Positions 1 through 64,000 of a stretch of 64,000 nucleotides of DNA are shown piece after piece. The translations under genes and the position numbers were made by a program. How positions within the stretch are numbered: position 1 is the stretch's first letter; the number at the start of each line of letters is the position of its first letter. The DNA is taken from positions 1-64,000 of IMG/VR virus record IMGVR_UViG_3300024358_000009; one strand, given 5' to 3'. Under the pieces are notes generated by a model. It was given only the letters and a program-made list of their open reading frames with translations, did not search any database and had not been told where the DNA came from.

Positions 1-93
1 CAAGTATACAACCCATTATCAGATGTTCTAATTCATATAGATGAAGATGATGACATTGAATATGTAAATAATAATTATTTTAAAATCTGTTAA
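1..93 (+). CDS. 3' end of hypothetical protein (partial)
   Basis: Frame 1 open from window start to TAA at 91-93 (QVYNPLSD...YFKIC*). Confidence 0.5.
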   Translation, partial: QVYNPLSDVLIHIDEDDDIEYVNNNYFKIC

Positions 94-118
94 TATTTTT
101 TAGTAAACTGCGAATAAA
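90..118 (+). promoter_or_regulatory. variant of repeated bipartite promoter motif (TTAA-N17-CGAATAAA)
   Basis: Intergenic, same spacing as other copies, followed by GGAG RBS and ATG 140. Confidence 0.55.
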
Positions 119-139
119 TATATAGGACAGGAGAATACC

Positions 140-298
140 ATGACTAATGAACAAATTGAAACCCGATTGACCACTCTAGAAAAGATGATGGCTACCGCTA
201 ACCCAAAAGATTTACCAGCGTTAAATGCTAGTTATCAAAAGCTTATGGAAAAACTTGCGGATTCAGATGCCTCAGTTGCCTTCATAAAGGGAAAATAA
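140..298 (+). CDS. hypothetical protein (52 aa)
   Basis: Hand-translated MTNEQIETRL...FIKGK*; GGAG RBS at 130-133. Confidence 0.65.
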   Translation: MTNEQIETRLTTLEKMMATANPKDLPALNASYQKLMEKLADSDASVAFIKGK

Positions 299-299
299 C

Positions 300-581
300 A
301 TGAAGATTAAAGTATCAGATCGGGCGATGTATGGATATATACCTACAGAAAATCCAGATGTATTTAATAGAAAAAGCGTAGTATTTATAAAGGGCAAAGG
401 TTATTACTTCCAAGAAATTTTAGTAAAGATCATTAAACAAACATTGGACGGCATAGTATATGAAATAGAAGAATCAGCACCATATAACAATGTAATAACT
501 ATTAACTTGGAAAACCCAAGAAGGTTTAGCAAGAAAAGGTTAGGCGAACTTTTTGACATTCATGTTAAATGGATTAAATAA
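300..581 (+). CDS. hypothetical protein
   Basis: ORF abutting previous stop; no recognised motif. Confidence 0.6.
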   Translation: MKIKVSDRAMYGYIPTENPDVFNRKSVVFIKGKGYYFQEILVKIIKQTLDGIVYEIEESAPYNNVITINLENPRRFSKKRLGELFDIHVKWIK

Positions 582-593
582 GGGAGTTAATCA

Positions 594-776
594 ATGAAGG
601 AAATTAAATATACCTATGTAGTTGTAACAACTACTGTTTGTATATCTAGCTATGAAGACGATCAAGAAAATTCTATTCGTGGACTTAAACCAGATTTTGT
701 TTCTACAGTTGGTGATTGTTTGGAAGAACTTATGGAGTTTTTGATTTCTTTAGAAAAACAAGTGTGTACAAAGTAA
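594..776 (+). CDS. hypothetical protein
   Basis: GGGAG RBS upstream. Confidence 0.6.
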   Translation: MKEIKYTYVVVTTTVCISSYEDDQENSIRGLKPDFVSTVGDCLEELMEFLISLEKQVCTK

Positions 777-787
777 AGGAGTTAATA

Positions 788-979
788 ATGAATCGGCTAA
801 AAGAAAAGTTTGCATCGTCTAAAGTAAAACTTACCAAGCAAGAGACAAGAATATTATCTCTCCTGCTGTACTACTGTAATAGCCGTATAGGCGATGTTTA
901 TGAGACATTTGAGGATAAGATCAGAGAAGAAGACATAGCTGTAATAGCGAAAAAATTAGGGGCAGAAATACCAAAATAA
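788..979 (+). CDS. hypothetical protein
   Basis: In ORF 716..979; ATG 788 chosen because AGGAG lies just upstream. Confidence 0.6.
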   Translation: MNRLKEKFASSKVKLTKQETRILSLLLYYCNSRIGDVYETFEDKIREEDIAVIAKKLGAEIPK

Positions 980-994
980 CTGAAAGGAAAGATA

Positions 995-1168
995 ATGTAT
1001 GTATATGAGCTAATAGAAAAACTCAAAAAATATCCACAAGATATGTATTTGGAATTTAATGGGGCATATGTCTTTGGTTATATCAAAGATGAGGTAATAA
1101 ACATATGTTACAACCATGATGATAAAGGATGGATTTCTCCAGAAGAAATAAGCGAAAAAATAAAATAA
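995..1168 (+). CDS. hypothetical protein (57 aa)
   Basis: Hand-translated MYVYELIEKLKKYPQD...; AAGGA RBS. Confidence 0.6.
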   Translation: MYVYELIEKLKKYPQDMYLEFNGAYVFGYIKDEVINICYNHDDKGWISPEEISEKIK

Positions 1169-1178
1169 AAAAATTTTG

Positions 1179-1207
1179 TAAATAAAAAGTGGTTACTTAC
1201 GAATAAG
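1179..1207 (+). promoter_or_regulatory. repeated bipartite promoter motif TAAA-N16-ACGAATAAG
   Basis: Intergenic; followed by TATATAG, AAGGAGG RBS and ATG 1249. Confidence 0.75.
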
Positions 1208-1248
1208 TATATAGAGAAGGCAATAACACTATTCAAAGGAGGTTGGTC

Positions 1249-1620
1249 ATGGGTTTGGATAACTACTGGAAAGATCAGCATGGCAAAGAAGGATATGTAG
1301 AAGGATATTTTCGAGTTGTAGGCGGTCTTTGTTCTGGCAATGGCAATGATTCATTCCGTGGAAAAGTTTACAACGAAATAGTTCATGAACTTACAGGAGA
1401 GTCTTTATACCAAGACAAAATCTCAAGCGAGACTGTTAAGGAAATGAACGAAGCTATTCAAGAATGTGAATTTGAAAGAATGAGAAAGCTTACCTGTTGG
1501 GAAATAGAAGAAAATGAGTGGACAGACTTTAAGAGAATGTGGCAAGCACATTCAAACGCACATCATCATTTAGTTAGTTGGTGGTGTGGATGGCTTTTAA
1601 TTAATTGCTGGTTTCAATGA
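1249..1620 (+). CDS. hypothetical phage protein
   Basis: AAGGAGG RBS then ATG 1249; GLDNYW...FRGKVY...SWW pattern resembles phage hypotheticals. Confidence 0.65.
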   Translation: MGLDNYWKDQHGKEGYVEGYFRVVGGLCSGNGNDSFRGKVYNEIVHELTGESLYQDKISSETVKEMNEAIQECEFERMRKLTCWEIEENEWTDFKRMWQAHSNAHHHLVSWWCGWLLINCWFQ

Positions 1621-1647
1621 AATAAAAATAGTTTTAAAACGAATAAG
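1619..1647 (+). promoter_or_regulatory. repeated promoter motif (GAAA-N16-ACGAATAAG)
   Basis: Intergenic; followed by AAGGAGG and ATG 1667. Confidence 0.7.
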
Positions 1648-1666
1648 AATATATAAGGAGGACAAG

Positions 1667-1837
1667 ATGAAAACTGTAACAGTAAAGTTTGTAGTTAATG
1701 ATAATGACGAAGCTGGATTTTTGCTTAATGAAGTAGCAGAAAGTATTGGTAATGGTACTGGTTATCCTTTTATTTTTAGTCTTATTGAAAATAGTACCGA
1801 AGATGAGATTAAATTTTTTACAGAGGTAAACTCATGA
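1667..1837 (+). CDS. hypothetical protein (56 aa)
   Basis: Hand-translated MKTVTVKFVV...; AAGGAGG RBS. Confidence 0.65.
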   Translation: MKTVTVKFVVNDNDEAGFLLNEVAESIGNGTGYPFIFSLIENSTEDEIKFFTEVNS

Positions 1838-1992
1838 AAATAACAATGGAAGAATATACGCTATTGGCTCAAATTTTATTTTATGCCCATGATGACACAA
1901 ACAGAATGAATGAAGAACTAGGACTTAACTATACAACTGAGCAAGTAAATGATCTTGGTAAAAAACTTGGAATTCATATAAATAAAAACTAA
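1834..1992 (+). CDS. hypothetical protein (52 aa)
   Basis: ATGA overlap with previous gene; GAGG RBS. Confidence 0.6.
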   Translation: MKITMEEYTLLAQILFYAHDDTNRMNEELGLNYTTEQVNDLGKKLGIHINKN

Positions 1993-2007
1993 CTATCTAC
2001 GAATAAG
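1979..2007 (+). promoter_or_regulatory. repeated promoter motif TAAA-N16-ACGAATAAG
   Basis: Ends 5 nt before the methyltransferase ATG. Confidence 0.7.
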
Positions 2008-2012
2008 AGTAC

Positions 2013-2915
2013 ATGAGCATGAAAGTTTATGATATGTTTTCTGGGATTGGTGGCTTCTCTCTTGCATTTCAGCAAGAAGGATATGAAGTAACTGCCCAAG
2101 CTGAGATAGATAAATATCCATCTTTGGTTCTACAAAAGAACTTTCCGAACATACCAAACTATGGAGATGTTACTAAGATCAACTATGAAGAAGGTCAGTT
2201 TGATGTAATCATCGGTGGGTTTCCTTGTACAGATATATCCATAGCGAGCAAGACAAAGAAAGGCATTTATGGCGAACGATCTATCTTGTGGAAAGAATTT
2301 TTACGGGCAATCAAAGAAGTCAAGCCAAAATACTGTGTCGTTGAAAATGTCCAAATGCTCGTTAGAAGGGGGCTTAACACAATTCTCGCAGACCTTGCCG
2401 AAGTCGGGTACGATGCGTCTTACACGACCCTTGATGCCCAATTCTGCGGAACCCCACAACGAAGACGCAGAATTTATATTCTGGGAGTGCGTGACGGAAT
2501 CCCCGCAGAAGCCGATCCCTTCCACTTTGCAGAGCGTAGTACAGATGAATGTGGACGAGAAGTACAATCTGTCAAACAGAGCTTTGATTGGAATTTTAAA
2601 GCGGAACACGAAGGGCAAAAAGACTTTGCCTACTTTACTAGACAACGCTCTGATGAATTTACTGGGTGCGGAGTATCATCTACATTGATGAAAAGAGACT
2701 ATAAAGATTTTACCGATGTCATTCTAATAGATGGAAAAGTAAGAAGGGTAACGCCAACAGAAAGACTTCGCCTCATGGGCTTTCCAGATCATTGGCATTT
2801 GGATAACGCCAAAGATACAGACAAGTACAAATATTGTGGAATGGATGTTCATTCAGTTAGATATGTAGCTAGATGTTTAAAGGAATATGACCAATGTTTC
2901 AGTTTGAAAAAATAG
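2013..2915 (+). CDS. C5 DNA cytosine methyltransferase family protein (alpha-type chain)
   Basis: Motif I DMFSGIGG, motif IV GGFPC, motif VI ENV, motif VIII QRRRRIY, RVTPTERLRLMGFPD; motif X divergent (YCGMDV instead of GNxV). Confidence 0.93.
   Translation: MSMKVYDMFSGIGGFSLAFQQEGYEVTAQAEIDKYPSLVLQKNFPNIPNYGDVTKINYEEGQFDVIIGGFPCTDISIASKTKKGIYGERSILWKEFLRAIKEVKPKYCVVENVQMLVRRGLNTILADLAEVGYDASYTTLDAQFCGTPQRRRRIYILGVRDGIPAEADPFHFAERSTDECGREVQSVKQSFDWNFKAEHEGQKDFAYFTRQRSDEFTGCGVSSTLMKRDYKDFTDVILIDGKVRRVTPTERLRLMGFPDHWHLDNAKDTDKYKYCGMDVHSVRYVARCLKEYDQCFSLKK
2269..2688 (+). CDS. putative methyltransferase beta polypeptide (M.EcoHK31I beta-like), nested in +1 frame
   Basis: 139-codon ORF inside the MTase; AAAGG 5 nt before ATG; C-terminus TLQSVV...YNLSNRALIGILKR..KGKKTLPTLLDNAL fits the recalled beta-chain pattern SLSDIL..LS..AC.GILRR...GK.LP..L..AL. 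Confidence 0.65.
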   Translation: MANDLSCGKNFYGQSKKSSQNTVSLKMSKCSLEGGLTQFSQTLPKSGTMRLTRPLMPNSAEPHNEDAEFIFWECVTESPQKPIPSTLQSVVQMNVDEKYNLSNRALIGILKRNTKGKKTLPTLLDNALMNLLGAEYHLH

Positions 2916-3529
2916 CCGATCAGTTTGACGACCATTTAAAAGGCCAATTGTTTTGGCACAAAGATTTTGTCAACCACTTCTTGCCAGAGATTGCATCTGT
3001 ATACATGGAGAAAGATTCTTATGTATATGATTTTGGTGCTAGTACAGGCAATGTAGAAATTGCTTTATCAAACATGATTGAAGAAAGGTGTGTAAACTTT
3101 ACACCAATCGAAAAATGTGTTGAGATGGCAGACAGGTACAAGGGTAATCAAGAAAGACTTATTATTGGAGACTTTTTACATATACCAATTCAAGAGTATT
3201 CTTTTGCTACAAGTATTTTAGCTTTATGTTTTGTTCATCCATCTAAAAGAAAAGGCTTTATTGAAAAGATCAAATCTAAATGCAAAGTTGGTGGGGCGTT
3301 TATCATCCTAGAAAAGATGATTAATTTTGAAGGATATCTTGGTACTGCACTCAGTAGAGTAACTTGGCGAAATAAACTTGAGCAAGGAGAATCTATTAAA
3401 CAAGTTGTGAACAAAGAACTTTCCTTGAGCGGTGTTCAATATCCACTACAAGAGAGTGAACTAGAAGGATTTAGACTTGTATGGGCATATGGTAACTTCA
3501 GATCATATATTTACACAAACGGATTTTAA
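2894..3529 (+). CDS. CmoA-like class I SAM-binding protein (carboxy-SAM synthase family)
   Basis: F..IADQFDDH, VYDFGASTG, GGAFIILEK, W.YGNF align with the recalled E. coli CmoA; overlaps MTase 3' end. Confidence 0.75.
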   Translation: MFQFEKIADQFDDHLKGQLFWHKDFVNHFLPEIASVYMEKDSYVYDFGASTGNVEIALSNMIEERCVNFTPIEKCVEMADRYKGNQERLIIGDFLHIPIQEYSFATSILALCFVHPSKRKGFIEKIKSKCKVGGAFIILEKMINFEGYLGTALSRVTWRNKLEQGESIKQVVNKELSLSGVQYPLQESELEGFRLVWAYGNFRSYIYTNGF

Positions 3530-3534
3530 TTCAG

Positions 3535-3563
3535 TAAATATTTTTTAACTTTCAACGAATAAG
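3535..3563 (+). promoter_or_regulatory. repeated promoter motif TAAA-N16-ACGAATAAG
   Basis: Intergenic; followed by ATTATATAG and AAGGAG. Confidence 0.75.
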
Positions 3564-3586
3564 ATTATATAGAAAAGGAGTTAATC

Positions 3587-3775
3587 ATGCTTGAAGAATT
3601 TAAATGTGAAAATGGTCATTTTGTTATGAATGATAATGTGATGTACATGGTGTTGGACGAAAACATATCGCTTGGAGATTTGATTTGGAATAATGACGGA
3701 GATGTTTTTGAAGTTGGTGAAGATGATGATCTGGTTTATGTAAATGAATACTATTTGAAAGTAAAAAAACTTTAG
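3587..3775 (+). CDS. hypothetical protein
   Basis: AAGGAG RBS. Confidence 0.65.
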   Translation: MLEEFKCENGHFVMNDNVMYMVLDENISLGDLIWNNDGDVFEVGEDDDLVYVNEYYLKVKKL

Positions 3776-3789
3776 AAAAGGAATTAATC

Positions 3790-4194
3790 ATGAAGACTGT
3801 AAACTGCTATGACTATTGCACAACTGAAGATAAGAAGTTTATTTGCATGGCTAATGATATGCTTGAACTTCAATCAAGTATGGAGAAAGGCGATTACGAA
3901 TTTGCCTATTCTGTTTTAAGTGGTAACGGATTTGAACAATACAAATCACTTTCTAGCAAAGAAGTTGATGAACAATACGATGCAATCTCGGACTCTATAG
4001 ATTTTGAAGTAGTGATTAGCATTGCAGAAAATCTAAAAGACAATCTAATAACTCCTCTGCTATATCAAGACAGGGCTATGCAATCAATGTTTGAGGATTT
4101 GGTAAACAAACAACCATTTGTAAAATCTGAAAGGCGAATTAAAAACGCAAGGCAAGAAGTTGCTAGAAGGTTTGGCGAGTACGACAACGATTAA
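3790..4194 (+). CDS. hypothetical protein
   Basis: AAGGA RBS; acidic protein. Confidence 0.65.
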   Translation: MKTVNCYDYCTTEDKKFICMANDMLELQSSMEKGDYEFAYSVLSGNGFEQYKSLSSKEVDEQYDAISDSIDFEVVISIAENLKDNLITPLLYQDRAMQSMFEDLVNKQPFVKSERRIKNARQEVARRFGEYDND

Positions 4195-4199
4195 TACAA

Positions 4200-4272
4200 G
4201 GGCTACTAGCTTAAATAGTAAAGCTCCGAACTCATAATTCGGTGAGTGAAAGTGCAAGTCTTTCGTAGCCCA
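4200..4272 (+). tRNA. tRNA with CAU anticodon (elongator Met or Ile2)
   Basis: Acceptor GGGCTAC/GTAGCCC, D stem GCTT/AAGC, anticodon stem CCGAA/TTCGG with loop CTCATAA, T stem GAAAG/CTTTC with loop TGCAAGT, discriminator A, no encoded CCA; G1:C72 pair argues against initiator. Confidence 0.88.
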
Positions 4273-4286
4273 CTAATTTAGAGGCA

Positions 4287-4481
4287 ATGATGATTACTGT
4301 AATAGATTCTTCAAATCAGTATACTCATAACGAATTTAAAAAAGTAATTATCAATCTATCTAATGATGATGGAAAGGAAGATGTTCTTATAACTATACTT
4401 CCAGACGAATGTTCTATTACGATTGAACACTATTCTTCTGGACAGGAAGAACCATACGAAAAAAGAAAAATAAATTGGTAA
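4287..4481 (+). CDS. hypothetical protein
   Basis: GAGG RBS. Confidence 0.55.
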   Translation: MMITVIDSSNQYTHNEFKKVIINLSNDDGKEDVLITILPDECSITIEHYSSGQEEPYEKRKINW

Positions 4482-4495
4482 ACAAAACGAATAAG
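4467..4495 (+). promoter_or_regulatory. repeated promoter motif (AAAA-N16-ACGAATAAG)
   Basis: At gene junction; followed by AATATAG, AAGGAG and ATG 4526. Confidence 0.65.
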
Positions 4496-4525
4496 AATAT
4501 AGACCTGTCAAGAAAAGGAGTTGCT

Positions 4526-4747
4526 ATGGTAGATGTTTTTATTGTTCGATTGAAGAATCGTGACCATTTTACGATGATGTCGAAAATGGACAAGGCAGAC
4601 TTTTGGGATGGCATTCGTCAGTATTCTAAGAAACTAATATTTGACACTAAAGAAGAAGCATTGCGAATTAGCAAGTATCTTGCAGAAAGAACTTGGCTTG
4701 ATTGGGAAGTTTGCAGTGTTCTTGAGTCTAACTATTGGGAGCAATAA
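4526..4747 (+). CDS. hypothetical protein
   Basis: In ORF 4475..4747; ATG 4526 follows AAGGAG. Confidence 0.6.
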   Translation: MVDVFIVRLKNRDHFTMMSKMDKADFWDGIRQYSKKLIFDTKEEALRISKYLAERTWLDWEVCSVLESNYWEQ

Positions 4748-4989
4748 TGATTGACATGGGCGATGGATGGATTGTTACTTTATCAGATAAATCTTTCCTT
4801 AATGATATGGGTATTAAAGAAAGATATGACTGGTGGAATGATATAAAGAAGGTTACTCGTCTTGAGTTTACCGATAAGGCTAGGGCAGAAGAAACTTGTT
4901 CTATGCTAAATAAAAGAACTGGAATGAAGTGGAAGATTGAAAATAGTTTGTTTACTGGCTTTTATCATGAAAAGAGGCAGCGATCATGA
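4747..4989 (+). CDS. hypothetical protein
   Basis: TAATG overlap with previous stop; GGGAG RBS. Confidence 0.6.
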   Translation: MIDMGDGWIVTLSDKSFLNDMGIKERYDWWNDIKKVTRLEFTDKARAEETCSMLNKRTGMKWKIENSLFTGFYHEKRQRS

Positions 4990-5216
4990 AGATAGACCAA
5001 GCAATCAATATGCTTCAAGAAGCAAAAGCTAATGGATCAAAGAATATTATCTTTGCCTTTTGGGAAGCTAATGTCTTTGAAAGAAAGGCTGGCAAGACTT
5101 TTAAAGATAATGAAACATGGGCAAACATAGCTAACTTTATTGATGAGAATATGGATTGGGCTTATGTTCATGAAAGCTTACAGGAAATTATCAGCGAAAA
5201 CTATGTAAAGGATTAG
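4986..5216 (+). CDS. hypothetical protein
   Basis: ATGA coupling. Confidence 0.6.
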   Translation: MKIDQAINMLQEAKANGSKNIIFAFWEANVFERKAGKTFKDNETWANIANFIDENMDWAYVHESLQEIISENYVKD

Positions 5217-5218
5217 CA

Positions 5219-5428
5219 ATGAGCAAAGACGATATACTTCATTATCTAAATGCCAAGAGTGAGTATACTGCAAATGTCAATCTTCGTAATTATACAGATC
5301 AACAATGGTCTATATCATTTGATGAAGATAGTGTAACTATTAGTACGAAAGCTATAAAGAAAAAGCTTAAGTATAATTCTTTTACTAAAAAAGATTTTGA
5401 TGAAATTTTTGAAACATCAAACGAATAA
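5219..5428 (+). CDS. hypothetical protein
   Basis: Packed ORF. Confidence 0.55.
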   Translation: MSKDDILHYLNAKSEYTANVNLRNYTDQQWSISFDEDSVTISTKAIKKKLKYNSFTKKDFDEIFETSNE

Positions 5429-5429
5429 T
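5401..5429 (+). promoter_or_regulatory. variant promoter motif (TGAA-N16-ACGAATAAT)
   Basis: At gene junction before GAGGA RBS. Confidence 0.45.
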
Positions 5430-5443
5430 AAATAGAGGATGTT

Positions 5444-5707
5444 ATGACAACATTTGAAGAACAGCCAAAAACAAAGAAGCCAAGGATGAGCGAAGATAAA
5501 ATCTTAAATGAAGTTTTTATTCAAATGGGAAAACCAGATAATATTAATATTATCAAGGCAACTGCCGTTAATGTATTTGCTAATAGATATAGAGTTAATA
5601 TTTGGCAAAGCATTAACAATCCTTTTTTGCCTAAAGCTGGCAAGATTGTCGCTAGTTATTTTGTAATTGTTTACGATAGTGGAGAGGTGGTTATCAATAA
5701 TGATTGA
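5444..5707 (+). CDS. hypothetical protein
   Basis: GAGGA RBS; NVFANRYRVNIW pattern. Confidence 0.65.
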   Translation: MTTFEEQPKTKKPRMSEDKILNEVFIQMGKPDNINIIKATAVNVFANRYRVNIWQSINNPFLPKAGKIVASYFVIVYDSGEVVINND

Positions 5708-5972
5708 GTCTTACAGAATGCTTTTAAATTATTTTGCAGCAGAAAATACCCAATCAAAAAATGGCGAAGTACAAATAAACTGTAATAACTTTGATAGTGG
5801 ATTAATTATAAAAAATATTGATGATAGAAGCGTACTTATAAAAGTAAAAGATAGAACAGAACCTCAAAATATGAGAGTTCTTTTTTATCCAATCAAGTAT
5901 AATGTATTGGAGAAGGCTTTAAGTTCTTTAGAAAAGGAAATTAAAAATGGTATGGTGGGAAATCAAATCTAA
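5700..5972 (+). CDS. hypothetical protein
   Basis: In ORF 5667..5972; ATG 5700 follows GGAGAGG. Confidence 0.55.
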   Translation: MIESYRMLLNYFAAENTQSKNGEVQINCNNFDSGLIIKNIDDRSVLIKVKDRTEPQNMRVLFYPIKYNVLEKALSSLEKEIKNGMVGNQI

Positions 5973-6180
5973 TACCCTATCTTTAGCTAGATGGCTTAAA
6001 GAAGAAGGCGAATGGGATAACGCAGGAAACACAGAACTTCCAAGCGGAGAAGTTGTTGACGATGATCCAATCGCAAGACTTATTTATTATTTTGAAAAGC
6101 CTTGGAAGTATGAAAGTGAATGGAATAAATATCAAAATTTTTTAAATAAAAAATCTTTACAAACGAATAAGATTATATAG
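5947..6180 (+). CDS. hypothetical protein
   Basis: Packed ORF. Confidence 0.55.
   Translation: MVWWEIKSNTLSLARWLKEEGEWDNAGNTELPSGEVVDDDPIARLIYYFEKPWKYESEWNKYQNFLNKKSLQTNKII
6143..6171 (+). promoter_or_regulatory. repeated promoter motif TAAA-N16-ACGAATAAG
   Basis: Shares ACGAATAAGATTATATAGAAA with the 3555 copy; followed by AAGGAG. Confidence 0.75.
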
Positions 6181-6193
6181 AAAGGAGAAACAA

Positions 6194-6388
6194 ATGATTA
6201 TTCGCACTCATAAGAAATTTGAACTGTGGACAAAAGTTGGTGATAGCTTTGTGAAAGCTAACTATCTTGTTACAGATATGAACTCACAAATTGTAGGTGC
6301 TTATATCACTAAGCGAGAAGCAGAAGCACAACAAAGGATTGTCAATGATGAAATTCTTGCTAATGATCTTACCGCTCCTCGTGATTAG
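6194..6388 (+). CDS. hypothetical protein
   Basis: AAGGAG RBS. Confidence 0.65.
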   Translation: MIIRTHKKFELWTKVGDSFVKANYLVTDMNSQIVGAYITKREAEAQQRIVNDEILANDLTAPRD

Positions 6389-6503
6389 TAGTGGATGCGG
6401 AACTGTAGAGCAAACTGTATCAACAAGTATATCTCCTTATGATTCTAGGGAGATAGACAAAATAAATGTAAGTTTAAGATATACATATACATTTCCAAAA
6501 TAG
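6345..6503 (+). CDS. putative small lipoprotein
   Basis: MMKFLLMILPLLVISSGC: basic N-terminus, hydrophobic core, lipobox-like SSGC. Confidence 0.55.
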   Translation: MMKFLLMILPLLVISSGCGTVEQTVSTSISPYDSREIDKINVSLRYTYTFPK

Positions 6504-6514
6504 GAGGAATAAAA

Positions 6515-6724
6515 ATGAAGATGTACCTTGTTAAAGGTTACAAAGACAATACTCTTAGGGCTGGTTTTCTTGAAAGAGAGTGGGTTTCTAAGAGTGGCAA
6601 ACCACTTGTAACGCTAAAGATTGTAGATCACTACAAAGAACATAAAACAGTTTTTAGGACTTATCATCGTGATAAGCTGGCTGTAATGAAGGTTCTTAAT
6701 GTTGATGATGAATTGTTGGCATAA
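6515..6724 (+). CDS. hypothetical protein
   Basis: AGGAGG RBS. Confidence 0.65.
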   Translation: MKMYLVKGYKDNTLRAGFLEREWVSKSGKPLVTLKIVDHYKEHKTVFRTYHRDKLAVMKVLNVDDELLA

Positions 6725-6745
6725 CTTAGAAAGGAAGATTTTAAA

Positions 6746-7009
6746 ATGGCTACTAAAGGACAGACTTGGAAGCAAAATAGAGACATTACTCCGGAGGAAT
6801 TCGTAAAAGTATTTACCGAAAAAGACTCTGTTGAAGAAGTCGCTGAACACTTTAAAATTAGTGTTTCTTCTGTAAGAAATAGGGCTTATTCATTAAAGCG
6901 TTCTGGAGTCAATCTTAACACTAAAAAGAAGAATTCTAATTCTTTCTTTGGCACTTCTAAATTTGATGTAGATGCCCTAAATAAAATTGTGCAGAAAGCG
7001 AATAAGTAG
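6746..7009 (+). CDS. helix-turn-helix DNA-binding protein
   Basis: SVEEVAEHFKISVSSVRNRAYSLKR is an HTH pattern. Confidence 0.6.
   Translation: MATKGQTWKQNRDITPEEFVKVFTEKDSVEEVAEHFKISVSSVRNRAYSLKRSGVNLNTKKKNSNSFFGTSKFDVDALNKIVQKANK
6978..7006 (+). promoter_or_regulatory. repeated promoter motif (TAAA-N16-GCGAATAAG)
   Basis: At end of HTH gene, exact spacing. Confidence 0.6.
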
Positions 7010-7100
7010 TCATGCCACTAAAACCTACAGCTGGATTTGATTGGTTTGTCTTTTTGTCTTGTTTGCTTGGATTCATTGGTGGTTTTATAAGGAGATAATT

Positions 7101-7337
7101 ATGTACAGAAGGTTTTTTCTAACTACTGGGCTTTCACTCTTAACAGTTGGATTTGCTTTTGCAAAAAAGAAAGTTCGCAATACTGTGACTGGCTTTGGTA
7201 AAACTTTGTCAGAAGCTATGAACGACTGTTATCGTAATGCCAGACTTATTTCAACTTCATATCAAACTATTAGTCGTAGTTCTTCTGGAAGCGGTTCTTC
7301 TTGGACTTACACTATGGTAATTGAATATGAAGACTAA
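7101..7337 (+). CDS. small exported protein with Tat-like signal
   Basis: AAGGAG RBS then MYRRFFLTTGLSLLTVGFAFA (twin-arginine-like RRFFL, hydrophobic core, AFA cleavage site). Confidence 0.6.
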   Translation: MYRRFFLTTGLSLLTVGFAFAKKKVRNTVTGFGKTLSEAMNDCYRNARLISTSYQTISRSSSGSGSSWTYTMVIEYED

Positions 7338-7542
7338 GTATGAAAAATGGGTACTTCCTAGATCAGACTGGACAAGATATGTTATCCATGTTTGTTCTAG
7401 GAAGATGCCTGAACAAATCTGGGTTGAGCGTACAGGAAAAGAAATTAGATTAATGTTTGGTCAAGGCAACGCAGGAAAAAGAGGTGATTTATTAACGGAA
7501 TCCAGTCTTACGAGTATGGGATACAAAATATTAAAAAAATGA
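7321..7542 (+). CDS. hypothetical protein
   Basis: Packed ORF. Confidence 0.55.
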   Translation: MNMKTKYEKWVLPRSDWTRYVIHVCSRKMPEQIWVERTGKEIRLMFGQGNAGKRGDLLTESSLTSMGYKILKK

Positions 7543-7775
7543 AAGTTGTTGTTTTTAATGAACACAACGAAGTTTTTTCTAAAGTTGATAATACTCAGTT
7601 TTCTCCAGACTTTAAAAAAGCTTTTATTTTTAATTGCTTAAATACAGAACACGCCAATATAGTAGTCGAGAAGACTAGAGAGTTTACAGGAAGTCAGAAC
7701 TTGCGATGGAGAGCATATGAATCGCCAAAAGAAAGCCGAAAGAACAGCGATCAAAATAGCCAAAGCAATGGCTAG
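7539..7775 (+). CDS. hypothetical protein
   Basis: ATGA coupling. Confidence 0.55.
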   Translation: MKVVVFNEHNEVFSKVDNTQFSPDFKKAFIFNCLNTEHANIVVEKTREFTGSQNLRWRAYESPKESRKNSDQNSQSNG

Positions 7776-7902
7776 AGAATTGGGCGAAAAAACTAGAAAT
7801 ATAAATCTAGAACAAGCCGATGATATAAGAGAGTTGTACTCTCAAGTATATGGAAATGATAGACTTACAAGAAGATATGATTTGGTTAGTATTGTGGCTT
7901 GA
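7717..7902 (+). CDS. hypothetical protein
   Basis: GGAGAG RBS; overlaps previous ORF tail. Confidence 0.5.
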   Translation: MNRQKKAERTAIKIAKAMARELGEKTRNINLEQADDIRELYSQVYGNDRLTRRYDLVSIVA

Positions 7903-7926
7903 AATTTTTTTTGTGATTTGTACAAT
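7899..7926 (+). promoter_or_regulatory. possible sigma70-type promoter TTGAAA-N16-TACAAT
   Basis: Intergenic, upstream of AAGGAG RBS of 7956. Confidence 0.4.
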
Positions 7927-7955
7927 AATTAAAACTTTAACCGAAGGAGAATATC

Positions 7956-8384
7956 ATGGATAATCTTAAGAAGTTTTTTGGAGTAGCTCTTTTCTTTTCT
8001 TTCACTTACATTTTCTTTTCTACTGCATACATTGTTTATCAAAACTATAGATATGGATTTATGATTAGTGTTTTCAATGCTGAATCACGCATTCTGAGAG
8101 ATGAATTACAGGAACAGCGTTATAAGCCATCTTACGATGATGGATATCGTGATGCTATTATTAGAATGGGAACTCCATCAACTCCGGGTGCTTATACAGA
8201 TGGATTTATGGCAGCAGCAAAAGTCTATCAAAATTCTAGTTATGCAGAAGGATATCACAATGCTATTAAGCAATTTGGCTATCACGAAATTCCAAATGCT
8301 AACACTAAACTTCCTTTAGATGATGTAAAAACATCTAGCATTAAGACTAAAGAAGTTCCTATTAGACTAGCAGAAGAAAAATAA
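7956..8384 (+). CDS. membrane-anchored protein with YxxG(Y/F)xxA repeats
   Basis: N-terminal TM segment; SYDDGYRDA, AYTDGFMAA, SYAEGYHNA. Confidence 0.6.
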   Translation: MDNLKKFFGVALFFSFTYIFFSTAYIVYQNYRYGFMISVFNAESRILRDELQEQRYKPSYDDGYRDAIIRMGTPSTPGAYTDGFMAAAKVYQNSSYAEGYHNAIKQFGYHEIPNANTKLPLDDVKTSSIKTKEVPIRLAEEK

Positions 8385-8408
8385 TTTATGCAATCAAATT
8401 TAACACAC

Positions 8409-8446
8409 AAAACCATTATCTATAATAGATATTGGTTTTTTGTTTT
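8409..8446 (+). terminator. possible intrinsic terminator
   Basis: AAAACCATTATCTA / TAGATATTGGTTTT inverted repeat followed by T-run. Confidence 0.45.
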
Positions 8447-8459
8447 ATAGGACATAAAA

Positions 8460-9221
8460 ATGAATTTAAAGCATTTTGTAATTACTAGATTTTTAAATCA
8501 AAAAAATATGAGATTTAGAAAGTTTTTATTAGATGAAATCGTTATTGAATACAGAATGAAATTAATGACTAAGTATTTATATCCATCTTTAAATAATCAA
8601 TCAAATTTAAATTTTACACATATAATATTAATACATGAAAAATTACCTAAAAAATATATAGATCAAATTAATAAAATTGATTGCAATTTTAAAAAAATAA
8701 TTATGACTTCAGAACAGTTAAAAGATTTTATAAAAAATGAATATACTAAATGTGATTTTTTAATAACATCCAGAATAGATGATGATGATATGATATATTA
8801 TAATGCAATTGATGATATACAAAAGTCTATCAATGACAATACAATTATAAATGTATATGGTTATAAAAAAGGTTGCACAATGATAGATGGGGAAACTAAA
8901 AAATTTAAATATAAAACAAACATTAATCATGGAATGATAGCTATATTATTAACATTAATAATAAATACAAAAAAAGTAACAAATCCAATAACTATATACG
9001 ATTTAGGAAATCATACCAAAATTAAAGATCAACTGATTAAAAACCATAAGATGTTAGGAATTGATAATTTACCGGATGATTTCTGGAAACCAAATGTTAC
9101 AGTTGATCCAGCTTGGATATACATTAGACATGAAAAATCTGATAGCGGAACAAAACACAGAAGTGATAAAATAGTTAAATTTGGTAAATTTAAAACAAAT
9201 AAATTTTTTGGCTTAGAATAA
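8460..9221 (+). CDS. putative glycosyltransferase (putative rhamnosyltransferase-like, GT-A)
   Basis: HFVITRF, YPSLNNQS, ITSRIDDDD. Confidence 0.7.
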   Translation: MNLKHFVITRFLNQKNMRFRKFLLDEIVIEYRMKLMTKYLYPSLNNQSNLNFTHIILIHEKLPKKYIDQINKIDCNFKKIIMTSEQLKDFIKNEYTKCDFLITSRIDDDDMIYYNAIDDIQKSINDNTIINVYGYKKGCTMIDGETKKFKYKTNINHGMIAILLTLIINTKKVTNPITIYDLGNHTKIKDQLIKNHKMLGIDNLPDDFWKPNVTVDPAWIYIRHEKSDSGTKHRSDKIVKFGKFKTNKFFGLE

Positions 9222-9223
9222 AT

Positions 9224-9856
9224 ATGTACACAGTAATAATACCAACAATGTGGGTTAATGTTACTTTATTAGAAAAAATGATATGTATATATAATCAGTC
9301 TAACTACATCAATGAAATTATAATAATAGACAATAATCCAATCGATAAAATAAAACTTGATTTTAAAAAAGTAAAAATACTTACAAAAAATAAAAATATA
9401 TATGTTAATCCAGCATGGAATTGGGGCGTGTCTGAATCTAACAACGAAAAAATTATAATAGCCAATGATGATATTTTAATAGAAAATTTTGAAAACATAA
9501 TTATAAAAATTGATGAATTTTTAAAAGATAAAATTGTAATAGGTTTAAAAACCAAATTATTAGAAAATGAAAAGCAACAAGTCTCTATAATAAAATGCCA
9601 AAAAAGACCTTATGGATGGGGTACTTTTATGGCTATGAATAAAAAATCATATATTTATGTTCCAGAATATTTAAAAATTTGGGCTGGAGATGATATTCAG
9701 TTTAATAATAATGATCCTTATATAATTTTAGGAGCAGATATAAAAACAAAAATGTCTGAAACTGTAAAAAAATATAATCTTAGAGTTATGGCAAAAAGAG
9801 ATTCTCGTCTTTACAGAACAAAATGTAATCCAGACGGATCTCTTAAACAATTGTAA
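9224..9856 (+). CDS. glycosyltransferase family 2-like
   Basis: TVIIPT, IIIIDN, YVNPAWNWG, IANDDI. Confidence 0.75.
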   Translation: MYTVIIPTMWVNVTLLEKMICIYNQSNYINEIIIIDNNPIDKIKLDFKKVKILTKNKNIYVNPAWNWGVSESNNEKIIIANDDILIENFENIIIKIDEFLKDKIVIGLKTKLLENEKQQVSIIKCQKRPYGWGTFMAMNKKSYIYVPEYLKIWAGDDIQFNNNDPYIILGADIKTKMSETVKKYNLRVMAKRDSRLYRTKCNPDGSLKQL

Positions 9857-9899
9857 CTGCAAATCGAAAAAGTTAATGTAACAACAAAAGGAGTTAATA

Positions 9900-10292
9900 A
9901 TGAATATTAAAATTGATAATGATAACTATATCATGTTTGCAAGTGAATCTGTTAAGAGATGTTTATTGCGTAATAAGATTTCTGCTATTGATCTTTTAAC
10001 TCCATACACGAAAAAGATTTTTAGCAAAAAAGGAAATTGCAGTATTAAAAAGATAGGCGAAGAAAATATAAGCATTACAAATATATCTGTTTATGATTTT
10101 GACGAAGAAAAAATTACTAAGTGTTTTATTTTGCACAGTGTTGGTAATTATACAGAACTCAAGCCTGTTCTTGATAATAAATGGTCTGTAAAATTAGAGT
10201 GTGGACACAACGCCATTATTGATGATACTGTAGATACAATCTGTAAGGATCATAAAGTTAAATGTTTTTTGTGCGAGAAAGCAAATGCTTAA
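9900..10292 (+). CDS. hypothetical Zn-binding protein (WxxKLECGH...CxxC)
   Basis: WSVKLECGH and KCFLC; paralog of 16121..16555. Confidence 0.6.
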   Translation: MNIKIDNDNYIMFASESVKRCLLRNKISAIDLLTPYTKKIFSKKGNCSIKKIGEENISITNISVYDFDEEKITKCFILHSVGNYTELKPVLDNKWSVKLECGHNAIIDDTVDTICKDHKVKCFLCEKANA

Positions 10293-10782
10293 AAGACTTG
10301 TAGACATTGTTTTTATAATAGCTGATTTTTCAATTTGGTTTCTTGGTATTGGATGTTTATTTATACTCAAAGCCACTTATTTAAAAATATGTGACAATGA
10401 CGATTGGAAATTTACTGGAATGATAGGCGTTGGACTTTGTTCTGCTTCAACATTCTTTTCTTTACTAGGTTTATATTTAGCAGAAAAAGAAAGGATTAAG
10501 ACAAAAAAACTAAGCACTATAGATTTTTATTCAATATTTTTTAGATGGTCAGATGCTCCAACATTACAAAAATGGAATTGTGCTAGAGTTAAAGATGGTT
10601 GGGAAATATTCATATATCACAATGGAGAAAGAAAGCGTTTAATGTTTATTGATCATACAGAAGAATATGGCGAAAATTTAGCTAAGTTTATTGTTGAATG
10701 TCCTGTAGATGTAATTAGATTATTAGATTCATATCGTTCTGAATGTGAATGTGAGTATCCAGATGAAAAACAAAGAAAGTGA
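10285..10782 (+). CDS. hypothetical membrane protein
   Basis: Two N-terminal hydrophobic segments. Confidence 0.6.
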   Translation: MLKRLVDIVFIIADFSIWFLGIGCLFILKATYLKICDNDDWKFTGMIGVGLCSASTFFSLLGLYLAEKERIKTKKLSTIDFYSIFFRWSDAPTLQKWNCARVKDGWEIFIYHNGERKRLMFIDHTEEYGENLAKFIVECPVDVIRLLDSYRSECECEYPDEKQRK

Positions 10783-10936
10783 AGTAATAGCTAAACTTCT
10801 AGCTGCTTGCAAACGAGCTTTTGATTTTGTAGATGATGAGTTCAATAATAAGACTGTTGTAGAAATGAATGGATCATTCGGATTGTGGCTCGATTTAAAA
10901 CAAGCGATAGATTTTGCTGAAAAAAATAAAACATGA
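10745..10936 (+). CDS. hypothetical protein
   Basis: Packed ORF; start uncertain. Confidence 0.5.
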   Translation: MNVSIQMKNKESEVIAKLLAACKRAFDFVDDEFNNKTVVEMNGSFGLWLDLKQAIDFAEKNKT

Positions 10937-10941
10937 AAACA

Positions 10942-11003
10942 TTAGTAAAGACTTCTTTACTAGCAATAGAAGTTAGTAAAGTTTTCTTTACTAGCAATAA
11001 AAA
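10942..11003. repeat. two tandem 31-bp repeats, each with 8-bp inverted repeat TAGTAAAG-N4-CTTTACTA
   Basis: TTAGTAAAGACTTCTTTACTAGCAATAGAAG then TTAGTAAAGTTTTCTTTACTAGCAATAAAAA. Confidence 0.85.
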
Positions 11004-11008
11004 AGAAA

Positions 11009-11269
11009 TTGAAAATGACTAGAGAAGAAGTTGAACAAATCTGTAAAGAGACTGGCATAACTGTTTTATTTGCAGATGGATTTGATGATGCAATTATGGG
11101 AATTGGAAGATCATTTCAAGATTATAAAGTCGTATATAGTAGAGATAAAGTTATTGAGATATTAATGGAAGAACACGATATGGACATTACAGAAGCCGAA
11201 GAATATTATGAATATAATATAGCCGGAGCATATGTGGGCGACAGCACTCCTGTATTTATGGAGTTTTAA
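11009..11269 (+). CDS. conserved phage hypothetical protein
   Basis: LFADGFDDAIMG...VVYSRDKVIEIL...EYNIAGAYVG..TP pattern familiar from aquatic phages. Confidence 0.7.
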   Translation: MKMTREEVEQICKETGITVLFADGFDDAIMGIGRSFQDYKVVYSRDKVIEILMEEHDMDITEAEEYYEYNIAGAYVGDSTPVFMEF

Positions 11270-11482
11270 ATGAATGCCAAAGAAGCTGATTTTAAAGGAA
11301 AAACAAAACTAAATCAAATTAGAGTTGGAACGAAAGAGAATATAGGGGTTTCCGTAAGTCCAAGAAACGATAATATGTTTCTTTGGTTAAACGGAGACTT
11401 GTATTATCAAAACAATGAAGGTCGATTGTTTATTATTGATTTTATAGAAGTGCCTATTAAGAGAAAAGAGAGCGAAGAGTAG
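11270..11482 (+). CDS. hypothetical protein
   Basis: Abuts previous stop. Confidence 0.55.
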   Translation: MNAKEADFKGKTKLNQIRVGTKENIGVSVSPRNDNMFLWLNGDLYYQNNEGRLFIIDFIEVPIKRKESEE

Positions 11483-11483
11483 T

Positions 11484-11759
11484 ATGTTTCAGTGTCATAA
11501 GAAAGATGGAAATGGTTTTAGGATCGGTTTTAGAAATGGATATCAAGTATCAGTAAGATTTGGTGGACAAAATTATTGTGAAAACAGCGGTCTAGATAAA
11601 AAATTTATGGCAAGCAAAGACGCTGAAATAGCAATCGTTAACCCTAAAGGCGAACTTGTTCAACTATCGGAAAGCGATACAGTTCTTGCTAATCAATCAG
11701 CTGAAGATTTAGTGGAACTTATGTATAAATATGTCAGGATGAAAAATGCATCCAATTAA
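11484..11759 (+). CDS. hypothetical phage protein
   Basis: GFRIGFRNGYQVSVRFG.QNYC...AEIAI pattern. Confidence 0.6.
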   Translation: MFQCHKKDGNGFRIGFRNGYQVSVRFGGQNYCENSGLDKKFMASKDAEIAIVNPKGELVQLSESDTVLANQSAEDLVELMYKYVRMKNASN

Positions 11760-11991
11760 AGTTTTTATATTGGTAATGTTGGCTTTAATAGGAAGTCATT
11801 ATAAAAATTATGTTTCTCATAAAGAAACTGGCGAAAAAATAATGGCTAGACTTTACGATTTAGAACTAAGAATTTTGCCAGAAAGTTTAGAAAATGGAGT
11901 TCCAATTTATTCAGAGCGTGGATATGCAAAAATTAGAGGTATACATGATTGTCAACAAATAATATATGAGGAGTTTGAACTATGGAAATGA
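11746..11991 (+). CDS. hypothetical protein with N-terminal hydrophobic segment
   Basis: IKVFILVMLALIG. Confidence 0.55.
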   Translation: MHPIKVFILVMLALIGSHYKNYVSHKETGEKIMARLYDLELRILPESLENGVPIYSERGYAKIRGIHDCQQIIYEEFELWK

Positions 11992-12161
11992 CAGAAGACG
12001 AACTTTTGCAAATAGAAAACGACATGAAGTCTAATAATGGCTCTTGGGTTAGCAACGAAAGTGTTATTAAATTAATCAAAGAAATTAGATACTTGAAAGA
12101 AATTATCAAGGAAATAAAACCATGTCGATCAGTATGTCAGAAGAAGAACTTAGAGAAATAG
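11982..12161 (+). CDS. short Ead/Ea22-like protein (59 aa)
   Basis: Hand-translated MEMTEDELLQIEN...GSWVS...VIKLIKEIRYLKE; GAGGAG RBS; resembles the next gene. Confidence 0.55.
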   Translation: MEMTEDELLQIENDMKSNNGSWVSNESVIKLIKEIRYLKEIIKEIKPCRSVCQKKNLEK

Positions 12162-12460
12162 AAAATAGATTTTACAGAGCAACGCCTGGACCTTGGGTGT
12201 CTTCAAGCTGTGATAAGGGCGGTTCATTTATATATTCAGAAAGTCCAGAAAGGGCGTATTTTTATCACGGAGAATGGGTTGCACATATAGCTACAAGTGA
12301 AGACACAAGATTTATTGCACACGCAATAGAAGATATACCAAAACTATTGACTGAAGTAAAAAGACTTAGAAAACTCTTAGATAAAAGTATGTATAATGAA
12401 ATTATGAATGCATATTGTAAAAAATTTGGAGTAGAAGTTGACAAAGAACGAAATATTTAA
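12122..12460 (+). CDS. Ead/Ea22-like protein
   Basis: EIE...RATPGPW...TRFIAHAIEDIPKLLTEVKRLR. Confidence 0.7.
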   Translation: MSISMSEEELREIENRFYRATPGPWVSSSCDKGGSFIYSESPERAYFYHGEWVAHIATSEDTRFIAHAIEDIPKLLTEVKRLRKLLDKSMYNEIMNAYCKKFGVEVDKERNI

Positions 12461-12752
12461 AAGGCTAGAATCTTTAAATGTCTCTAAAATATATATAACA
12501 TTCTTTTGCGAAAAAGATAAAATAGATATTATAAGCAATATAGTTATTATGACAGATGGAAGATATTCTGTTGATTGGAATGATGATATTTATAAAGACA
12601 AATCTTATATAACAGAACCAATTTTTCATTATGATAAAAAAGATTGGATTAATATAGATGGTCTATTAACTTGGGATGTTGTTAATAAAAAATTAATTAT
12701 TTCTGGCGAAAAAGAAAAATGTCTAAAAGAGAAGTTCTCCGAAGAAATATAA
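12438..12752 (+). CDS. hypothetical protein
   Basis: Packed ORF; GGAG upstream. Confidence 0.55.
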   Translation: MTKNEIFKRLESLNVSKIYITFFCEKDKIDIISNIVIMTDGRYSVDWNDDIYKDKSYITEPIFHYDKKDWINIDGLLTWDVVNKKLIISGEKEKCLKEKFSEEI

Positions 12753-12881
12753 TGGCGTATTTATATACGCTATGGAAATAAACATAATTGATAATGCTAG
12801 GCCGTATATTGAATTATTTTTTTGGTTTCTTATATATAATTTGATAATCTTTACTATGAAAGAAGTTTTGAAAGATTCTGA

Positions 12882-12910
12882 TTAATTTTTTGACGATTGT
12901 GACGAATAAG
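12882..12910 (+). promoter_or_regulatory. repeated promoter motif (TTAA-N16-ACGAATAAG)
   Basis: In 180-bp intergenic gap; followed by AAGGAGG. Confidence 0.7.
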
Positions 12911-12936
12911 ATGATATACAACTCAAGGAGGTAAGT

Positions 12937-13170
12937 ATGATTAGTTTTTTCAAAAAGTTTTTTGTTAAGTCTGAAGATCAATTGAAAGTTTTAGAACTTC
13001 AAAATGAAATAAGTTCATTAAAAAGAATAGTTCAAGATTTAGAAATTGAAAATTCTGATTTTGAAATAGCAAAATTTAATCTTATTGATGAAAATAAGGA
13101 ACTAGAAAGACAGATTAGAGAACTAAATAAAAAGATAGATTCTATAAAAATTATACTGGAATATAAATGA
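12937..13170 (+). CDS. coiled-coil hypothetical protein
   Basis: AAGGAGG RBS; heptad pattern. Confidence 0.65.
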   Translation: MISFFKKFFVKSEDQLKVLELQNEISSLKRIVQDLEIENSDFEIAKFNLIDENKELERQIRELNKKIDSIKIILEYK

Positions 13171-13175
13171 TAAAA

Positions 13176-13244
13176 GGGCGGTATTGCAATTTTCATAGTT
13201 CGGTGGGATGAAGTTGCATTTTTGGCTTGTTGTCAAAACCGCCC
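13176..13244 (+). other. predicted three-way-junction RNA structure upstream of csrA-like gene
   Basis: GGGCGGT/ACCGCCC closing stem; TGCAATTTTCAT/ATGAAGTTGCA and TTTGGC/GTCAAA inner stems. Confidence 0.5.
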
Positions 13245-13263
13245 CTCTTATTTTGGAGATGAA

Positions 13264-13464
13264 ATGGAAAACGGAAATTTAGTTTTTACTAGGAATTTTG
13301 GCGAATCTTTTACTGTTTATACGCCAAATGGAAATGTAGTAATAACACTATTATCAAATAAATTTAGTACTAATCAGGTTAAAGTATCTGTTAGTGCTCC
13401 TAAAAACTTTAAGATAATGAGAAATGAGATAATTAATACCACAAGAGACAAAAGCCATGAATAG
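13264..13464 (+). CDS. csrA: carbon storage regulator CsrA/RsmA family RNA-binding protein
   Basis: LVFTRNFGESFTV...QVKVSVSAPKNFKIMRNEI matches LVLTRK.GESI.I...QVRIGI.APK...I.R.E; GGAG RBS. Confidence 0.8.
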   Translation: MENGNLVFTRNFGESFTVYTPNGNVVITLLSNKFSTNQVKVSVSAPKNFKIMRNEIINTTRDKSHE

Positions 13465-14737
13465 AAGACATTTTTTACAGCATACTACTGAGTTTGCTTC
13501 TCTTGCACTATTATCAAATCTTCATGCTCAGCAAGAAACAATAAAGAAAAAGGGCAAAAGATTAATAGTTCTTTGGATGAGCGGTGGCCCAAGTCATATG
13601 GACTTGTGGGATCTAAAGCAGGGAGAATCTACTGGTGGAGATTTTAAGCCAATCAACACTTCGGCAAACGGAGTGCAGATTAGTGAAGTTCTTCCAACGA
13701 TTGCTTCACAATTCCACAACTTGGTGGCTATTCGATCTTTGGTTACTAATGAAGGTAGCCATGAGCGTGGCACATACTTAATGAATACGGCTAAACAGCC
13801 TAATCCAGTAGTACAGTATCCAGCTATGGGTGCTGTAGTTTCTTCTTTGATTGGTTCTAAAGAGTTAGCTTTACCAAACTTTATAGGGATTGGTGGTACT
13901 GCTCAAAGAGTTGGCCCAGGTTTTCTTGGAGCTATGTACACACCATTTGTTGTGCAGAATCCTGGTGTTCCACCAGAAAACATTAAAGCACCAGCATCGC
14001 TTGGAGATGACGATGAAAGACTACGCAGAAGACAAAGATTGTTCTATGGAATAGAAGATGAATTTGCCCAAAAAGTAATGCCTCATATTAAAAAGGCTAA
14101 AGATAGAGAAAATTTAGGCAATGTGGCTGAATCTCACTCGTCTATTTATGGTAAAGCCTTTGATCTTACCATATCGCCACTTAGGACAGTATTTGAGATT
14201 AAAAACGAAAACACCGCCACTATTGAAGCTTATGGCGGTAGAATGAACCAATTTGGCATGGGATGCCTTCTTGCTAGAAAACTTGTCGAGAAGGGAGTTA
14301 GTTGTGTTCAAGTCGATCTCGGCGGATGGGATAATCATAATAATATCTTTTCTACTATTAGGAATGGTAATGGCCCTCGGCTTGATAAAGGTTTTGGAAA
14401 CTTGGTAAAAGAACTTAATGATATTGGTTTATGGAAAGATACAGTAGTTCTTTGGATGGGCGAATTTGGTCGTACTCCTAAGATTAATCAAAATGGTGGG
14501 CGTGACCATTGGGCTAGATGTTGGTCTGTTGTCGTTGGCGGTGGTGCAATTAAGGGCGGTCAAGCGTATGGATCAACAAGTAAAGATGGGTTAGATATTA
14601 AAGATAAGCCATGTACCATTGGCGATATTTACGCAACTGTTTATAAAGCTTTAGACATGGATCTTTCTGCTCAAATTAGAGATAACATCGGAAGACCTAT
14701 GAATATTGCAGAAGGAAAACCTTTAGATATTTTTTAA
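13457..14737 (+). CDS. DUF1501 domain protein with Tat signal
   Basis: MNRRHFL; LWMSGGPSHMDLWDLK; GGWDNH; GEFGRTPKIN...GRDHW. Confidence 0.9.
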   Translation: MNRRHFLQHTTEFASLALLSNLHAQQETIKKKGKRLIVLWMSGGPSHMDLWDLKQGESTGGDFKPINTSANGVQISEVLPTIASQFHNLVAIRSLVTNEGSHERGTYLMNTAKQPNPVVQYPAMGAVVSSLIGSKELALPNFIGIGGTAQRVGPGFLGAMYTPFVVQNPGVPPENIKAPASLGDDDERLRRRQRLFYGIEDEFAQKVMPHIKKAKDRENLGNVAESHSSIYGKAFDLTISPLRTVFEIKNENTATIEAYGGRMNQFGMGCLLARKLVEKGVSCVQVDLGGWDNHNNIFSTIRNGNGPRLDKGFGNLVKELNDIGLWKDTVVLWMGEFGRTPKINQNGGRDHWARCWSVVVGGGAIKGGQAYGSTSKDGLDIKDKPCTIGDIYATVYKALDMDLSAQIRDNIGRPMNIAEGKPLDIF

Positions 14738-14748
14738 AAGGAGTTTTT

Positions 14749-14910
14749 GTGCTTAAAAAATACGCAGGAAAAGTAAAATGTTTGGGATGGTGCAATAAAG
14801 AATTTATATCTCCAAACAAAGTTTATGTTCGTTTGTGTCATGAGTGTAAAGAGAAAAGCAATAATCTCAGAGCAAGAAGAAATTCTAAATATCTAGAAGT
14901 TAAAGATTGA
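14749..14910 (+). CDS. small Zn-finger protein (53 aa)
   Basis: GTG start after AAGGAG; KCLGWCNKEFISP...LCHEC; paralog of 28157..28339. Confidence 0.65.
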   Translation: MLKKYAGKVKCLGWCNKEFISPNKVYVRLCHECKEKSNNLRARRNSKYLEVKD

Positions 14911-14932
14911 TAAAATAATTTAAATTGTTATG

Positions 14933-14961
14933 TTAAGTTTTCGTCAGCGTTGACGAATAAG
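14933..14961 (+). promoter_or_regulatory. repeated promoter motif (TTAA-N16-ACGAATAAG)
   Basis: Intergenic; overlaps inverted repeat CGTCA-N4-TGACG. Confidence 0.7.
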
Positions 14962-14969
14962 TGAGTAGG

Positions 14970-15000
14970 AAGTTGGTGTGTTGCCAACTTAGTTTTTGTT
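14970..15000 (+). promoter_or_regulatory. leader hairpin with T-tract (attenuator- or terminator-like)
   Basis: AAGTTGG/CCAACTT stem then AGTTTTTGTT, between promoter motif and RBS. Confidence 0.45.
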
Positions 15001-15014
15001 GAAGGAGGATAGTT

Positions 15015-15254
15015 ATGTTGAGTTTCATTATGGCGATTGCCATTGCTACCAGTTCTGAATCTGTGGACGGAATCAGACTGCGTGGTGGTTCTTCTTGTTC
15101 TAATGGTTCATGCAGTGTTGCTGCTGCACCAGTAGCAGAGAAGAAAGTTGAAGCTCCAGCAAAGCAGGAAGCAGTAGCTACTTGCGGATCTGGAAACTGC
15201 GGAAGTGCTAAATCTCATCATAGATTTGGTATTATTCGTGGTCGATGCCGTTAA
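15015..15254 (+). CDS. small secreted Cys/Gly-rich protein
   Basis: AAGGAGG RBS; signal-like MLSFIMAIAIA; CSNGSC and CGSGNC motifs; basic C-terminus. Confidence 0.7.
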   Translation: MLSFIMAIAIATSSESVDGIRLRGGSSCSNGSCSVAAAPVAEKKVEAPAKQEAVATCGSGNCGSAKSHHRFGIIRGRCR

Positions 15255-15267
15255 TAATGCGGTATAT

Positions 15268-15302
15268 AAAGAAGGGGGGCTTTATGCTCCCCTTTTCTTT
15301 TT
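15268..15302 (+). terminator. intrinsic terminator
   Basis: AAGAAGGGGGGC / GCTCCCCTTTTCTT stem with T-run. Confidence 0.7.
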
Positions 15303-15317
15303 GAGGTTAATATCAAA

Positions 15318-15557
15318 ATGAAATTTTGTCAGTCATGTGATTGTGAACTACCAGATTATTTAGAATCAGAAATAGATCTTTGTTTTAGCTGTATGTTTAA
15401 TAACTCAAATTGTTGCGAAGTCTGTAGTGAAGTTATTAATATAAATGATATAGATAAAGCAAATTTCATGCTTGGTGATGACTGGATTGAAATGTGCGAT
15501 AAATGTGCGAAAGAATTTTATGAGAATAGGAAGACTAACGATATTAGAAGAAGTTGA
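15318..15557 (+). CDS. Cys-rich (Zn-finger) hypothetical protein
   Basis: Four CxxC pairs. Confidence 0.6.
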   Translation: MKFCQSCDCELPDYLESEIDLCFSCMFNNSNCCEVCSEVININDIDKANFMLGDDWIEMCDKCAKEFYENRKTNDIRRS

Positions 15558-15876
15558 ACCAAAAGTAATGCCTTCTGGTCAAATCTGTAAAAGAGTCAAG
15601 GTTAAATGCGATTGCGGTAAAGAAAAAATTGTTTATTTAAATAATATACATAACGGAAGAACTATTAGTTGCGGGTGTTTTAAAAAAGACTTTATAATAA
15701 AATGGAATAAGCAAGATTTAGACACAAATCTTTTAATAGAATATAAAAATGAAATAATGACATTGGCTGAATTTTGCAGAAGAACTAATTTAGATTATAG
15801 TTTTGCTAGAAATAGATATATAATGGGATGGGAGCCAGAAGATATTGTAAACAAACCAAAAAGACATAAAAAATGA
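15520..15876 (+). CDS. HNH-associated DNA-binding module protein, nuclease core apparently absent
   Basis: GRLTIL...KCDCG...G.TISCGC N-module and EYKNEIMTLAEF...RNR...GW C-module; no HNH core between them. Confidence 0.55.
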   Translation: MRIGRLTILEEVEPKVMPSGQICKRVKVKCDCGKEKIVYLNNIHNGRTISCGCFKKDFIIKWNKQDLDTNLLIEYKNEIMTLAEFCRRTNLDYSFARNRYIMGWEPEDIVNKPKRHKK

Positions 15877-16124
15877 CAACTGAGTTATTGTTTTTTAATG
15901 TTTGGCTTGAATACATAGGTGCTGATAAGAAAAAAAAGAGAAAGCTCGTTTTTAAAACAAACGATTTTAATGAAGCTGCCACAAAATTAATAACGAATGA
16001 ATATTTAAAAGAATATCTTTTTATGCCAAAATGCGTTGTAATACTTGAAGACACATTTGGTAATGATTTGAGAACAAAACCAGTTTTTAAAAATGACAAA
16101 TTCTTTTTATTACCAGAAAAATGA
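15873..16124 (+). CDS. hypothetical protein
   Basis: ATGA coupling. Confidence 0.55.
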   Translation: MTTELLFFNVWLEYIGADKKKKRKLVFKTNDFNEAATKLITNEYLKEYLFMPKCVVILEDTFGNDLRTKPVFKNDKFFLLPEK

Positions 16125-16555
16125 AAAAAGTATTTTTTACATACAATGATGAGAAATATTATATAATTGCTGGGAAAACAGCAAAAAAACAAAAAGATTT
16201 ACTTCGGTGCGGATGGAAAACACTACTCAGTGTTTTATGTAGAGAATCATTTCCAAATATAGAAAAAGTAACAGAAAAAACAAACAATAATCATATAATA
16301 ACAGTTCCAAATTTTGAAGAATTAGTTTTTTTTGTTATAAATCTAAAGATAGATGGTAAAAAAGTATTTGTAGTTACATCTAATGAAAAAGTATTATCTA
16401 TAAAAATGAAAAAATTTGGTAAATGGATTGCCAAATTAGAATGTGGTCATGTTTTTTTAATGGATAGCTCTGTAGATGATTATAGGTTTGTAAAAAGAGT
16501 ATTTTGTCCAACATGCATGGAGCAAACAGATGATTCAATTTTTGAACAACCTTAA
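16121..16555 (+). CDS. hypothetical Zn-binding protein (WxxKLECGH...CxxC)
   Basis: WIAKLECGH and FCPTC; paralog of 9900..10292. Confidence 0.6.
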   Translation: MKKVFFTYNDEKYYIIAGKTAKKQKDLLRCGWKTLLSVLCRESFPNIEKVTEKTNNNHIITVPNFEELVFFVINLKIDGKKVFVVTSNEKVLSIKMKKFGKWIAKLECGHVFLMDSSVDDYRFVKRVFCPTCMEQTDDSIFEQP

Positions 16556-17105
16556 AAAATTCTTAGAAAATAAAGATAGTTGCTGTGAGTTAAATCCAGT
16601 ATTAAATATTAACAACGAAAGAGTTGTTTTTATAACATCTAACAATTATTTAATTTCAAAGTATTTTTTTAATATAGTTAAAACTTATGCCATAGAACAA
16701 GATATGGATATACTAGAAAATTCAAAAAATTTTATGAGTATGGAAAAGTCATTAGATAATTTAATGGCACTAATAAAAGAGTCATGCAATAACAATAAAA
16801 AACATATAATTATGTTGAACAACTTTGATGTTTTTTTTGATGACGAGACTTGTTTGGGTGTTGCAAAAGAACTTATTGACTATATTAAAAATCCATCTGA
16901 TGATTTTTGTGGTATAGTTTTTTTAACGAATAGGTCAAAATCAATAGAACCATTTTTAATGGAATCTCCTTCTCATTTAAAAATCAATCAAGTTTGGTGT
17001 CTTGGTGAATATGTTTGTCGCAAAATCGAAGAAAAGAGTATGGAGAAGTTATTGGCTGAGTCAATTGATGCTGTTAATAAAACTCTTGCTTGTAAATATT
17101 TTTAA
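16530..17105 (+). CDS. hypothetical protein, possibly degenerate AAA+ fold
   Basis: IIMLNNFDVFF Walker-B-like and IVFLTN sensor-1-like; no Walker A. Confidence 0.35.
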   Translation: MIQFLNNLKKFLENKDSCCELNPVLNINNERVVFITSNNYLISKYFFNIVKTYAIEQDMDILENSKNFMSMEKSLDNLMALIKESCNNNKKHIIMLNNFDVFFDDETCLGVAKELIDYIKNPSDDFCGIVFLTNRSKSIEPFLMESPSHLKINQVWCLGEYVCRKIEEKSMEKLLAESIDAVNKTLACKYF

Positions 17106-17168
17106 GGGAATTTTTATAGGCATTACTATTTATATCCTTATAAAAACTTTTAAGTTGAGGAATTTTTT

Positions 17169-17585
17169 ATGAAGTCTGTTCGTTCTGATCTAAACAGTGA
17201 GATGTATTGTAAAAGCGGTTGCCTTATAGTTATGCCTTTGGAAAACTTTCAAGAACTTGTTGGTTACTCAGATGATGAAGATCCAGAAATTGTATCTACA
17301 ATTATTAATAATGGTGGCGATATCGTTACTATAGATGGATATGTAAATATAGAAATAAGAAAAAAATTCACATTGAATGAAGACGGAACAAATAATACCA
17401 TAGTTCAAATTGCTCCAAAAACAGAACATAAAGAATTTGTAAGAATGTTAAACAAGAATGAAAAGACTCTAGAGGAATATGCATTACAACGAAAGAAAGA
17501 GCATAATCTTTCTACTGAAGAAATGATAAGCACTTTTACTGATATTAAAAATCAATACATAGAAGAGATGAACTTAAATGATTAA
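17169..17585 (+). CDS. hypothetical protein
   Basis: GAGGA RBS. Confidence 0.65.
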   Translation: MKSVRSDLNSEMYCKSGCLIVMPLENFQELVGYSDDEDPEIVSTIINNGGDIVTIDGYVNIEIRKKFTLNEDGTNNTIVQIAPKTEHKEFVRMLNKNEKTLEEYALQRKKEHNLSTEEMISTFTDIKNQYIEEMNLND

Positions 17586-18189
17586 GACAGAAAACATAAA
17601 AGATCGAATTGAAAAAGGCAATTTATTAGCAGATCAAGTTGCAAAATATTTAAATCATAGATTTGGATATAACTTTCAAAAATGCAGCTTAGAAGAAGAT
17701 AGAAATCTAATGATAGATTATAAATGTTTAAAGCACAATAAAACCGCTCAATTTAAGTGTCGTGATAATCAATCCGATATTATATATGAATACATGAAAT
17801 TTATTCCTAGAAATGAAAGTTTTGAAACTGTTCATGGTAGAGATGTAAGAACCAAGTCAGATTTTTATGTATGTTTGTCTTCAGATAAACAAACCATAGT
17901 TGTTTCTAGTACTGAAAAAATCAAAGAAATCGCTAATAAATCTGTTAATCAAGAAATTATTAATGATGTGCAAAAAATATATAATGAAGCAAAAAAGAAA
18001 AATAACAAAAGCAAATTTTTAAAATCTAATTCAAAACATTCAGAGATATGTTTTAAAATAGACGAAGGTAGAGACACTAAAGAATATGGAAAGTTATTAA
18101 TTTTTATTCCTTATAAATCCATACCAAATGCTATAGTAATTGAATTACAAGACGGCGAAAACATCTTAGAAGAAAGCAGTTGGAAATAA
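17578..18189 (+). CDS. putative PD-(D/E)xK nuclease-fold protein
   Basis: EEDRNLMIDY...AQFKCR resembles the D...(Q/E)xK core. Confidence 0.45.
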   Translation: MIKTENIKDRIEKGNLLADQVAKYLNHRFGYNFQKCSLEEDRNLMIDYKCLKHNKTAQFKCRDNQSDIIYEYMKFIPRNESFETVHGRDVRTKSDFYVCLSSDKQTIVVSSTEKIKEIANKSVNQEIINDVQKIYNEAKKKNNKSKFLKSNSKHSEICFKIDEGRDTKEYGKLLIFIPYKSIPNAIVIELQDGENILEESSWK

Positions 18190-19430
18190 TGCCATACTTT
18201 TCTATAACAACACCAACAAACAATGGCCAGTATTTACCTAGATTGTCTAGGTCTTTAGCAGAACAAACATTTAAAGATTTTGAATGGATTGTTTTGCCAA
18301 ATGGAAATGCAAAAATAGATATGGAATCTTTGGCTGTTAAGCCAAGAATAATAAAATCTTCTAAGCCAGATTCAAAGTTAATAGGTTTATTTAAAAAAGA
18401 AGCTTCTATGGCTGGAAATTGCCATGTAGTCGTTGAAGTTGATCATGACGATGAGTTAACGCCTGATTGTTTGCAAGAACTTTATAACGCATTTAATAAA
18501 GACCAAGACATTGATTTTGCATACTCTAATTGTGCTGAAATTGATTTTAACGACAGACCATTTGTATATTCTGACTATTTTGGCTGGAGGAACAGACCAT
18601 TTAATTATAAAGGCAGAGAAATATTAGAACTAATATCATTTGAGCCTTCAGCAGCTTCTTTTTCTAAGATTTGGTTTTCTCCAAACCATGTTAGGGCATG
18701 GAAAAAATCATTTTATGAAAAGATAGGCGGTCATAATGACAAGATGGAAGTTTTAGACGACCATGAAATCCTTTGCAGAACATATATTCAAGGAAAAGTG
18801 CATTTTATAGACAAGTGTTTATATATTTATTACAGACATAAAGATAATACATGCTACGGAGAAAAGAATGCATTTATTCAGGAAGAAACGCTAAACATTC
18901 ATGATAAGTATATTTATCAACTAGCTGAAAAGTGGTGCGATTTAAACGGATTATTAAAAATAGATTTGTGTGGAGGTTTTAGCAAACCAAATGGGTATAA
19001 GTCTATCGATCTTTTAAATGGTGATATTATTCATGACCTTAATTCTCCGTGGCCTTTTAAAAATGAAGAAGTTGGTCTTATAAGAGCACATGATGCACTA
19101 GAACATCTTAAAGACCCAATTCATGTTATGAAAGAGGCTTATAGATGTTTAAAGCCACTGGGATGGTTTTTAACGCAAACTCCATCAACTGACGGAAGAG
19201 GTGCTTTTCAAGATCCAACACATATTAGTTTTTGGAACAGTAATAGCTTTTGGTATTACACTAAAGCAGAAACAGCTAAATACATTGGAACTCCAGTAAG
19301 ATTTCAATTAAATAGAATTAAAAACTTCTTTCCAAATGAATATTGCAAAACACATAATATTCTTTATGTAAAAGCCGATCTTGTTAAAGTTTCAAATGAT
19401 ATTAGAATACCAGGAGAAGTTTCTATTTAG
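18189..19430 (+). CDS. GT2 glycosyltransferase fused to class I methyltransferase domain
   Basis: FSITTPT, VEVDHDD; C-terminal IDLCGG...HDLNSPWPF...HDALEHL. Confidence 0.85.
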   Translation: MPYFSITTPTNNGQYLPRLSRSLAEQTFKDFEWIVLPNGNAKIDMESLAVKPRIIKSSKPDSKLIGLFKKEASMAGNCHVVVEVDHDDELTPDCLQELYNAFNKDQDIDFAYSNCAEIDFNDRPFVYSDYFGWRNRPFNYKGREILELISFEPSAASFSKIWFSPNHVRAWKKSFYEKIGGHNDKMEVLDDHEILCRTYIQGKVHFIDKCLYIYYRHKDNTCYGEKNAFIQEETLNIHDKYIYQLAEKWCDLNGLLKIDLCGGFSKPNGYKSIDLLNGDIIHDLNSPWPFKNEEVGLIRAHDALEHLKDPIHVMKEAYRCLKPLGWFLTQTPSTDGRGAFQDPTHISFWNSNSFWYYTKAETAKYIGTPVRFQLNRIKNFFPNEYCKTHNILYVKADLVKVSNDIRIPGEVSI

Positions 19431-19866
19431 CTATTTTTAAAAATTTCTCTTGTTGATCTTTTGGACCAGCAAACTTAATTGAGTTTGATCCAAATTTTCT
19501 TATTAATACCAACATATGTTTTGCTATGTAATTAATTACTGATCTTCCTAGTTCAGAGTCAGAAGCATTTTCCCAAACTTCTTGACCAAGCATATGGGCA
19601 AATCCTAAATCATTTTGTTTAGGTGCTGGATAAAACATTAATCCTAAATTATTTGGTCTTATGCTTTCATCGCCAGGGAGTATTCCAAGAACCCATGAGC
19701 AAGACCATTTTCTACAAATATCTGGCCTTGTATCATAAATCATACATCCTTTGTTTTGATGATGACAACTTGTATATTCTGGTTTATTTAATTCTTGAAC
19801 AATCAAAATTGTGCAACAAACATCGCATTCTCCACAGTGTCTATCTGCCAAAGGCAAGTTAATCAT
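19423..19866 (-). CDS. YkgJ-like CxxCxxCC metal-binding protein
   Basis: RHCGECDVCC, C.H...GC.IYDTRPDICRKWSC. Confidence 0.75.
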   Translation of the reverse strand: MINLPLADRHCGECDVCCTILIVQELNKPEYTSCHHQNKGCMIYDTRPDICRKWSCSWVLGILPGDESIRPNNLGLMFYPAPKQNDLGFAHMLGQEVWENASDSELGRSVINYIAKHMLVLIRKFGSNSIKFAGPKDQQEKFLKIAK

Positions 19867-19867
19867 C

Positions 19868-20383
19868 TTATTCTCCTGACCATATTTTTTCTTCTGGGCC
19901 TAATAATCTAGCTAAAGTAAATAAAAAATCGCTTAATCTATTTATGTATATAACAATGTTTTTAAGATATTGGTGAACTTCCATTAATTTAACTAAATCA
20001 ATTTCAACCCTACGACATACTGCTCTAGCAAGATGAATTTCGCAATGATTAAATGGTATAATAAAATTTTTAAGTGGCTTTAAATGTTTTGTCATCTCAT
20101 CAATTTTTTGCTCAAGTTGTTTAATGTGATCTTCTTTAATTCTTTCTTTTCCGGTAGCTATTTCAGCACCTATATCAAATAAATGTTTCTGTGTTTCAAC
20201 AATAAAATCGTAAATGTTTTGAACTTTAAGTTCTAATATATATCTTTGATTTACAAGACCTATTGAAGCATTAAGCTCATCCACGCTTCCAAGAAGTTGA
20301 ATATGTGGATCGGTTTTTGGAACACGCCCAACTTTTGGCAAAAGAGTTGTTCCATCATCTCCAGTTTTAGTATAAACCTTCAT
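19868..20383 (-). CDS. pduO: ATP:cob(I)alamin adenosyltransferase, PduO/MMAB type
   Basis: KVYTKTGDDGTT, GSVDELNASIG, LFDIGAEIA, HLARAVCRRVE, YINRLSDFLFTLAR. Confidence 0.92.
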   Translation of the reverse strand: MKVYTKTGDDGTTLLPKVGRVPKTDPHIQLLGSVDELNASIGLVNQRYILELKVQNIYDFIVETQKHLFDIGAEIATGKERIKEDHIKQLEQKIDEMTKHLKPLKNFIIPFNHCEIHLARAVCRRVEIDLVKLMEVHQYLKNIVIYINRLSDFLFTLARLLGPEEKIWSGE

Positions 20384-21023
20384 TTTTGCTCCAATCTAAG
20401 ATTTTTATCTTTGATTCCATACCTATTTTTGTAAAAGGAAATCCATGAAAGCCAAATGGTTTTTCATTATATTCTTCTGTTTTATGTTCTATTGAAAATT
20501 CAAAAGCCGTTCTTAAATCTGGAAATTTAAACTCGTTTTTTATTAATTCATCATAAGAGTGATAACATATTTCTAAATCTTCATTAAATATGATTGGTTT
20601 ATTTTGATATTTATTTGATATATGTTCCATTAATTTTTTTGACCTTAGACTAAAACCGCCATTGCCAACTTTATTTACATGATCATGATTTTTCCAAGGA
20701 GCACCAATATAATCATACTGTAAAAATTTTTCTGACCAAGAATCTGGATTAATTACAAATCCATCATATTGAATTAATAAAACATATTCTGTATTTATAT
20801 ATTTCACTAAATCACGCAAAATAAAAGCACTATATTCTTCCTTGCTATTTATTTTTTTTACTTGTATGAATTCTATTCTGTCTGTTTTTAGTTCATTTTT
20901 ATCAGATATAAATATACATCTTTTAAAATTTATACTTTGCATACTATATAACATGGCAGAAATTGCTTTTTTATGATTTAAGCAATCAACAGCACACAAA
21001 GTAATATTATTTAGTGAAATCAT
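20367..21023 (-). CDS. DUF5672-like protein (GT-A-like)
   Basis: LLIQYDGFVINP..W...FLQYDYIGAPW, VGNGGFSLRS, NED. Confidence 0.75.
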   Translation of the reverse strand: MISLNNITLCAVDCLNHKKAISAMLYSMQSINFKRCIFISDKNELKTDRIEFIQVKKINSKEEYSAFILRDLVKYINTEYVLLIQYDGFVINPDSWSEKFLQYDYIGAPWKNHDHVNKVGNGGFSLRSKKLMEHISNKYQNKPIIFNEDLEICYHSYDELIKNEFKFPDLRTAFEFSIEHKTEEYNEKPFGFHGFPFTKIGMESKIKILDWSKNEGLY

Positions 21024-21507
21024 AAAGACATATTAATCTTTTTGTATTAGAGTCAATAGCTATTTTTTCTAATATTGGTATTTCTTCAAACCATTCAAAT
21101 AAAGTTTCCTCACTTATATTATGATGACAATCATTTGGTCTATTCCACTTGTATGGAACTGATACTATGAGTTTATTAACTATTTTTTTAAGTTCATTAA
21201 ATACATTTTTTTGTCTTCCTTCAAAATGTTCAAATGCTTGTAAGCATATAGCTAAATCAAACTTATGATTGAATGTCCAAGGTGTAATTGTACAATCAAA
21301 TACATAATTTATATGTTTGTTATGTTGTTTTTCTATTCTTACGGAATTTAAACACAACGGAAAATATGAACATCCTAATTCTAAAATAGACAGTGGATTT
21401 AAATTTTTTGCAATTTCTATTACTTCTTTATAATAATTCCATCTTTTAACAAAATATTTGTCTTCTTTACATTTTTTATCATAATCTTCTTTTGTAACAA
21501 ATTTCAT
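21007..21507 (-). CDS. class I SAM-dependent methyltransferase-like
   Basis: ILELGCS, FDLAICLQAFEHF, LIVSVPY. Confidence 0.7.
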   Translation of the reverse strand: MKFVTKEDYDKKCKEDKYFVKRWNYYKEVIEIAKNLNPLSILELGCSYFPLCLNSVRIEKQHNKHINYVFDCTITPWTFNHKFDLAICLQAFEHFEGRQKNVFNELKKIVNKLIVSVPYKWNRPNDCHHNISEETLFEWFEEIPILEKIAIDSNTKRLICLYDFTK

Positions 21508-21899
21508 TTTTTAGGACTTTTTGTTTTTATTCCTAATTGCTTATATACATTTCTTGCTTTTGGATTGTCATCTATTGCTAATATAACTTTGTCCTTAATG
21601 CTTTCTGCGTGTTTCTTTTTTGATTCTAATTGTTGTTCTTTATTGTTTCCAATATTATTCATCATTAGTCTATTATATTTAATTCCTGATTTTTTTAAAA
21701 CTTTTGTTGTTTCTGATCTATCTGATTCTGGTCTTCCTGTAACTATATAAATTTTATTTGTTTTTGCTAATTCATTAACATAATCAATCATTTTTTTAAT
21801 TGGATATATACCATTACGAATAATAGTGTTATCTATATCAACAATAACTACTGTTGATTTGCTAAAGAATTTCTCAACTTGTTGGTAAAGGTTCAGCAT
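21504..21899 (-). CDS. HAD-superfamily phosphatase (PseT C-terminal-like)
   Basis: VDIDNT, IVTGR, AIDDN. Confidence 0.8.
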   Translation of the reverse strand: MLNLYQQVEKFFSKSTVVIVDIDNTIIRNGIYPIKKMIDYVNELAKTNKIYIVTGRPESDRSETTKVLKKSGIKYNRLMMNNIGNNKEQQLESKKKHAESIKDKVILAIDDNPKARNVYKQLGIKTKSPKK

Positions 21900-22095
21900 T
21901 GTATCGCCCCATTGTAATATTCTTTGTTGCAACAACATCCTTATTAGTAAATTCCCATATTAATCCATTATTAAGAATAACAGTAAATACTTTCTCTATT
22001 TCAGTGCCATATTCAGTAACTAACCAAATTCTTCCCCTACCTTTTGGAGTTTCTACTTCTAATTCTTGTCTTGGTTCATATATCACAATTGGCAT
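21874..22095 (-). CDS. conserved phage hypothetical protein
   Basis: ETPKGRG...EYGTE...IWEFTN.D.....NITMGR pattern. Confidence 0.65.
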   Translation of the reverse strand: MPIVIYEPRQELEVETPKGRGRIWLVTEYGTEIEKVFTVILNNGLIWEFTNKDVVATKNITMGRYNAEPLPTS

Positions 22096-22756
22096 TTTTA
22101 ATCTCTATCGCAGAATCTCTTCTGCATAAATCTTGATATAATTTTTTATCTTTCGACCATTCTTTGCCTGTCCACCACTCAAATCCATTCAATTCACTTT
22201 TATAAATACAGCATTCTTCGTAACCACCCATCATATAATAATAAATACACCCAGATTTTTTAGCTAAAGTAGTTTCAATTAGCGTACTAACATTTCCTAA
22301 AGAAAGTTGTGGTTTTTTATAATCCCACGCAAATTGAACTCCGACAAAAGATTTTTTAAAAAGCTTATAACAAACAAACCCTATCAATTCTGATTCATAA
22401 AAATATTGAATTGAATTTTCTAACATAAGCTCATTATCAAAAACATGTTCGCTAAGAAAACCTCTTTTTGTTTGATAACACTTTGATATTCTTTCAACAT
22501 CTTCCTTAGATGGTTTTCCTAATTGATATTCTATCTTTTTGCTTATTTTTTTTGTTTTTTTATGGCATTCTAGTTCTGACAAGTTATACCTTATTGATCT
22601 TGCTTGAAACCAATAATCGTTCCAAGGTAACCAACCATTTTCTAATAAATTATCTAAATCGTCATTAATTTCTGGGTATCCAAAAACACCACAGTGAATT
22701 AAATCTTGATTAGATATTTTTCCAAAACCATTTATATGATCAAAAAATATTTTCAT
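22076..22756 (-). CDS. arginyl/leucyl-tRNA-protein transferase-like (ATE1/Bpt family)
   Basis: LLENGW, C-terminal FAWDY....SLG....LIE...AK..G..YYYMMGGY..C.IYK...GFEW. Confidence 0.65.
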   Translation of the reverse strand: MKIFFDHINGFGKISNQDLIHCGVFGYPEINDDLDNLLENGWLPWNDYWFQARSIRYNLSELECHKKTKKISKKIEYQLGKPSKEDVERISKCYQTKRGFLSEHVFDNELMLENSIQYFYESELIGFVCYKLFKKSFVGVQFAWDYKKPQLSLGNVSTLIETTLAKKSGCIYYYMMGGYEECCIYKSELNGFEWWTGKEWSKDKKLYQDLCRRDSAIEIKNANCDI

Positions 22757-22757
22757 G

Positions 22758-22786
22758 TAAATATTTACACTTAATTAACGAATAAG
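22758..22786 (+). promoter_or_regulatory. repeated promoter motif TAAA-N16-ACGAATAAG
   Basis: Fills the divergent gap between 22756(-) and 22807(+). Confidence 0.75.
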
Positions 22787-22806
22787 TATAAAAAACAGGA
22801 GTTTAT

Positions 22807-23280
22807 ATGAATATTTTTGCATTAGATTTAAACACCAAACAAGCTGCTGAATGGCATGTAGATAAACATGTAGTCAAAATGCCATTAGAAAGTGCCCAAA
22901 TGCTTTGTACAGTTCTTAATCAACTTGGAGTTAAAACACCATATAAATCAGCTTATGCAAAACATCCATGCACTATTTGGGCAGGAGAAAGCATGGATAA
23001 TTTTATTTGGTTATGTGAACTTGGATTAGAACTTTGTAAAGAGTATACTTATCGTTATGAAAAAGAACATAAGTGTGAAGCTATTATTAAAGAGTGTTTA
23101 ACATATTCTTGTAAAGTTCCAAATAAAGGACTTACAAAATTTGCTCAAGCTATGCCAGAAGAATTAAAAAAAGACAATCCAATAGATGGTTATAGAGAAT
23201 ATTACATAAGGTGTAAATATCATATAGCATCTTGGAAAAAAAGAAATATTCCTTTTTGGTTTATAAAATATGAAACTTAA
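22807..23280 (+). CDS. pyrimidine dimer DNA glycosylase / DenV family protein
   Basis: MNIFALD...HVDKHVVKMPLESAQML, HPCTIW, YREYY. Confidence 0.85.
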   Translation: MNIFALDLNTKQAAEWHVDKHVVKMPLESAQMLCTVLNQLGVKTPYKSAYAKHPCTIWAGESMDNFIWLCELGLELCKEYTYRYEKEHKCEAIIKECLTYSCKVPNKGLTKFAQAMPEELKKDNPIDGYREYYIRCKYHIASWKKRNIPFWFIKYET

Positions 23281-23866
23281 CATCGTTACTGTTCTATGGA
23301 GAAAAAACTATATATTAGAACAGTATAAAACAATACCTAAAAAACCAGACATTAATTGGATTTTATGTAAAACAAATTTGTGGGGAAAGATACCAAATCA
23401 AATTTTATTTAATACAGAATTAAATACAATTGTTTTAGAAACTAAAATTAAAACTAAAAATAAAACAGAGCATATAACAGATTTTGTTTTAAAAATTAAC
23501 CATGGATTAAAAAATGTAGAACATGGTTTTTTTTATATTTTAGATGATGATAATTCATTTAATAATGAAATTTATAATGTATTTAATGAATATAAAAATT
23601 CTAATTATAAAATGATAATAGGAAATCAAATAAGAAATAAAAGAGGAAAAATTCTTTCGGCTCAATATCCAAAGCATGGATGTATAGATATGGGAAATGT
23701 TATTTGTTCAACAGATATTTTTAATAAAGTAGATTATTTTAATAACATAAACAAAAAAAATCGTTTATATGATTGGCAATTTTGGTTAGAATGTTTTAAT
23801 TCTATATCAAAAGATGATGTTTTGCTTTTACATAAAAATATTTTTAATTATAATGGATTAAGATAA
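23270..23866 (+). CDS. glycosyltransferase family 2-like
   Basis: FYILDDDN, IDMGN, DWQF. Confidence 0.6.
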   Translation: MKLNIVTVLWRKNYILEQYKTIPKKPDINWILCKTNLWGKIPNQILFNTELNTIVLETKIKTKNKTEHITDFVLKINHGLKNVEHGFFYILDDDNSFNNEIYNVFNEYKNSNYKMIIGNQIRNKRGKILSAQYPKHGCIDMGNVICSTDIFNKVDYFNNINKKNRLYDWQFWLECFNSISKDDVLLLHKNIFNYNGLR

Positions 23867-24516
23867 TGTCAGCTATAGGTGCTCACAAAATAACTGAAGA
23901 TTTTGAAAAAAAACTATGTGATTATACTGGTTCTCCATACGCAGTTGCTCTTGATAATATGAGCAATGCTTTATTTTTATCTCTTTATTTTGAAAAAAAT
24001 ATAAAAAAATCAATAAAAGAAGATTATATAATTATTCCATCAAGAACATATCCTTCTGTTCCTTGTGAAATAATTCATGCTGGACTTAAAGTTAAATTTG
24101 AAAATACTAATGAAAAAATGTTAAAAGGTGCTTACCAATTAAAAAATTCTAATGTTTGGGATTCGGCATTAAGATTTACAGCTGATATGTATATACCTAA
24201 TTCTTATATGTGCATATCTTTTACTGGTCCATATAAAATATTAAAATTAAGTAAGGGTGGTGCTATTTTAACAGATGATATAGAAGCTGTTAAATGGTTT
24301 AAAAGGGCTAGGTTTAGCGGAAGAAGAGAATGTTCTTATCATGAAGATAATTTTGATATGCTTGGTTGGAATTTTTATATGATGCCAGAATTAGCAGCAA
24401 GAGGATTATTACTTATGTCTGGCTTTTATAATAGTGATAATACAAAAAAACATATTGAAGATTTAGAATTGCCGTATCCAGATTTAAGCAATTTTAAAAT
24501 ATATAGCGAAAAATAA
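23866..24516 (+). CDS. DegT/DnrJ/EryC1/StrS PLP-dependent aminotransferase-like (short form)
   Basis: FEKKLC.YTG..YAVA..N.SNAL.LSL, WDSA, SFT..YKIL..SKGGAILTDD, GWNFYM. Confidence 0.8.
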   Translation: MSAIGAHKITEDFEKKLCDYTGSPYAVALDNMSNALFLSLYFEKNIKKSIKEDYIIIPSRTYPSVPCEIIHAGLKVKFENTNEKMLKGAYQLKNSNVWDSALRFTADMYIPNSYMCISFTGPYKILKLSKGGAILTDDIEAVKWFKRARFSGRRECSYHEDNFDMLGWNFYMMPELAARGLLLMSGFYNSDNTKKHIEDLELPYPDLSNFKIYSEK

Positions 24517-24517
24517 A

Positions 24518-25216
24518 ATGATACATATTTATGGTTTATGTTATAGGATATTAAAATATCCAGATGAAACTATAAAAAGACTAAGGGAAACTGCATCAGA
24601 AGACTTTCATTTAACATGTATTGAATCACGATCTTGTAACTCTGATAAATTTTTTGAATGGGGAATGGAATGTTTAAAAAATAAAAAAATTCAAAGATTT
24701 ATAACATCGAGCACAAATTCTAGAGGATATGGATTTAATTGGTCTATAAAAAATTTTCCGCCAGATAATTCTGAAGATTTTTTTATTATTACAGATTTAG
24801 ATTTGCTAGTTCCAAAAGATTTTGACTGGATAAAAGAAATAAGAGAAAAAATGAAAGAAAATGTTATATGCGGTTTTACATTAAGCAATGAAAACTATAT
24901 AAGTCCTAATTCTGGATGGCATGAAAAATATGTTAAAAAACATAAACTTTTTGGAATGTGGTTAACATCAGTTAAAACACTGTGTTTTATGGAAATATTA
25001 TCTAAAACAAGTTGTAATATACAAGATGTTATTTTAATAAAAGATATGGAAAAATATGGAAAAAGAGATATAATAGACAAAAAATTATATCATTTTGGAT
25101 GGGATTCATATAAAGATGATCCAGATTATTGGAAAGATAAAAAACCATTAGCTTGGCAACAAAAATCAGATAAAAATGATTTAGACAAAATTCCTGTATT
25201 TAAGGTTTATGAATAA
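24518..25216 (+). CDS. putative glycosyltransferase (GT-A-like)
   Basis: FIITDLDLLV DxD motif; sugar-gene context. Confidence 0.5.
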   Translation: MIHIYGLCYRILKYPDETIKRLRETASEDFHLTCIESRSCNSDKFFEWGMECLKNKKIQRFITSSTNSRGYGFNWSIKNFPPDNSEDFFIITDLDLLVPKDFDWIKEIREKMKENVICGFTLSNENYISPNSGWHEKYVKKHKLFGMWLTSVKTLCFMEILSKTSCNIQDVILIKDMEKYGKRDIIDKKLYHFGWDSYKDDPDYWKDKKPLAWQQKSDKNDLDKIPVFKVYE

Positions 25217-25818
25217 TGATTACTGAAAATTCTTTAAATATAGTAAAAAAAATAACTGAAAAAATTCCAAGTTTTCATCATCATTATCATATTCTATACG
25301 ATATTGCAAATAATATAAAAAAAGATACTATAAATTATGTTGAAATTGGTGCTTATGCTGGAGCTTCGGCAATATTAATGCTTCACAATAAAAATGTTAA
25401 AGTTATATCTATAGACATAGGAAAACCAATAGGAAAACAAAAAGTATTAAACAATATAAACATTTTTTTTAGTGAAGAAAGATTTAAATATATACAAGGA
25501 AATTCACAAAATCAAAAAACTATAGATGAATTATTGAAAATAACAAATGAAATAGATATTTTATTTATAGATGGAGATCATTCATTTGAAGGCGTAATCA
25601 AGGATTTTGAAAACTATTCAAATTTTGTATCAAAAAATGGTTTTATAGTTTTTGATGATTATAGGTGTCCTATATGCGTACAAGTAAAACCAGCAGTTGA
25701 TAAAATAGTTAAAGATTTAGACAAAAATAAATTTGAAGTGATTGGTGCAATGGAAAATATATATGGAGCACATCCTAAAAAAAATAAAGGAAATTGTTTT
25801 ATAGTTAAAAAAATATGA
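25216..25818 (+). CDS. class I SAM methyltransferase (Methyltransf_24-like)
   Basis: VEIGAYAGAS, DILFIDGDHSFEGV..DF, IVFDDY. Confidence 0.85.
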   Translation: MITENSLNIVKKITEKIPSFHHHYHILYDIANNIKKDTINYVEIGAYAGASAILMLHNKNVKVISIDIGKPIGKQKVLNNINIFFSEERFKYIQGNSQNQKTIDELLKITNEIDILFIDGDHSFEGVIKDFENYSNFVSKNGFIVFDDYRCPICVQVKPAVDKIVKDLDKNKFEVIGAMENIYGAHPKKNKGNCFIVKKI

Positions 25819-27086
25819 ATAAAATAAATATACTTATATTTCCATGCGGATCAGAAATAGGATTAGAAATTTTTGAATCTTTAAAATTTTTAAAAAACAT
25901 AAATATTATTGGTGGAAGCAGTATTGATGATCATGGAAAATTTGTTTTTAAAAATTATTATAAAAATTTTCCTTTTATAAATAAAAAAAACTTTATTCCG
26001 TTTGTAAAAAAATTTGTTAAAAATAAAAAAATAGATTTTATTTACCCTTGTATGGATTCGGTTTTATTTATATTAAAAAAATATGAAAAAAAAATTGGCT
26101 GTAAAGTATTGACATCTGATTTTAAAACAACAGAAATTTGTTTGTCAAAAGAAAAAACATATTTAAAATTAAAAAATGTAATAGATGTTCCAAAAATTTA
26201 CAAAAACATAAATGATGTTAAAAAGTATCCTGTATATTTAAAGCCAAAAATAGGATATGGATCAAGAAATCATTTTATAGCATATTCAAAAAAAGAAGCA
26301 AAAATTTTCTTAAAAAAAAGAAAAAATTATTTAATTTTAGAATTTTTAAACGGAAAAGAATATACAATAGACTGTTTTACAGATAAAAATAAAAATTTAA
26401 TTTTTGTAAACGCAAGACAAAGAGCAAGAATTTCAAATGGTATTAGCACAAATATAAAATTAATTAATAAAAAAATATTTTATAGTATAGCGAAAAAAAT
26501 AAACAAAACAATAAATTTAAATGGATCTTGGTTTTTTCAATTAAAAGAAGATTATAATAAAAAATTAAAACTTTTAGAAGTAGCACCGAGAATAGCAGGG
26601 TCTTCTGCAATATGTAGATATTTAGGAATAAATCTTTCAGAATTAACAATAATGAATGAAATTTATGACAATTTAAAAATTATAAAAAATAATTTAAAAA
26701 TAGAAACAGACAGATCTTTACAAACAAAACAAAAAGTAAATATAAAATTTAAATATGTTTACATAGATTTAGATGATACAATAATTTTAAATAATAAAAT
26801 AAATGAAAATATAATTGAATTGATATTTAATTTTATAAACAGAAACAAAAAAATAATTTTAATTTCAAGACATAAAAAAAATATAAATAAAACATTAAAA
26901 AAATTTAAAATAAATCATCTTTTTGATAAAATTATACATATTAAAAACAATGAAAAAAAAAGTAAATATATAAAAAACAAAAATTCTGTTTTTATAGATG
27001 ATTCTTTTTCAGAAAGACTGGATGTAAGTATCAATAAAAAAATAAATGTTTTTTGTGTTAATAGTTGTATGTGTTTAAAAGAATAA
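25815..27086 (+). CDS. ATP-grasp protein with C-terminal HAD-like domain
   Basis: YLKPKIGYGSR, EFLNGKEYTID, LLEVAPRIAG; C-terminal IDLDDT...FIDDSFSER. Confidence 0.85.
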   Translation: MNKINILIFPCGSEIGLEIFESLKFLKNINIIGGSSIDDHGKFVFKNYYKNFPFINKKNFIPFVKKFVKNKKIDFIYPCMDSVLFILKKYEKKIGCKVLTSDFKTTEICLSKEKTYLKLKNVIDVPKIYKNINDVKKYPVYLKPKIGYGSRNHFIAYSKKEAKIFLKKRKNYLILEFLNGKEYTIDCFTDKNKNLIFVNARQRARISNGISTNIKLINKKIFYSIAKKINKTINLNGSWFFQLKEDYNKKLKLLEVAPRIAGSSAICRYLGINLSELTIMNEIYDNLKIIKNNLKIETDRSLQTKQKVNIKFKYVYIDLDDTIILNNKINENIIELIFNFINRNKKIILISRHKKNINKTLKKFKINHLFDKIIHIKNNEKKSKYIKNKNSVFIDDSFSERLDVSINKKINVFCVNSCMCLKE

Positions 27087-27089
27087 CAT

Positions 27090-27638
27090 TTAAAAATTTT
27101 TTTTAATTCCGTAAAAATATAAATCTTTTGAATTGTAATTTGTTTCAAAACAATACTCTTTAAACATCAAATTTATATCAATTTGTTCTAAAAAATCTTT
27201 TTCTTCTAAATTTTTATAATAATCCCAATTTGCCAATGGAGAAGCTGCTTTATCATTTCTTTTTGTTCCATGTTCTGGTCTTCCTATTGTTGCACATGTA
27301 AAAAATAAAAGCCCATTAGGTTTTGTCATTCTGTACATATTAACAAATGTTTCTAACCAAAATGGATTGTGTTCAAAGCATTCACAAGAAGCTGTTGTAT
27401 CAAAAATATTGTCTAAATAATTTAACTTTTGCCCCTCACAAACTACATCAACACATTTTCCTTCTCCAACATCAACTCCAGTATAATCGCATTTTTCAAA
27501 AAAAACTCTTATTGTTCCATTTATATTTAAACTTCCTATTTCTAATACTTTTGAATGGATGAAATAATTAGGAAATTTATTTTTTATTTTTTTAACAAAG
27601 CTCATTTGTTCTGAATGAGACATAATTCTCTTTCGCAA
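27090..27638 (-). CDS. class I SAM methyltransferase
   Basis: VLEIGSLNING, YTGVD, CECFEHNP, TKPNG. Confidence 0.85.
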   Translation of the reverse strand: MRKRIMSHSEQMSFVKKIKNKFPNYFIHSKVLEIGSLNINGTIRVFFEKCDYTGVDVGEGKCVDVVCEGQKLNYLDNIFDTTASCECFEHNPFWLETFVNMYRMTKPNGLLFFTCATIGRPEHGTKRNDKAASPLANWDYYKNLEEKDFLEQIDINLMFKEYCFETNYNSKDLYFYGIKKNF

Positions 27639-27693
27639 AAATATTAGTTCATGGGGTATTTACTTTTTAGTTACTTTAATTAGGTAATGCAAC

Positions 27694-28200
27694 ATGAAAA
27701 ATAATGCAGAAACAAAAATTGCACTAAAACGCAATATAAAAGACTTAATAAGAATAGAAAGTGATTCAAATCTTATAGAAGATCCAGACTTTGGGGTTTT
27801 AAAAACAGATATTGGCTGGAAAGAAGAAGACTTTGTTGCATATGTAAGAAAAAAGAACACATCTATATACATATGTCAAATAAGTAATAGTATAATTGGA
27901 TATATAGCTTTCTCAAAAGAAAACGACATTTTAACAATAGATAAATTAGTTATTGATCCAGTTTTAAGAAAAAATGGATTTGGATCAACTTTATTGAACT
28001 TTGTTGAAAATTTAAACTTTTCAAAAATAATTGCTTATGTTAGAGAAAATGATGATGAAAGCATTTTGTTTTTTAAAAACAGAGGTTTTATTGCAAGACT
28101 ACAAAAAAATCATTATGGTTCTTCTATAGACGCTATAGTTTTTGAGAGAAATAAAAATGAAGAAAAAAAATATAAACCAACCAAAAGGAAAACTCGTTAA
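27694..28200 (+). CDS. GNAT acetyltransferase (RimI-like)
   Basis: IDKLVIDP.LRKNGFG..LL, VREND...LFFK.RGF, HY....DA. Confidence 0.8.
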   Translation: MKNNAETKIALKRNIKDLIRIESDSNLIEDPDFGVLKTDIGWKEEDFVAYVRKKNTSIYICQISNSIIGYIAFSKENDILTIDKLVIDPVLRKNGFGSTLLNFVENLNFSKIIAYVRENDDESILFFKNRGFIARLQKNHYGSSIDAIVFERNKNEEKKYKPTKRKTR

Positions 28201-28339
28201 TTGTCTTGGTTGGTGCAATAAAACATTTATTTCTCCAGACCCAACATCAATAAGGTTTTGTCCTAAGTGCAAAGACAAAAAAAGAGATATGTGTTTATCT
28301 AAATTTGAAACAAAAGAATTAAAAGTGAATTATGATTAG
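28157..28339 (+). CDS. small Zn-finger protein
   Basis: NCLGWCNKTFISP...FCPKC; paralog of 14749..14910. Confidence 0.65.
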   Translation: MKKKNINQPKGKLVNCLGWCNKTFISPDPTSIRFCPKCKDKKRDMCLSKFETKELKVNYD

Positions 28340-28637
28340 TTTTTTTAAAAATTTATTTTTTGGAGAACCAAGGTCAAATAAATGGCCAGCACTTAGAGAT
28401 AAAATAATAAAAGAAAACTGTGAATGTTTAGCCTGTGGAACAAAAAAAGAATTAACTTGTCACCATATAATACCTTTTAGCAAAAATAAAAAGTTAGAAC
28501 TTGAAGAATCTAACTTAGTAGTATTATGTAATACATGTCATTTTGTTTTTGGGCATTTGAAAAGCTGGAATTCATATAATAAAAATGTTATAAAAGACTG
28601 TAGAGAATATAGATTAAAAGTGGAGTATAGACCATGA
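28332..28637 (+). CDS. HNH endonuclease
   Basis: CLACG, TCHHIIP, NLVVLCNTCH..FGH. Confidence 0.85.
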   Translation: MISFFKNLFFGEPRSNKWPALRDKIIKENCECLACGTKKELTCHHIIPFSKNKKLELEESNLVVLCNTCHFVFGHLKSWNSYNKNVIKDCREYRLKVEYRP

Positions 28638-29002
28638 GCGACCCTGTTCCTGGAATATTTCAAAAAGCTGTAAATTTTACCAAAGCAGTTGTAAAACATG
28701 CTGCTACTGGTTTTCAGCGTGTTCCATTAAATGTATTCCATGACAGAATGAATACTTGCAATACATGTGAAAACAAAACAAACGAAGGCACATGCAAATT
28801 GTGTGGTTGTTTTTTAAACATTAAAAATACTTGGGCTTCTGAAAAATGTCCTGCCGGAAAATGGGATATATTTGTAAGTCCAACTCAGCCAGAAAATATT
28901 AATCCAAGTCAACCAAATACCATAACTTTTGATCAAGTTAGAAATAGCCCACAAAATCAACAAGGTGGTTGTGGGTGTGGCAAAAAAAATAATCCCACAT
29001 GA
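28634..29002 (+). CDS. Cys-rich hypothetical protein (DUF6171-like)
   Basis: R..TCNTC...TCKLCGCFL..K..WASEKCP..KW. Confidence 0.65.
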   Translation: MSDPVPGIFQKAVNFTKAVVKHAATGFQRVPLNVFHDRMNTCNTCENKTNEGTCKLCGCFLNIKNTWASEKCPAGKWDIFVSPTQPENINPSQPNTITFDQVRNSPQNQQGGCGCGKKNNPT

Positions 29003-29601
29003 TAGAAAAGTCATCAAATTTTAAAAATCTATTAAATATGAAATTTGGAAGATTAAAAGTTATAAAATTATCTAATAAAAAAAGTACAAATAGATCATAT
29101 ATATGGGAATGTAAATGTTCTTGCGGAAAAATTACTAATGTTATTACATATTCTTTGCTTTCAAAACGAACAAGAAGCTGTGGTTGCTTAAGAAATAAAG
29201 CTGCTCATAATAGAAATTATTTAGGTCAAATAACCGGAACAATTTGGAGCAATATTTTAAGGGGAGCCAGACAAAGAGGTATAAAGTTTTTTTTAACAAG
29301 GGAAGAAGCTTGGGAATTATTTATAAAACAGAAAAAAAGGTGTGCTTTAACAAACCAAAGACTTAGATTTAGAAGATATGTTAAAAAACAAAACGGAAAA
29401 GATATTTATTCAACTGGAACAGCTTCGTTAGATCGAATAAATAGTAAACTTCCGTATCAAAAAGACAATGTTCAATGGGTACATAAAGATATAAATTGGT
29501 TGAAAAACAAATTTTCGCAGGATAAATTCATAAATATGTGTCGATTAGTATATACTAATTCTAGGAGAAATAAAAATGCCACTAAAAGAATGTCAAAATA
29601 A
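28999..29601 (+). CDS. HNH-type homing endonuclease-like protein
   Basis: FGRL...WECKCSCG...SCGC, RCALT, SLDRINS...Y.KDNVQWV..IN..K. Confidence 0.8.
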   Translation: MIEKSSNFKNLLNMKFGRLKVIKLSNKKSTNRSYIWECKCSCGKITNVITYSLLSKRTRSCGCLRNKAAHNRNYLGQITGTIWSNILRGARQRGIKFFLTREEAWELFIKQKKRCALTNQRLRFRRYVKKQNGKDIYSTGTASLDRINSKLPYQKDNVQWVHKDINWLKNKFSQDKFINMCRLVYTNSRRNKNATKRMSK

Positions 29602-30055
29602 TGGTGTCAATGGTTGGAAATGGGGAGATCAAGGACATTGCTACACCGGTAAAGACGGTAAAAAACAAGCTATTAGACAAGGAGTGGCGATTGAAGGTCC
29701 AAAGAAATTTGCCGAAATAATGAAAACTGAATCGAATGAATGGGCTGGTAAATCTTTATATGATCAATTATCAAGCGATGAAAAATCTTTAGCCGATTCT
29801 TTGCTTGAACTGACTAAAAAAATTGGCCCTTTAGATAAATCAGAAGGAATTTGGGTTGGATATGAAAATTCAGAAAAAAATGAAAACAAAGATATTGGTG
29901 TTAAGTGTGCTAATTGTGCATTGCATGTTTCAGAAAATGTCTGTTCTATTTTAGACAACGCAATCGAGTCAGAAGGTGCTTGCAGATTTGCCGTAATTCC
30001 AGATGGATATGTATCTGCTAAAGTTAAAAAAGATATAAAGGATTTTTATTCTTAA
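29576..30055 (+). CDS. hypothetical protein with C-terminal HiPIP-like four-Cys motif
   Basis: KCANC...C...ACRF; N-terminal GWKWGDQGHCY module. Confidence 0.55.
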   Translation: MPLKECQNNGVNGWKWGDQGHCYTGKDGKKQAIRQGVAIEGPKKFAEIMKTESNEWAGKSLYDQLSSDEKSLADSLLELTKKIGPLDKSEGIWVGYENSEKNENKDIGVKCANCALHVSENVCSILDNAIESEGACRFAVIPDGYVSAKVKKDIKDFYS

Positions 30056-30546
30056 TGAAAATAGACAACACAAATAATTTAATTAGAACTCATTGCAATA
30101 AAGTGTCTCTTGATTATGGTAGAAAGATTGCAAGAAGAATGGTATCTTTTTTGCAAAATTATAATAAAAAACATAATTTAAGAGCAGCTGGATTAGCAGC
30201 TAATCAGTTAGGAATTAATGCTTCTGTTGCTGTTTTATTAATTAAATCAAAACCATTGATTTTAATTAATCCTGAAATATTAGACTTTTCAAAATCAAAA
30301 TTTGCTCATACAGAACAATGCTTGAGTTTTCCAGATGAGTCATTAACTGTACATAGACATGATTGGATTGTTATAAGATCTGACTACTCAAAAGAAGAAA
30401 TGTTTTTTGGGCAAAAACAAAATTCAGATTTAAATCAAAATAGTTTATTTGAATCAGCTTTAGTACAACATGAAATTTCACATCTATTTGGCAAAACAAT
30501 TCATGATTTTCAGTGGGAAAATTCTCCATCTCCAAAGGATTGGTAA
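30055..30546 (+). CDS. def: peptide deformylase
   Basis: GLAANQLG, EQCLS, QHEISHLFG (HExxH). Confidence 0.9.
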   Translation: MKIDNTNNLIRTHCNKVSLDYGRKIARRMVSFLQNYNKKHNLRAAGLAANQLGINASVAVLLIKSKPLILINPEILDFSKSKFAHTEQCLSFPDESLTVHRHDWIVIRSDYSKEEMFFGQKQNSDLNQNSLFESALVQHEISHLFGKTIHDFQWENSPSPKDW

Positions 30547-30722
30547 TGATTAATTTTAATGTTCAAGCAGAAGAAAACAGCGATAGTGTTTTAATTTTTA
30601 TAAATAAACACAAATTTAAATTTAATCTTTCTGATTTATATGAACTTATAACAGACTTAAATAAAGTAAAGTTTCAAATAATGAAGAAAAAACAAAACAA
30701 CGAAATAGACAACTCTCACTAA
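30546..30722 (+). CDS. hypothetical protein
   Basis: TAATG coupling. Confidence 0.55.
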   Translation: MINFNVQAEENSDSVLIFINKHKFKFNLSDLYELITDLNKVKFQIMKKKQNNEIDNSH

Positions 30723-30759
30723 ATTTTTATATAATGTCGTTATCCATAAGGAGATCGAC

Positions 30760-31038
30760 ATGAAAACGCATTACGCAAAAAGAAATGGAAAACCAGGACA
30801 AAGGTTTGAAACTTCTATAGAAAGTATTGTTTATCAAATATTTCCAGACGATTGTTTGTTAACGAAAAACGAAATACAAGAAAAAATAGCTTCGTATATA
30901 AAACAGAAGCCTTTTGAAGTTAATGGAAGAGTTGGCTCAAAAGAAATAGATTCTTGTATAGTCAATCTATGTCAAAAAGGTTATTTAAAGGAAATATTTG
31001 GAGTTAAACTAGAAAAGTTCATTAAAACTCTACCTTAA
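30760..31038 (+). CDS. hypothetical protein, possible winged helix
   Basis: AAGGAG RBS; LTKNEI...EID..I.NL...GYL. Confidence 0.55.
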   Translation: MKTHYAKRNGKPGQRFETSIESIVYQIFPDDCLLTKNEIQEKIASYIKQKPFEVNGRVGSKEIDSCIVNLCQKGYLKEIFGVKLEKFIKTLP

Positions 31039-31082
31039 AAAATAGTGTATTTAATAGCAGTAACTCTCTCAAAGGTGCTGCT

Positions 31083-31253
31083 ATGGCAATATATTATGAG
31101 ATATGGGGAATACTCCCTGATAAAAAGAAACGATCTCTCATAATGACTTATGAGGAAGATAAATGGCAACGAGCAGAGAAAAAAGCTGCCAGACTGATTG
31201 AAATGCAAATGTCTGGCGTTGTTCTCTTAGAAAAGCACTCTGGAAATGAATAA
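31083..31253 (+). CDS. hypothetical protein (56 aa)
   Basis: Hand-translated MAIYYEIWGILPDKK...; AAGGTG RBS. Confidence 0.55.
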   Translation: MAIYYEIWGILPDKKKRSLIMTYEEDKWQRAEKKAARLIEMQMSGVVLLEKHSGNE

Positions 31254-32307
31254 ATTAAATGTAGTTGCACCGATTAATCAACTTGGTTATGGAATAGTTT
31301 CAATAAATATAATTAAAGAACTAAACAAAAAATTAGATCTTTATTTATGGACTATTGGTGGAATAAATTGCAAACAAGAAGATATAAAACTTTTTAATCA
31401 TCTCGTTAAAAAAAATCAATTTTATGATCATACAATACCAAGTTTAAAAATTTGGCATCAAAATGATCTATCTATGCATCCTTCAGTTCAAAATAGATGT
31501 GCTTTTCCTATATTTGAACTTGAACCATTAACTAAACAAGAAGTCCATCATATGAATTCGATGGATAAAATTTTCCTAGCTACAGATTGGGCTGTTGACA
31601 TAGCCATTAAATCCGGTATTGATAAAGAAAAAATATACAAAACACCTTTAGGAGTTGATCAAAAAATCTTTTTTGCAAAACCAAAACAAGCTAAGGAAAA
31701 AATAACTTTCTTAAATATAGGAAAATGGGAAATAAGAAAAGGTCATGACATATTAATTAAAGCTTTTCAAAAGGCTTTTCCGTCAGATGATCAAGTTGAA
31801 TTAATAATGCATTGCGAAAACCCTTTTTTAACACCTCAAGAAAAAAATAATTGGGAATCTTATTATGCATCTGATAAAAGAGTAAAAATTAGTAATAGAT
31901 TTGAAACGCAAGAAGAATTATCTAATTTAATGAGTTATGCAGATTGTGGAGTTTTTCCTGCTAGAGCAGAAGGTTGGAATATGGAATTGGCAGAAATGCT
32001 TTCCATGGGCAAGTTTTGCATAGCAACAAATGCAACTGCTCATAAAGAATTTATAAATAAAGATATTTGCGAATTAGTCGAAGTTGGTCAGCTTGTAAGA
32101 GCATATGATAATAAATGGTTTCATGGACAAGGATATTGGCCTAACTTAGATGAAAAAACAATAAATCAAATTGCACAAAAGATGATAGTGATAAAAAACA
32201 AAATAGTGTCTGGCGAAAAAGGAAATCAAAAAGCTTCAGAGCATATGAAAAATTATACTTGGGAAAAAACAGCCGATTTAATTGTAAAGGCTATTTATGC
32301 AAATTAA
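31246..32307 (+). CDS. GT4 (GT-B) glycosyltransferase
   Basis: FLNIGKWEIRKGHD, ADCGVFPARAEGWNMELAEML. Confidence 0.88.
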   Translation: MNKLNVVAPINQLGYGIVSINIIKELNKKLDLYLWTIGGINCKQEDIKLFNHLVKKNQFYDHTIPSLKIWHQNDLSMHPSVQNRCAFPIFELEPLTKQEVHHMNSMDKIFLATDWAVDIAIKSGIDKEKIYKTPLGVDQKIFFAKPKQAKEKITFLNIGKWEIRKGHDILIKAFQKAFPSDDQVELIMHCENPFLTPQEKNNWESYYASDKRVKISNRFETQEELSNLMSYADCGVFPARAEGWNMELAEMLSMGKFCIATNATAHKEFINKDICELVEVGQLVRAYDNKWFHGQGYWPNLDEKTINQIAQKMIVIKNKIVSGEKGNQKASEHMKNYTWEKTADLIVKAIYAN

Positions 32308-32713
32308 ATCTTTGGAAGAACAGGATATTTTCAATGGTTATTCGGAATGCCTTAAAGAAATTGGTGTTTTTTTTATTTCAAGAGTAGAAGTCTTAAGATA
32401 TGTCGAAAGCCAATTAAAAACAGGTAATAAAATATTTTGTGCCATAGAAAATAAATCTGTTGTTGGAACAATAACAATTAATATTTACACTCAAAAAGAA
32501 CTTAAAAAAGGATATATAACAAATCTAGGTGTTGTTAAAAAATTTAGAGGTTATGGAATAGCATCTAATTTAATAGAACATGTTTATAATTACGCAAAAG
32601 AAAATTCATGTATTGAAATATCATTAAATTGTGAATCAGATATGATTTCTTTTTATGAAAAATTTGGATTTAATATTAGCGGTACATGCATGAGGAGAAA
32701 GATAGATGTCTGA
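32297..32713 (+). CDS. GNAT acetyltransferase
   Basis: GYITNLGVVKKFRGYGIA..LI, FYEKFGF. Confidence 0.85.
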   Translation: MQIKSLEEQDIFNGYSECLKEIGVFFISRVEVLRYVESQLKTGNKIFCAIENKSVVGTITINIYTQKELKKGYITNLGVVKKFRGYGIASNLIEHVYNYAKENSCIEISLNCESDMISFYEKFGFNISGTCMRRKIDV

Positions 32714-33038
32714 TAAATTGTCTTCAATAACATTTTTTTTAGAAAATGACGAAGTGTTTTGTAAGGTCGATTTAGAACAAACGGCTAATAACAATGAAGA
32801 CATTGATTTATCAAAAAGACTTGGAGATTTTTTAGCATTACTAAGTTTAGGCAGTCTTTCTCCGGTTATTACACATGGAATTGCTGAGTATGGAGTTTTA
32901 TCTAACAGAAAAAGACTTACGGAAATGATATTGATAATTTGGGAGCAATCATTAAAAAATCTTTCTGGAAATAAAGAAAAGAAAGAAAGACCAGTTATAA
33001 CTCCTACTGAAGCATTTTTAATAAAGGAAAAACAATGA
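32706..33038 (+). CDS. hypothetical protein
   Basis: GAGGAG RBS. Confidence 0.6.
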   Translation: MSDKLSSITFFLENDEVFCKVDLEQTANNNEDIDLSKRLGDFLALLSLGSLSPVITHGIAEYGVLSNRKRLTEMILIIWEQSLKNLSGNKEKKERPVITPTEAFLIKEKQ

Positions 33039-33859
33039 TTTCTGCTGAAATAGTAGCTGACTCTGTAAGTCCCTCAAATCAAAGAATTACAAGTTTTGTT
33101 TGTACTTTTCCAAGATTTATTTTGGCTGAATTCAATACTCATAGAATGTTATCAAGAAATGCTGCTAGTAGTCGTGCAATACCTACTAAAAAATTTATAG
33201 ATCAAGTTTTAAATAATCCTGCTATGCCTATTTATTGGGGAAAAAATCAATCTGGAATGCAATCATTCTCTGAACTTTCTCCTTCAGATATTCCTGTGGC
33301 AGAGGAAATATGGATTCAAGCAAGAAACAAAATGATTGATTGTGTAAAGGAAATGATGTCTATTGGAGTTCATAAACAAATAGTTAATAGATTATTAGAA
33401 CCTTGGTTTAATGTTACAGTAATTGTAACAGCAACTGATTATGAAAACTTTTTTAAACTTAGAATTAGCAAAAATGCCCAGCCAGAAATATTTGAATTAG
33501 CAAGTTTAATGAAAAAAGAAATGGATAAATCAATACCAAAAAAAATAGACATTGGTTGTTGGCATATACCATTTGCAGACAAACATATAAACAATGTTGC
33601 AGAAGAAGACAAGTTGTTAAAAATAGGCGTTGCAAGATGTGCTAGAGTAAGCTATTTAACTTTTGAAGGTGTAATAGATTATGAAAAAGATTATGCTCTG
33701 CATGATCAATTAAAAGCAGATGGTCATTGGAGTCCTTTTGAACATTGTGCAACTCCATGTTCTTCCGCTGACAGATCATACGGAAACTTTACTGGCTGGA
33801 AACAATATAGAAAGTTCTTTAAAGAAGAAAACGGTAAATGCGAAAAATCCAATGGTTAA
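33035..33859 (+). CDS. thyX: FAD-dependent thymidylate synthase
   Basis: RFILAEFNTHRMLSRNAASSRAIP (HRxxSxxxxSxR), HWSPFEH. Confidence 0.92.
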   Translation: MISAEIVADSVSPSNQRITSFVCTFPRFILAEFNTHRMLSRNAASSRAIPTKKFIDQVLNNPAMPIYWGKNQSGMQSFSELSPSDIPVAEEIWIQARNKMIDCVKEMMSIGVHKQIVNRLLEPWFNVTVIVTATDYENFFKLRISKNAQPEIFELASLMKKEMDKSIPKKIDIGCWHIPFADKHINNVAEEDKLLKIGVARCARVSYLTFEGVIDYEKDYALHDQLKADGHWSPFEHCATPCSSADRSYGNFTGWKQYRKFFKEENGKCEKSNG

Positions 33860-34407
33860 AGTGGGAAGATCCACTAGAACCTAAAAAAAGATTAAAAGCT
33901 GAATTCTCTGAAGAGCAAGAACAAAAAGACAGCTTTGATTATGAAGAAGACGAAAACGCAAAGCATGTGCGTTTAATATCTGGACCATATGGTCTTATAC
34001 CACTAAATGAACATGGCTTATCTAATAAACTATATAAACTATGGGTTGGTCATACAAACTTTGACATAACGCCTAAAATTGTTTCTGCTATAGAACAAAT
34101 AAATGGAGTTGAAATTTTAAGGGTTTGGACTAGATATAGATTTTGGATTGGTATAGGAAACATGTTTGATGTTGAAATAGTACAAAAACAAATAGAAGAT
34201 AAAATTTGTAATAAAAACAAAAAATCAAATTTATTAGTTATAAAAAATTTAACAGATACAATTAAAACAAAAAATAATTCTTGGGCTATTTGTTGCAATA
34301 AAAAAGGTGTGCTTGAAACTTTTATAGGTAATAGTGATCTAGATGTTAAAAAACAAATCATAAAGAAAAATTTACATATATTAAAATCTAGTTGGATTAT
34401 TGAATAA
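33838..34407 (+). CDS. hypothetical protein
   Basis: LWVGHTNFDIT...GVEIL...TRYRF.IGIG. Confidence 0.65.
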   Translation: MRKIQWLKWEDPLEPKKRLKAEFSEEQEQKDSFDYEEDENAKHVRLISGPYGLIPLNEHGLSNKLYKLWVGHTNFDITPKIVSAIEQINGVEILRVWTRYRFWIGIGNMFDVEIVQKQIEDKICNKNKKSNLLVIKNLTDTIKTKNNSWAICCNKKGVLETFIGNSDLDVKKQIIKKNLHILKSSWIIE

Positions 34408-34411
34408 TTGC

Positions 34412-34439
34412 TTGATATTGAAAATCTTTCTGATAGAAT
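34412..34439 (+). promoter_or_regulatory. possible sigma70-type promoter TTGATA-N16-TAGAAT with extended -10
   Basis: Intergenic; TGn precedes TAGAAT. Confidence 0.45.
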
Positions 34440-34465
34440 TTCTTTAGTCTTTTTAGGAGAAAGTC

Positions 34466-34726
34466 ATGTCTGACATTGCAAAAACGGTTAGTCCAGAACA
34501 AGTAGAAAAGTCTGTTCGCTTAATTGTATCTACTTTAAAGTGGGTTACTGCAATTATTCCTGGCGAAACAGATGACAAGATTGTAACTTCTTTGGTCAAA
34601 TTGACTGAAGAGCCTTGGTTTGTTTCTGCTATCACTTTCCTAATTAATAAATTTGATGGCGATACGAACAAGATTACAGCTGAAGATTTTATTCTTGCTG
34701 TAAAGAAGGCTCAAGGCCAAGCTTAA
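34466..34726 (+). CDS. hypothetical protein
   Basis: AGGAG RBS; amphipathic. Confidence 0.7.
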   Translation: MSDIAKTVSPEQVEKSVRLIVSTLKWVTAIIPGETDDKIVTSLVKLTEEPWFVSAITFLINKFDGDTNKITAEDFILAVKKAQGQA

Positions 34727-34872
34727 TGAAAAAAGCTTTGCTTAATATTCTATTTGATTTTTTAACTGTAGCTGCTTTTATGGCAGCTATAGTTGCGTTA
34801 ATGTATATATCAAATAAAATGCAACCGCATAAACATACCGATAAGTGCTTAATTGAGGAAAAATTAAAATGA
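34726..34872 (+). CDS. small single-TM protein (48 aa)
   Basis: Hand-translated MKKALLNILFDFLTVAAFMAAIVALMYII...; TAATG and ATGA couplings. Confidence 0.6.
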   Translation: MKKALLNILFDFLTVAAFMAAIVALMYISNKMQPHKHTDKCLIEEKLK

Positions 34873-35678
34873 AAATTATATATTCTTTGATTATTTTTTT
34901 AGCCTTTAGCTTAAATGTTTTTGCAGAAAAATTTGTAATCCCAGATCAAAAAATTGTTGGTGCTGAAACACCTATTCCTTTGGGTGAACTTGTAGATTTA
35001 TCTGTAAGTCCAATTAAAAGTCCACCACAGTATTTAGTAGAAACTACTTATACTTGGAAAGTATTGGATGGATATACAGAAAAAAGAGTTCGCCCATATG
35101 ATGGCGGGGTTTTCTTTGGTGCTGGTATTCAACCCAAAAAACTTAAAGCTTTTGTTGCTGTAACATATCTTTATATAGTTAAAGAACAGGATAAAATTGT
35201 TGAGTCTGCTGCAAAAACAGCATTTCTTTCAACTGATGTGTTGATTGGCACTGAGATTCCACCAGAGCCTGATCCAAATGTTCCAACACCAACTCCAAAT
35301 CCAGAACCTGATCCTACTTTTCCTGAAGGTAAGTACAACTTATCTAAATTTATTCATGAAATTACAAAAAATAAAATAAATCTTTCAAAGTCAGATAAAG
35401 CAAAACAAGCAAATGCTTTGGCCAAATCTTTTGATGGAATAGCTGCTGCTATTGCTGCTGGAACTATTGACGACCAAGAAGATATACTTAAAAAAACAGC
35501 AGAGGCTAATAGGTCTTCTATTCAAGCTGTTGGTGGTGATAAAATAAAATGGGAGCCAGTATTTACCGATATTCAAGAAAAACTTTTCGGTCTTTATAAA
35601 GATAACAAAATGGTAAGTAAGCAAGACTTTGCTATCGCTTGGCGTGAAATTGCTACCGGATTTAAATCTTTTAAATAA
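34869..35678 (+). CDS. secreted two-domain protein with Pro-rich linker
   Basis: Signal peptide MKIIYSLIIFLAFSLNVFA; PPEPDPNVPTPTPNPEPDP linker. Confidence 0.75.
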   Translation: MKIIYSLIIFLAFSLNVFAEKFVIPDQKIVGAETPIPLGELVDLSVSPIKSPPQYLVETTYTWKVLDGYTEKRVRPYDGGVFFGAGIQPKKLKAFVAVTYLYIVKEQDKIVESAAKTAFLSTDVLIGTEIPPEPDPNVPTPTPNPEPDPTFPEGKYNLSKFIHEITKNKINLSKSDKAKQANALAKSFDGIAAAIAAGTIDDQEDILKKTAEANRSSIQAVGGDKIKWEPVFTDIQEKLFGLYKDNKMVSKQDFAIAWREIATGFKSFK

Positions 35679-35689
35679 GGTGAATTAAA

Positions 35690-36640
35690 ATGTCTAGTAT
35701 TTCAGAACTTTATACAAATGGAAATGTTAATGGTTGGGCAGGAAAAGATAATCCAGAGTTTGTTAAAAATCAATTTGACTTAATCAAAGATGATGGATCG
35801 TTTAAACCATTAAAGATTTTTAGTGCAAGTCGTGACACTAAGGGCAAGAAACTTATGCTTTACGAAGTAACTCGTAAAGTACTTGGCAAAGATACAGAGA
35901 ATTATCCTCAAGAAATTGGCGATTGTGTTTCTTTTGGGGCGAAGAATGCTTGTGAATATTTGATGGCTACCGAAAAGCTTATGAAGGGTGATAGAGAAGA
36001 GTGGCAACCAGTTTTTCCGCCTTATCTTTATGGAACTGGAAGAGTGTTTATTGGAAGAGGGCAGTTAAATGGTAGCGATGGATCACTGGGAAGTTGGATG
36101 GCTGATGCTGTTATCAAGTATGGTGTTCTTCGTGCAAATTTTTCTGATGTACCGAAGTACTCAGGACGAGTAGCAAGTAAATGGGGTGACACTCCAGGCC
36201 CAGATAAAAAGTTTGTTGAAGAAGGAAAGCTTCATCCAGTAAAATCTGCTGCTCAAATTAAAAACTGGGATGATCTTCGTGATGCAATTATAAATGGATA
36301 TCCATGTACTACAGCTAGTGATATCGGTTATAGTATGGAACCATCATCTGACGGATTCCATCGCCAGACAGATAGTTGGGGTCATCAAATGTGTGTTATA
36401 GGTATTGATGATGGATACAAAAACGGTTCAGATCCTTATGCAATTATCCTCAATAGTTGGGGAGATTGTCATGGTCATCTTAAAGATTTTGATAATGGCG
36501 ATTCTCTTCCAGTTGGTGTTCTTCGTGTTCGCCGCAAGGACATGGAAAAACATATCAGACAAGAGGAAACATTTGCGTACTCAAACTTTGATGGATTCCC
36601 AGAACAGTTAATTGACAAAAAACTTTTCATGCTTATTTAA
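35690..36640 (+). CDS. papain-like (C1 family) cysteine peptidase
   Basis: QEIGDCVSFG (Gln, Cys), WGHQMCVIG (His), IILNSWG (Asn). Confidence 0.85.
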   Translation: MSSISELYTNGNVNGWAGKDNPEFVKNQFDLIKDDGSFKPLKIFSASRDTKGKKLMLYEVTRKVLGKDTENYPQEIGDCVSFGAKNACEYLMATEKLMKGDREEWQPVFPPYLYGTGRVFIGRGQLNGSDGSLGSWMADAVIKYGVLRANFSDVPKYSGRVASKWGDTPGPDKKFVEEGKLHPVKSAAQIKNWDDLRDAIINGYPCTTASDIGYSMEPSSDGFHRQTDSWGHQMCVIGIDDGYKNGSDPYAIILNSWGDCHGHLKDFDNGDSLPVGVLRVRRKDMEKHIRQEETFAYSNFDGFPEQLIDKKLFMLI

Positions 36641-36649
36641 GGAATTAAT

Positions 36650-37552
36650 ATGTCAGACAAAACAGAAGGTTTGCAATATGGTCGTCCAAAAAAAGATGAC
36701 CCAAGAAAAACACCAGCAAAGCCAGAAGATAAAAAGAAAGGTTCAAAAAAGAACCCTAAAGATTCTGCTAGTAAGCCAAATAAAAACATAAAAATGTCTT
36801 CTGACACAGAAGATAAAATTAGAAAATTAATGGAAGAACATAATAAAAAAGACCCAAAATTTAAAGCTAATATGGCACAGCTTAAAGCTGTATTTAGAAG
36901 AGGTGCTGGTGCTTTTTCTAGCAGTCATGCACCAGGAATGGATAGAACCAGATGGGGATTAAATAGAATTAAGGCTTTTCTTTATTTGCTTCGTAATGGT
37001 CGCCCATCAAATCCAAATTATAAACAAGACAATGATCTTTTGCCAGAAGGTCATCAAAGAAGTTCTAAAAAAGCAAAATCTGGGTATTTATATGAGTTGG
37101 TAGATTTTTCTGAAGTTTTACAATCAGTTAAGGAATCTTTAGATATGTATGATAATGAACAAAAAAAACATACCTCAAAAGCAAAATCTGACATTGAAAA
37201 TTATTATTCTAAATCCGCTGAATCATATGATGCTCCTCAAGCAGCAAGAAATAATGCAAGAAAAGTGTTAGAATGGAAAAGAAAATACGGAAAAGAGTGC
37301 AAGGGCATGACTCCTGTTGGTTGGGCTAGAGCTAGAGATTTAGCTGGTGGTGCTAAATTATCCGCTGATACTGTAAAAAGAATGGCTCAATTTAATCGTC
37401 ATCGTGGAAATTACGAAAAGGCTAAATCAAAACCAGAATATAAAACCAAACCTTGGACAATTCCAGCTGTAGTAGCATGGTTGGGATGGGGTGGAAATAC
37501 TGGTGTTGATTGGGCAATTCGTGTAAGCGAATCCCTTAGTAAGAAAAAATAA
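36650..37552 (+). CDS. two-domain conserved phage hypothetical protein
   Basis: LKAVFRRGAGAF...RWG..RI.AF and T.VGWARA..LA....LS..TVKRM...AW..WGG modules. Confidence 0.65.
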   Translation: MSDKTEGLQYGRPKKDDPRKTPAKPEDKKKGSKKNPKDSASKPNKNIKMSSDTEDKIRKLMEEHNKKDPKFKANMAQLKAVFRRGAGAFSSSHAPGMDRTRWGLNRIKAFLYLLRNGRPSNPNYKQDNDLLPEGHQRSSKKAKSGYLYELVDFSEVLQSVKESLDMYDNEQKKHTSKAKSDIENYYSKSAESYDAPQAARNNARKVLEWKRKYGKECKGMTPVGWARARDLAGGAKLSADTVKRMAQFNRHRGNYEKAKSKPEYKTKPWTIPAVVAWLGWGGNTGVDWAIRVSESLSKKK

Positions 37553-38214
37553 TGCATGTATATTATAGACTGAGCGATAATAGCTATAAAAAGCCAAAAA
37601 TGTGTGGTAAAGACAAGTGTTTGTCTAATTTCATGCATTTGTTTAAGAAATGTTCTAAAACTTTTTTAGCTGATAATGTTAAAGATGAAGATACATTTTC
37701 TTTGCTAAAAGATGTACCTTATCAAAATACATCTCTTGGAAATGCCGGTTCTTTTATGGCTTGTGTAGAAGACGCTATATCTAGATTTAGCGATGATAAA
37801 GTTGTTTATTTTTTAGAAGACGACTATTTGCATAATGGAAATGTAATAGAGGCATTAGAAGAAGGTTTAAGCATAGCCGAATATGCAACTTTATATGATC
37901 ATCCAGATAAATATAGTCAACTGTACGAATTCGGAGAAATAACTAAGGTTTTAAGAAAGAAGTATCATTGGAAATATACTATATCTACAACAATGACTTT
38001 TGCTACTAAAGTAGGAACTTTAAAAGATGATTATGAATGTTTTTTTAAGTGGACTAGACAGTTTCATCCTTTTGACCATCAAATATTCTTAGATATTAAT
38101 AAGAAGTCGAAAAAACTCGTAAGTTGTATCCCAGGAATGTCTATTCATACAGACTTAACAGTGTATAGTAATATAGATAAGTCGTACATAGACAACTGGG
38201 TGCATCATGTATGA
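37552..38214 (+). CDS. putative glycosyltransferase (GT-A)
   Basis: GNAGSF, VYFLEDDYLH, YDHPDKY. Confidence 0.7.
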   Translation: MHVYYRLSDNSYKKPKMCGKDKCLSNFMHLFKKCSKTFLADNVKDEDTFSLLKDVPYQNTSLGNAGSFMACVEDAISRFSDDKVVYFLEDDYLHNGNVIEALEEGLSIAEYATLYDHPDKYSQLYEFGEITKVLRKKYHWKYTISTTMTFATKVGTLKDDYECFFKWTRQFHPFDHQIFLDINKKSKKLVSCIPGMSIHTDLTVYSNIDKSYIDNWVHHV

Positions 38215-38380
38215 AGTAATACTTTCTTTTGCGATAGCACTAAGTAAAGATTCTTTCAATTTAATAGAAGACAAAAAAATTTTTATAAAACAAGAAGAAA
38301 TAAAATCAAACAGTCGTGAATGGATTTATGACAGGAACAAAAATACTTGGAAAGTATTTAGAGATAGGTGTTTTACCTGA
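38207..38380 (+). CDS. hypothetical protein (57 aa)
   Basis: Hand-translated MYEVILSFAIAL...; fills gap. Confidence 0.45.
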   Translation: MYEVILSFAIALSKDSFNLIEDKKIFIKQEEIKSNSREWIYDRNKNTWKVFRDRCFT

Positions 38381-38393
38381 AGGTAAGTGAATC

Positions 38394-38756
38394 ATGCGGT
38401 CGCATGAAAAACTAAAAGAAATTTATTTAAAATCTGATATTATAAAAAAATATGATGCCATTGGCATTATAACAATACTTACTATTATAAGTTTGACGAT
38501 ACAAGCAATAAAAATACTAAAGGCTTGTCAATCTCCAAAAGGAGTGGCATTAATTATTAAAGCTGGCGGTCCTTTAGTTCGTTTATTTGTAAGAAGAAAT
38601 ATATATAAATCAATGATAAAGTCTGGTGTTTCTGCTGAAGATGCTAAAATACTATCTGAAAACATGACAGATCTTATACAAGAATTAAGTTTAGAAGAAT
38701 TAGAAGATTTAATCACAATTGTTTTTGAAGAAAATGAAGAGATTGAAAATGAATGA
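38394..38756 (+). CDS. hypothetical membrane protein
   Basis: IGIITILTIISLTIQAI hydrophobic segment. Confidence 0.6.
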   Translation: MRSHEKLKEIYLKSDIIKKYDAIGIITILTIISLTIQAIKILKACQSPKGVALIIKAGGPLVRLFVRRNIYKSMIKSGVSAEDAKILSENMTDLIQELSLEELEDLITIVFEENEEIENE

Positions 38757-38928
38757 TTATTATATTTTTAATAGATATGCACCAGTAAATAAAGTTAGTG
38801 TTAAGTGTTCTTTTTGCAAATTATCTCATTTTATTGATAAAGAAATATTTGAAAAAAAAGAAGAAATAAATTGTGTTCATTGTAATTCTAAATTAACTTT
38901 TTTCTCTAAAGACAATTCTGTAAATTAG
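38749..38928 (+). CDS. Zn-ribbon protein
   Basis: CSFC and CVHC. Confidence 0.6.
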   Translation: MNDYYIFNRYAPVNKVSVKCSFCKLSHFIDKEIFEKKEEINCVHCNSKLTFFSKDNSVN

Positions 38929-39031
38929 TTAAGAATTTTCTGATTTCTTAATTGCCATCTTTAAAGAGATGGTGTAAAAATTCCAGTCCAAACTTATTGT
39001 CGAAAACCACATTTAAGGTGAGTGTCTTATC

Positions 39032-41320
39032 ATGTCAACAAAAGAGTTGCAAAAGTATACCGCTGTTTCTAAGTATGCAAGATGGATTGAAAAAGAACAA
39101 CGCAGAGAAACTTGGGAAGAAAGTGTTGATCGTGTTAAAAACATGATGATTGAAGCTTACCCACTTCTTGCAAAAGACATTGAAAAATATTATGGAATGA
39201 TCAAAGATCAAAAAATATTAGGTTCTCAACGAGCTTTGCAGTTTGGCGGAAAACCAATTTTTAAGCATAATGCCAGAATATACAACTGTTCAGCAAGCTA
39301 TTGTGATAGATTACGCTTTTTCCAAGAGTGTTTTTATTTGCTTTTATGCGGTTCTGGTACTGGTTTTAGCGTTCAAAAACATCATGTTGAGCTACTACCG
39401 TCTTTTTCAGAATTAAGGCTTAATAACTCAATTATTAAGCACCAAACCTATATTGTAGAAGATTCTATTGAAGGATGGGCGAACGCTCTCGGTGTCTTGT
39501 TATCATCTTATTTTGAAAAACCTGTTAAAGAATTTGATCAATTTAAAGACATTAATATTCATTTTGATTACTCAAAAATTAGAAAAAAGGGCGAACCTTT
39601 AGGTTTTGGTATAGGCAAAGCTCCTGGCCATGAACCTCTTCAAAAAGCCATTGAAAATATAAAAAACTTACTTGATAGATGCATAGCTGATAAACAATCA
39701 AAATTAAGAACTATTGACGCTTTTGATATAGTTATGCACTCGGCAGACGCTGTTATTAGTGGCGGTGTTCGTAGATCAGCCACTATTGCTCTTTTCTCTG
39801 CTGATGATGAATTGATGATTAATGCAAAAACAGGAGATTGGTTTTTTACTAATCCACAAAGAGGAAGGGCAAACATATCCGCTCTACTTCATCGTAAACA
39901 CACAAGTAAAGAAACTTTTGATAATTTATTTAAAGCAACAAAAGAGTTTGGTGAGCCAGGATTCTTTTGGGCGGATTTGTACGATGCTTTGTGTAATCCT
40001 TGTGTTGAAATTAGTTGGGTAACTAGATCTTATTATAAGAAAGATAGCGATGAACTTAAGCTTGCATTACTTGATTATGATGGTCCAATCACTACAAAAG
40101 AAAATTGCAAAGATGAAATGTCAGATAGCGATGTTGGCCTTTCAGGTTGGGGTTTTTGCAATTTGTCTACTATTAATGGCAAGACTATAACTTCAGTTGA
40201 AGATTTTTACCAAAGATGTGAAGCTGCTTCTTTTATTGGCACTCTTCAAGCCTCTTTTACAAACTTTCCATATCTAGGTAAAGTAACTGAAAATATTGCA
40301 AGAAGAGAGGCGTTGTTGGGCGTTTCTATTAATGGAATGCAGCACCACGCTGATATTTTATTAAATCCAGAAATTCAACAAAATGGTGCAAAAATAGTCA
40401 GACAGACAAATGAGAAGTACGCAAAAATATTAAATATTAATCCAGCAGCTAGAACTACATGCGTAAAACCAGAAGGTAATTCTGCTTGTTTACTTGGTTC
40501 TACTTCCGGCATTCATCCAGATCATAGTAAAAGATATTTTAGAATTGTTCAAGCAAACAAAGGCGAAGCACCTTATCAGTTTTTTAAATCTAAAAATCCA
40601 CAGGCTTGCGAAGAGTCTGTTTGGTCTGCAAACAAGACTGATGATTGCATAAGATTTTGTGTAGATAGTCAAGATGGCACAAAACTTAAGAGTCAAATAA
40701 ATGCAATTAATATGCTGGATACAGTTGTGTCTACATATAATAACTGGGTTGTTCCAGGCAAAAACGATGACCTTTGTGTTAGAAAAGAAATTAATCACAA
40801 TGTTTCAAACACAATTCATGTAGATTCTCATGAGTGGGAAAGTGTTTGCGATTATATTTTTAACAATAGGAATTATTTGGCTGGTATTTCTTTAATAGCT
40901 TCTAGTGGCGACAAAGATTACGAACAAGCTCCTTTTACAGCTGTTTATACATACGAAGAACAAGAAGAGATGTATGGCAAAGAAGCTGTTTCTGTTGCTA
41001 GAGAAATACAAGATAAGTTTTCGGATTATGGTTTTCCATCTTTATGGACTGCTTGCTCTTGTGCTTTAGGATATTTTGATCCGAAAACAGAAAGCGAAAA
41101 AAGTTATAAAAATATAATTATAAATTTTTCTAATTCTCATTTTAATGGTGATATAAAAAAGACTACATATGCTCTTAAAGATTCTTATAACATTGTTCTT
41201 TGGAATTCTTTAAAAGAAAGTTATATTAATGTAGAATATAAAGACATGTATGAAGAAAGTTCTACAATAAATGTTCAAAGCGAACTAGCTTGTGCTGGTG
41301 GTTCTTGCTTAACTCAATAG
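39032..41320 (+). CDS. nrdJ: class II adenosylcobalamin-dependent ribonucleotide reductase (RTPR type)
   Basis: GGVRRSA, NPCVEI, CNLSTI, TTCVKPEGN, GIHP, C-terminal ACAGGSC. Confidence 0.93.
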   Translation: MSTKELQKYTAVSKYARWIEKEQRRETWEESVDRVKNMMIEAYPLLAKDIEKYYGMIKDQKILGSQRALQFGGKPIFKHNARIYNCSASYCDRLRFFQECFYLLLCGSGTGFSVQKHHVELLPSFSELRLNNSIIKHQTYIVEDSIEGWANALGVLLSSYFEKPVKEFDQFKDINIHFDYSKIRKKGEPLGFGIGKAPGHEPLQKAIENIKNLLDRCIADKQSKLRTIDAFDIVMHSADAVISGGVRRSATIALFSADDELMINAKTGDWFFTNPQRGRANISALLHRKHTSKETFDNLFKATKEFGEPGFFWADLYDALCNPCVEISWVTRSYYKKDSDELKLALLDYDGPITTKENCKDEMSDSDVGLSGWGFCNLSTINGKTITSVEDFYQRCEAASFIGTLQASFTNFPYLGKVTENIARREALLGVSINGMQHHADILLNPEIQQNGAKIVRQTNEKYAKILNINPAARTTCVKPEGNSACLLGSTSGIHPDHSKRYFRIVQANKGEAPYQFFKSKNPQACEESVWSANKTDDCIRFCVDSQDGTKLKSQINAINMLDTVVSTYNNWVVPGKNDDLCVRKEINHNVSNTIHVDSHEWESVCDYIFNNRNYLAGISLIASSGDKDYEQAPFTAVYTYEEQEEMYGKEAVSVAREIQDKFSDYGFPSLWTACSCALGYFDPKTESEKSYKNIIINFSNSHFNGDIKKTTYALKDSYNIVLWNSLKESYINVEYKDMYEESSTINVQSELACAGGSCLTQ

Positions 41321-41330
41321 AAAGATAATT

Positions 41331-42353
41331 ATGGACATTAAACAATCGATTAGAAATGATCTTAGAAAATGGAAAATAGAACAAGCCCAAATAGATCCAT
41401 TTGGATATTGTAATGCAAAATGCTGGTTTTGTCCTGTTAGATATTCTCCAAATCCATCTGAAGGAAAAGTTCAGATGCCGATTGAATTATTTGAAAAAAT
41501 AATCTTGGAAATAATATCAGAAAGATCAAGGCCAGACGGAATAATCTCTCCAAAGTTTAATGGTTTATATACAGCACATTACAACGAAGTGTTGTTGTAT
41601 AAACATTTTGAGCAAATGTTAGATATTTTAAGCAGACATAATTTATACACAATGATTTTGTCAAATGGTATAAATTTAACTCCAAACAAAACAGATATAA
41701 TCAAAAAATACCAAAGAATAATTAGCGGTATATGTTTAAACATACCAGCTTTTGAGCCTGATCTATGGGAAAAAAGATCTGGTATTAATAAAGAGAAGTT
41801 TCCACAACTATTAGAGAATATAAATTACGCAAGAGAAAATTTAAAAAATATGGTTACTAACAAAGCTTTTTCTATTCAAATAAATGGTATAGATGAAACA
41901 AGTAAATTTCAAAATAATGGATGGCTTGAGATTGGGTTTGATGCACCTGATTTTAGACCAAACGAAAATGAAGAACAACTTAGATTGGCACAAAGACTTT
42001 TTCCAGAAGTAAACTCTTTTAAAGTTCCTCATTTAATTGATCGTGCCGGAAAATTACATCAGCTAGGAATTATTTCTAATAAAAAGGCTATAGACAGACA
42101 TTTAAAAAAGAAGCGTGTAGTTGGATGTTTTCATGGTGGTGAAATAGGCGGAAGACCATTTGGTTATTTGCATGTAAACGCTGCTGGAAATTTATTTTTA
42201 TGTTGTCATGATTATGATTTTGATACAGTTTTCGGAAATTTAAATGAAAATTCTATGAGAGAAATATGGTTCTCTGAAAGACATGTTGATGTAATTGAAA
42301 ATTCGTTTAATAAGTTTTGTACCAATTGTGCTTCATCAAAATGGTCGGAGTAG
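41331..42353 (+). CDS. radical SAM protein with SPASM/twitch domain
   Basis: CNAKCWFC; GC...HVNAAGNLFLCCHD...FGNL...EIW...CTNC. Confidence 0.9.
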   Translation: MDIKQSIRNDLRKWKIEQAQIDPFGYCNAKCWFCPVRYSPNPSEGKVQMPIELFEKIILEIISERSRPDGIISPKFNGLYTAHYNEVLLYKHFEQMLDILSRHNLYTMILSNGINLTPNKTDIIKKYQRIISGICLNIPAFEPDLWEKRSGINKEKFPQLLENINYARENLKNMVTNKAFSIQINGIDETSKFQNNGWLEIGFDAPDFRPNENEEQLRLAQRLFPEVNSFKVPHLIDRAGKLHQLGIISNKKAIDRHLKKKRVVGCFHGGEIGGRPFGYLHVNAAGNLFLCCHDYDFDTVFGNLNENSMREIWFSERHVDVIENSFNKFCTNCASSKWSE

Positions 42354-42356
42354 TTT

Positions 42357-42593
42357 ATGGAAAAATCATTTTCTATTGGCGATATAGTAGTTTTAAAATC
42401 TGGTGGATTGCCAATGACTGTATTAAATATACATCCTGAATCTCAAGAAGTTTTGGTTGCTTATTTTGATTTGGATGGTAATGTTATGCGTGATGGTTTT
42501 CCTCCAGAATCAATTGAATTAAGCGAAACACGATGGGATATAAATTTTTGTGTTGATGTAGATCAAGATGAAGATGAAAATGAGTGGGAATAA
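42357..42593 (+). CDS. YodC / DUF2158 family protein
   Basis: FSIGDIVVLKSGGLPMTV...FP.E.I. Confidence 0.8.
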   Translation: MEKSFSIGDIVVLKSGGLPMTVLNIHPESQEVLVAYFDLDGNVMRDGFPPESIELSETRWDINFCVDVDQDEDENEWE

Positions 42594-42595
42594 AT

Positions 42596-42976
42596 ATGCC
42601 TACATATGAATATAAATGCGATGCTTGTCAACACTCTTTTGAAATAGAACAAAGCATTCATTCAAAACATAAAAAAACATGCCCTAAATGCAAGAAGAAG
42701 AAATTATATCAAGTATTTGGAACTCCCTATGTTTATTGTTATAATGTTACTACAATAGGACAATGGGCAGAAAAAAACGCAAAAACCAAAGGAAAAGGAA
42801 AAGACCAAAAATCAATGCGAGAAAAAATCGCAGACGCTGGAATACAAAAAAAAGAAAGCGTAGGAAATAAACCTTGGTGGAGATCTGGTGAAGTTAAAGG
42901 ATTGCAAAAAATGGATAAGCCATTAGATTTAAAAAAAGTTAAAGATACAAAAAAATATATAGAGGAAGGAAAATGA
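42596..42976 (+). CDS. FmdB-family Zn-ribbon protein
   Basis: MPTYEYKCDAC.H.FE..Q......CPKC. Confidence 0.85.
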   Translation: MPTYEYKCDACQHSFEIEQSIHSKHKKTCPKCKKKKLYQVFGTPYVYCYNVTTIGQWAEKNAKTKGKGKDQKSMREKIADAGIQKKESVGNKPWWRSGEVKGLQKMDKPLDLKKVKDTKKYIEEGK

Positions 42977-43215
42977 ATAACAATCCATTTAAAATGCCAA
43001 AACCAGAAAGTGATCCAACCAAACCACATACAGCTATGATTATTGTTTATTATTCAACACATCAAAAAGATGAACAAAATAGAGTTAGTGGAATTCCTAT
43101 AGAATATCAACACAAAGAATTTTATATTAACGCAGAAGATAAGTCTATTTGTGATAGAAAAGTTGGCGAACTACTAGAAATGATTGGTGGACTATGCTCA
43201 AAAGAACCGAAATAA
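42973..43215 (+). CDS. hypothetical protein
   Basis: ATGA coupling. Confidence 0.6.
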   Translation: MNNNPFKMPKPESDPTKPHTAMIIVYYSTHQKDEQNRVSGIPIEYQHKEFYINAEDKSICDRKVGELLEMIGGLCSKEPK

Positions 43216-43523
43216 ATATTGGGTCAGAACCAGTACTAAGTGACAATGGACATGTATATTTAAGCTGCTCTTCTTGCAATAAGAAGTTAGTAGATTTATT
43301 TATTGTTAAAAAAGACGACACCTTGAATTGGAAAACAGTAGCAAAATGTTGTTACTGTGGCGATAAATCTTTTATTACAGAAGTAAGCGGTATGTTTAGA
43401 CCTTGTGGAATAATGGAAATATCAGAAAAAGATCCAGACGAATCAAAAATGATAACAGAATTAACAAATGTAAAAACAGAAAATGACATAATTGTTTTTT
43501 ATACAGTAAAGGCTAAAAAATGA
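43194..43523 (+). CDS. Zn-binding hypothetical protein
   Basis: CSSC and CCYC. Confidence 0.6.
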   Translation: MLKRTEINIGSEPVLSDNGHVYLSCSSCNKKLVDLFIVKKDDTLNWKTVAKCCYCGDKSFITEVSGMFRPCGIMEISEKDPDESKMITELTNVKTENDIIVFYTVKAKK

Positions 43524-43864
43524 ACGAAGAATATATAGATCACAAAACAAATGTTACTGGTGTTAACTTTGAAAATAAAGAAGTTAATCCACAAGATTGG
43601 TCTTGTGTTGCTAAAGTATCTACAACTGAACCAAGTAATCTAACAAGATTCTTTATTCGTGTTTGCACAGACGGACCAGATAATGGTTTGTTTTATAATC
43701 CTTTAGTGCATCCACAATCAGATTTAAAAAGATTTGATGCTTTTAAGGGCAGAAAGAGATTTGATTTCAAATCAGTTAATAAAGAATCTTACGACTTATA
43801 CCTAGACTTCTTACAAACTAAAAATCCAAGTTTGTTAAAAAACGCAGAAAGGATGAGTGTTTAA
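43520..43864 (+). CDS. hypothetical protein
   Basis: ATGA coupling. Confidence 0.65.
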   Translation: MNEEYIDHKTNVTGVNFENKEVNPQDWSCVAKVSTTEPSNLTRFFIRVCTDGPDNGLFYNPLVHPQSDLKRFDAFKGRKRFDFKSVNKESYDLYLDFLQTKNPSLLKNAERMSV

Positions 43865-44157
43865 TGGCTAAGAAAAAAAGTTTACAATTAAATGATGTGC
43901 AAAAAATTATCATAGAAAAGTGTTGTGATCAACTAACATTAGAACAACTTTCAGAAGTATTTAATTTTCATCCAGATGTTATAAAAGATTTTTATGATAA
44001 ATCGAATAAGAAGAAAAGTCTTAAATTTGATGAAAAAAATGGATCTGTTTCTATGACACAGGCACAATCTATGAATGACGATGCAATAAAGCATGAAAAT
44101 CATAGCATTTTTAATTCGCCTAAATACAAAGATTGCATTCACAGGACTGATCAATGA
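43864..44157 (+). CDS. hypothetical protein
   Basis: TAATG coupling. Confidence 0.6.
   Translation: MAKKKSLQLNDVQKIIIEKCCDQLTLEQLSEVFNFHPDVIKDFYDKSNKKKSLKFDEKNGSVSMTQAQSMNDDAIKHENHSIFNSPKYKDCIHRTDQ
43982..44010 (+). promoter_or_regulatory. intragenic copy of promoter motif TAAA-N17-CGAATAAG
   Basis: Exact spacing; upstream of recombination genes. Confidence 0.45.
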
Positions 44158-44600
44158 TAACATTTGTAGAAGATGATTACATACAGCACCAAAACATTGT
44201 AAGTGCTCAATGGATAGCTGAATTAAGCGATGGAACTACAGTTTATCAAGATGATGGACATCCAGAAAGAAGCAATCAATCATCTTGGTTAAGACTTTCA
44301 ATGTATTTAAAGCAAACTAGATTAAATATAGTTTCTTTAAAACTAAGATACAGATCAAATATAGCAGACACATTACCAAAAAATGCTGAAGGTTATTTTT
44401 TTTCTAATATGATGTACTCTGTATTTGGATCTCATAGTGGAAGCTGTTATGTAATTGGTTATAAAGATGGCAATATAATTAAAACAGAAGACTGGCTTGT
44501 GCCGAACTTGACTTTGTTAAAAACAGATCAAAGAGAACTTATATTTAATGATTTTTTAATAGTGAATAATCATGGAAGACCAATACAACAAGAGAACTGA
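44154..44600 (+). CDS. hypothetical protein
   Basis: WIAELSDG..VYQDDG...SW.RL..YL. Confidence 0.65.
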   Translation: MITFVEDDYIQHQNIVSAQWIAELSDGTTVYQDDGHPERSNQSSWLRLSMYLKQTRLNIVSLKLRYRSNIADTLPKNAEGYFFSNMMYSVFGSHSGSCYVIGYKDGNIIKTEDWLVPNLTLLKTDQRELIFNDFLIVNNHGRPIQQEN

Positions 44601-45012
44601 AAAAAGATCATTTGAATCAAGATTTGGTGGCGGTTGGATTTCTGCTGCACAATATCTAGCAGAAACAATGTGTGCGAGAAACGCAAAGTTTAACCGCACA
44701 GAATTACCACCAAGATTTTGGAATGATAAACCTTGGAAAAGTTATTATCTTTATCAGATAAAGCTTGCTAATTCTTTGTTGAAGAACTACTCTCATCAAA
44801 TAATTTTTCAGGCATTGAGAACGCCAAATGGCGTAAAAGTTATATCATTAAAATCTCCATACTTGAAAAGGGAAATACAATTCATAGAAAAGAAAAATAG
44901 CCAACAGCAAATAACCAAAACAGAAGCTTCTGAAATGGAACAGAAATCAACTTTTGTGCAAAAGAAATCTCTTAAAAGAAAGCTAGAGGAATTAGATGGC
45001 AAAGAAGAGTGA
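44572..45012 (+). CDS. hypothetical protein
   Basis: Packed ORF before recombinase. Confidence 0.65.
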   Translation: MEDQYNKRTEKRSFESRFGGGWISAAQYLAETMCARNAKFNRTELPPRFWNDKPWKSYYLYQIKLANSLLKNYSHQIIFQALRTPNGVKVISLKSPYLKREIQFIEKKNSQQQITKTEASEMEQKSTFVQKKSLKRKLEELDGKEE

Positions 45013-46048
45013 AAAAATAGATAGCAAAAGCGAAGACTATCTTGAAAGAGTAATGGCCGAAGTTAATAAGCAATATGCTGATGGAGTGGCTATTACTGCT
45101 GACAATTTATTAGATAATCCACCAGAAGTTGTTCCTGTAAGTCCTGCATTGGATTTAGGGCTACACGGAGGAATTCCAGAAGGTTCTTGGGTTACATGCA
45201 GTGGTCATCCAAAAACAGGCAAGACTCTAACCTCGTTATCTTTTGCTGCTGAATGTCAAAAACAAGGAAGGCATGTTTATTATTTAAATATTGAAGGCCG
45301 TTTAAAGTCCATGAACATTCATGGAATTGATGGTTTAGACCCAAAGAAATTAACTATATACCGTTCTGTTCCTGAGAAGATTCTTACGGCCAAAGATTAT
45401 TTAAATCTTGCCATGAAAGCCATTCAGACACATCCAAGATCATTGATTATCATTGACTCTGTAAGTTCGCTTTGTGATGAACGAGAAATGGATGAAGGTA
45501 TTGGTTATGAAAATCGTGGTTCTGGAAATAAAATGTTTGCTGGTTTTTGTAGACAGGCATCAAATTTAGTTCCGATTCAAAAAGTTATAGTCTGGTCTAT
45601 TATGCACTTGACTCAAAACCAAGGTATGTTTGGTGGATTTATAGAAAAAGGATCAAGAGCATTGCAATATCAAGCAGATGTACAATTGAGGGTGAAATAC
45701 GATAAAGCTTGGAATGTAAATCAAGAAGGCAAAGAAGTTCAAATTGGTCAGCAAGTACATTGGCTAATTGAATCTTGTGCTTTAGGATCTCCAGGCATGG
45801 AGATAGACAGTTATATTAGATATGGTGTTGGCATTGATAAAACATTTGAAATCATAAATTTAGGCATGGAACTTGGGCTTATAATCAAGTCTGGTGCTTG
45901 GATGAATATGGACTTCTTAAAAAGACATATTAAAGAAGATGAAATACCAAAAGTTCAAGGTGCTGAAAAACTTTACAAGTTGTTAAAAGAAAAGCCAGAG
46001 TGGCTATCTCTTTTGCAAAAAGAAATCAATGACATACTAAGACCATGA
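44996..46048 (+). CDS. RecA/UvsX-family recombinase
   Basis: LDLGLHGGIPEG, Walker A GHPKTGKT, Walker B IIIDSV, IRYGVGID. Confidence 0.88.
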   Translation: MAKKSEKIDSKSEDYLERVMAEVNKQYADGVAITADNLLDNPPEVVPVSPALDLGLHGGIPEGSWVTCSGHPKTGKTLTSLSFAAECQKQGRHVYYLNIEGRLKSMNIHGIDGLDPKKLTIYRSVPEKILTAKDYLNLAMKAIQTHPRSLIIIDSVSSLCDEREMDEGIGYENRGSGNKMFAGFCRQASNLVPIQKVIVWSIMHLTQNQGMFGGFIEKGSRALQYQADVQLRVKYDKAWNVNQEGKEVQIGQQVHWLIESCALGSPGMEIDSYIRYGVGIDKTFEIINLGMELGLIIKSGAWMNMDFLKRHIKEDEIPKVQGAEKLYKLLKEKPEWLSLLQKEINDILRP

Positions 46049-46446
46049 AAGTAATTGGACTAGATGGCAAAGAATATTCTTGGTCTATATGGGGAAAATC
46101 TTCTGATTCTCAGCAAAAATCTTCCTATCATTTAAAGGCAAGAGATTTGTTAAAAAAGCTTTTTCCTATAGATAGAATTTTAGAAGAAGTATATTTGCCG
46201 GGCTGTGATAGTTTATATGCCGACTTCTTTCTTCCTTTACGGAAGTTAATAGTTGAGGTTCATGGAGAACAACACTATAAATACATACCATTTTTTCATG
46301 GTAATAAATTAAACTTTGCTAAGTCTCAACTAAGAGATAGAAATAAAAAGCTTTTTTGTGAACAGAATGGAATTAAATATATAGATTTACCATACGAAGA
46401 GAGCGAAGATGAGTGGAGAAACAGAATTTTGGAACATAAACTGTAA
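46045..46446 (+). CDS. PD-(D/E)xK endonuclease (DUF559/Vsr-like)
   Basis: LYADFFLP...IVEVHGEQHY...RDRNK...C..NGI. Confidence 0.8.
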   Translation: MKVIGLDGKEYSWSIWGKSSDSQQKSSYHLKARDLLKKLFPIDRILEEVYLPGCDSLYADFFLPLRKLIVEVHGEQHYKYIPFFHGNKLNFAKSQLRDRNKKLFCEQNGIKYIDLPYEESEDEWRNRILEHKL

Positions 46447-46918
46447 TAAAGAATTTTTTGATTCTTTGTATAATCCTTTTGAAGAATCTTTGGGTTTAAA
46501 TTACACTCCAGACTCTCCAAATGAATGTATGAAATTATTAAACATACCTTTAGAAAAGTTAAGGGTTATGTCTTCTGAGCAGTGTGGCGAAGCAGCTTTG
46601 CTTTTGCACAATTTTTCTTTTAGACTTACAAAAGAAATCAGTTCTAAAAAAGCTTTATTGAATTATTATAAAGAATGTTTTTTTAAAACCATAGGCAAAT
46701 ATGTCGGTGAAATTAGATATTTATCTACAGAAGAAAGACTTGCAATAGCAGCTGATCAAGATGATTTTGCCAAGAAATTAAAATTTCAAATGGCCAAATT
46801 ACAATATATTATTGATAGAGTAGAATATCTGCCGATGAAAGTTGATAAAGTTGCAGACATGTTTAACAGTTTACAAATAGCTAGGAGAAATAGAAATGAC
46901 AATAATCGATCTTCTTAA
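46409..46918 (+). CDS. helical hypothetical protein (possible UvsY-like mediator)
   Basis: Helical pattern and position after recombinase only. Confidence 0.35.
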   Translation: MSGETEFWNINCNKEFFDSLYNPFEESLGLNYTPDSPNECMKLLNIPLEKLRVMSSEQCGEAALLLHNFSFRLTKEISSKKALLNYYKECFFKTIGKYVGEIRYLSTEERLAIAADQDDFAKKLKFQMAKLQYIIDRVEYLPMKVDKVADMFNSLQIARRNRNDNNRSS

Positions 46919-47300
46919 CAAGGCAATACAAGAACAAGACTTTATATATGTTGAACAAGCGTTATCAACATTAATCGGAACTAATGTTTCGGAAAAACCG
47001 GTAAAGAAAAAAACAGTAAAGAAAACTAAAGTTGAGTCGAATAAGAGTTCTGGAAGTGATTTTGTTAATAAATTTGTGGATGATTTAAGCATTCATCCAG
47101 AATTAATAAGCAAAACACCAAAGAAGATTAAAAAGCAGCACAGACCTGAATTTGTTCCAAATACTGTAGATGCTAGTTGCAGTAAATGTGGAGCAAAAGA
47201 AATTGTAGATAAAGATGAAATTAATTCTTTATCAAGGTTGGCCGAAGGTCAATACGCATTTACATGTGCTAAATGTCTTAAAAGGAATATATCAAGATGA
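46896..47300 (+). CDS. hypothetical protein with Zn ribbon
   Basis: CSKC and CAKC. Confidence 0.6.
   Translation: MTIIDLLNKAIQEQDFIYVEQALSTLIGTNVSEKPVKKKTVKKTKVESNKSSGSDFVNKFVDDLSIHPELISKTPKKIKKQHRPEFVPNTVDASCSKCGAKEIVDKDEINSLSRLAEGQYAFTCAKCLKRNISR
47017..47045 (+). promoter_or_regulatory. intragenic copy of promoter motif TAAA-N17-CGAATAAG
   Basis: Exact spacing; about 250 bp upstream of helicase. Confidence 0.45.
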
Positions 47301-48778
47301 TGCATGATCCAGCAGCTGAAAGGGCGGTTTTATCTTCTTATTTTCAACATGGCAAAGATGCCTATATTGAATCTTGCGATATCATTGACGATGAATGTTT
47401 TTTAATAGACTCTAATAAAATAGTTTTTAAATGCTTAAAACATTATTATCAAGATGAAAATAGCAAAATAGATATTCCAACTTTTTTATCTATAGCCAAT
47501 TCACTTGGTTATAAAGATTTTTTTGAATCTAAAGACGAAAAAAAGTATTTAAACAGTCTTACTATACTTCCTGTAGAATTAAAAAATACAAGAAAATTAG
47601 CTTCTAAATTAGCTAAGCTAAAAATAGCTAATAATCTTAAAAAAGAAATAGATATTGCAAGTACAGAATTACAAACTGTTACTGGCGATGAAACGCTTTC
47701 TTCAATACTTGGAATAGCAGAACAAAGAATATTTGAGTTTACGCTAAATCTTTCAAACTCTGAAGATTCTACGCCAAAAGTTATTGGCGATGGATTAGAT
47801 GAATATGTTGAACACTTAGAAAATAACCCAATTACACAAATAGGTATACCAAGTGGTTTTCCTATATACGATCAATGTATTGGAGGTGGGTTCAGGCCAG
47901 GAAGCGTAAATGTTATAGGTGCTAGAATGAAGACAGGAAAATCATTCTTTGGAGATGCAGTTGCCTTAAATGTTGCAGATAAAAATATTCCTGTTTTAGT
48001 TTTAGATACAGAAATGTCAAATAAAGATCATTGGCATAGAATGCTGGCTTGCCTCTCTGGAGTTAAAATAAATGATATTGAAAGTGGTAAATATTCTCAA
48101 ATAGCAGAATCTAAAAACAGAATTCATCAAGCAAAAGAAAAGCTAAAGTCTATTCCTTATTTTTACAAATCAATAGCTGGACAACCTTTTGAAGAAACAT
48201 CTTCTATTATGAGAAGGTGGATAATGCAAAAAGTTGGTTTAGATGAAAATGGATTAGCAAAACCATGTTTAGTTATTTTTGATTACATTAAACTAATGAG
48301 CGATGATTCTATATCTAAAAACATAGCTGAATATCAAGCTTTAGGATTTTTGATGACTTCTTTGCATAACTTCTGTGTAAAATATGGAGTTCCATGTTTA
48401 GCTTTTACTCAATTAAATCGTGATGGTATAAACAGAGAAGATACCGATGTAGCTTCTGGATCAGACAGAATATTATGGTTATGTAGTAATTTTTCTATAT
48501 ATAAAAGAAAATCTGAGGAAGAATTAGCCGAAGAAGAAGCTGCTGTTAATGGCAAAAGGTATAATTTAAAACTCATACCAATTGTCAGTAGGCATGGCAG
48601 TGGATTATCGCAAGGCGATTATATTAATGTTTTGGCTGAGTATGAATTTGGCAGAATTAAAGAAGGCCCAACAAGAAACAACTTCCATTCTTTGAGAAAT
48701 ACAAATACTGGATTTACTGTTTCTGAAGAGGTATTAAGAAATGAACCAATTGACTTTTTTGGATCAGACGAAGATTAA
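47297..48778 (+). CDS. dnaB: DnaB-family replicative helicase
   Basis: AERAVL, GARMKTGKS, DTEMS, IFDYI, QLNR, SGSDRI. Confidence 0.92.
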   Translation: MMHDPAAERAVLSSYFQHGKDAYIESCDIIDDECFLIDSNKIVFKCLKHYYQDENSKIDIPTFLSIANSLGYKDFFESKDEKKYLNSLTILPVELKNTRKLASKLAKLKIANNLKKEIDIASTELQTVTGDETLSSILGIAEQRIFEFTLNLSNSEDSTPKVIGDGLDEYVEHLENNPITQIGIPSGFPIYDQCIGGGFRPGSVNVIGARMKTGKSFFGDAVALNVADKNIPVLVLDTEMSNKDHWHRMLACLSGVKINDIESGKYSQIAESKNRIHQAKEKLKSIPYFYKSIAGQPFEETSSIMRRWIMQKVGLDENGLAKPCLVIFDYIKLMSDDSISKNIAEYQALGFLMTSLHNFCVKYGVPCLAFTQLNRDGINREDTDVASGSDRILWLCSNFSIYKRKSEEELAEEEAAVNGKRYNLKLIPIVSRHGSGLSQGDYINVLAEYEFGRIKEGPTRNNFHSLRNTNTGFTVSEEVLRNEPIDFFGSDED

Positions 48779-49853
48779 CTTCATATCTGAAAAGATTTTT
48801 GAAAATATTCAAGTCTTTTTAGAAATGTTTGATGTTAAATATAAGAATATTAATAATTATATTTCTGGTCCATGTCCAATACATGGCGGAGATAATCCTA
48901 CTGCATTTTGTATGTATTTAGATGGAAACACATTAAAAGGTAATTGGTGTTGTTACACACATCATTGCGAAGAAGTTTTTAAACCAACTCCATTTGGTTT
49001 TATTCGTGGTGTTTTATCTAACAGAGAAAATAATTGGACTGGCCAAGCAAAAGATATCAAATACAGTTTTGGTAAAACATATGATTTTTGCCAATCTATT
49101 TTAAAAATAAATGAATCAGATATTCCAGAGCTTAGCGATATTGAAAAAAAGAAGTTTTGTAATGACATGAAAATTTTTGAAAAGAAAAAGAAGCATTTTA
49201 AAGGCTGGAATCTTCATAATGTAATTTCAAGTATGATAATTCCATCTCCATATTTTTTAAGTCGTGGATATAAACAAGAAACATTGGAACATTTTTCAGT
49301 AGGTGTTCCTAAGAATAATGATGGCATATTTAAAGATAGATCAATTGTTCCTGTAATAGATAGAGATGGAATACATGTTGTCGGTTTTACCGGCAGATCA
49401 AACTACGAGAAATGCGATAAATGCAATCAATATCATCAGGCTTCATGCAATTCTAAAAATCCTAAATATATATATTCAAAATGGGCAAATAACAGTGGTT
49501 TTGCAAAAGAAAGGTATTTATACAACTTACATAATGCTTTGAACGCAGCTAAGTTCAATAAAACGCTTATTATATGCGAAGGGCCAGGAGATGTTTGGTC
49601 TTTGCACGAAAAAGGTATAGAAAATGCGGTTGCTATCTTTGGTATATCTTTAACGGATTCTCAACAAATTATCCTAGAAACATGTGATATAACAAAGATT
49701 ATCTTGTTGTTAGATAATGATGAAGCTGGTATAAATGCTAAACAAAAGATTAAGTCTTTGCTCAGTAGATTTTTTAATGTTACTATTCCTATTTATGAAG
49801 GCAAAGACCCTGGATCTACCACATCAGATTTAAGGAATATTTGTAATGTGTAA
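48741..49853 (+). CDS. DnaG-type DNA primase
   Basis: CPIHGGDNP...WCC.THHC Zn finger; TOPRIM CEGPGD, LDNDEAG, KDPG. Confidence 0.88.
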   Translation: MNQLTFLDQTKINFISEKIFENIQVFLEMFDVKYKNINNYISGPCPIHGGDNPTAFCMYLDGNTLKGNWCCYTHHCEEVFKPTPFGFIRGVLSNRENNWTGQAKDIKYSFGKTYDFCQSILKINESDIPELSDIEKKKFCNDMKIFEKKKKHFKGWNLHNVISSMIIPSPYFLSRGYKQETLEHFSVGVPKNNDGIFKDRSIVPVIDRDGIHVVGFTGRSNYEKCDKCNQYHQASCNSKNPKYIYSKWANNSGFAKERYLYNLHNALNAAKFNKTLIICEGPGDVWSLHEKGIENAVAIFGISLTDSQQIILETCDITKIILLLDNDEAGINAKQKIKSLLSRFFNVTIPIYEGKDPGSTTSDLRNICNV

Positions 49854-50508
49854 AATACTTGGAATAAGTGGCAAAAAAGGTGCTGGAAAAGATACTTTAG
49901 CTAATTCTTTTTATAATCATTGTAAATTTGTTTTGGGCAAAAAAGTTGAAATTATTCCTTTTGCTTCTGCTTTAAAAGAAACATGTTGTAATTTATTTAG
50001 CATAAAAAAACAAAATATCTATGGATCAGAAGAGGATAAAAACAAAAAAACTGCATATAAATGGTCTGATATGCCGGGATTTATTGCTAAAGATATGTAT
50101 TTTAAGCTAGAAAAAAGTGGAATTTATCCAGAAGAATTAAATCTCTTTACAAGAGAAGATTCCGAAATGTCAGCTAGAGAATTTTTGCAATTTTTTGGAA
50201 CAGAAGTTTGCAGAAAAATTAAAGATCAAGTTCATATACAATCTGTATTTAATAAAATAAATTCATCTAAGAAAGATTTTTTTATTATACCAGATGTTAG
50301 ATTTGAAAACGAAGTTAAATCTATTCAACAAAACGGTGGCATAGTAGTTAGATTAAAAAGAGAAATATCAGAAGATAACCATTCTTCAGAAAAAGTCTTA
50401 GATACATTCAATGAATTTGATTTAGTTATAGACAATTCAAAGTTGAGTGTAGAAAAAGAACTTGCATTGCTTAATAAATTTTTAAGCAAAAAAGGTTGGT
50501 TTAAATGA
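49846..50508 (+). CDS. deoxynucleoside monophosphate kinase
   Basis: GISGKKGAGKD, REFLQFFGTEVCR, IPDVRFENE. Confidence 0.88.
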   Translation: MCKILGISGKKGAGKDTLANSFYNHCKFVLGKKVEIIPFASALKETCCNLFSIKKQNIYGSEEDKNKKTAYKWSDMPGFIAKDMYFKLEKSGIYPEELNLFTREDSEMSAREFLQFFGTEVCRKIKDQVHIQSVFNKINSSKKDFFIIPDVRFENEVKSIQQNGGIVVRLKREISEDNHSSEKVLDTFNEFDLVIDNSKLSVEKELALLNKFLSKKGWFK

Positions 50509-51521
50509 TAATAACTTATCTTAGGTCTTCTTCAGCTGGCTCATTTGAATGGTGTCAGCATAAATACTTTTTGACTTATTGTCTTGGATTTAAAGATGAT
50601 TCAAACAAAAAAGCTGTTAAGGGTAATATAGTTCATAAAGCTTTAGAACTATTAGCCAATAAACAACTTTGTTTGCAAACTAAAACTAAAACTTTTTCTG
50701 ATGATGAATTAAGTTTAGAGTTTGACACTTTGCAAATATGTCCAGAAAAAGCAATTAAATCAGCTTTTGAATTTTACAGTTTAAAAGAATCTTCTTTTGA
50801 ATGGACCGAAAAAGATTATAAGGAATGCGATAAATGGATGTGGGATACTTTATTATTTAATGACGGAATGTTTTCCCCTCTTAAAAGAAATATAGTTGAG
50901 CCAGAAAAGTATTTTGATATAGAGGTTGATAAACCTTGGGCTAAATATGATTTTCGTTTAATGAATGGAGAAACCGTAACTGGTAATTTAAGATTAAAAG
51001 GTACGATGGATTTAATAACTAGAATAGATTCAAAAACAATAGAATATATAGATTGGAAAACCGGAGAGAGAAAAAACTGGTCAACAGGAAAAGAAAAAGG
51101 ATACGAAGATCTTTTTGACGATTTTCAACTTCGTTTATATCACTATGCATTAAGTAAAGTTTATCCAAACGAAGAAACTATTATAGTTACAATCTTTTTT
51201 GTTAAGGCTGGAGGCCCATTCACTATATGTTTTCATAAAGAAGATTTAGAGCAAACCGAAGAAATGATTAGAAAAAAGTTTGAATCTATAAAAAGATGTA
51301 AAACCCCAGTTAGAATATTAGATATGGGTAGGGATAAATGGAAATGCGATAGATTATGTAAATTTTACAAAGACGATTTTGATAATACTGGAATATCAAC
51401 TTGTCGAAAAATACACGAAGAAATCATTGAGTTAGGTCTTGAAAAAGTATATGCTAAGTATGCTGATTTTTCTGCTGTAAAACAATATGGTAGTGGTGGT
51501 GGTAAAACTAATAGGGAGTAA
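50505..51521 (+). CDS. PD-(D/E)xK Cas4/RecB-like exonuclease
   Basis: SS...FEWC, GNIVHKALE, LKGTMDLI, IDWKTG, QLRLY, C..C. Confidence 0.85.
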   Translation: MIITYLRSSSAGSFEWCQHKYFLTYCLGFKDDSNKKAVKGNIVHKALELLANKQLCLQTKTKTFSDDELSLEFDTLQICPEKAIKSAFEFYSLKESSFEWTEKDYKECDKWMWDTLLFNDGMFSPLKRNIVEPEKYFDIEVDKPWAKYDFRLMNGETVTGNLRLKGTMDLITRIDSKTIEYIDWKTGERKNWSTGKEKGYEDLFDDFQLRLYHYALSKVYPNEETIIVTIFFVKAGGPFTICFHKEDLEQTEEMIRKKFESIKRCKTPVRILDMGRDKWKCDRLCKFYKDDFDNTGISTCRKIHEEIIELGLEKVYAKYADFSAVKQYGSGGGKTNRE

Positions 51522-51523
51522 TC

Positions 51524-52273
51524 ATGAGCGAAGAAAAAATTAACAGCCTTGATAAATTATTAAGTCTTTTTTCAAAACAAGATGTAGAGATTGCATCTGA
51601 AAAAGAAACAGAAAAAAATGAAGTAGTCGTAAACGATAAGTCAATAGATAACACTCCTAGTCCAGAAATATTAGTTTTTAAAACATCTTTACTTGATTCG
51701 TTGGGTAAATTTCAAGGATTATTAAAGGGCGAAGATTGTGAACTTTATGTAAATGAAATTTTACAACCAGAAAATTTTGAATGGATTCCAAGAAATTTAG
51801 CAGAAAAAGACCCATCGTATAAACAAATCATTCCATATTGCGTAATTGTTTGTGCAAATAAAACATTTACATATTCACGCAATAAAAACGGAAATGAAAA
51901 TAGATTACATGGAAAGAAGTCTTTAGGTGTTGGCGGTCACATTGAAAAAGAAGATTCTATAAATTCAGAAAATTTTTATGAAAATGCTGTTAAAAGAGAA
52001 CTAAAAGAAGAAATTTCTTTAGATTTAGGGGCAATTAAATCGAATAAGATTATAGGCATCATTAATGATGACAGTAACGATGTAGGAAAAGTTCATTTTG
52101 GTATTGTTCACAAAATAACTGTTTCTACAACCCACTGCATAGAACAGATTGAAAATAAGTTAAGTGAAGCCGGATGGGAGTTTACTGGCTTTTTAAATAA
52201 AGGAATTGATCAATGGGAAAATTGGTCATTCTTTGTAATCTCTGAACTTTTAAGCGAATTAAAGAAAAAGTAA
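51524..52273 (+). CDS. NUDIX-family phosphoesterase
   Basis: AEKDPSYKQIIPY, RLHGKKSLGVGGHI, RELKEE, IND.....GKVHFG. Confidence 0.85.
   Translation: MSEEKINSLDKLLSLFSKQDVEIASEKETEKNEVVVNDKSIDNTPSPEILVFKTSLLDSLGKFQGLLKGEDCELYVNEILQPENFEWIPRNLAEKDPSYKQIIPYCVIVCANKTFTYSRNKNGNENRLHGKKSLGVGGHIEKEDSINSENFYENAVKRELKEEISLDLGAIKSNKIIGIINDDSNDVGKVHFGIVHKITVSTTHCIEQIENKLSEAGWEFTGFLNKGIDQWENWSFFVISELLSELKKK
52020..52048 (+). promoter_or_regulatory. intragenic near-copy of promoter motif (TAGA-N17-CGAATAAG)
   Basis: CGAATAAGATTATA shared with the 3555 and 6163 copies; upstream of dnaE-N. Confidence 0.35.
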
Positions 52274-52309
52274 AAGTTTATTTATGGAAGTTTTATTAGA
52301 AAGTATGAA

Positions 52310-54223
52310 ATGTCAAAGTGGATTCCTTTGCATGTACATTCACAATATTCTTTGCTCGATGGATTATCTTCTGCTGAAAAAATAGCAGATAGATTATCTG
52401 AACTAGAATTAAAGGCTTGTGCTTTAACAGATCATGGCACATTATCTGGTTTGATTTCTTTTTATAAGAAATTAAAATCTAAATCTATTAGTCCGATTCT
52501 TGGTTGCGAATTTTATATTTGCGAACAAGACCCAACTATTAAGAATGACGAGAATAAAAAACTCAGTCACTTATGTGTTCTTGCAAAGAAAGATGCTGGA
52601 TGGTCAAGTTTAGTCAAAGCGAGTTCGGTATCTAACTCTGTTGATAACTTTTATAGAAAACCAAGACTTGATCTAAAAACATTGTCATCAATTGCAAATG
52701 GCAATTTTATAGTTTTTTCTGGGCATCCAGGGTCTGATCTTGGAAACTGTCTATTCACAGATTTAAATGAAGCTTATAGGGCAGAGACATACGAAATAGC
52801 GAAGTCTTTAGTTCATAAAGATTGGGAAAAAAGAGCAACTGATCTTGCATATAAATATGCAGATTTATTTGGTAAAGAAAATTTTTTCTTAGAAATACAA
52901 CTTATAGATTCTGAAAATATTCCGGCAACAAAGATTATATCTAAAGCATTAAGGCATATTGCTAAAAAGCATGGTTTTAAAACTGTAGCAACTCCAGATG
53001 CTCATTATGCAAGAAAAGAAGATGCTATAGACCAAAGAGTATTATTAGCCTGTTCTATGAAGAAAACTTTAACGGAAATTAGAAACCATATAAACAACGA
53101 TGAAGACTTTGGTTTTTCTGGATTTTTTAAATCAAACAATTATCATATTCCGTCTGTAGAAGAAATTTCTGCTTTAAATCAACCAGAAGAGTTAGAAGCC
53201 ACTTTAGAAATATTTGAGAAGTGCAAAGATTACAATCTATTGCGTAATCCGATGCTTCCAAAAATTGCTGGAGAAACATCTTCTTCTGCTGAAATTAAGA
53301 GGCTTTGTAGAGAAGGTTGGAAAAAAAGATTCTCTTTCAAAAAAGAAGATTCAAGATTTAATCAATATGGTGATCGTGTTACCAAAGAGCTAGAAGTTAT
53401 AACAGGTGCTGGGTTAGAAGATTATTTTTTAATTGTTTATGATTATTGTAATTGGGCAAAACAACAAGGCTGGTTAGTTGGAAAAGGTCGTGGTTCCGGT
53501 GCTGGATGTATGGTTAGTTATTTATTAGGAATAACAGAAATTAATCCAATTGAAAACGGATTGCTTTTTGAAAGATTTTATAACTCAGGTAGAAATGCAC
53601 CAGGTCGTATATCATTGCCAGATATTGATTGTGATTTTCCAATATCGAAAAGAGAAGAAATTATAACTTATATCAAAAACAAATATGGTTCTGATAAAGT
53701 TTCTCAGATATCTGTATTTACTAGAATGCAGGGTCGTGGTGCTTTAAAAGATGTGTTAAGAATACACGCAGCTTGTTCTTTTGAAGAAAGTAATTTAATT
53801 ACTAAACACATTCCAGATGAAGCTGAAATATCAGAAGAATTACAAGAAATGCGTGATGAAGGACAAGAACCATCAATTATTAAGTGGGCTTTAGAAAATT
53901 GCCAAAAAGAACTTGAACCTTATTGCAAATTAAAAGATGATGGCAAACTTGAAGGCGAATATGCAAAGTTTTTTGCTCAAGCCATAAGAATGGAAGGCAC
54001 AAAAAGATCTCAAAGCAAACATGCTGCTGGAATAGTCATAGCTTCTCAGAATTTACAAGATATATGTCCTATGATTTATGATAAAACATCTCATGAAAGC
54101 ATAGCTGGTCTTGAAATGTCAGACTTAGAATCTATTGGACTTGTTAAGTTTGATATACTTGGAGTAGCTGTTTTGGACAAACTTATGGGAGTTCAAAAGC
54201 TTCTTGCTGGAGAAGATTTATGA
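52310..54223 (+). CDS. dnaE: DNA polymerase III alpha, N-terminal part (PHP + catalytic core)
   Basis: LHVHSQYSLLDG, LTDHG, GRGSGAG, LPDIDCDF, SKHAAGIVI, KFDILG then stop. Confidence 0.92.
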   Translation: MSKWIPLHVHSQYSLLDGLSSAEKIADRLSELELKACALTDHGTLSGLISFYKKLKSKSISPILGCEFYICEQDPTIKNDENKKLSHLCVLAKKDAGWSSLVKASSVSNSVDNFYRKPRLDLKTLSSIANGNFIVFSGHPGSDLGNCLFTDLNEAYRAETYEIAKSLVHKDWEKRATDLAYKYADLFGKENFFLEIQLIDSENIPATKIISKALRHIAKKHGFKTVATPDAHYARKEDAIDQRVLLACSMKKTLTEIRNHINNDEDFGFSGFFKSNNYHIPSVEEISALNQPEELEATLEIFEKCKDYNLLRNPMLPKIAGETSSSAEIKRLCREGWKKRFSFKKEDSRFNQYGDRVTKELEVITGAGLEDYFLIVYDYCNWAKQQGWLVGKGRGSGAGCMVSYLLGITEINPIENGLLFERFYNSGRNAPGRISLPDIDCDFPISKREEIITYIKNKYGSDKVSQISVFTRMQGRGALKDVLRIHAACSFEESNLITKHIPDEAEISEELQEMRDEGQEPSIIKWALENCQKELEPYCKLKDDGKLEGEYAKFFAQAIRMEGTKRSQSKHAAGIVIASQNLQDICPMIYDKTSHESIAGLEMSDLESIGLVKFDILGVAVLDKLMGVQKLLAGEDL

Positions 54224-54468
54224 AAAAGAAAGAAGACTTATTGGAAGAAATCAAAGCACTGGAAGAAATGCTTGAGTCAAAAGATGTAATAATAAAAGAA
54301 TCAATTAATATTATGAAAGCTTTGGTTTTCAAATTTGGCGGTAAAGTTCTGTTAAAACCTGAGTTTATTCAAGCAGCAAAAAGTAAGGATAATTATGTAG
54401 ATATAAAATATGACGAATCTGGGCGTTTGAAACTTGAAGTTAAAGAAGTAGATGAATTAAGAAAGTAG
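54220..54468 (+). CDS. hypothetical protein between dnaE halves
   Basis: ATGA coupling, GGAG RBS. Confidence 0.65.
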   Translation: MKKKEDLLEEIKALEEMLESKDVIIKESINIMKALVFKFGGKVLLKPEFIQAAKSKDNYVDIKYDESGRLKLEVKEVDELRK

Positions 54469-54475
54469 GAACATT

Positions 54476-55141
54476 GTGAATAATTCGACTATATTAGTTT
54501 TTGATTTTGAAACTGGTAGTGTCAATCCAGAAACTTGTGAAGTTATTCAAGTAGCTGCTATGGCACTGCATCCAAGAAGTCTTGCTGAGTTAGGGCAATA
54601 CACAAGTCTAATTAAGCCAAGAGACTTTTCTAAGCTTGAAAAAGAAGCTTTAGAAATTAATAAAAAGAGCATAGAAGAACTTGAAAAAGCACCAGATTTA
54701 TCTATTGTTTGGAAATCTTTTACATCTTTTATTAAAAAATATAACCCAAAACCTGGCAATACATTTTTTGCACCTATTGCTGCCGGAAAAAACATAAGAC
54801 ACTTTGACATGATTATCATTAATCGTTTAGCTAGAGAATTTGGCGATTGTGATAAATATGGAAAACAAAACTTATTTAATAAAAGAAGCGTTTTTGATTT
54901 GGATGATTTTGTTTTTTATTGGTTTGATAATTCAAATGAGTTGCGTGATCACAAGATGGACACTCTTAGAGAGTATTTTGGTATGTCTACTGAGAATGCA
55001 CATGATGCTTTAGTAGATGTTAAGCAAACAGCAACGCTATTGAAAAACTTTATACAGCTTCATAGAAAAGTAGCTGCCAAAGTTAATTTTAAAAACTCAT
55101 TAAGTGATAACATAGAAAGAACTAAGGGTTTCTCTGCTTAA
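54476..55141 (+). CDS. DEDDh 3'-5' exonuclease (DnaQ/epsilon-like)
   Basis: FDFETG (ExoI), NIRHFD (ExoII), HDALVD (ExoIII); GTG start after AGGA. Confidence 0.88.
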   Translation: MNNSTILVFDFETGSVNPETCEVIQVAAMALHPRSLAELGQYTSLIKPRDFSKLEKEALEINKKSIEELEKAPDLSIVWKSFTSFIKKYNPKPGNTFFAPIAAGKNIRHFDMIIINRLAREFGDCDKYGKQNLFNKRSVFDLDDFVFYWFDNSNELRDHKMDTLREYFGMSTENAHDALVDVKQTATLLKNFIQLHRKVAAKVNFKNSLSDNIERTKGFSA

Positions 55142-55150
55142 AGGATATTT

Positions 55151-56776
55151 ATGGAAGATTTTTATAAATTTGATTGTGGCTGTAAATGGCCAATACTTAA
55201 AAATTCTGAAAACGGCAAGATGCCAAAATTAAAAATAGATTTACAAAATCTACCAGATTGTGATTTAGCTTGGAAAATTTTTGCTAATGGTGACACAAAA
55301 GGCATTTTTCAATTAGAATCCCATCTTGGTAAACAATGGTCTAAAAAACTAAGACCCAAAAATATGGAGCATCTTTCTGCTCTTGGAGCACTTTTAAGGC
55401 CAGGTTGCCTTCGAGCATTAGACGAAGAAGGCGTTTCAATGACGGAGCATTATTGCAAAAGAGTAAATGGTTTTGAAAAAGTTCCAAGTTATCATGCGTC
55501 AGTAGATAATATCTTAAAACCTACATATGGTGCTTTAGTTTTTCAAGAACAGGCAATGCAAATTGCACAAGCTGTTGCAGGATTTAATCTGCAAGAGGCT
55601 GATGTTTTAAGAAAAGCAATTGGCAAGAAGAATACTCAAGAAATGGCCAATTGCAAAAAAATGTTTATTGATGGTGCTAAAAAAGCAGCTGTTATCTCTG
55701 ATGAACAAGCAGAGGAATTATTCGGTTGGATTCAAGCAAGCCAAAGATATTCGTTCAACAAAAGTCACAGTTCAGCGTACGGATATACAGGATATGACAC
55801 GGCTTATTTAAAAAGTCATTTTCCAGTATATTTCTTTACGAGTTGGCTTTATTACGCAAAAGACAAAGCTGATAGTTCACAAGAAGTTGCAGATCTTATA
55901 GACAATGCAAAACTTTATAACATAAATGTATATCCACCAGACATTAGGATGTTAAAGTCTAATTTTTATACTGACGGTGAATCTATATGGTTTGGCCTAT
56001 CTGATATTAAAGGTATAGGTACATCACAAATCAATAAACTTATTAACTGCTTTAACTCTCAGTCAGAAAAGATTGATAGTTGGATAAAATTTTTAATAAA
56101 TTGTTCTGATTCTATTTCTTCTACATCAGTATCTAAAATAATAGCAGTAGGCGGTTTTGATTGGACTGGTGAATACAGGCAAAAGTTAATAGCAGAATTA
56201 GAAACATGGAATCAATTAACTCAAAAAGAAAAAGAATGGATTAGAGAAAATTGCAAAGATTATAAAAATATAAAAGACTGTATACTTCTTCTTGCTAAAC
56301 CGAAAAAAGAAGGTGGTGGTTGCAGTAATAAAAATCGTGTTTCATTAGTTAACGATTTGTATAATATGTTAGAAAATCCACCAACTACTTATAATGATCC
56401 AGTCACTTGGAAAGTATGGGCAGAAAGAGAAAGTTTAGGCATAGCTCTGTCCTGTTCATTAACCGATGGTTCAGATAATCAATCTGCAAATACAACATGT
56501 AAGGAATTTTATTTTGGAAAAACTGGATTTATGGTATTGTCAGTTGAAATATTAGATGTTAAAGAAATAATTACTAAAAAAGGAAAAGATCCCGGTAGAA
56601 AAATGGCTAGATTAACAGTTTCTGATTCTAGCTGTAAAATAGATAATGCGATTATCTTTCCAGATGCTTATGAGCTATTTGTAGACAAAATTTTTGTAGG
56701 AAACACTGTTTTAATTCGTGTCGAGCGTGACAGAAAAACAGATGCTATGGTTCTCAAAGATATTAACCAACTGTAA
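55151..56776 (+). CDS. dnaE: DNA polymerase III alpha, C-terminal part (fingers, HhH, OB)
   Basis: GDTKGIFQLES, LLRPG, FQEQAM, LRKAIGKK, YSFNKSHS, PPDI, FGLSDIKGIG, OB fold MA..T..D. Confidence 0.92.
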   Translation: MEDFYKFDCGCKWPILKNSENGKMPKLKIDLQNLPDCDLAWKIFANGDTKGIFQLESHLGKQWSKKLRPKNMEHLSALGALLRPGCLRALDEEGVSMTEHYCKRVNGFEKVPSYHASVDNILKPTYGALVFQEQAMQIAQAVAGFNLQEADVLRKAIGKKNTQEMANCKKMFIDGAKKAAVISDEQAEELFGWIQASQRYSFNKSHSSAYGYTGYDTAYLKSHFPVYFFTSWLYYAKDKADSSQEVADLIDNAKLYNINVYPPDIRMLKSNFYTDGESIWFGLSDIKGIGTSQINKLINCFNSQSEKIDSWIKFLINCSDSISSTSVSKIIAVGGFDWTGEYRQKLIAELETWNQLTQKEKEWIRENCKDYKNIKDCILLLAKPKKEGGGCSNKNRVSLVNDLYNMLENPPTTYNDPVTWKVWAERESLGIALSCSLTDGSDNQSANTTCKEFYFGKTGFMVLSVEILDVKEIITKKGKDPGRKMARLTVSDSSCKIDNAIIFPDAYELFVDKIFVGNTVLIRVERDRKTDAMVLKDINQL

Positions 56777-56788
56777 GGAGTTTTTTAA

Positions 56789-57175
56789 ATGAATGAGTGT
56801 ATCTTTTTGGGTAATTTCGTTCGTGATCCAAGGCTTGTACAAACAAGTAATGGAGAAACGGTAGTTAATTTTACATTAGCTGTTAATCCTCCTTATAAGC
56901 GTGAAAAGGGAGATAAAAAGGGAACTGCATATATTGATTGTGAAGCATGGGAAAAAACAGCCGAATTAATTAATAAAAATTTTTCTAAAGGTTCAAGAAT
57001 TTTAGTACAGACATTTGCTAAGAGTGATTCTTGGAAAGATGAAACAACTGGAGCTAAAAGGAATAGAATTAAGTTTGTAGTAACAAGATTCCATTGGCCA
57101 GCACCAACAAGTCGTCAAGAACGAGAAGAAAAAGAAGAAGATGTTTTAGCAGAAACTAATTGGTATCCTGTTTAA
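56789..57175 (+). CDS. ssb: single-stranded DNA-binding protein
   Basis: LGNFVRDP, V.NFTLAVN, IDCEAWEKTAE...FSKG..ILV. Confidence 0.88.
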   Translation: MNECIFLGNFVRDPRLVQTSNGETVVNFTLAVNPPYKREKGDKKGTAYIDCEAWEKTAELINKNFSKGSRILVQTFAKSDSWKDETTGAKRNRIKFVVTRFHWPAPTSRQEREEKEEDVLAETNWYPV

Positions 57176-57176
57176 A

Positions 57177-58736
57177 ATGAAAAAACATAAATTACTCCTT
57201 GTCAATGATAGCACATCCTTATCAACAGGATATTCTGTCTATGGCAAGGAGATTTTTTATAGACTTTTAAAAACTGATCAATTTGAATTAGCAGAACTTT
57301 CTAGTTATACAGATTCTATTGATCAATCTATACCTTGGAAAATATATCCAGCTGTTCCAGCTAATTTAGCAGATGAACAATTAAAAGATTTTATATCAGA
57401 TCATGAAAATTCATTTGGAAAATATGTTTTTGAAAATGTTCTTCTTGATTTTAAGCCAGATACAGTAATATCTTTCCGTGATCCTTGGATGGATTCTTTT
57501 ATATCAAATTCTCCATTGAGATCATACTATAACTGGATATATATGCCTCCAGTAGATGGAGTTGGACAAACAAAAGAATGGATTTCTTTATATTCTTGTG
57601 CAGACTATATTTTAACATATTCAAAATGGGCCAAAAACCTGTTGTCAAGTTATCCAAATATAAATGTTAATGCTATAGCACCACCTTCAGCAGATAATTG
57701 TTTTGTTCCTTTAGAAGATAAAAAACAGTTAAAAGTTGAATTTGGCATACCAGAAAATGCATTTATTATTGGCTCTGTAATGAGAAATCAAAAAAGAAAA
57801 CTTTTCCCAGATTTGATATTCTCATTTGCTAAACTGATAAGTTTATTGCCAATAGAAGTTTCTTCAAAAACATTTTTATACTTACATACTTCATATCCAG
57901 ATCTTGGATGGGATATACCAAGATTATTAATAGAGTCTGGAGTATCTAATAAAATTTTATTTACATACACATGTGATAGTTGTGGTTGCAATTTTCCATC
58001 TGTGTGGAAAGGAAACTGCATTTACTGCATTCAATGTAGAAATCAAAGTTGTTTTACAGCAGGAACAAAAAATGGTGTTTCAAAAGAACAGATGGCAAAA
58101 ATTTATGGAATATTTGATTGTTTAGTTCAATATTCAATATGCGAAGGTTTTGGAATGCCACAAGTTGAAGCTGCTTATTGTGGAGTTCCAGTATTTTCAG
58201 TTAATTATTCTGCTATGCAAGATATGCCAGAAACAATATTAGCTACTCCAATTAATTTTTCGCTTCAGATAGAATCCGAAACTCATAGAGGAATTGCAAA
58301 TCCAGATAAAAACGATTTAATCAATAAGCTTAAGGAACTAATATTAACTCCAGAATTTATTAGAGAAAATAAAAAATACGAAATAGCTTCTTTGGCCAGA
58401 GAATCATATGACTATAATGTTTCTGCGAATACTTGGATCAATGCTATATTTTCATTAAAATCTGCTAAATCTTGGAATTCAGAACAGATTATTCTTAATG
58501 AAGAAAAATTTGATTATACAAATTTAAATGACGGCGAGTTTTTAGAAAAAGCATTTGAAAAAATTATTAAAATAAAAAACAAAAATATTTATCAAGTAAA
58601 AGGATCTTTCAAAAAAAGACTGTTTAATAAATTTGAAAAAAATAGAACTGAAACTACCAGAGAAAGCATAATTACAACTTTAAATAATATAAGAAAATCT
58701 ATAAATCATTGGGAAGAAAAGAGAGTTTCTAAATGA
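57177..58736 (+). CDS. GT4 (GT-B) glycosyltransferase with Cys-rich insertion
   Basis: STGY, RNQKRKLFPDL, EGFGMPQVEAAYCG; CDSC..CIQC insert. Confidence 0.88.
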   Translation: MKKHKLLLVNDSTSLSTGYSVYGKEIFYRLLKTDQFELAELSSYTDSIDQSIPWKIYPAVPANLADEQLKDFISDHENSFGKYVFENVLLDFKPDTVISFRDPWMDSFISNSPLRSYYNWIYMPPVDGVGQTKEWISLYSCADYILTYSKWAKNLLSSYPNINVNAIAPPSADNCFVPLEDKKQLKVEFGIPENAFIIGSVMRNQKRKLFPDLIFSFAKLISLLPIEVSSKTFLYLHTSYPDLGWDIPRLLIESGVSNKILFTYTCDSCGCNFPSVWKGNCIYCIQCRNQSCFTAGTKNGVSKEQMAKIYGIFDCLVQYSICEGFGMPQVEAAYCGVPVFSVNYSAMQDMPETILATPINFSLQIESETHRGIANPDKNDLINKLKELILTPEFIRENKKYEIASLARESYDYNVSANTWINAIFSLKSAKSWNSEQIILNEEKFDYTNLNDGEFLEKAFEKIIKIKNKNIYQVKGSFKKRLFNKFEKNRTETTRESIITTLNNIRKSINHWEEKRVSK

Positions 58737-59860
58737 ATTTACTGTATATAAGTGATTATAGATCATTTAGTGGTTATGGAAAAGCTGCAATAGAATATAT
58801 CAGAAGTTTATCGACAACTGAATTCAATGTATTTTGTCGCCCATTAATATTCAACGCAATTGATTTAACAGAAATACCAGAAGATATAAAAAAAATAGAA
58901 GATAAAGAACCAAAAAACATAGATGTTGTTATTCAACACACAATACCCGCTCATATGCAGTATGCATCAAAATATTGCAATATAGGAATGTTTGCTTGGG
59001 AAACAGATAGTTTTGTGTGTTCTGGATGGAAAGATAATTTAAATTCAATGGATTCGGTATTTGTTTTTAACAGGCAAATGGTTGATGCGTGTAAAAAAAG
59101 TGGCGTTACCAAAGAATTAAAAGTAATTCCACATGCAACAAATACAGATAAATATTTTAAAAAATATAAAATCCCTAATTTTATGTCTGAAATAAAAACA
59201 AATGACAAATTTATTTTTTATACAATAGGAGAATTTAATAAAAGAAAAAACATGGCATCTCTTTTAATGTCATATTTTTTAGAGTTTGGCAAAGACGAAA
59301 ATGTATGCTTACTAATAAAGTCTAATTGTTCTCAGGAAGAATTTTTTACTTTTTGTGATCAAATTTCAAATTCTTTAAAATGTAAATACATACCAGAAGT
59401 TATTTTAATAAATGAAAAAATATCAGAAGATGAAATATGTTCAATACACTATTATTCAGATTGTTTTGTTCAAACATCGCATGGAGAAGCATGGTCTATT
59501 CCAGCTTTTGAAGCTATGTGTTTTGGAAAAACCCCAATCGTACCGGCTTCTTCGGGGTATTTAGATTATATGGATGATAGTTGTGGTTGGTTTATACCAG
59601 TAACAGAATCGCAAGTATTTTCTATGTTTAAGGATAGTCCTGGATTATATAGAGGGGATGAAATTTGGTGGCAAGTTGATATTTCAAAAACTAGACAACT
59701 AATGAGAGAGGCTTACTCAAATGAAAAAATCAGATTACAAAAAAGCGAAAATGGTATAGAAAAGTCTTTTAGTTTTTCCCATGCCGAAATAGGCAAATTA
59801 CTCTCAGAGAATATAAAATGGGCAATCGAAAGAAAATCGTTAAGTGGAAAGACTTTGTAA
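58733..59860 (+). CDS. GT4 (GT-B) glycosyltransferase
   Basis: SGYG.AA, FAWET, FNKRKN, SHGEAWSIPAFEAM. Confidence 0.88.
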   Translation: MNLLYISDYRSFSGYGKAAIEYIRSLSTTEFNVFCRPLIFNAIDLTEIPEDIKKIEDKEPKNIDVVIQHTIPAHMQYASKYCNIGMFAWETDSFVCSGWKDNLNSMDSVFVFNRQMVDACKKSGVTKELKVIPHATNTDKYFKKYKIPNFMSEIKTNDKFIFYTIGEFNKRKNMASLLMSYFLEFGKDENVCLLIKSNCSQEEFFTFCDQISNSLKCKYIPEVILINEKISEDEICSIHYYSDCFVQTSHGEAWSIPAFEAMCFGKTPIVPASSGYLDYMDDSCGWFIPVTESQVFSMFKDSPGLYRGDEIWWQVDISKTRQLMREAYSNEKIRLQKSENGIEKSFSFSHAEIGKLLSENIKWAIERKSLSGKTL

Positions 59861-60552
59861 ATCAAGAGGAAAAAGAAAAACAAAAAGAAGAAAACTGGAA
59901 AGAAGAAAGAAACAAGGATGTTGCAAATAAAAAAAGAATAAAGCCAAAAACACCAAATCAAAGCATATTTTTTGATGCTATAAATCAATCTACTCTAACA
60001 ATTTGTACAGGGCCAGCCGGAACTGGAAAAAGTTATCTATCTTGTGGTGTTGCTATCGGTTATTTGCTGGATGGTAAAATAGATAAAATTATCGTAAGCA
60101 GACCAATAGTAGAATGCGGTGATGGACTAGGTTATTTACCTGGTGATATTGAGCAAAAAACAGATCCTTTTATGGTTCCTATATTTGATTCTTTTTCTGA
60201 CTTTATAAGTAAAGCAGAAATTAAAAAGTTAAAAGATGCTGGTGCTATAGAAGTTTGTCCATTAGAAACAATGAGAGGTAGAACTTTCCATAATTCTTTT
60301 ATAATTTTAGACGAAGCTCAAAACGCCACTAAGAAACAAGTAAAAATGTTTTTAACTAGACTTGGTTTAAATTCTAAAATGATTGTTTGTGGTGATAAAA
60401 GCCAAAGCGATTTACCTCATGCCGATGGAAATCCACTAGATTGGATTATTAAAAAACTAGAGCATCCAGAAATATCTAAAGTATATTTAACATCAGAGGA
60501 TGTTCAAAGACACGGACTTGTAAGATATATCGTAGAAAAAATTGGAGAATGA
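59818..60552 (+). CDS. phoH: PhoH family protein
   Basis: GPAGTGKSY, RP.VE.G..LGYLPG, MRGRTF, ILDEAQN, TRLG. Confidence 0.92.
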   Translation: MGNRKKIVKWKDFVNQEEKEKQKEENWKEERNKDVANKKRIKPKTPNQSIFFDAINQSTLTICTGPAGTGKSYLSCGVAIGYLLDGKIDKIIVSRPIVECGDGLGYLPGDIEQKTDPFMVPIFDSFSDFISKAEIKKLKDAGAIEVCPLETMRGRTFHNSFIILDEAQNATKKQVKMFLTRLGLNSKMIVCGDKSQSDLPHADGNPLDWIIKKLEHPEISKVYLTSEDVQRHGLVRYIVEKIGE

Positions 60553-60602
60553 TTTGATTTAGATAAGACACTTGCTACAATATTTTAATTGTAGGAGTTC
60601 TT

Positions 60603-61436
60603 ATGCCAAATCAAATTAATAGTATATTATGGAAGTTGAGAGAAAATAAGAAAACTCTCAATATTGTTACTGAATTTTATGACGAAAAAACATTATTTGA
60701 TTTATCTAAAACTAATCATAATTTTTTTATACTTCCAAAAAATAATCAAAATGGATGGAATAATTTTTTCAGAAAAAAACCAGATAATATATCAGTATTA
60801 AAGAATTACGAAGAATGTTTTTTTAGTTTATCTGAATATGCTTTTGATGTTTTTTTGTCATTTACTGGAAAATGGGATTATTTATCACTGCATTTTGGAA
60901 TACCAAAAATAAAACCTTTGAAAACAATTGGAATAGATGAAGATCTTTTTTTGCCAAATGAGATTAAGAGTGAAGTGTTTTTATATGTAAATGGTAGTTC
61001 AAAAATAAATTTAGAAGATGTAAGATATATAACAAAAGGATTAAACTTTGTTAGTTTAGATGATAATAATAGAAGAAAATTTGAAGACTTATTAAATTTG
61101 TATAAGTCATCAATGGTTTATATAAATTTTTCAAAAACAAACAAACTTTCTCAATCAATGTTAGAAGCTATGTCCTGTGCTTGTTGTCCATTAGCATTTG
61201 ATAGCGAAGAAAATAGGAAAATAATAAAACATGGAGAAAATGGGTTTTTGTTTAACAGTAAAGAAGAAGCTAGGGTTATATGCGAAAAGTTACTTGTTTC
61301 AAAAGATTTTTTGAAATCTATATGTAATAATGCAAGAAAAACAATAGTTGAAAAATTTTCATTTTCATCTTTTATAAACGAATGGAATGATCATATTAAA
61401 AATTCATTGAATTTAAAATGGTGGGAAACTATATGA
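60603..61436 (+). CDS. GT-B glycosyltransferase-like protein
   Basis: SMLEAMSCAC, IIKHGENGFL, RKTIVEKFS. Confidence 0.75.
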   Translation: MPNQINSILWKLRENKKTLNIVTEFYDEKTLFDLSKTNHNFFILPKNNQNGWNNFFRKKPDNISVLKNYEECFFSLSEYAFDVFLSFTGKWDYLSLHFGIPKIKPLKTIGIDEDLFLPNEIKSEVFLYVNGSSKINLEDVRYITKGLNFVSLDDNNRRKFEDLLNLYKSSMVYINFSKTNKLSQSMLEAMSCACCPLAFDSEENRKIIKHGENGFLFNSKEEARVICEKLLVSKDFLKSICNNARKTIVEKFSFSSFINEWNDHIKNSLNLKWWETI

Positions 61437-61912
61437 AATTAAACTTGCTTATAAATCAAAAACATTTAGCTAAAGATGGATATTTAAATATAGATCCAAC
61501 TGCTTTACCAGAAGAAGCACCTTTAATAGTTGAAGGTAATCCAACCATTTTAGAAAAACATGTTGAAGATGGAGAAGCAGAAGAAATTATAGCAATAAAT
61601 GTTATTGATTATGTAGCTCATACAAAAGTATTTGATGTTTTGAAACAGTGGGCAGGAAAACTTGGTCATAAAGGTAAATTAATTGTAGGATTTACAGATA
61701 TATTTTCTGTTTCTAGAAGATTTTATATAGGACAAATTGACAAAAAAGAAATCGCAAATATTCTATATGGAAAATGTTTAGAGGGTTGGGATGTTAAAAA
61801 AGCATGTCTATCTATAGATGATATGAAACAAAAATTTTTAGAATGTGGATTAACTATTAAAAACATTAAATTTTTAGAACATTTTATTGTTATAGAAGGA
61901 GAAAGACCTTGA
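61433..61912 (+). CDS. divergent class I methyltransferase-like protein
   Basis: GYLNID, EEIIAINVIDYV, W..KL..KGKL. Confidence 0.5.
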   Translation: MKLNLLINQKHLAKDGYLNIDPTALPEEAPLIVEGNPTILEKHVEDGEAEEIIAINVIDYVAHTKVFDVLKQWAGKLGHKGKLIVGFTDIFSVSRRFYIGQIDKKEIANILYGKCLEGWDVKKACLSIDDMKQKFLECGLTIKNIKFLEHFIVIEGERP

Positions 61913-62739
61913 GCGAAAATGACAAATTCATGGATACAGCTTGTAAATACTGTATCTTTTCAGAAAAACAAGGTAATTTACAAACAGGTTGTAAATATGG
62001 AAATTTAGAAAAATTTAAAAATGCCGGTTGTGAAATTATAGAAGCTGAAGATCAAGATGAACAGTTTTTTGTCATTAAAAATAGATTATGTATGGCTTTA
62101 AGAAGAAGTCCGTGGGGTGAATCTTTATCGGATGAAGAAAAGATAAACAAAGTTAGAAAAGATATAACTACCAGAATAACATGCATTTTGGTAGTTAAAG
62201 AAACAGAAAACAACATTGAAAACATTGTTAAAACTTTTAAATCTGCTATAGCACAAAAGATAAAGTTTCAAAATATACATTTTATTTTGGAAAAAAAATC
62301 TAGTATTAAAATTGGCTCATTAATGAATGCTATTAAACCTATTGAGTGCGATATTCAATGGTTTGTTAAACAAATGGTTCATGACGACTTTTCTTTTAAG
62401 GATGGAATAGATGAAATAGTTGAAAAAGAAAAGAGCGTATTTTCTGCTATATTCTTTTCTGGTTTTTCTATTCCAGAAGATTTTGTTCAATCTATAGATA
62501 AAAGCATTAATGATGATTTAAACAGATTTATTATGCTTAAACCATACAAAGAAAATGGGTTAGTTTTTCAAAACAAATCTTTTAAAATCTTTGGTGGAAA
62601 CAAAGACGCTATTAATGAAGAATTAAAAGTTAATTTTTCTTCGATTTTAGAAAAAGTTGATTTTATAGCAAAAGATCAAAATTTAACCAATTTGATTGGA
62701 GACATAGAATCAATATGTCATTCGATAAAACAAGCGTAG
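61909..62739 (+). CDS. hypothetical protein (Cys-rich N-terminus, possible degenerate GT-A)
   Basis: TACKYC.F...TGC; context only. Confidence 0.5.
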   Translation: MSENDKFMDTACKYCIFSEKQGNLQTGCKYGNLEKFKNAGCEIIEAEDQDEQFFVIKNRLCMALRRSPWGESLSDEEKINKVRKDITTRITCILVVKETENNIENIVKTFKSAIAQKIKFQNIHFILEKKSSIKIGSLMNAIKPIECDIQWFVKQMVHDDFSFKDGIDEIVEKEKSVFSAIFFSGFSIPEDFVQSIDKSINDDLNRFIMLKPYKENGLVFQNKSFKIFGGNKDAINEELKVNFSSILEKVDFIAKDQNLTNLIGDIESICHSIKQA

Positions 62740-63365
62740 GTATATTTGTGTGTTTGGAAGAACGATCTTTATTTATAAAAGATTTTATCAAAAGTTTGTC
62801 TCTAGCAGCAAATGATAACACTCATTTGCACATTGTAGATATAGATTCATCTTCTGATATAGATGAAAATATATTAGAGATGATTGGAGATATTCAATTT
62901 GAAGATACTAAAGAAGAATTTGTTTCATCGAAAGGTAAGCATGGAAAATTAAATATAACTTTAACAAAGATGTGCAAGCGTAAAAAAGATATAGTTAAAA
63001 ATTATTATTTTTACGAATACATGACTAACTATGATTTAATAGGATTTTTTGAATCAAATGTAGTTTTTTACCCAGAAATATTAAAAAAGGCAGCTTCTTT
63101 ATTAAATAATGACAGCTTTATTTTTGGTTCTTGTTATTTTGATAATGATGTTTTAACTAAAAGTAATTTCAGGTATACAAATTATCAAAAGTCTTTTACA
63201 GTAGACACTTGTATCAATACGAATTTTTTTATAAATAAACTAGCAGCAGAAAGTATAAAGCCAGTTGAGTTTTTTCAAAAACAAAAGAACCCAATTTCAA
63301 TAATCGGCGAAAACTTTCTTTGCTATAAATTTTATGAAAAAGGCTTTATGGTAAAAGAACAATGA
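62715..63365 (+). CDS. hypothetical protein (possible degenerate GT2 fold)
   Basis: Context and alternating beta/alpha pattern. Confidence 0.45.
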   Translation: MSFDKTSVGIFVCLEERSLFIKDFIKSLSLAANDNTHLHIVDIDSSSDIDENILEMIGDIQFEDTKEEFVSSKGKHGKLNITLTKMCKRKKDIVKNYYFYEYMTNYDLIGFFESNVVFYPEILKKAASLLNNDSFIFGSCYFDNDVLTKSNFRYTNYQKSFTVDTCINTNFFINKLAAESIKPVEFFQKQKNPISIIGENFLCYKFYEKGFMVKEQ

Positions 63366-64000
63366 GTATATGCGTTATAATACCAGCTGCCGGTATAGGC
63401 AAGCGTATGAAATCTCATGGTCCAAAAGCCAATATTCAAATAGATAAAAATAATACTGTAATAGATAGAATATTTTCTATTGTTAAAAGAAATTTTGAAA
63501 AAACAGAAAACATTGTTGTTGTTGGTTTTCAAAAAGAAAAATTAAATTTTAAAAATCAATCTGCAAAAATAGTATTTAATGAAAATTTTGAAAATACTAA
63601 TGTATCTAAATCAATTAATTTGGGAATATCTAATTCAAAAAGCAAAGATTGTTTGATTATATATGGCGATATAGTGTTCGATAAAAATATATTTAAAAAC
63701 TTTGATTCATCAACAAGTTGTATTTGGGTTGAAAAAAGCGAAAAAAGAAGTTCTGAGGTTGGAATAAATTTTGAAAATGGTATTGTTGAACACTTTAGTT
63801 ATGGAGTTTATCCAAAGTGGGCACACATAGTTTTTCTAAAAGAAAAAGACAAAGACATTTTTTTAAACATATCTAATAATGAAAAGACAAACAAATGGTT
63901 TGGTTTTGAGATTTTAAATAAGATGATAGATATGGGAGTTAAGTTTTCAATAAAAACAATAGAAGAAGTTGTTGAAATAGATACATATTTAGATATAAAC
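63362..64000 (+). CDS. nucleotidyltransferase (NTP_transferase / LicC-like), partial
   Basis: Hand-translated VIIPAAGIGKRMKSHGPKA, IIYGDIVF, EIDT..D; runs off window end. Confidence 0.85.
   Translation, partial: MSICVIIPAAGIGKRMKSHGPKANIQIDKNNTVIDRIFSIVKRNFEKTENIVVVGFQKEKLNFKNQSAKIVFNENFENTNVSKSINLGISNSKSKDCLIIYGDIVFDKNIFKNFDSSTSCIWVEKSEKRSSEVGINFENGIVEHFSYGVYPKWAHIVFLKEKDKDIFLNISNNEKTNKWFGFEILNKMIDMGVKFSIKTIEEVVEIDTYLDIN

What the first reader, a model, noticed from the sequence alone, without database searches (positions are those of the whole stretch)
8460..64000. Unusually large glycosylation arsenal
Seen: about 11 reasonably supported glycosyltransferase-like genes (8460, 9224, 18189, 20367, 23270, 24518, 31246, 37552, 57177, 58733, 60603), two doubtful ones, several methyltransferases, an aminotransferase and a nucleotidyltransferase. 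Inference: a virus-encoded glycan pathway for virion coating, DNA hypermodification or host-surface remodelling.
Basis: partly seen in the sequence, partly recalled or inferred. Interest (0 to 1): 0.6.

Follow-up and report, generated by a model that had tools for sequence, protein, structure and literature searches.

The report
Phage with many sugar-transferase genes
An uncultured river phage of about 149 kb carries at least ten glycosyltransferase genes plus enzymes that make and tailor sugars, which puts it at the top of the known range for phages, though the kind of system is already known.

Summary
Two more (24518, 37552) have a GT-A fold in confident models. Two (9224, 23270) give only sub-threshold GT2 signals. 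One (20367) is DUF5672, and whether that family is a GT was not tested. The methyltransferases, a short DegT-like protein and a nucleotidyltransferase are also real.

The element is a tailed phage with no cultured relative. The 206-kb contig looks like a chimera: one roughly 149-kb genome followed by 57 kb of a second strain that is 68-84% identical.

The genes fall into two classes:
- **Core cluster.** It starts at 57177, just after the DNA polymerase genes, and runs past the window end to at least 65036. Four distant relatives share it in the same order.
- **Variable islands.** The islands at 8.4-9.9 kb and 23.2-27.7 kb differ between strains.

No lipid-carrier or export genes were found, and no enzyme that makes hydroxymethyl-pyrimidine. 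My best guess is glycosylation of virion proteins (0.4), with remodelling of host surface glycans close behind (0.33). DNA glycosylation is disfavoured. This is a new member of a known kind.

The parts
8460..9221 (+). GT-A type glycosyltransferase (Rhamno_transf). It lies in a strain-variable island.
   Evidence: PF11316, 43.5 bits against a cut-off of 23. The second strain (B) has only a 31%-identical allele there.
9224..9856 (+). Probable GT2-like glycosyltransferase (weak call), in the same island.
   Evidence: PF00535 at 18.3 bits, below the 23.3 cut-off, matching model positions 1-91. Strain B has no orthologue in its place, only a different GT2-like gene on the opposite strand (19 bits).
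18180..19430 (+). Fusion of a GT2 domain and a SAM-dependent methyltransferase domain.
   Evidence: PF00535 at 30.2 bits (residues 11-143) plus Methyltransf_11/23 (residues 288-339). It is 84% identical in strain B and present in strain relatives.
20367..21023 (-). DUF5672 protein. A sugar-related role is suggested by context only.
   Evidence: PF18922 at 95.1 bits. It sits beside GTs and methyltransferases in strain relatives. PDB and PHROGs searches gave nothing.
21504..21938 (-). HAD-family phosphatase, possibly acting on a sugar phosphate.
   Evidence: Acid_phosphat_B at 35.1 bits. It is kept next to DUF5672 in strain relatives.
22076..22756 (-). ATE_C-like transferase (aminoacyl-tRNA protein transferase type). 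Its link to the glycan is uncertain.
   Evidence: PF04377 at 32.5 bits.
23270..23866 (+). Possible GT-A glycosyltransferase (weak call). First gene of the island found only in strain A.
   Evidence: PF00535 at 13.5-14.2 bits. 11 of 23 homologues hit PF00535 below threshold. The family has an invariant 'LDDDN' motif (L91-N95) after a hydrophobic stretch.
23866..24516 (+). Short DegT/DnrJ/EryC1-like protein (sugar aminotransferase family).
   Evidence: PF01041 at 52.6 bits, but only 216 aa. Homologues of 203-205 aa are kept in other strains, so it is not a fragment. phmmer found no PDB match.
24518..25216 (+). GT-A (GT2-like) glycosyltransferase, assigned by fold.
   Evidence: Model pLDDT 88.7. 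The top Foldseek matches are nearly all GT2 enzymes, E about 1e-6. The family has an invariant D95 in a 'DLD' motif. The Atlas lead agrees.
25216..25818 (+). Sugar methyltransferase of the CmcI / rhamnosyl O-methyltransferase type.
   Evidence: Methyltransf_24 at 59.2 bits and RMNT_CmcI at 35.5 bits.
25815..27086 (+). ATP-grasp ligase, a possible amide-forming tailoring enzyme.
   Evidence: ATPgrasp_Ter at 63.4 bits and ATP-grasp_3 at 48.8 bits. An NCBIfam carbamoyl-phosphate-synthase-like model scores 102 bits, below its cut-off.
27090..27638 (-). SAM-dependent methyltransferase. Last gene of the island found only in strain A.
   Evidence: Methyltransf_11 at 26.4 bits. The island 23247-27688 is absent from strain B and lies in the most AT-rich stretch of the window (22.8% G+C over 24001-28000).
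27694..28200 (+). GNAT acetyltransferase flanking the island.
   Evidence: Acetyltransf_1 at 40.8 bits. It is conserved in strain B and in strain relatives at the island border.
31246..32307 (+). GT4-type (GT-B) glycosyltransferase. A core gene of the lineage.
   Evidence: Glyco_trans_1_4 at 50 bits and Glycos_transf_1 at 45.5 bits. Orthologues at 38-42% identity occur in all four distant relatives.
37552..38214 (+). GT-A glycosyltransferase, assigned by fold.
57177..58736 (+). Large GT-B glycosyltransferase. First gene of the conserved core cluster, one small ORF after the DNA polymerase III C-terminal half.
   Evidence: Glycos_transf_1 at 35.3 bits. Syntenic orthologues of 549-571 aa occur in four relatives.
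58733..59860 (+). GT4 glycosyltransferase of the core cluster.
   Evidence: Glycos_transf_1 at 37.6 bits. BLASTP orthologues in three of four relatives; the fourth (G002) has a Glycos_transf_1 match at the same position (8699-8842, 37.6 bits).
60603..61436 (+). GT-B glycosyltransferase of the core cluster, with a short N-terminal half.
   Evidence: Glycos_transf_1 at 37.2 bits and Glyco_trans_1_2 at 27.5 bits. Orthologues of about 340 aa occur in the relatives.
61418..62739 (+). Two conserved cluster genes of unknown function (61418-61912 and 61909-62739).
   Evidence: No Pfam or PHROGs hit, here or for the G005 orthologues. They are syntenic in three or four relatives.
62715..63365 (+). Unknown ORF that sits where the relatives have a clear GT2 gene.
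   Evidence: No Pfam or PHROGs hit. The relatives' GT2 scores 57-88 bits at this position. hhalign against those GT2s gave E 0.005 over 172 columns but low probability, so this is inconclusive.
63362..64000 (+). Nucleotidyltransferase (NTP_transf_3 / IspD-like) of the core cluster. The gene ends at 64051, beyond the window.
   Evidence: PF12804 at 37.2 bits and IspD at 28.7 bits. Orthologues in all four relatives. A Glyco_trans_1_2 GT follows at 64026-65036 (47.8 bits).

Best explanation
The window belongs to an uncultured tailed phage of about 149 kb from river water. It carries its own cytoplasmic machinery for building a glycan.

Shown:
- Sugar supply: a nucleotidyltransferase and a GDP-mannose 4,6-dehydratase-like enzyme.
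- Assembly: at least ten soluble glycosyltransferases of the GT-B/GT4 and GT-A/GT2 types.
- Tailoring: O/C-methyltransferases, a short DegT-like protein, an ATP-grasp ligase, acetyltransferases and, in the late operon, a sulfotransferase.

The genes form two classes.
- A core cluster lies just downstream of the DNA polymerase genes (one small ORF between). Its order is GT4, GT4, GT-B, two unknown genes, GT2 position, nucleotidyltransferase, GT. Together with GT4 31246, it is conserved in order across the lineage.
- Two islands (8.4-9.9 kb and 23.2-27.7 kb) hold different mixes of GTs and tailoring enzymes in different strains.

Inferred: the core enzymes assemble an oligosaccharide in the cytoplasm directly on phage virion proteins (capsid, tail or fibre). 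The island enzymes then vary its outer sugars from strain to strain, giving the virion a variable coat. The acceptor and the sugars are not shown by any result here.
For: - At least 10 firm GTs.
- Sugar supply: nucleotidyltransferase; Gmd-like enzyme at 355.6 bits on TIGR01472 and 198.5 bits on PF01370, lying in the late, minus-strand block two genes before the terminase. Relative G005 has three SDR sugar epimerase/dehydratase genes inside the cluster.
- The core cluster is syntenic in strains A and B and in four relatives of 136-161 kb with about 52% terminase identity. Conservation across a lytic-type lineage fits a function built into virion production.
- No protein with three or more membrane-spanning segments of flippase or polymerase size occurs in A, B or the relatives, so the phage has no lipid-carrier or export step of its own.
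- A GT2-like gene and a sulfotransferase sit inside the late structural operon, between the capsid gene and a collagen-like fibre gene. A GT2 (69747) sits at the far end of that operon.
- Strain-level mosaicism of the island.
- Published precedents for virion glycosylation in mycobacteriophages are cited in PMC12619734 and PMC12801897.
- The cluster appears in contigs of four metatranscriptome libraries. This is weak, because DNA carry-over is not excluded.
Against: - No glycoprotein, acceptor motif or GT-capsid contact was shown.
- Most GTs lie on the strand and in the block of the replication genes, so they are probably early or middle genes. That suits host or DNA targets equally well.
- The GT families (GT4, GT2, Rhamno_transf) and the cyanophage precedents are usually read as acting on host envelope glycans.
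- The collagen-like repeats that could be acceptors occur only in this strain group, not in the relatives that share the core cluster.
- Soluble GTs could equally act on the host's lipid-linked intermediates and use the host's own flippase.
Confidence: 0.4

Rival explanations
1. Host surface remodelling. The phage GTs and tailoring enzymes act on the infected cell's own lipid-linked glycan intermediates (LPS, O-antigen-like or exopolysaccharide) and rely on host flippases and exporters. The changed cell surface would block superinfection, or stop progeny being lost on infected cells and debris.
For: - The same gene families and the same kind of clusters in cyanomyoviruses are read this way: P-SSM2 with 24 LPS genes (PMC1079782) and S-SCSM2R with 13 GTs and 22 cell-wall genes (PMC12801897).
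- Most GTs sit with early or middle replication genes on the plus strand.
- Strain-variable islands are typical of genes facing competing phages.
- NCBIfam best matches are exopolysaccharide and PEP-CTERM-type GT4 enzymes, all far below their cut-offs.
Against: - The core cluster is conserved in every near-complete genome of the lineage, whereas the cyanophage LPS clusters are accessory (absent from P-SSM4).
- The phage has no initiating phosphoglycosyl transferase, flippase, polymerase or ABC exporter.
- A GT2-like gene and a sulfotransferase are embedded among structural genes.
- No integrase or lysogeny module was noticed in the parts scanned. This was not searched exhaustively.
Confidence: 0.33
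2. DNA hypermodification. The GTs attach mono- to oligosaccharides to modified bases in the phage genome to evade restriction, as in T-even phages and in the methyltransferase / dioxygenase / GT gene clusters of metagenomic phages.
For: - The core cluster lies just downstream of the DNA polymerase III genes (one small ORF between). Nearby are a T4 gp1-like dNMP kinase (49846) and a C5-cytosine DNA methyltransferase (2013).
- Phage DNA GTs are known to be recruited from LPS and teichoic-acid type enzymes (bioRxiv 10.1101/2023.12.21.572611).
Against: - No ThyA-like hydroxymethylase and no TET/JBP dioxygenase at E <= 1 in this genome, or at E <= 0.1 in the four relatives that share the core cluster.
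- No T4 alpha- or beta-glucosyltransferase family.
- The C5 methyltransferase has no BLASTP orthologue in the distant relatives and has no GT next to it.
- Ten or more GTs with methyl, amino, acyl and sulfo tailoring far exceeds the mono- to tri-saccharides reported on DNA.
Confidence: 0.08
3. Mixed targets. The conserved core cluster and the late-operon enzymes decorate the virion, while the strain-variable islands act on host surface glycans, or the reverse. The 'arsenal' would then be two or more unrelated systems that happen to share enzyme families.
For: - The genes lie in five or six separate groups with different conservation: core (31246 and the cluster from 57177 to at least 65036), shared only by strains A and B (18180, 20367, 37552, 69747), and islands variable between A and B (8460/9224, 23270-27638).
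- They sit on different strands and in different transcription blocks.
Against: Nothing shows two separate products. The single recognised nucleotidyltransferase and the single Gmd would have to feed both.
Confidence: 0.15

Closest known systems
Cell-wall / LPS gene clusters of T4-like cyanomyoviruses (P-SSM2, S-SCSM1, S-SCSM2R)
   Same: These are aquatic lytic-type phages with many GTs, nucleotide-sugar epimerases/dehydratases and a cytidylyltransferase. P-SSM2 has 24 LPS genes and S-SCSM2R has 13 GTs. Their function is likewise inferred only from sequence.
   Different: They belong to an unrelated lineage: the terminase here is at most about 27% identical to that of any sequenced phage, and replication uses a split DnaE-type polymerase. 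Here a large part of the set is core and syntenic across the lineage and sits next to the replication genes. The firm count of 10 GTs lies in about 149 kb.
Virion glycosylation in mycobacteriophages (Freeman et al. 2023, known to me through citations in PMC12619734 and PMC12801897)
   Same: Phage-encoded soluble GTs that would glycosylate capsid and tail proteins in the cytoplasm, with no export machinery.
   Different: Those phages carry only a few GTs: two in the one genome report listed (PMC11256854); the rest is my own knowledge. Their glycans were shown by experiment. Here there are at least 10 GTs plus sugar synthesis and tailoring, and no experimental evidence.
Autonomous glycosylation of chloroviruses and mimiviruses (from my own knowledge: PBCV-1 GMD and the A064R GT-GT-methyltransferase; mimivirus fibril sugar clusters)
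   Same: The virus makes its own nucleotide sugars, including through a GDP-mannose 4,6-dehydratase. It uses soluble GTs, among them a GT-methyltransferase fusion (compare 18180), together with aminotransferase and acetyl/methyl tailoring. A mimivirus GT (R699) is among the structural matches of 37552.
   Different: Those are eukaryotic giant viruses. This is a tailed bacteriophage. No homology beyond shared folds was shown.
Phage gene clusters for sugar hypermodification of DNA (Pyle et al., bioRxiv 10.1101/2023.12.21.572611)
   Same: GTs related to LPS and teichoic-acid enzymes in metagenomic phages. A C5-cytosine methyltransferase is present in this genome.
   Different: The defining dioxygenase (5mYOX/TET) was not found, nor any hydroxymethylase. 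There is no methyltransferase-dioxygenase-GT neighbourhood.
'Moraphages', large aquatic phages with four core GT orthogroups (PMC12619734)
   Same: An uncultured aquatic phage lineage in which several GTs belong to the core genome.
   Different: Moraphages are true jumbo phages that use a family B polymerase and carry DnaK/DnaJ, and their predicted hosts are Bacteroidota. This phage uses a split polymerase III alpha subunit, is about 149 kb, and its host lead points to Planctomycetota.

Membership tests
GT-B glycosyltransferases (Pfam Glycos_transf_1 / GT4-like) | Score above the curated Pfam cut-off for PF00534, PF13692 or PF13524 | tested here: met
   31246, 57177, 58733 and 60603 in the window, plus 64026-65036 just beyond it.
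GT-A glycosyltransferases (Pfam Glycos_transf_2 and relatives) | Score above the curated Pfam cut-off | tested here: met
   Met for 8460 (PF11316), 18180 (PF00535) and 69747(-) (PF00535). Not met for 9224 (18.3 bits), 23270 (about 14 bits) and 122923 (18 bits).
GT-A glycosyltransferases (Pfam Glycos_transf_2 and relatives) | GT-A fold with an acidic DxD-type motif after the fourth strand | tested here: met
DUF5672 as a glycosyltransferase | Demonstrated GT-A fold or GT activity for the family | not tested
   20367 scores 95 bits on PF18922. PDB, PHROGs and local profile comparisons gave nothing. I recall that Pfam places this family in the GT-A clan, but I could not check that here. The only support is its position beside GTs and methyltransferases in other strains.
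Wzx/Wzy- or ABC-dependent surface polysaccharide pathway (self-contained) | Initiating phosphoglycosyl transferase, flippase, polymerase or exporter, all of which are polytopic membrane proteins | tested here: not met
   A hydropathy scan found no ORF with three or more membrane-like segments in A (other than one 3976-aa structural protein with three widely scattered segments) or in B, and only three small ORFs (133-222 aa) in the relatives. The scan is crude, and a host-supplied pathway is not excluded.
Glycosylated-DNA systems (T-even type, or methyltransferase + 5mYOX + GT clusters) | An enzyme that makes hydroxymethyl-pyrimidine: a ThyA-like hydroxymethylase or a TET/JBP dioxygenase | tested here: not met
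   No PF00303 or PF12851 match in a six-frame search of this genome (E <= 1) or of four relatives (E <= 0.1). A very divergent enzyme could escape these models.
Glycosylated-DNA systems (T-even type) | A T4 alpha- or beta-glucosyltransferase family member | tested here: not met
   No PF11440 or PF09198 match at E <= 1.
Phage virion glycosylation systems | Glycans attached to structural proteins of the virion | not testable with these tools
   This needs virions or heterologous expression with mass spectrometry.
Jumbo phages (genome above 200 kb) | A single genome longer than 200 kb | tested here: not met
   Positions 149,318-206,326 of the contig are a collinear copy of 1-58,947 at 68-84% nucleotide identity (58-94% amino-acid identity for all but a few poorly conserved ORFs). 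The near-complete relatives used here are 136-161 kb.

The most novel reading that the evidence does not exclude
A widespread, uncultured phage lineage builds its own oligosaccharide coat on the virion from a conserved assembly line of about six GTs. This branch of the lineage probably infects low-GC freshwater Planctomycetota. It diversifies the coat between strains by swapping GT, methyl, acyl, amino and sulfo tailoring cassettes at fixed islands. In effect these would be phage 'serotypes', analogous to bacterial O-antigen loci.
Probability: 0.25. Interest if true: 0.7.

Novelty: new member of a known kind. Interest (0 to 1): 0.45.

Why it matters
- **Scale.** Ten firm GTs, and up to 15 candidates, in about 149 kb approaches the published maximum for aquatic phages: 13 GTs in one cyanomyovirus (PMC12801897).
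- **Core rather than accessory.** Part of the set is a conserved core of a large uncultured lineage, with more than 597 terminase relatives in IMG/VR. That makes it a good system for asking what large phage glycan clusters are for, a question still answered only by inference in cyanophages.
- **Possible antigenic variation.** The strain-variable tailoring islands suggest selection on the fine structure of the glycan. If the glycan is on the virion, phages would show antigenic-type variation driven by something in the environment.
- **Host lead.** The pointer to freshwater Planctomycetota matters in itself, because to my knowledge very few phages of that phylum are known.
- **Assembly warning.** The '206-kb, 100% complete' record is most likely a two-strain chimera, which affects jumbo-phage censuses.

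Tried and rejected
- **megablast of 24 kb against sequenced phages:** no match. tblastn with the polymerase and the terminase found only distant hits, at most 33% and about 27% identity.
- **PHROGs on ten unexplained ORFs:** nothing useful.
- **Single-sequence phmmer against PDB** for 20367, 9224, 23270, 24518, 37552 and 23866: nothing significant.
- **Family profiles against PDB:** only a GT2 (SunS) at E 0.18 for the 37552 family; nothing for the 24518 and 23270 families. Only the fold searches settled 24518 and 37552.
- **Local hhalign between shallow ortholog profiles:** uninformative. Two larger runs timed out.
- **Collagen-like fibres as the acceptor of the core cluster:** rejected. The G-X-Q repeats (203, 123, 91 and 10 triplets in four proteins) occur only in this strain group and in none of the four relatives that share the cluster.
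- **23866 as a broken aminotransferase continued by 24518:** rejected. 24518 is a GT-A by fold, and the short DegT-like form is conserved in other strains.
- **Flanking repeats that could explain island exchange:** only AT-rich chance matches.
- **Group I intron in strain B's interrupted polymerase gene:** no Rfam match.
- **Jumbo-phage status:** rejected.
- **Not used:** the large representative-protein search, complex prediction and any alternative genetic code.

Full report
**What the sequence is**

The window is the first 64 kb of a single 206,326-bp IMG/VR virus record. It is AT-rich, with 31.7% G+C over the whole contig, and densely coded. In the window most genes lie on the plus strand, and there is one tRNA-Met.

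It is a tailed phage.
- A minus-strand late block at 69-135 kb encodes the large terminase, portal, major capsid protein, a collagen-like tail fibre and giant ORFs of 3976, 2647 and 2250 aa.
- The window holds a replication and nucleotide module. It comprises a B12-type ribonucleotide reductase, a radical-SAM/SPASM protein, RecA, DnaB, DnaG and a dNMP kinase. It also has a PD-(D/E)XK nuclease, ThyX, PhoH and peptide deformylase.
- Its DNA polymerase III alpha subunit is split into two ORFs with an RNase T-like exonuclease gene between them.

No sequenced phage is close. megablast found nothing. The polymerase is at most 33% identical to that of any sequenced phage, and the terminase at most about 27%. 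Uncultured relatives are numerous: more than 597 terminase loci in IMG/VR.

**The contig is probably two genomes**

- Positions 149,318-206,326 are a collinear second copy of positions 1-58,947. Identity is 68-84% at nucleotide level and 58-94% at protein level for all but a few poorly conserved ORFs. The first 140 bases are 97% identical to 149,318-149,457.
- A 221-kb IMG/VR contig from a sister sample is the same sequence at 99.99% identity. It continues the second copy for another 15 kb, still collinear.
- The near-complete relatives used here are 136-161 kb, and a strain relative is 157.8 kb.
- I therefore read the record as genome A (about 149.3 kb, circular or permuted) joined by the assembler to part of a related strain B. 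It is not a jumbo phage.
- This does not affect the window, which is all strain A. It does provide a natural comparison between two strains.

**Checking the eleven calls**

- Six pass Pfam gathering cut-offs for GT families: 8460 (Rhamno_transf), 18180 (GT2 plus a methyltransferase domain), 31246, 57177, 58733 and 60603 (Glycos_transf_1 group).
- Two had no Pfam or PHROGs hit, so I collected homologues and modelled them.
  - 24518 has 25 homologues and an invariant D95 in a 'DLD' motif. Its model has pLDDT 88.7, and its best structural matches are nearly all GT2 enzymes: SpsA, archaeal mannosyltransferase, dolichyl-phosphate mannose synthase, TarS/TarP and ArnC.
- 9224 reaches 18.3 bits on PF00535, below the 23.3 cut-off.
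- 23270 reaches about 14 bits. However, 11 of its 23 homologues also touch PF00535 below threshold, and the family has an invariant 'LDDDN' motif (L91-N95) after a hydrophobic stretch. I rate both 9224 and 23270 as probable but unproven.
- 20367 is a clear DUF5672 protein at 95 bits. I could not test whether that family is a GT. It sits beside GTs and methyltransferases in other strains.
- The tally in the window is eight firm, two weak and one open.

**Other enzymes**

- Methyltransferases at 2894, the C-terminal half of 18180, 25216 (CmcI / rhamnosyl-O-methyltransferase type) and 27090(-).
- A 216-aa DegT-like protein at 23866, an ATP-grasp ligase at 25815 and a GNAT at 27694.
- An NTP_transf_3/IspD-like nucleotidyltransferase at 63362, which runs off the window end.

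Beyond the window:
- Another GT-B at 64026-65036 and a GT2 at 69747-70574(-).
- A GT2-like gene (18 bits) and a sulfotransferase (31.5 bits, above its cut-off) between the capsid gene and a collagen-like fibre gene.
- A GDP-mannose 4,6-dehydratase-like gene at 133334-134329(-), which scores 355.6 bits on TIGR01472, just under its equivalog cut-off, and 198.5 bits on PF01370.

Genome A thus has 10 firm GTs and up to 15 candidates among about 186 ORFs.

**Two classes of genes**

I compared A with B and with four distant relatives (G002-G005; about 52% terminase identity; 38-42% G+C).

- **Core cluster.** It follows the polymerase C-terminal half after one small ORF (56789-57175), and is syntenic. 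Its order is a large GT-B (about 550 aa), GT4, GT-B, two unknown ORFs, a GT2, the nucleotidyltransferase and another GT. G005 adds three SDR sugar epimerase/dehydratase genes.
  - Where the relatives have their GT2, strain A has ORF 62715, which has no Pfam hit. A profile comparison was inconclusive.
  - GT4 31246 is also core.
- **Genes shared only by A and B.** These are 18180, 20367, 37552 and 69747.
- **Variable islands.**
  - The 8384-9882 island (8460 and 9224) is replaced in B by a 31%-identical Rhamno_transf allele and a different GT2-like gene on the other strand.
  - The 23247-27688 island lies in the most AT-rich part of the window (22.8% G+C over 24-28 kb) and is missing from B.
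  - Two further strains on ENA contigs have the same flanks: the GT2-methyltransferase fusion on one side, and the GNAT, deformylase and GT4 on the other. Between these flanks they carry different combinations. The genes involved are DUF5672, a GT64, an extra GT1, the short DegT-like protein, CmcI/TylF/MT_24 methyltransferases, a hexapeptide acetyltransferase and the ATP-grasp ligase.
  - The short DegT-like form is therefore conserved and is not a gene fragment.

**What the glycan is attached to**

- *Own export pathway.* A hydropathy scan found no flippase-, polymerase- or exporter-like membrane protein in A, B or the relatives. All the GTs look soluble.
- *DNA.* There is no ThyA-like hydroxymethylase and no TET/JBP dioxygenase in this genome or in the four relatives, and no T4-type DNA glucosyltransferase in this genome.
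  - The published phage DNA-glycan clusters depend on a methyltransferase plus a dioxygenase, and they add one to three sugars.
  - The C5-cytosine methyltransferase at 2013 has no GT neighbour and no BLASTP orthologue in the distant relatives.
  - DNA glycosylation is therefore unlikely, though a very divergent dioxygenase cannot be excluded.
- *Virion or host envelope.* Several observations tilt me towards virion proteins, by analogy with mycobacteriophages, chloroviruses and mimiviruses:
  - the core conservation;
  - the enzymes embedded among structural genes;
  - the Gmd lying in the late, minus-strand block two genes before the terminase;
  - the phage's own sugar supply.

  Two things keep host-envelope remodelling nearly as likely. 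Most GTs sit among the replication genes, and the cyanophage literature reads similar clusters as host-directed.
- *Collagen-like fibres.* I tested whether they are the acceptor. Their G-X-Q repeats are absent from the relatives that share the core cluster, so they are not its conserved target.

**Ecology and host**

- The sequence occurs at 99-100% of sampled words in many riverine metagenomes. Six metatranscriptome libraries hold 89-100% of the words, and in the four of them laid on the stretch, contigs cover the GT cluster with no differences listed. This is compatible with expression, but DNA carry-over is not excluded.
- The phage's DUF1501 gene (13457-14737) is 65-72% identical to genes of freshwater Planctomycetota and Gemmataceae MAGs with a local G+C of 43-45%. 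The phage copy has 39.5% G+C against 31.7% for the genome. That fits a fairly recent capture from such a host. It is one gene, so it is a lead only.

**Comparison with what is known, and verdict**

Large sugar-gene sets are known in several viruses:
- cyanomyoviruses: 24 LPS genes in P-SSM2, and 13 GTs in S-SCSM2R, described there as possibly the highest number in a marine phage genome;
- 'moraphages', with four core GT orthogroups;
- mycobacteriophages and giant viruses.

This phage belongs to none of those lineages, and its GT density is at the top of the range. The kind of system is not new, and its function here remains inferred.

I rate it a new member of a known kind, interest 0.45. The most novel reading still open is a strain-variable virion glycan coat in a lineage whose A/B branch probably infects Planctomycetota.

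Noticed in passing
whole contig: 1-149,317 versus 149,318-206,326 (window 1-58,947 is the duplicated part): The last 57 kb of the 206-kb record is a collinear copy of the first 59 kb at 68-84% nucleotide identity. The first 140 bases are 97% identical to the junction. A 221-kb IMG/VR contig repeats the same join and extends the second copy by 15 kb. This is most likely an assembly chimera of two strains of a phage of about 149 kb, not a jumbo phage.
   Followed up: yes
window 13457-14737 (+): A DUF1501 (sulfatase-superfamily) gene is 65-72% identical to genes of freshwater Planctomycetota and Gemmataceae MAGs. Its G+C is 39.5% against 31.7% for the phage and 43-45% around the bacterial copies. 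It is a host lead.
   Followed up: partly
window 52310-56776 (+): DNA polymerase III alpha is split into two ORFs: PHP plus NTPase domains at 52310-54223, and finger plus HhH domains at 55151-56776. An 82-aa ORF and an RNase T-like exonuclease gene (54476-55141) lie between them. The same arrangement occurs in four distant relatives.
   Followed up: partly
contig 201,161-204,156 (L008:14161-17156), strain B: In the second strain the polymerase C-terminal half is further interrupted by a 1.3-kb insert. The insert carries a 309-aa ORF weakly similar to HNH/homing endonucleases (E about 1e-5 to 1e-7). Rfam found no group I intron.
   Followed up: partly
window 19868-20383 (-) and 39032-41320 (+): A cobalamin adenosyltransferase (161 bits) occurs together with a B12-dependent class II-like ribonucleotide reductase. 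The phage may secure adenosylcobalamin for its own reductase.
   Followed up: no
window 41331-42353 (+): A radical-SAM/SPASM protein lies directly after the reductase. It is the family type of sulfatase-maturating enzymes, and the genome also has a DUF1501 sulfatase-like gene and a sulfotransferase. A link between them is speculative.
   Followed up: no
contig 99,586-122,359 (-), outside the window: Four structural proteins carry long collagen-like G-X-Q repeats (203, 123, 91 and 10 triplets; mostly GSQ, GFQ, GNQ). There are also giant ORFs of 3976, 2647 and 2250 aa. The repeats are absent from the four distant relatives.
   Followed up: partly
contig 122,363-123,858 (-), outside the window: A sulfotransferase (31.5 bits, above its cut-off) and a GT2-like gene (18 bits) sit inside the late operon, between the capsid gene and a collagen-like fibre gene.
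   Followed up: partly
window 2013-3529 (+): A C5-cytosine DNA methyltransferase (189 bits) is followed by a second SAM methyltransferase. Both are conserved in strain B at 71-74% identity; no BLASTP orthologue in the distant relatives.
   Followed up: partly
window 57000-62900: The GT cluster is covered by contigs from four riverine metatranscriptome libraries with no differences listed, at word depth 6-22. This suggests active infection in situ, but it is not proof of transcription.
   Followed up: partly
contig 134,326-135,772 (-), outside the window: Weak sigma-70 region 2 (E 5e-4) and HTH (E 9e-3) signals appear in the two ORFs at the start of the late block, just before the Gmd gene and two genes before the terminase gene. 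They could be a phage late-transcription factor.
   Followed up: no
window 34869-37552 (+): Three ORFs (269, 316 and 300 aa), conserved between strains A and B, lie directly upstream of GT-A 37552. They have no Pfam hit. The third matches PHROG 2859 (unknown function, 52 bits), and the first has an N-terminal hydrophobic segment.
   Followed up: no

What the first reader, a model, noticed from the sequence alone, without database searches (positions are those of the whole stretch)
13176..13263. GC-rich tRNA-sized structured element directly upstream of csrA-DUF1501
Seen: a 69-nt fold with a 7-bp closing stem, a long hairpin and a 5-bp/7-nt arm stacked on the closing stem (T-arm-like geometry), but no anticodon arm. 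GGA motifs occur near the long hairpin loop and in the RBS. Established: CsrA binds GGA in mRNA leaders. Inference: a cis-regulatory RNA, possibly CsrA autoregulation, or an undescribed ncRNA.
Basis: partly seen in the sequence, partly recalled or inferred. Interest (0 to 1): 0.6.

Follow-up and report, generated by a model that had tools for sequence, protein, structure and literature searches.

The report
Conserved folded RNA before phage csrA
A 69-base Y-shaped RNA fold just upstream of a phage-encoded CsrA regulator gene is real and kept by evolution in a clade of freshwater phages, matches no described RNA family, and probably tunes expression of the gene behind it, though how is not settled.

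Summary
Window 13176-13244 (+) folds into a three-way junction: a 7-bp G+C-rich closing stem, a long hairpin with a G-run, and a short hairpin with a UUGUU loop stacked on the closing stem. It lies between a small coiled-coil ORF and csrA, which overlaps a DUF1501 gene.

The fold is conserved. In 17 distinct relatives 96% of pair cells are paired, 15 of 21 pairs show compensatory changes, and no shuffle of 500 reaches this. RNAalifold finds the same helices on a sequence-only alignment. G.U pairs point to the + strand.

The 206-kb phage has three copies: two before paralogous csrA-DUF1501 cassettes and one before a C5 DNA methyltransferase gene. Related phages have one, always before csrA.

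It is not a tRNA, not an Rfam family and not an intrinsic terminator. Most relatives lack a U-tract, and RNA-library contigs run through it.

Function is open. My best guess, at about 0.3, is an operator for the phage CsrA-like protein that bridges the hairpin-1 G-run and the Shine-Dalgarno GGA, 44-53 nt apart. Against this, 6 of 17 variants lack GGA in that loop, one subclade has lost hairpin 1, and one lineage has no element.

Verdict: a real, undescribed phage RNA motif of moderate interest.

The parts
12937..13170 (+). Upstream cistron: a 77-aa coiled-coil ORF with stop TGA at 13168-13170, 5 nt before the element. It is conserved as the first gene of the cassette in all relatives.
   Evidence: ORF list. 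Only weak sub-threshold Pfam hits. Homologous ORFs lie upstream in copy 2 and in the second lineage.
13176..13182 (+). Closing stem, 5' strand (GGGCGGU).
   Evidence: Fold. Pairs covary: GGGUGGU/ACCACCC in L111 and GGUGUCU/AGACACC in the second lineage.
13185..13218 (+). Hairpin 1: a long arm with a 9-bp lower stem and a variable upper part.
   Evidence: Fold. All 5 modelled pairs show compensatory changes and 100% of cells are paired. Hairpin 1 is missing in one subclade.
13202..13208 (+). Conserved G-run GGUGGGA in the apical region of hairpin 1, containing the GGA at 13206-13208.
   Evidence: GG[U/C]GGG is present in 16 of 17 aligned variants, and copy 3 has GGCAGGG. GGA follows in 11 of 17. 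The GGA is partly paired in predictions.
13221..13237 (+). Hairpin 2: 6 bp with pentaloop UUGUU (13227-13231), stacked directly on the closing stem.
   Evidence: Fold. Four of 5 modelled pairs covary. The loop 3' half GUU is kept in every variant, including those without hairpin 1.
13238..13244 (+). Closing stem, 3' strand (ACCGCCC).
13245..13263 (+). Unstructured linker and ribosome-binding site: 10 nt, then Shine-Dalgarno GGAG at 13255-13258, then 5 nt to the AUG.
   Evidence: Sequence. The element ends 17-27 nt before the AUG in all lineages. The ribosome-binding site is predicted largely unpaired.
13264..13464 (+). csrA-like gene (66 aa).
   Evidence: Pfam PF02599 at E 3.6e-9. A profile of the phage proteins matches solved CsrA/RsmE chains, with the beta-1 L..TR, APK and R44-equivalent positions aligned.
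13457..14737 (+). DUF1501 gene (426 aa, with an N-terminal RR motif). Its start overlaps the csrA stop by 8 nt.
   Evidence: Pfam PF07394 at E 1.5e-92; ORF coordinates. The two genes overlap by 8, 4 and 4 nt in the loci checked (copy 1, copy 2, L012) and by 1-8 nt or are 11 nt apart in the gene tables of further loci.

Best explanation
The element is a genuine, evolutionarily maintained three-way-junction RNA within a polycistronic phage mRNA. It lies between the stop codon of a small coiled-coil ORF and the ribosome-binding site of a phage csrA gene, whose translation is in turn coupled to a DUF1501 gene. It acts in cis, after transcription, on the cistron behind it. The mechanism I think most likely is a translational operator for the phage's own CsrA-like protein. 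One RNA-binding face of the dimer would dock on the G-run (GGUGGGA) displayed by hairpin 1. The other face would reach the GGA of the Shine-Dalgarno sequence 44-53 nt downstream and block 30S binding. That would set the level of CsrA and, through the overlapping start, of DUF1501. Shown here: the fold, its covariation, its strand, its position, its restriction to three sites in the genome, and that it is neither a terminator nor a known family. Inferred: that a protein binds it, that this protein is CsrA, and the direction of the effect.
For: The structure is real. In 17 distinct sequences 96.3% of cells are paired, 15 of 21 pairs changed on both sides, there are 52 compensatory cells, 0 of 500 shuffles reach this, and slid controls give 34-47% (12-sequence version). 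RNAalifold finds the same helices on the sequence-only alignment, and single-sequence folds of each lineage agree. The + strand is indicated by 15 G.U cells against 4 A.C cells, and all genes lie on +.

The element is gene-specific. The 206-kb genome has only 3 copies, two of them directly before csrA. Each of five related phage records has one copy, before csrA. DUF1501-only phage loci and bacterial csrA loci have none.

The layout fits a CsrA-type operator. The protein keeps the CsrA fold and the R44-equivalent arginine. GGA lies in the hairpin-1 apex in 11 of 17 variants and in every Shine-Dalgarno sequence, 44-53 nt apart. That is inside the 10-63 nt range that a CsrA dimer can bridge. The arrangement resembles glgC (hairpin site plus Shine-Dalgarno site), and E. 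coli CsrA represses its own translation (review PMC7652899).

The copy before the methyltransferase gene carries ACAAGGAU at its Shine-Dalgarno sequence, which matches the ACARGGAU core of the SELEX consensus, and CAGGGA in its hairpin-1 loop. The ribosome-binding site itself is left unpaired, so any repression would need a trans factor.
Against: GGA is absent from the hairpin-1 loop in 6 of 17 variants: GGGC in L024, L063 and L111, and GGGUGA in L116, L119 and L120. The conserved unit is therefore GG[U/C]GGG, not the CsrA core. The GGA is predicted to be paired in most variants, with P(unpaired) of 0.05-0.5. Known high-affinity CsrA sites are short hairpins with GGA in a hexaloop.

A subclade of five variants lost hairpin 1 altogether yet keeps csrA intact and keeps the closing stem and hairpin 2. 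One lineage has only a 33-nt spacer and no element. CsrA binding does not explain the conserved YGUU pentaloop of hairpin 2 or the near-invariant closing-stem sequence among the three paralogous copies. One copy precedes a gene other than csrA. No binding test of any kind was possible.
Confidence: 0.3

Rival explanations
1. It is an intercistronic processing or stability element. A host or phage endoribonuclease (RNase III on the stacked closing stem plus hairpin 2, RNase E nearby, or RNase P reading the 7-bp stem plus 5-6-bp arm as a tRNA-like minihelix) would cut at or beside the fold. That would uncouple the upstream ORF from csrA-DUF1501. It would leave a protective 3' hairpin on the upstream message, a protective 5' structure on the downstream one, or both.
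For: The element lies between co-directional cistrons, 4-12 nt after a stop codon and a fixed short distance before the next ribosome-binding site. The closing stem is G+C-rich in a 30% G+C genome. After loss of hairpin 1 the remainder is still kept as a long imperfect hairpin of about 17-20 bp with further compensatory changes, which is about the size of phage T7 RNase III sites (from memory). The closing stem and hairpin 2 stack without a linker (7+6 bp), and copies 2 and 3 carry ACCA directly after the 7-bp stem.
Against: The element is used at only 3 of several hundred gene junctions in the genome, and almost only before csrA; a general processing signal should be more widespread. The ACCA tail is absent in copy 1 and in the whole second lineage. 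The stack is 16-17 bp there, not the 12 bp of a tRNA minihelix. The conserved loop sequences are not explained. RNA-library contigs show no break at the element, but contigs cannot show RNA ends.
Confidence: 0.2
2. It is a factor-independent translation module. The self-contained fold would insulate the csrA ribosome-binding site from pairing with upstream coding sequence. It might also offer a standby or enhancer site, because the hairpin-1 G-run contains an SD-like GGUG. It might bring the upstream stop codon within about 15 nt of the Shine-Dalgarno sequence so that terminating ribosomes re-initiate.
For: The native element leaves the ribosome-binding site more open than shuffled versions in 5 of 6 variants tested, for example 0.68 against 0.51 +/- 0.09. 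The element ends 17-27 nt before the AUG, just outside a 30S footprint. Stop-to-stem plus stem-to-SD distances sum to about 13-18 nt in copies 1-3 and, counting the A-U-extended stem, in the second lineage. GGUG occurs in the hairpin-1 loop in 16 of 17 variants.
Against: The accessibility effect is small and is expected of any compact fold. It does not explain the conserved hairpin-2 loop or the gene specificity. With the 5' strand blocked, as by a terminating ribosome, predicted refolding differs from variant to variant.
Confidence: 0.15
3. It is a transcription-level signal: an intrinsic terminator or attenuator, or a processive antitermination RNA acting on RNA polymerase, as HK022 put or Bacillus EAR do.
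For: Copy 1 is followed by CUCUUAUUUU. Structured antitermination RNAs are known inside operons and in phages (from memory).
Against: There is no U-tract after the stem in copies 2 and 3 or in the second lineage. The terminator scan reports nothing at the element. Contigs from four RNA libraries cross it at uniform depth. No Rfam antitermination family matches.
Confidence: 0.07
4. It is a riboswitch, a thermosensor, or a separately acting small RNA.
For: Its size and three-way-junction architecture resemble small riboswitch aptamers. It has conserved loop nucleotides.
Against: The junction strands are 0-3 nt long and not conserved, so there is no evident ligand pocket. The ribosome-binding site is not sequestered in any predicted state shared by the variants. 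No promoter or terminator of its own is evident, and no partner complementary to the G-run (CC[C/U]RCC or CCCRC[C/U]) is conserved in cis.
Confidence: 0.07

Closest known systems
CsrA-bound mRNA leaders (E. coli glgC and csrA; B. subtilis hag)
   Same: The gene downstream encodes a CsrA-family protein. There is a GGA-containing site in an upstream hairpin and a second GGA in the Shine-Dalgarno sequence, spaced 44-53 nt apart, within the 10-63 nt range a dimer can bridge. Autoregulation of csrA translation is established in E. coli.
   Different: Known sites are short hairpins of 4 bp or fewer with GGA in a hexaloop, not a 60-70-nt three-way junction. Here the conserved loop motif is GG[U/C]GGG, and GGA is missing in 6 of 17 variants. 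Hairpin 1 is dispensable in some lineages. There is no sequence or Rfam relationship.
Phage T7 intercistronic RNase III processing hairpins (from memory)
   Same: Both are structured elements between co-directional phage cistrons inside polycistronic mRNA, close to the next ribosome-binding site. The variants without hairpin 1 are imperfect hairpins of similar length.
   Different: T7 sites recur at many junctions and have no conserved apical loop. This element is nearly specific to csrA, is branched, and has conserved loops. Cleavage was not tested.
tRNA-like structures and minihelix substrates of RNase P in mRNAs (from memory)
   Same: Both have a 7-bp G+C-rich stem stacked directly on a 5-6-bp arm. 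An ACCA tail follows in copies 2 and 3.
   Different: There is no T-loop sequence and no D or anticodon arms. Neither ARAGORN nor the Rfam tRNA model reports it. The tail is absent in copy 1 and in the second lineage, and the stack is longer there.
Translational operators of phage RNA- or ssDNA-binding proteins (T4 gene 32 pseudoknot, regA) (from memory)
   Same: Both are folded nucleation elements upstream of an A/U-rich linker and the ribosome-binding site of the gene for the binding protein itself.
   Different: The fold and the protein family differ, and no evidence of binding exists here.

Membership tests
tRNA / tRNA-like (Rfam RF00005, ARAGORN) | Cloverleaf with D, anticodon and T arms, detectable by tRNA models | tested here: not met
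   ARAGORN finds only tRNA-Met at 4200-4273 in the window and two tRNA-Leu elsewhere in the genome. No RF00005 match at the element even at E up to 10.
tRNA / tRNA-like (Rfam RF00005, ARAGORN) | 7-bp acceptor stem stacked on a 5-bp arm with a T-loop, and a 3' NCCA | tested here: inconclusive
   The 7-bp stem stacked on a 5-6-bp arm is present. ACCA follows only in copies 2 and 3. The loop is UUGUU or GUGUU, not the T-loop consensus.
Intrinsic (Rho-independent) terminator | G+C-rich hairpin immediately followed by a U-tract, with transcripts ending there | tested here: not met
   The scan gives no terminator-like site at the element. A U-rich tail occurs only in the copy-1 type (copy 1, L113, L111), not in copies 2 and 3 or the second lineage. 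RNA-library contigs cross it in 4 of 4 runs (contigs only, so the evidence is weak).
CsrA-regulated leader | [quoted passage not shown] | tested here: inconclusive
   GGA is present in 11 of 17 variants and absent in 6. It is predicted to be partly or mostly paired.
CsrA-regulated leader | Second GGA overlapping the Shine-Dalgarno sequence, 10-63 nt from the first | tested here: met
   An SD GGA is present in all variants. Spacing is 44-53 nt where the loop GGA exists. The range is taken from PMC7652899. Note that a GGA in an SD sequence is nearly unavoidable.
CsrA-regulated leader | Specific binding by a CsrA protein and CsrA-dependent repression | not testable with these tools
   This needs gel shift, footprint and reporter assays.
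Any Rfam 15 family | Covariance-model score at or above gathering, or a consistent sub-threshold match across copies | tested here: not met
   The only gathering-level hit in the window is the tRNA. The E-value searches around copy 1, copy 2, copy 3 and a second-lineage locus give only unrelated chance hits.
Riboswitch aptamer | Conserved unpaired junction or pocket nucleotides, plus an expression platform that alternates with the aptamer | tested here: not met
   Junction strands are 0-3 nt long and variable. No shared alternative fold sequesters the ribosome-binding site.
RNase III / RNase P processing site | Cleavage at defined positions in or next to the fold | not testable with these tools
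   Only assembled contigs of the RNA runs were on hand. They cannot show RNA ends.

The most novel reading that the evidence does not exclude
A new class of phage cis-regulatory RNA: a three-way-junction operator read by a phage-specific branch of the CsrA family whose preferred motif has shifted from GGA to GG[U/C]GGG. The second conserved loop (YGUU) and the closing stem would give extra specificity. The operator would control a translationally coupled csrA-DUF1501 auxiliary cassette and, in the jumbo phage, also a DNA methyltransferase operon. That would amount to a small phage-encoded Csr regulon with its own RNA code.
Probability: 0.12. Interest if true: 0.7.

Novelty: new variant of a known kind. 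Interest (0 to 1): 0.5.

Why it matters
csrA genes occur in about 1% of sequenced phages, and their role is almost untested: there is one census (PMC7366521) and one knock-down phenotype (PMC11879866). No RNA element has been linked to them. This motif gives a concrete, covariation-backed RNA partner or control point for a phage CsrA. It comes with natural deletion variants (no hairpin 1, no element) that act as ready-made controls, and with three paralogous copies in one genome. If the protein binds it, the pair would be a compact model for how phages tune or rewire Csr-type post-transcriptional control. If not, it is still a new structured RNA from uncultured freshwater phages. Its reach is narrow, being one phage clade, so the interest is moderate.

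Tried and rejected
1. Rfam at gathering and at E-value thresholds on all copies gave nothing.
2. tRNA or tmRNA: no call. The phage's own tRNA acceptor stems are unrelated.
3. Repeated or mobile element: repeat finding in the window shows no family that includes it. A covariance-model and descriptor scan of the whole 206-kb genome finds only 3 copies; the other weak hits match only Shine-Dalgarno-like sequence.
4. A pattern scan of IMG/VR for the closing stem plus hairpin-2 loop found only the same phage population plus three hits in higher-G+C contigs that do not fold alike.
5. INPHARED phage genomes: no DNA match to the cassette.
6. A species-genome scan with the CsrA profile found only distant ordinary bacterial CsrA, with no element.
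7. Long-range pairing of the G-run: no CC[C/U]RCC or CCCRC[C/U] partner is conserved within -400 to +1600 nt. Only copies 2 and 3 have CCCACC, next to the stem.
8. A two-state switch in which the hairpin-1 G-run replaces the similar 5' strand of the closing stem: constrained folds give that alternative in some variants (copy 2, L111, L014, L021) but not in others. This remains an idea, not a finding.
9. Anti-SD pairing by the 3' strand is seen in some second-lineage variants only.
10. Independent losses of hairpin 1: the tree needs 2 changes, but the well-supported branches allow 1, so this is unresolved.
11. RNA ends could not be read. All RNA runs are held as contigs, and the single read-laying run (3,801 bases, within the operators' limit) was used.
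12. The large profile search, structure prediction and complex prediction were not used, because they do not bear on the RNA.

Full report
**What is there**

The window is the first 64 kb of a 206,326-bp virus record of about 30% G+C, a jumbo phage from river metagenomes. At 13176-13244 on the + strand the sequence GGGCGGU ... ACCGCCC encloses 55 nt. This pattern occurs once in the window, against none in 100 shuffles.

ViennaRNA folds 13170-13270 into a three-way junction at -30.6 kcal/mol, z = -2.86 (-3.30 for 13172-13266). Its parts are:
- a 7-bp closing stem;
- hairpin 1 at 13185-13218;
- hairpin 2 at 13221-13237, with loop UUGUU, abutting the closing stem.

The element begins 5 nt after the stop codon of a 77-aa coiled-coil ORF (12937-13170). 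It ends 10 nt before the Shine-Dalgarno GGAG (13255-13258) of a 66-aa CsrA-family gene (13264-13464; Pfam E 3.6e-9). The end of that gene overlaps the start of a DUF1501 gene (13457-14737; E 1.5e-92).

**Is it conserved?**

- **Second copy in the same genome.** A paralogous cassette (coiled-coil ORF, element, csrA, DUF1501) lies near 163 kb.
- **Relatives.** Protein-guided searches of IMG/VR, JGI metagenomes and the large protein collection recovered the cassette on many freshwater phage contigs. These give 17 distinct full-length versions of the element in two deep lineages.
  - The window's type has closing stem GGGCGGU/ACCGCCC, or GGGUGGU/ACCACCC in L111.
  - The second lineage, from phages of about 140 kb, has core GGUGUCU/AGACACC extended by A-U pairs.
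- **Same architecture everywhere.** Each lineage folds on its own into the same three-helix shape. RNAalifold predicts those three helices on a sequence-only MAFFT alignment.
- **Covariation.** On a model-fitted alignment of the 17 sequences, 96.3% of pair cells are standard pairs, 15 of 21 pairs carry changes on both sides, and there are 52 compensatory cells. None of 500 column shuffles reaches any of the five measures, and sliding the partners by 1-3 columns drops pairing to 34-47% (12-sequence version). The fitted alignment leans towards the model. The MAFFT/RNAalifold result and the single-sequence folds are independent of it.
- **Strand.** Fifteen G.U cells against four A.C cells, together with the gene orientation, assign the RNA to the + strand.

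**What is conserved besides the helices**

Two loop motifs are conserved:
- a G-run GG[U/C]GGG in the apical part of hairpin 1 (GGCAGGG in one copy);
- the 3' half GUU of the hairpin-2 pentaloop (UUGUU, GUGUU, GCGUU, AUGUU).

The junction strands are 0-3 nt long and not conserved.

**Distribution**

- A covariance model built here and a hand-written descriptor both find just three copies in the 206-kb genome.
- The third copy, at 161030-161098, has the same closing stem and the same short flanks as copy 2. Its two hairpins are largely rewritten yet still pair. It sits between an ORF and a C5 DNA methyltransferase gene, which heads the block that ends in the second csrA-DUF1501 cassette.
- Five second-lineage phage records, one of them complete at 142 kb, each have a single copy, before csrA.
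- Phage loci with a distant DUF1501 but no csrA lack the element, and so do bacterial csrA loci.
- An exact-pattern scan of IMG/VR adds nothing beyond the same phage population.
- Natural reductions exist. Five variants, at least four of them forming one supported clade, have lost hairpin 1 but keep, with further compensatory changes, the closing stem and hairpin 2. One more hairpin-1-less version is L121. One lineage (L122/L123) has only a 33-nt spacer. csrA is intact in every hairpin-1-less variant whose gene was translated here and is called at full length in L121 and L122/L123.

**What it is not**

- No Rfam 15 family matches any copy, even at permissive E-values.
- ARAGORN and the tRNA model do not see it.
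- It is not a canonical intrinsic terminator. Only the copy-1 type (copy 1 and its close relatives L113 and L111) has a U-rich tail, and the scan reports nothing at the element.
- Contigs from four metatranscriptomic libraries cross it without a break. In two runs the contigs start at 12714 or 12815 with a 5-fold rise in depth, which suggests a transcription unit starting in the 12753-12936 gap. That unit would include the coiled-coil ORF, the element, csrA and DUF1501. Contigs cannot prove a single transcript or show ends.
- The fold does not sequester the ribosome-binding site, which stays more open than with shuffled elements in 5 of 6 variants.

**How it most likely works**

Near-exclusive association with csrA, at 3 of several hundred junctions in this genome, argues for gene-specific control rather than a general punctuation signal. 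RNA-binding proteins commonly repress their own mRNAs. E. coli CsrA does so, and a CsrA dimer can bridge a hairpin site and a Shine-Dalgarno site 10-63 nt apart (PMC7652899).

In favour of a CsrA operator:
- The phage protein keeps the CsrA fold and key positions.
- A GGA lies in the hairpin-1 apex in 11 of 17 variants, 44-53 nt from the SD GGA.
- The methyltransferase copy has ACAAGGAU at its Shine-Dalgarno sequence.

I therefore rank a CsrA-type operator first, but only at about 0.3.

Against it:
- Six of 17 variants have no GGA in that loop.
- The GGA is often predicted to be paired.
- Hairpin 1 and even the whole element are dispensable in some lineages.
- CsrA binding does not account for the conserved hairpin-2 loop or the closing-stem sequence.

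Rivals:
- intercistronic processing or stability (about 0.2), including an RNase P-like reading of the 7+6-bp stack with its ACCA tail in two copies;
- a factor-independent translation insulator, standby site or re-initiation module (about 0.15);
- transcription-level signals (about 0.07);
- a riboswitch or small RNA (about 0.07).

That the element is a real, selected, cis-located RNA structure I hold at about 0.9.

**Comparison with what is known, and novelty**

Phage csrA genes have been counted (30 of 2,517 phage genomes; PMC7366521). One has a knock-down phenotype (PMC11879866). I found no described RNA element tied to them. The motif works most like a leader operator of an RNA-binding-protein gene, but it is not a member of any known family. 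I rate it a new variant of a known kind. Interest is moderate: the structural evidence is solid, the phylogenetic reach is narrow, and the mechanism is open.

Noticed in passing
window 12937-14737 and G000:C1 about 162822-164593 (L002 1278-3049): The jumbo phage carries two paralogous cassettes of coiled-coil ORF, element, csrA and DUF1501. The DUF1501 proteins are 91% identical and the CsrA proteins about 75%.
   Followed up: partly
window 13457-14737: The phage DUF1501 protein starts MNRRHF..., a twin-arginine-like signal, so it is probably exported. Its start overlaps the csrA stop by 8 nt here and by 4 nt in copy 2 and L012 (1-8 nt, or 11 nt apart, in further gene tables), which implies translational coupling. 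The gene's role in a phage is unknown.
   Followed up: no
G000:C1:161027-161117 (L081 1501-1591) and L081 1589-3090: A third copy of the element precedes a C5 DNA methyltransferase gene, which is followed by a second SAM-methyltransferase-like ORF. Its flanks and closing stem are identical to copy 2 over 11 and 14 nt, while both hairpins are rewritten.
   Followed up: partly
window 12714-12936: RNA-library contigs begin at 12714 (run X18) and 12815 (run X20) with about 5-fold higher depth than the contigs upstream. This suggests a promoter in the 185-nt gap before the coiled-coil ORF. The sequence ACUCAAGGAGG before that ORF is shared by both cassettes.
   Followed up: no
window 15270-15296 and 14970-14990: Two terminator-like hairpins with U-tracts lie downstream of DUF1501 and of the next small ORF. 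The one at 15270 has 11 pairs, 6 of them G-C. They may end the transcription unit.
   Followed up: no
L016, L025, L066, L068, L075, L121; L122/L123: Natural variants lack hairpin 1. The deletion end points coincide with a near-direct repeat, AAGGUGUCU and AAGGUCU. One lineage has no element at all and only a 33-nt spacer.
   Followed up: partly
window 13176-13182 versus 13202-13207, and the same positions in relatives: The hairpin-1 G-run resembles the 5' strand of the closing stem and could pair with its 3' strand: GGUGG with CCGCC or CCACC, and GGUG with CACC in the second lineage. Constrained folds give this alternative in only some variants.
   Followed up: partly
window 14773-14817 and 28196-28240: A 45-nt direct repeat at 80% identity (family D4), probably from paralogous small ORFs.
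   Followed up: no
window 4200-4273; G000:C1 145869-145942 and 152052-152124: The phage encodes tRNA-Met(CAU) and two tRNA-Leu(UAA) genes.
   Followed up: no
L115 1376-1436: One metagenome locus shows a run of N over the 5' part of the element (masked or withheld), so it was left out of the alignments.
   Followed up: no
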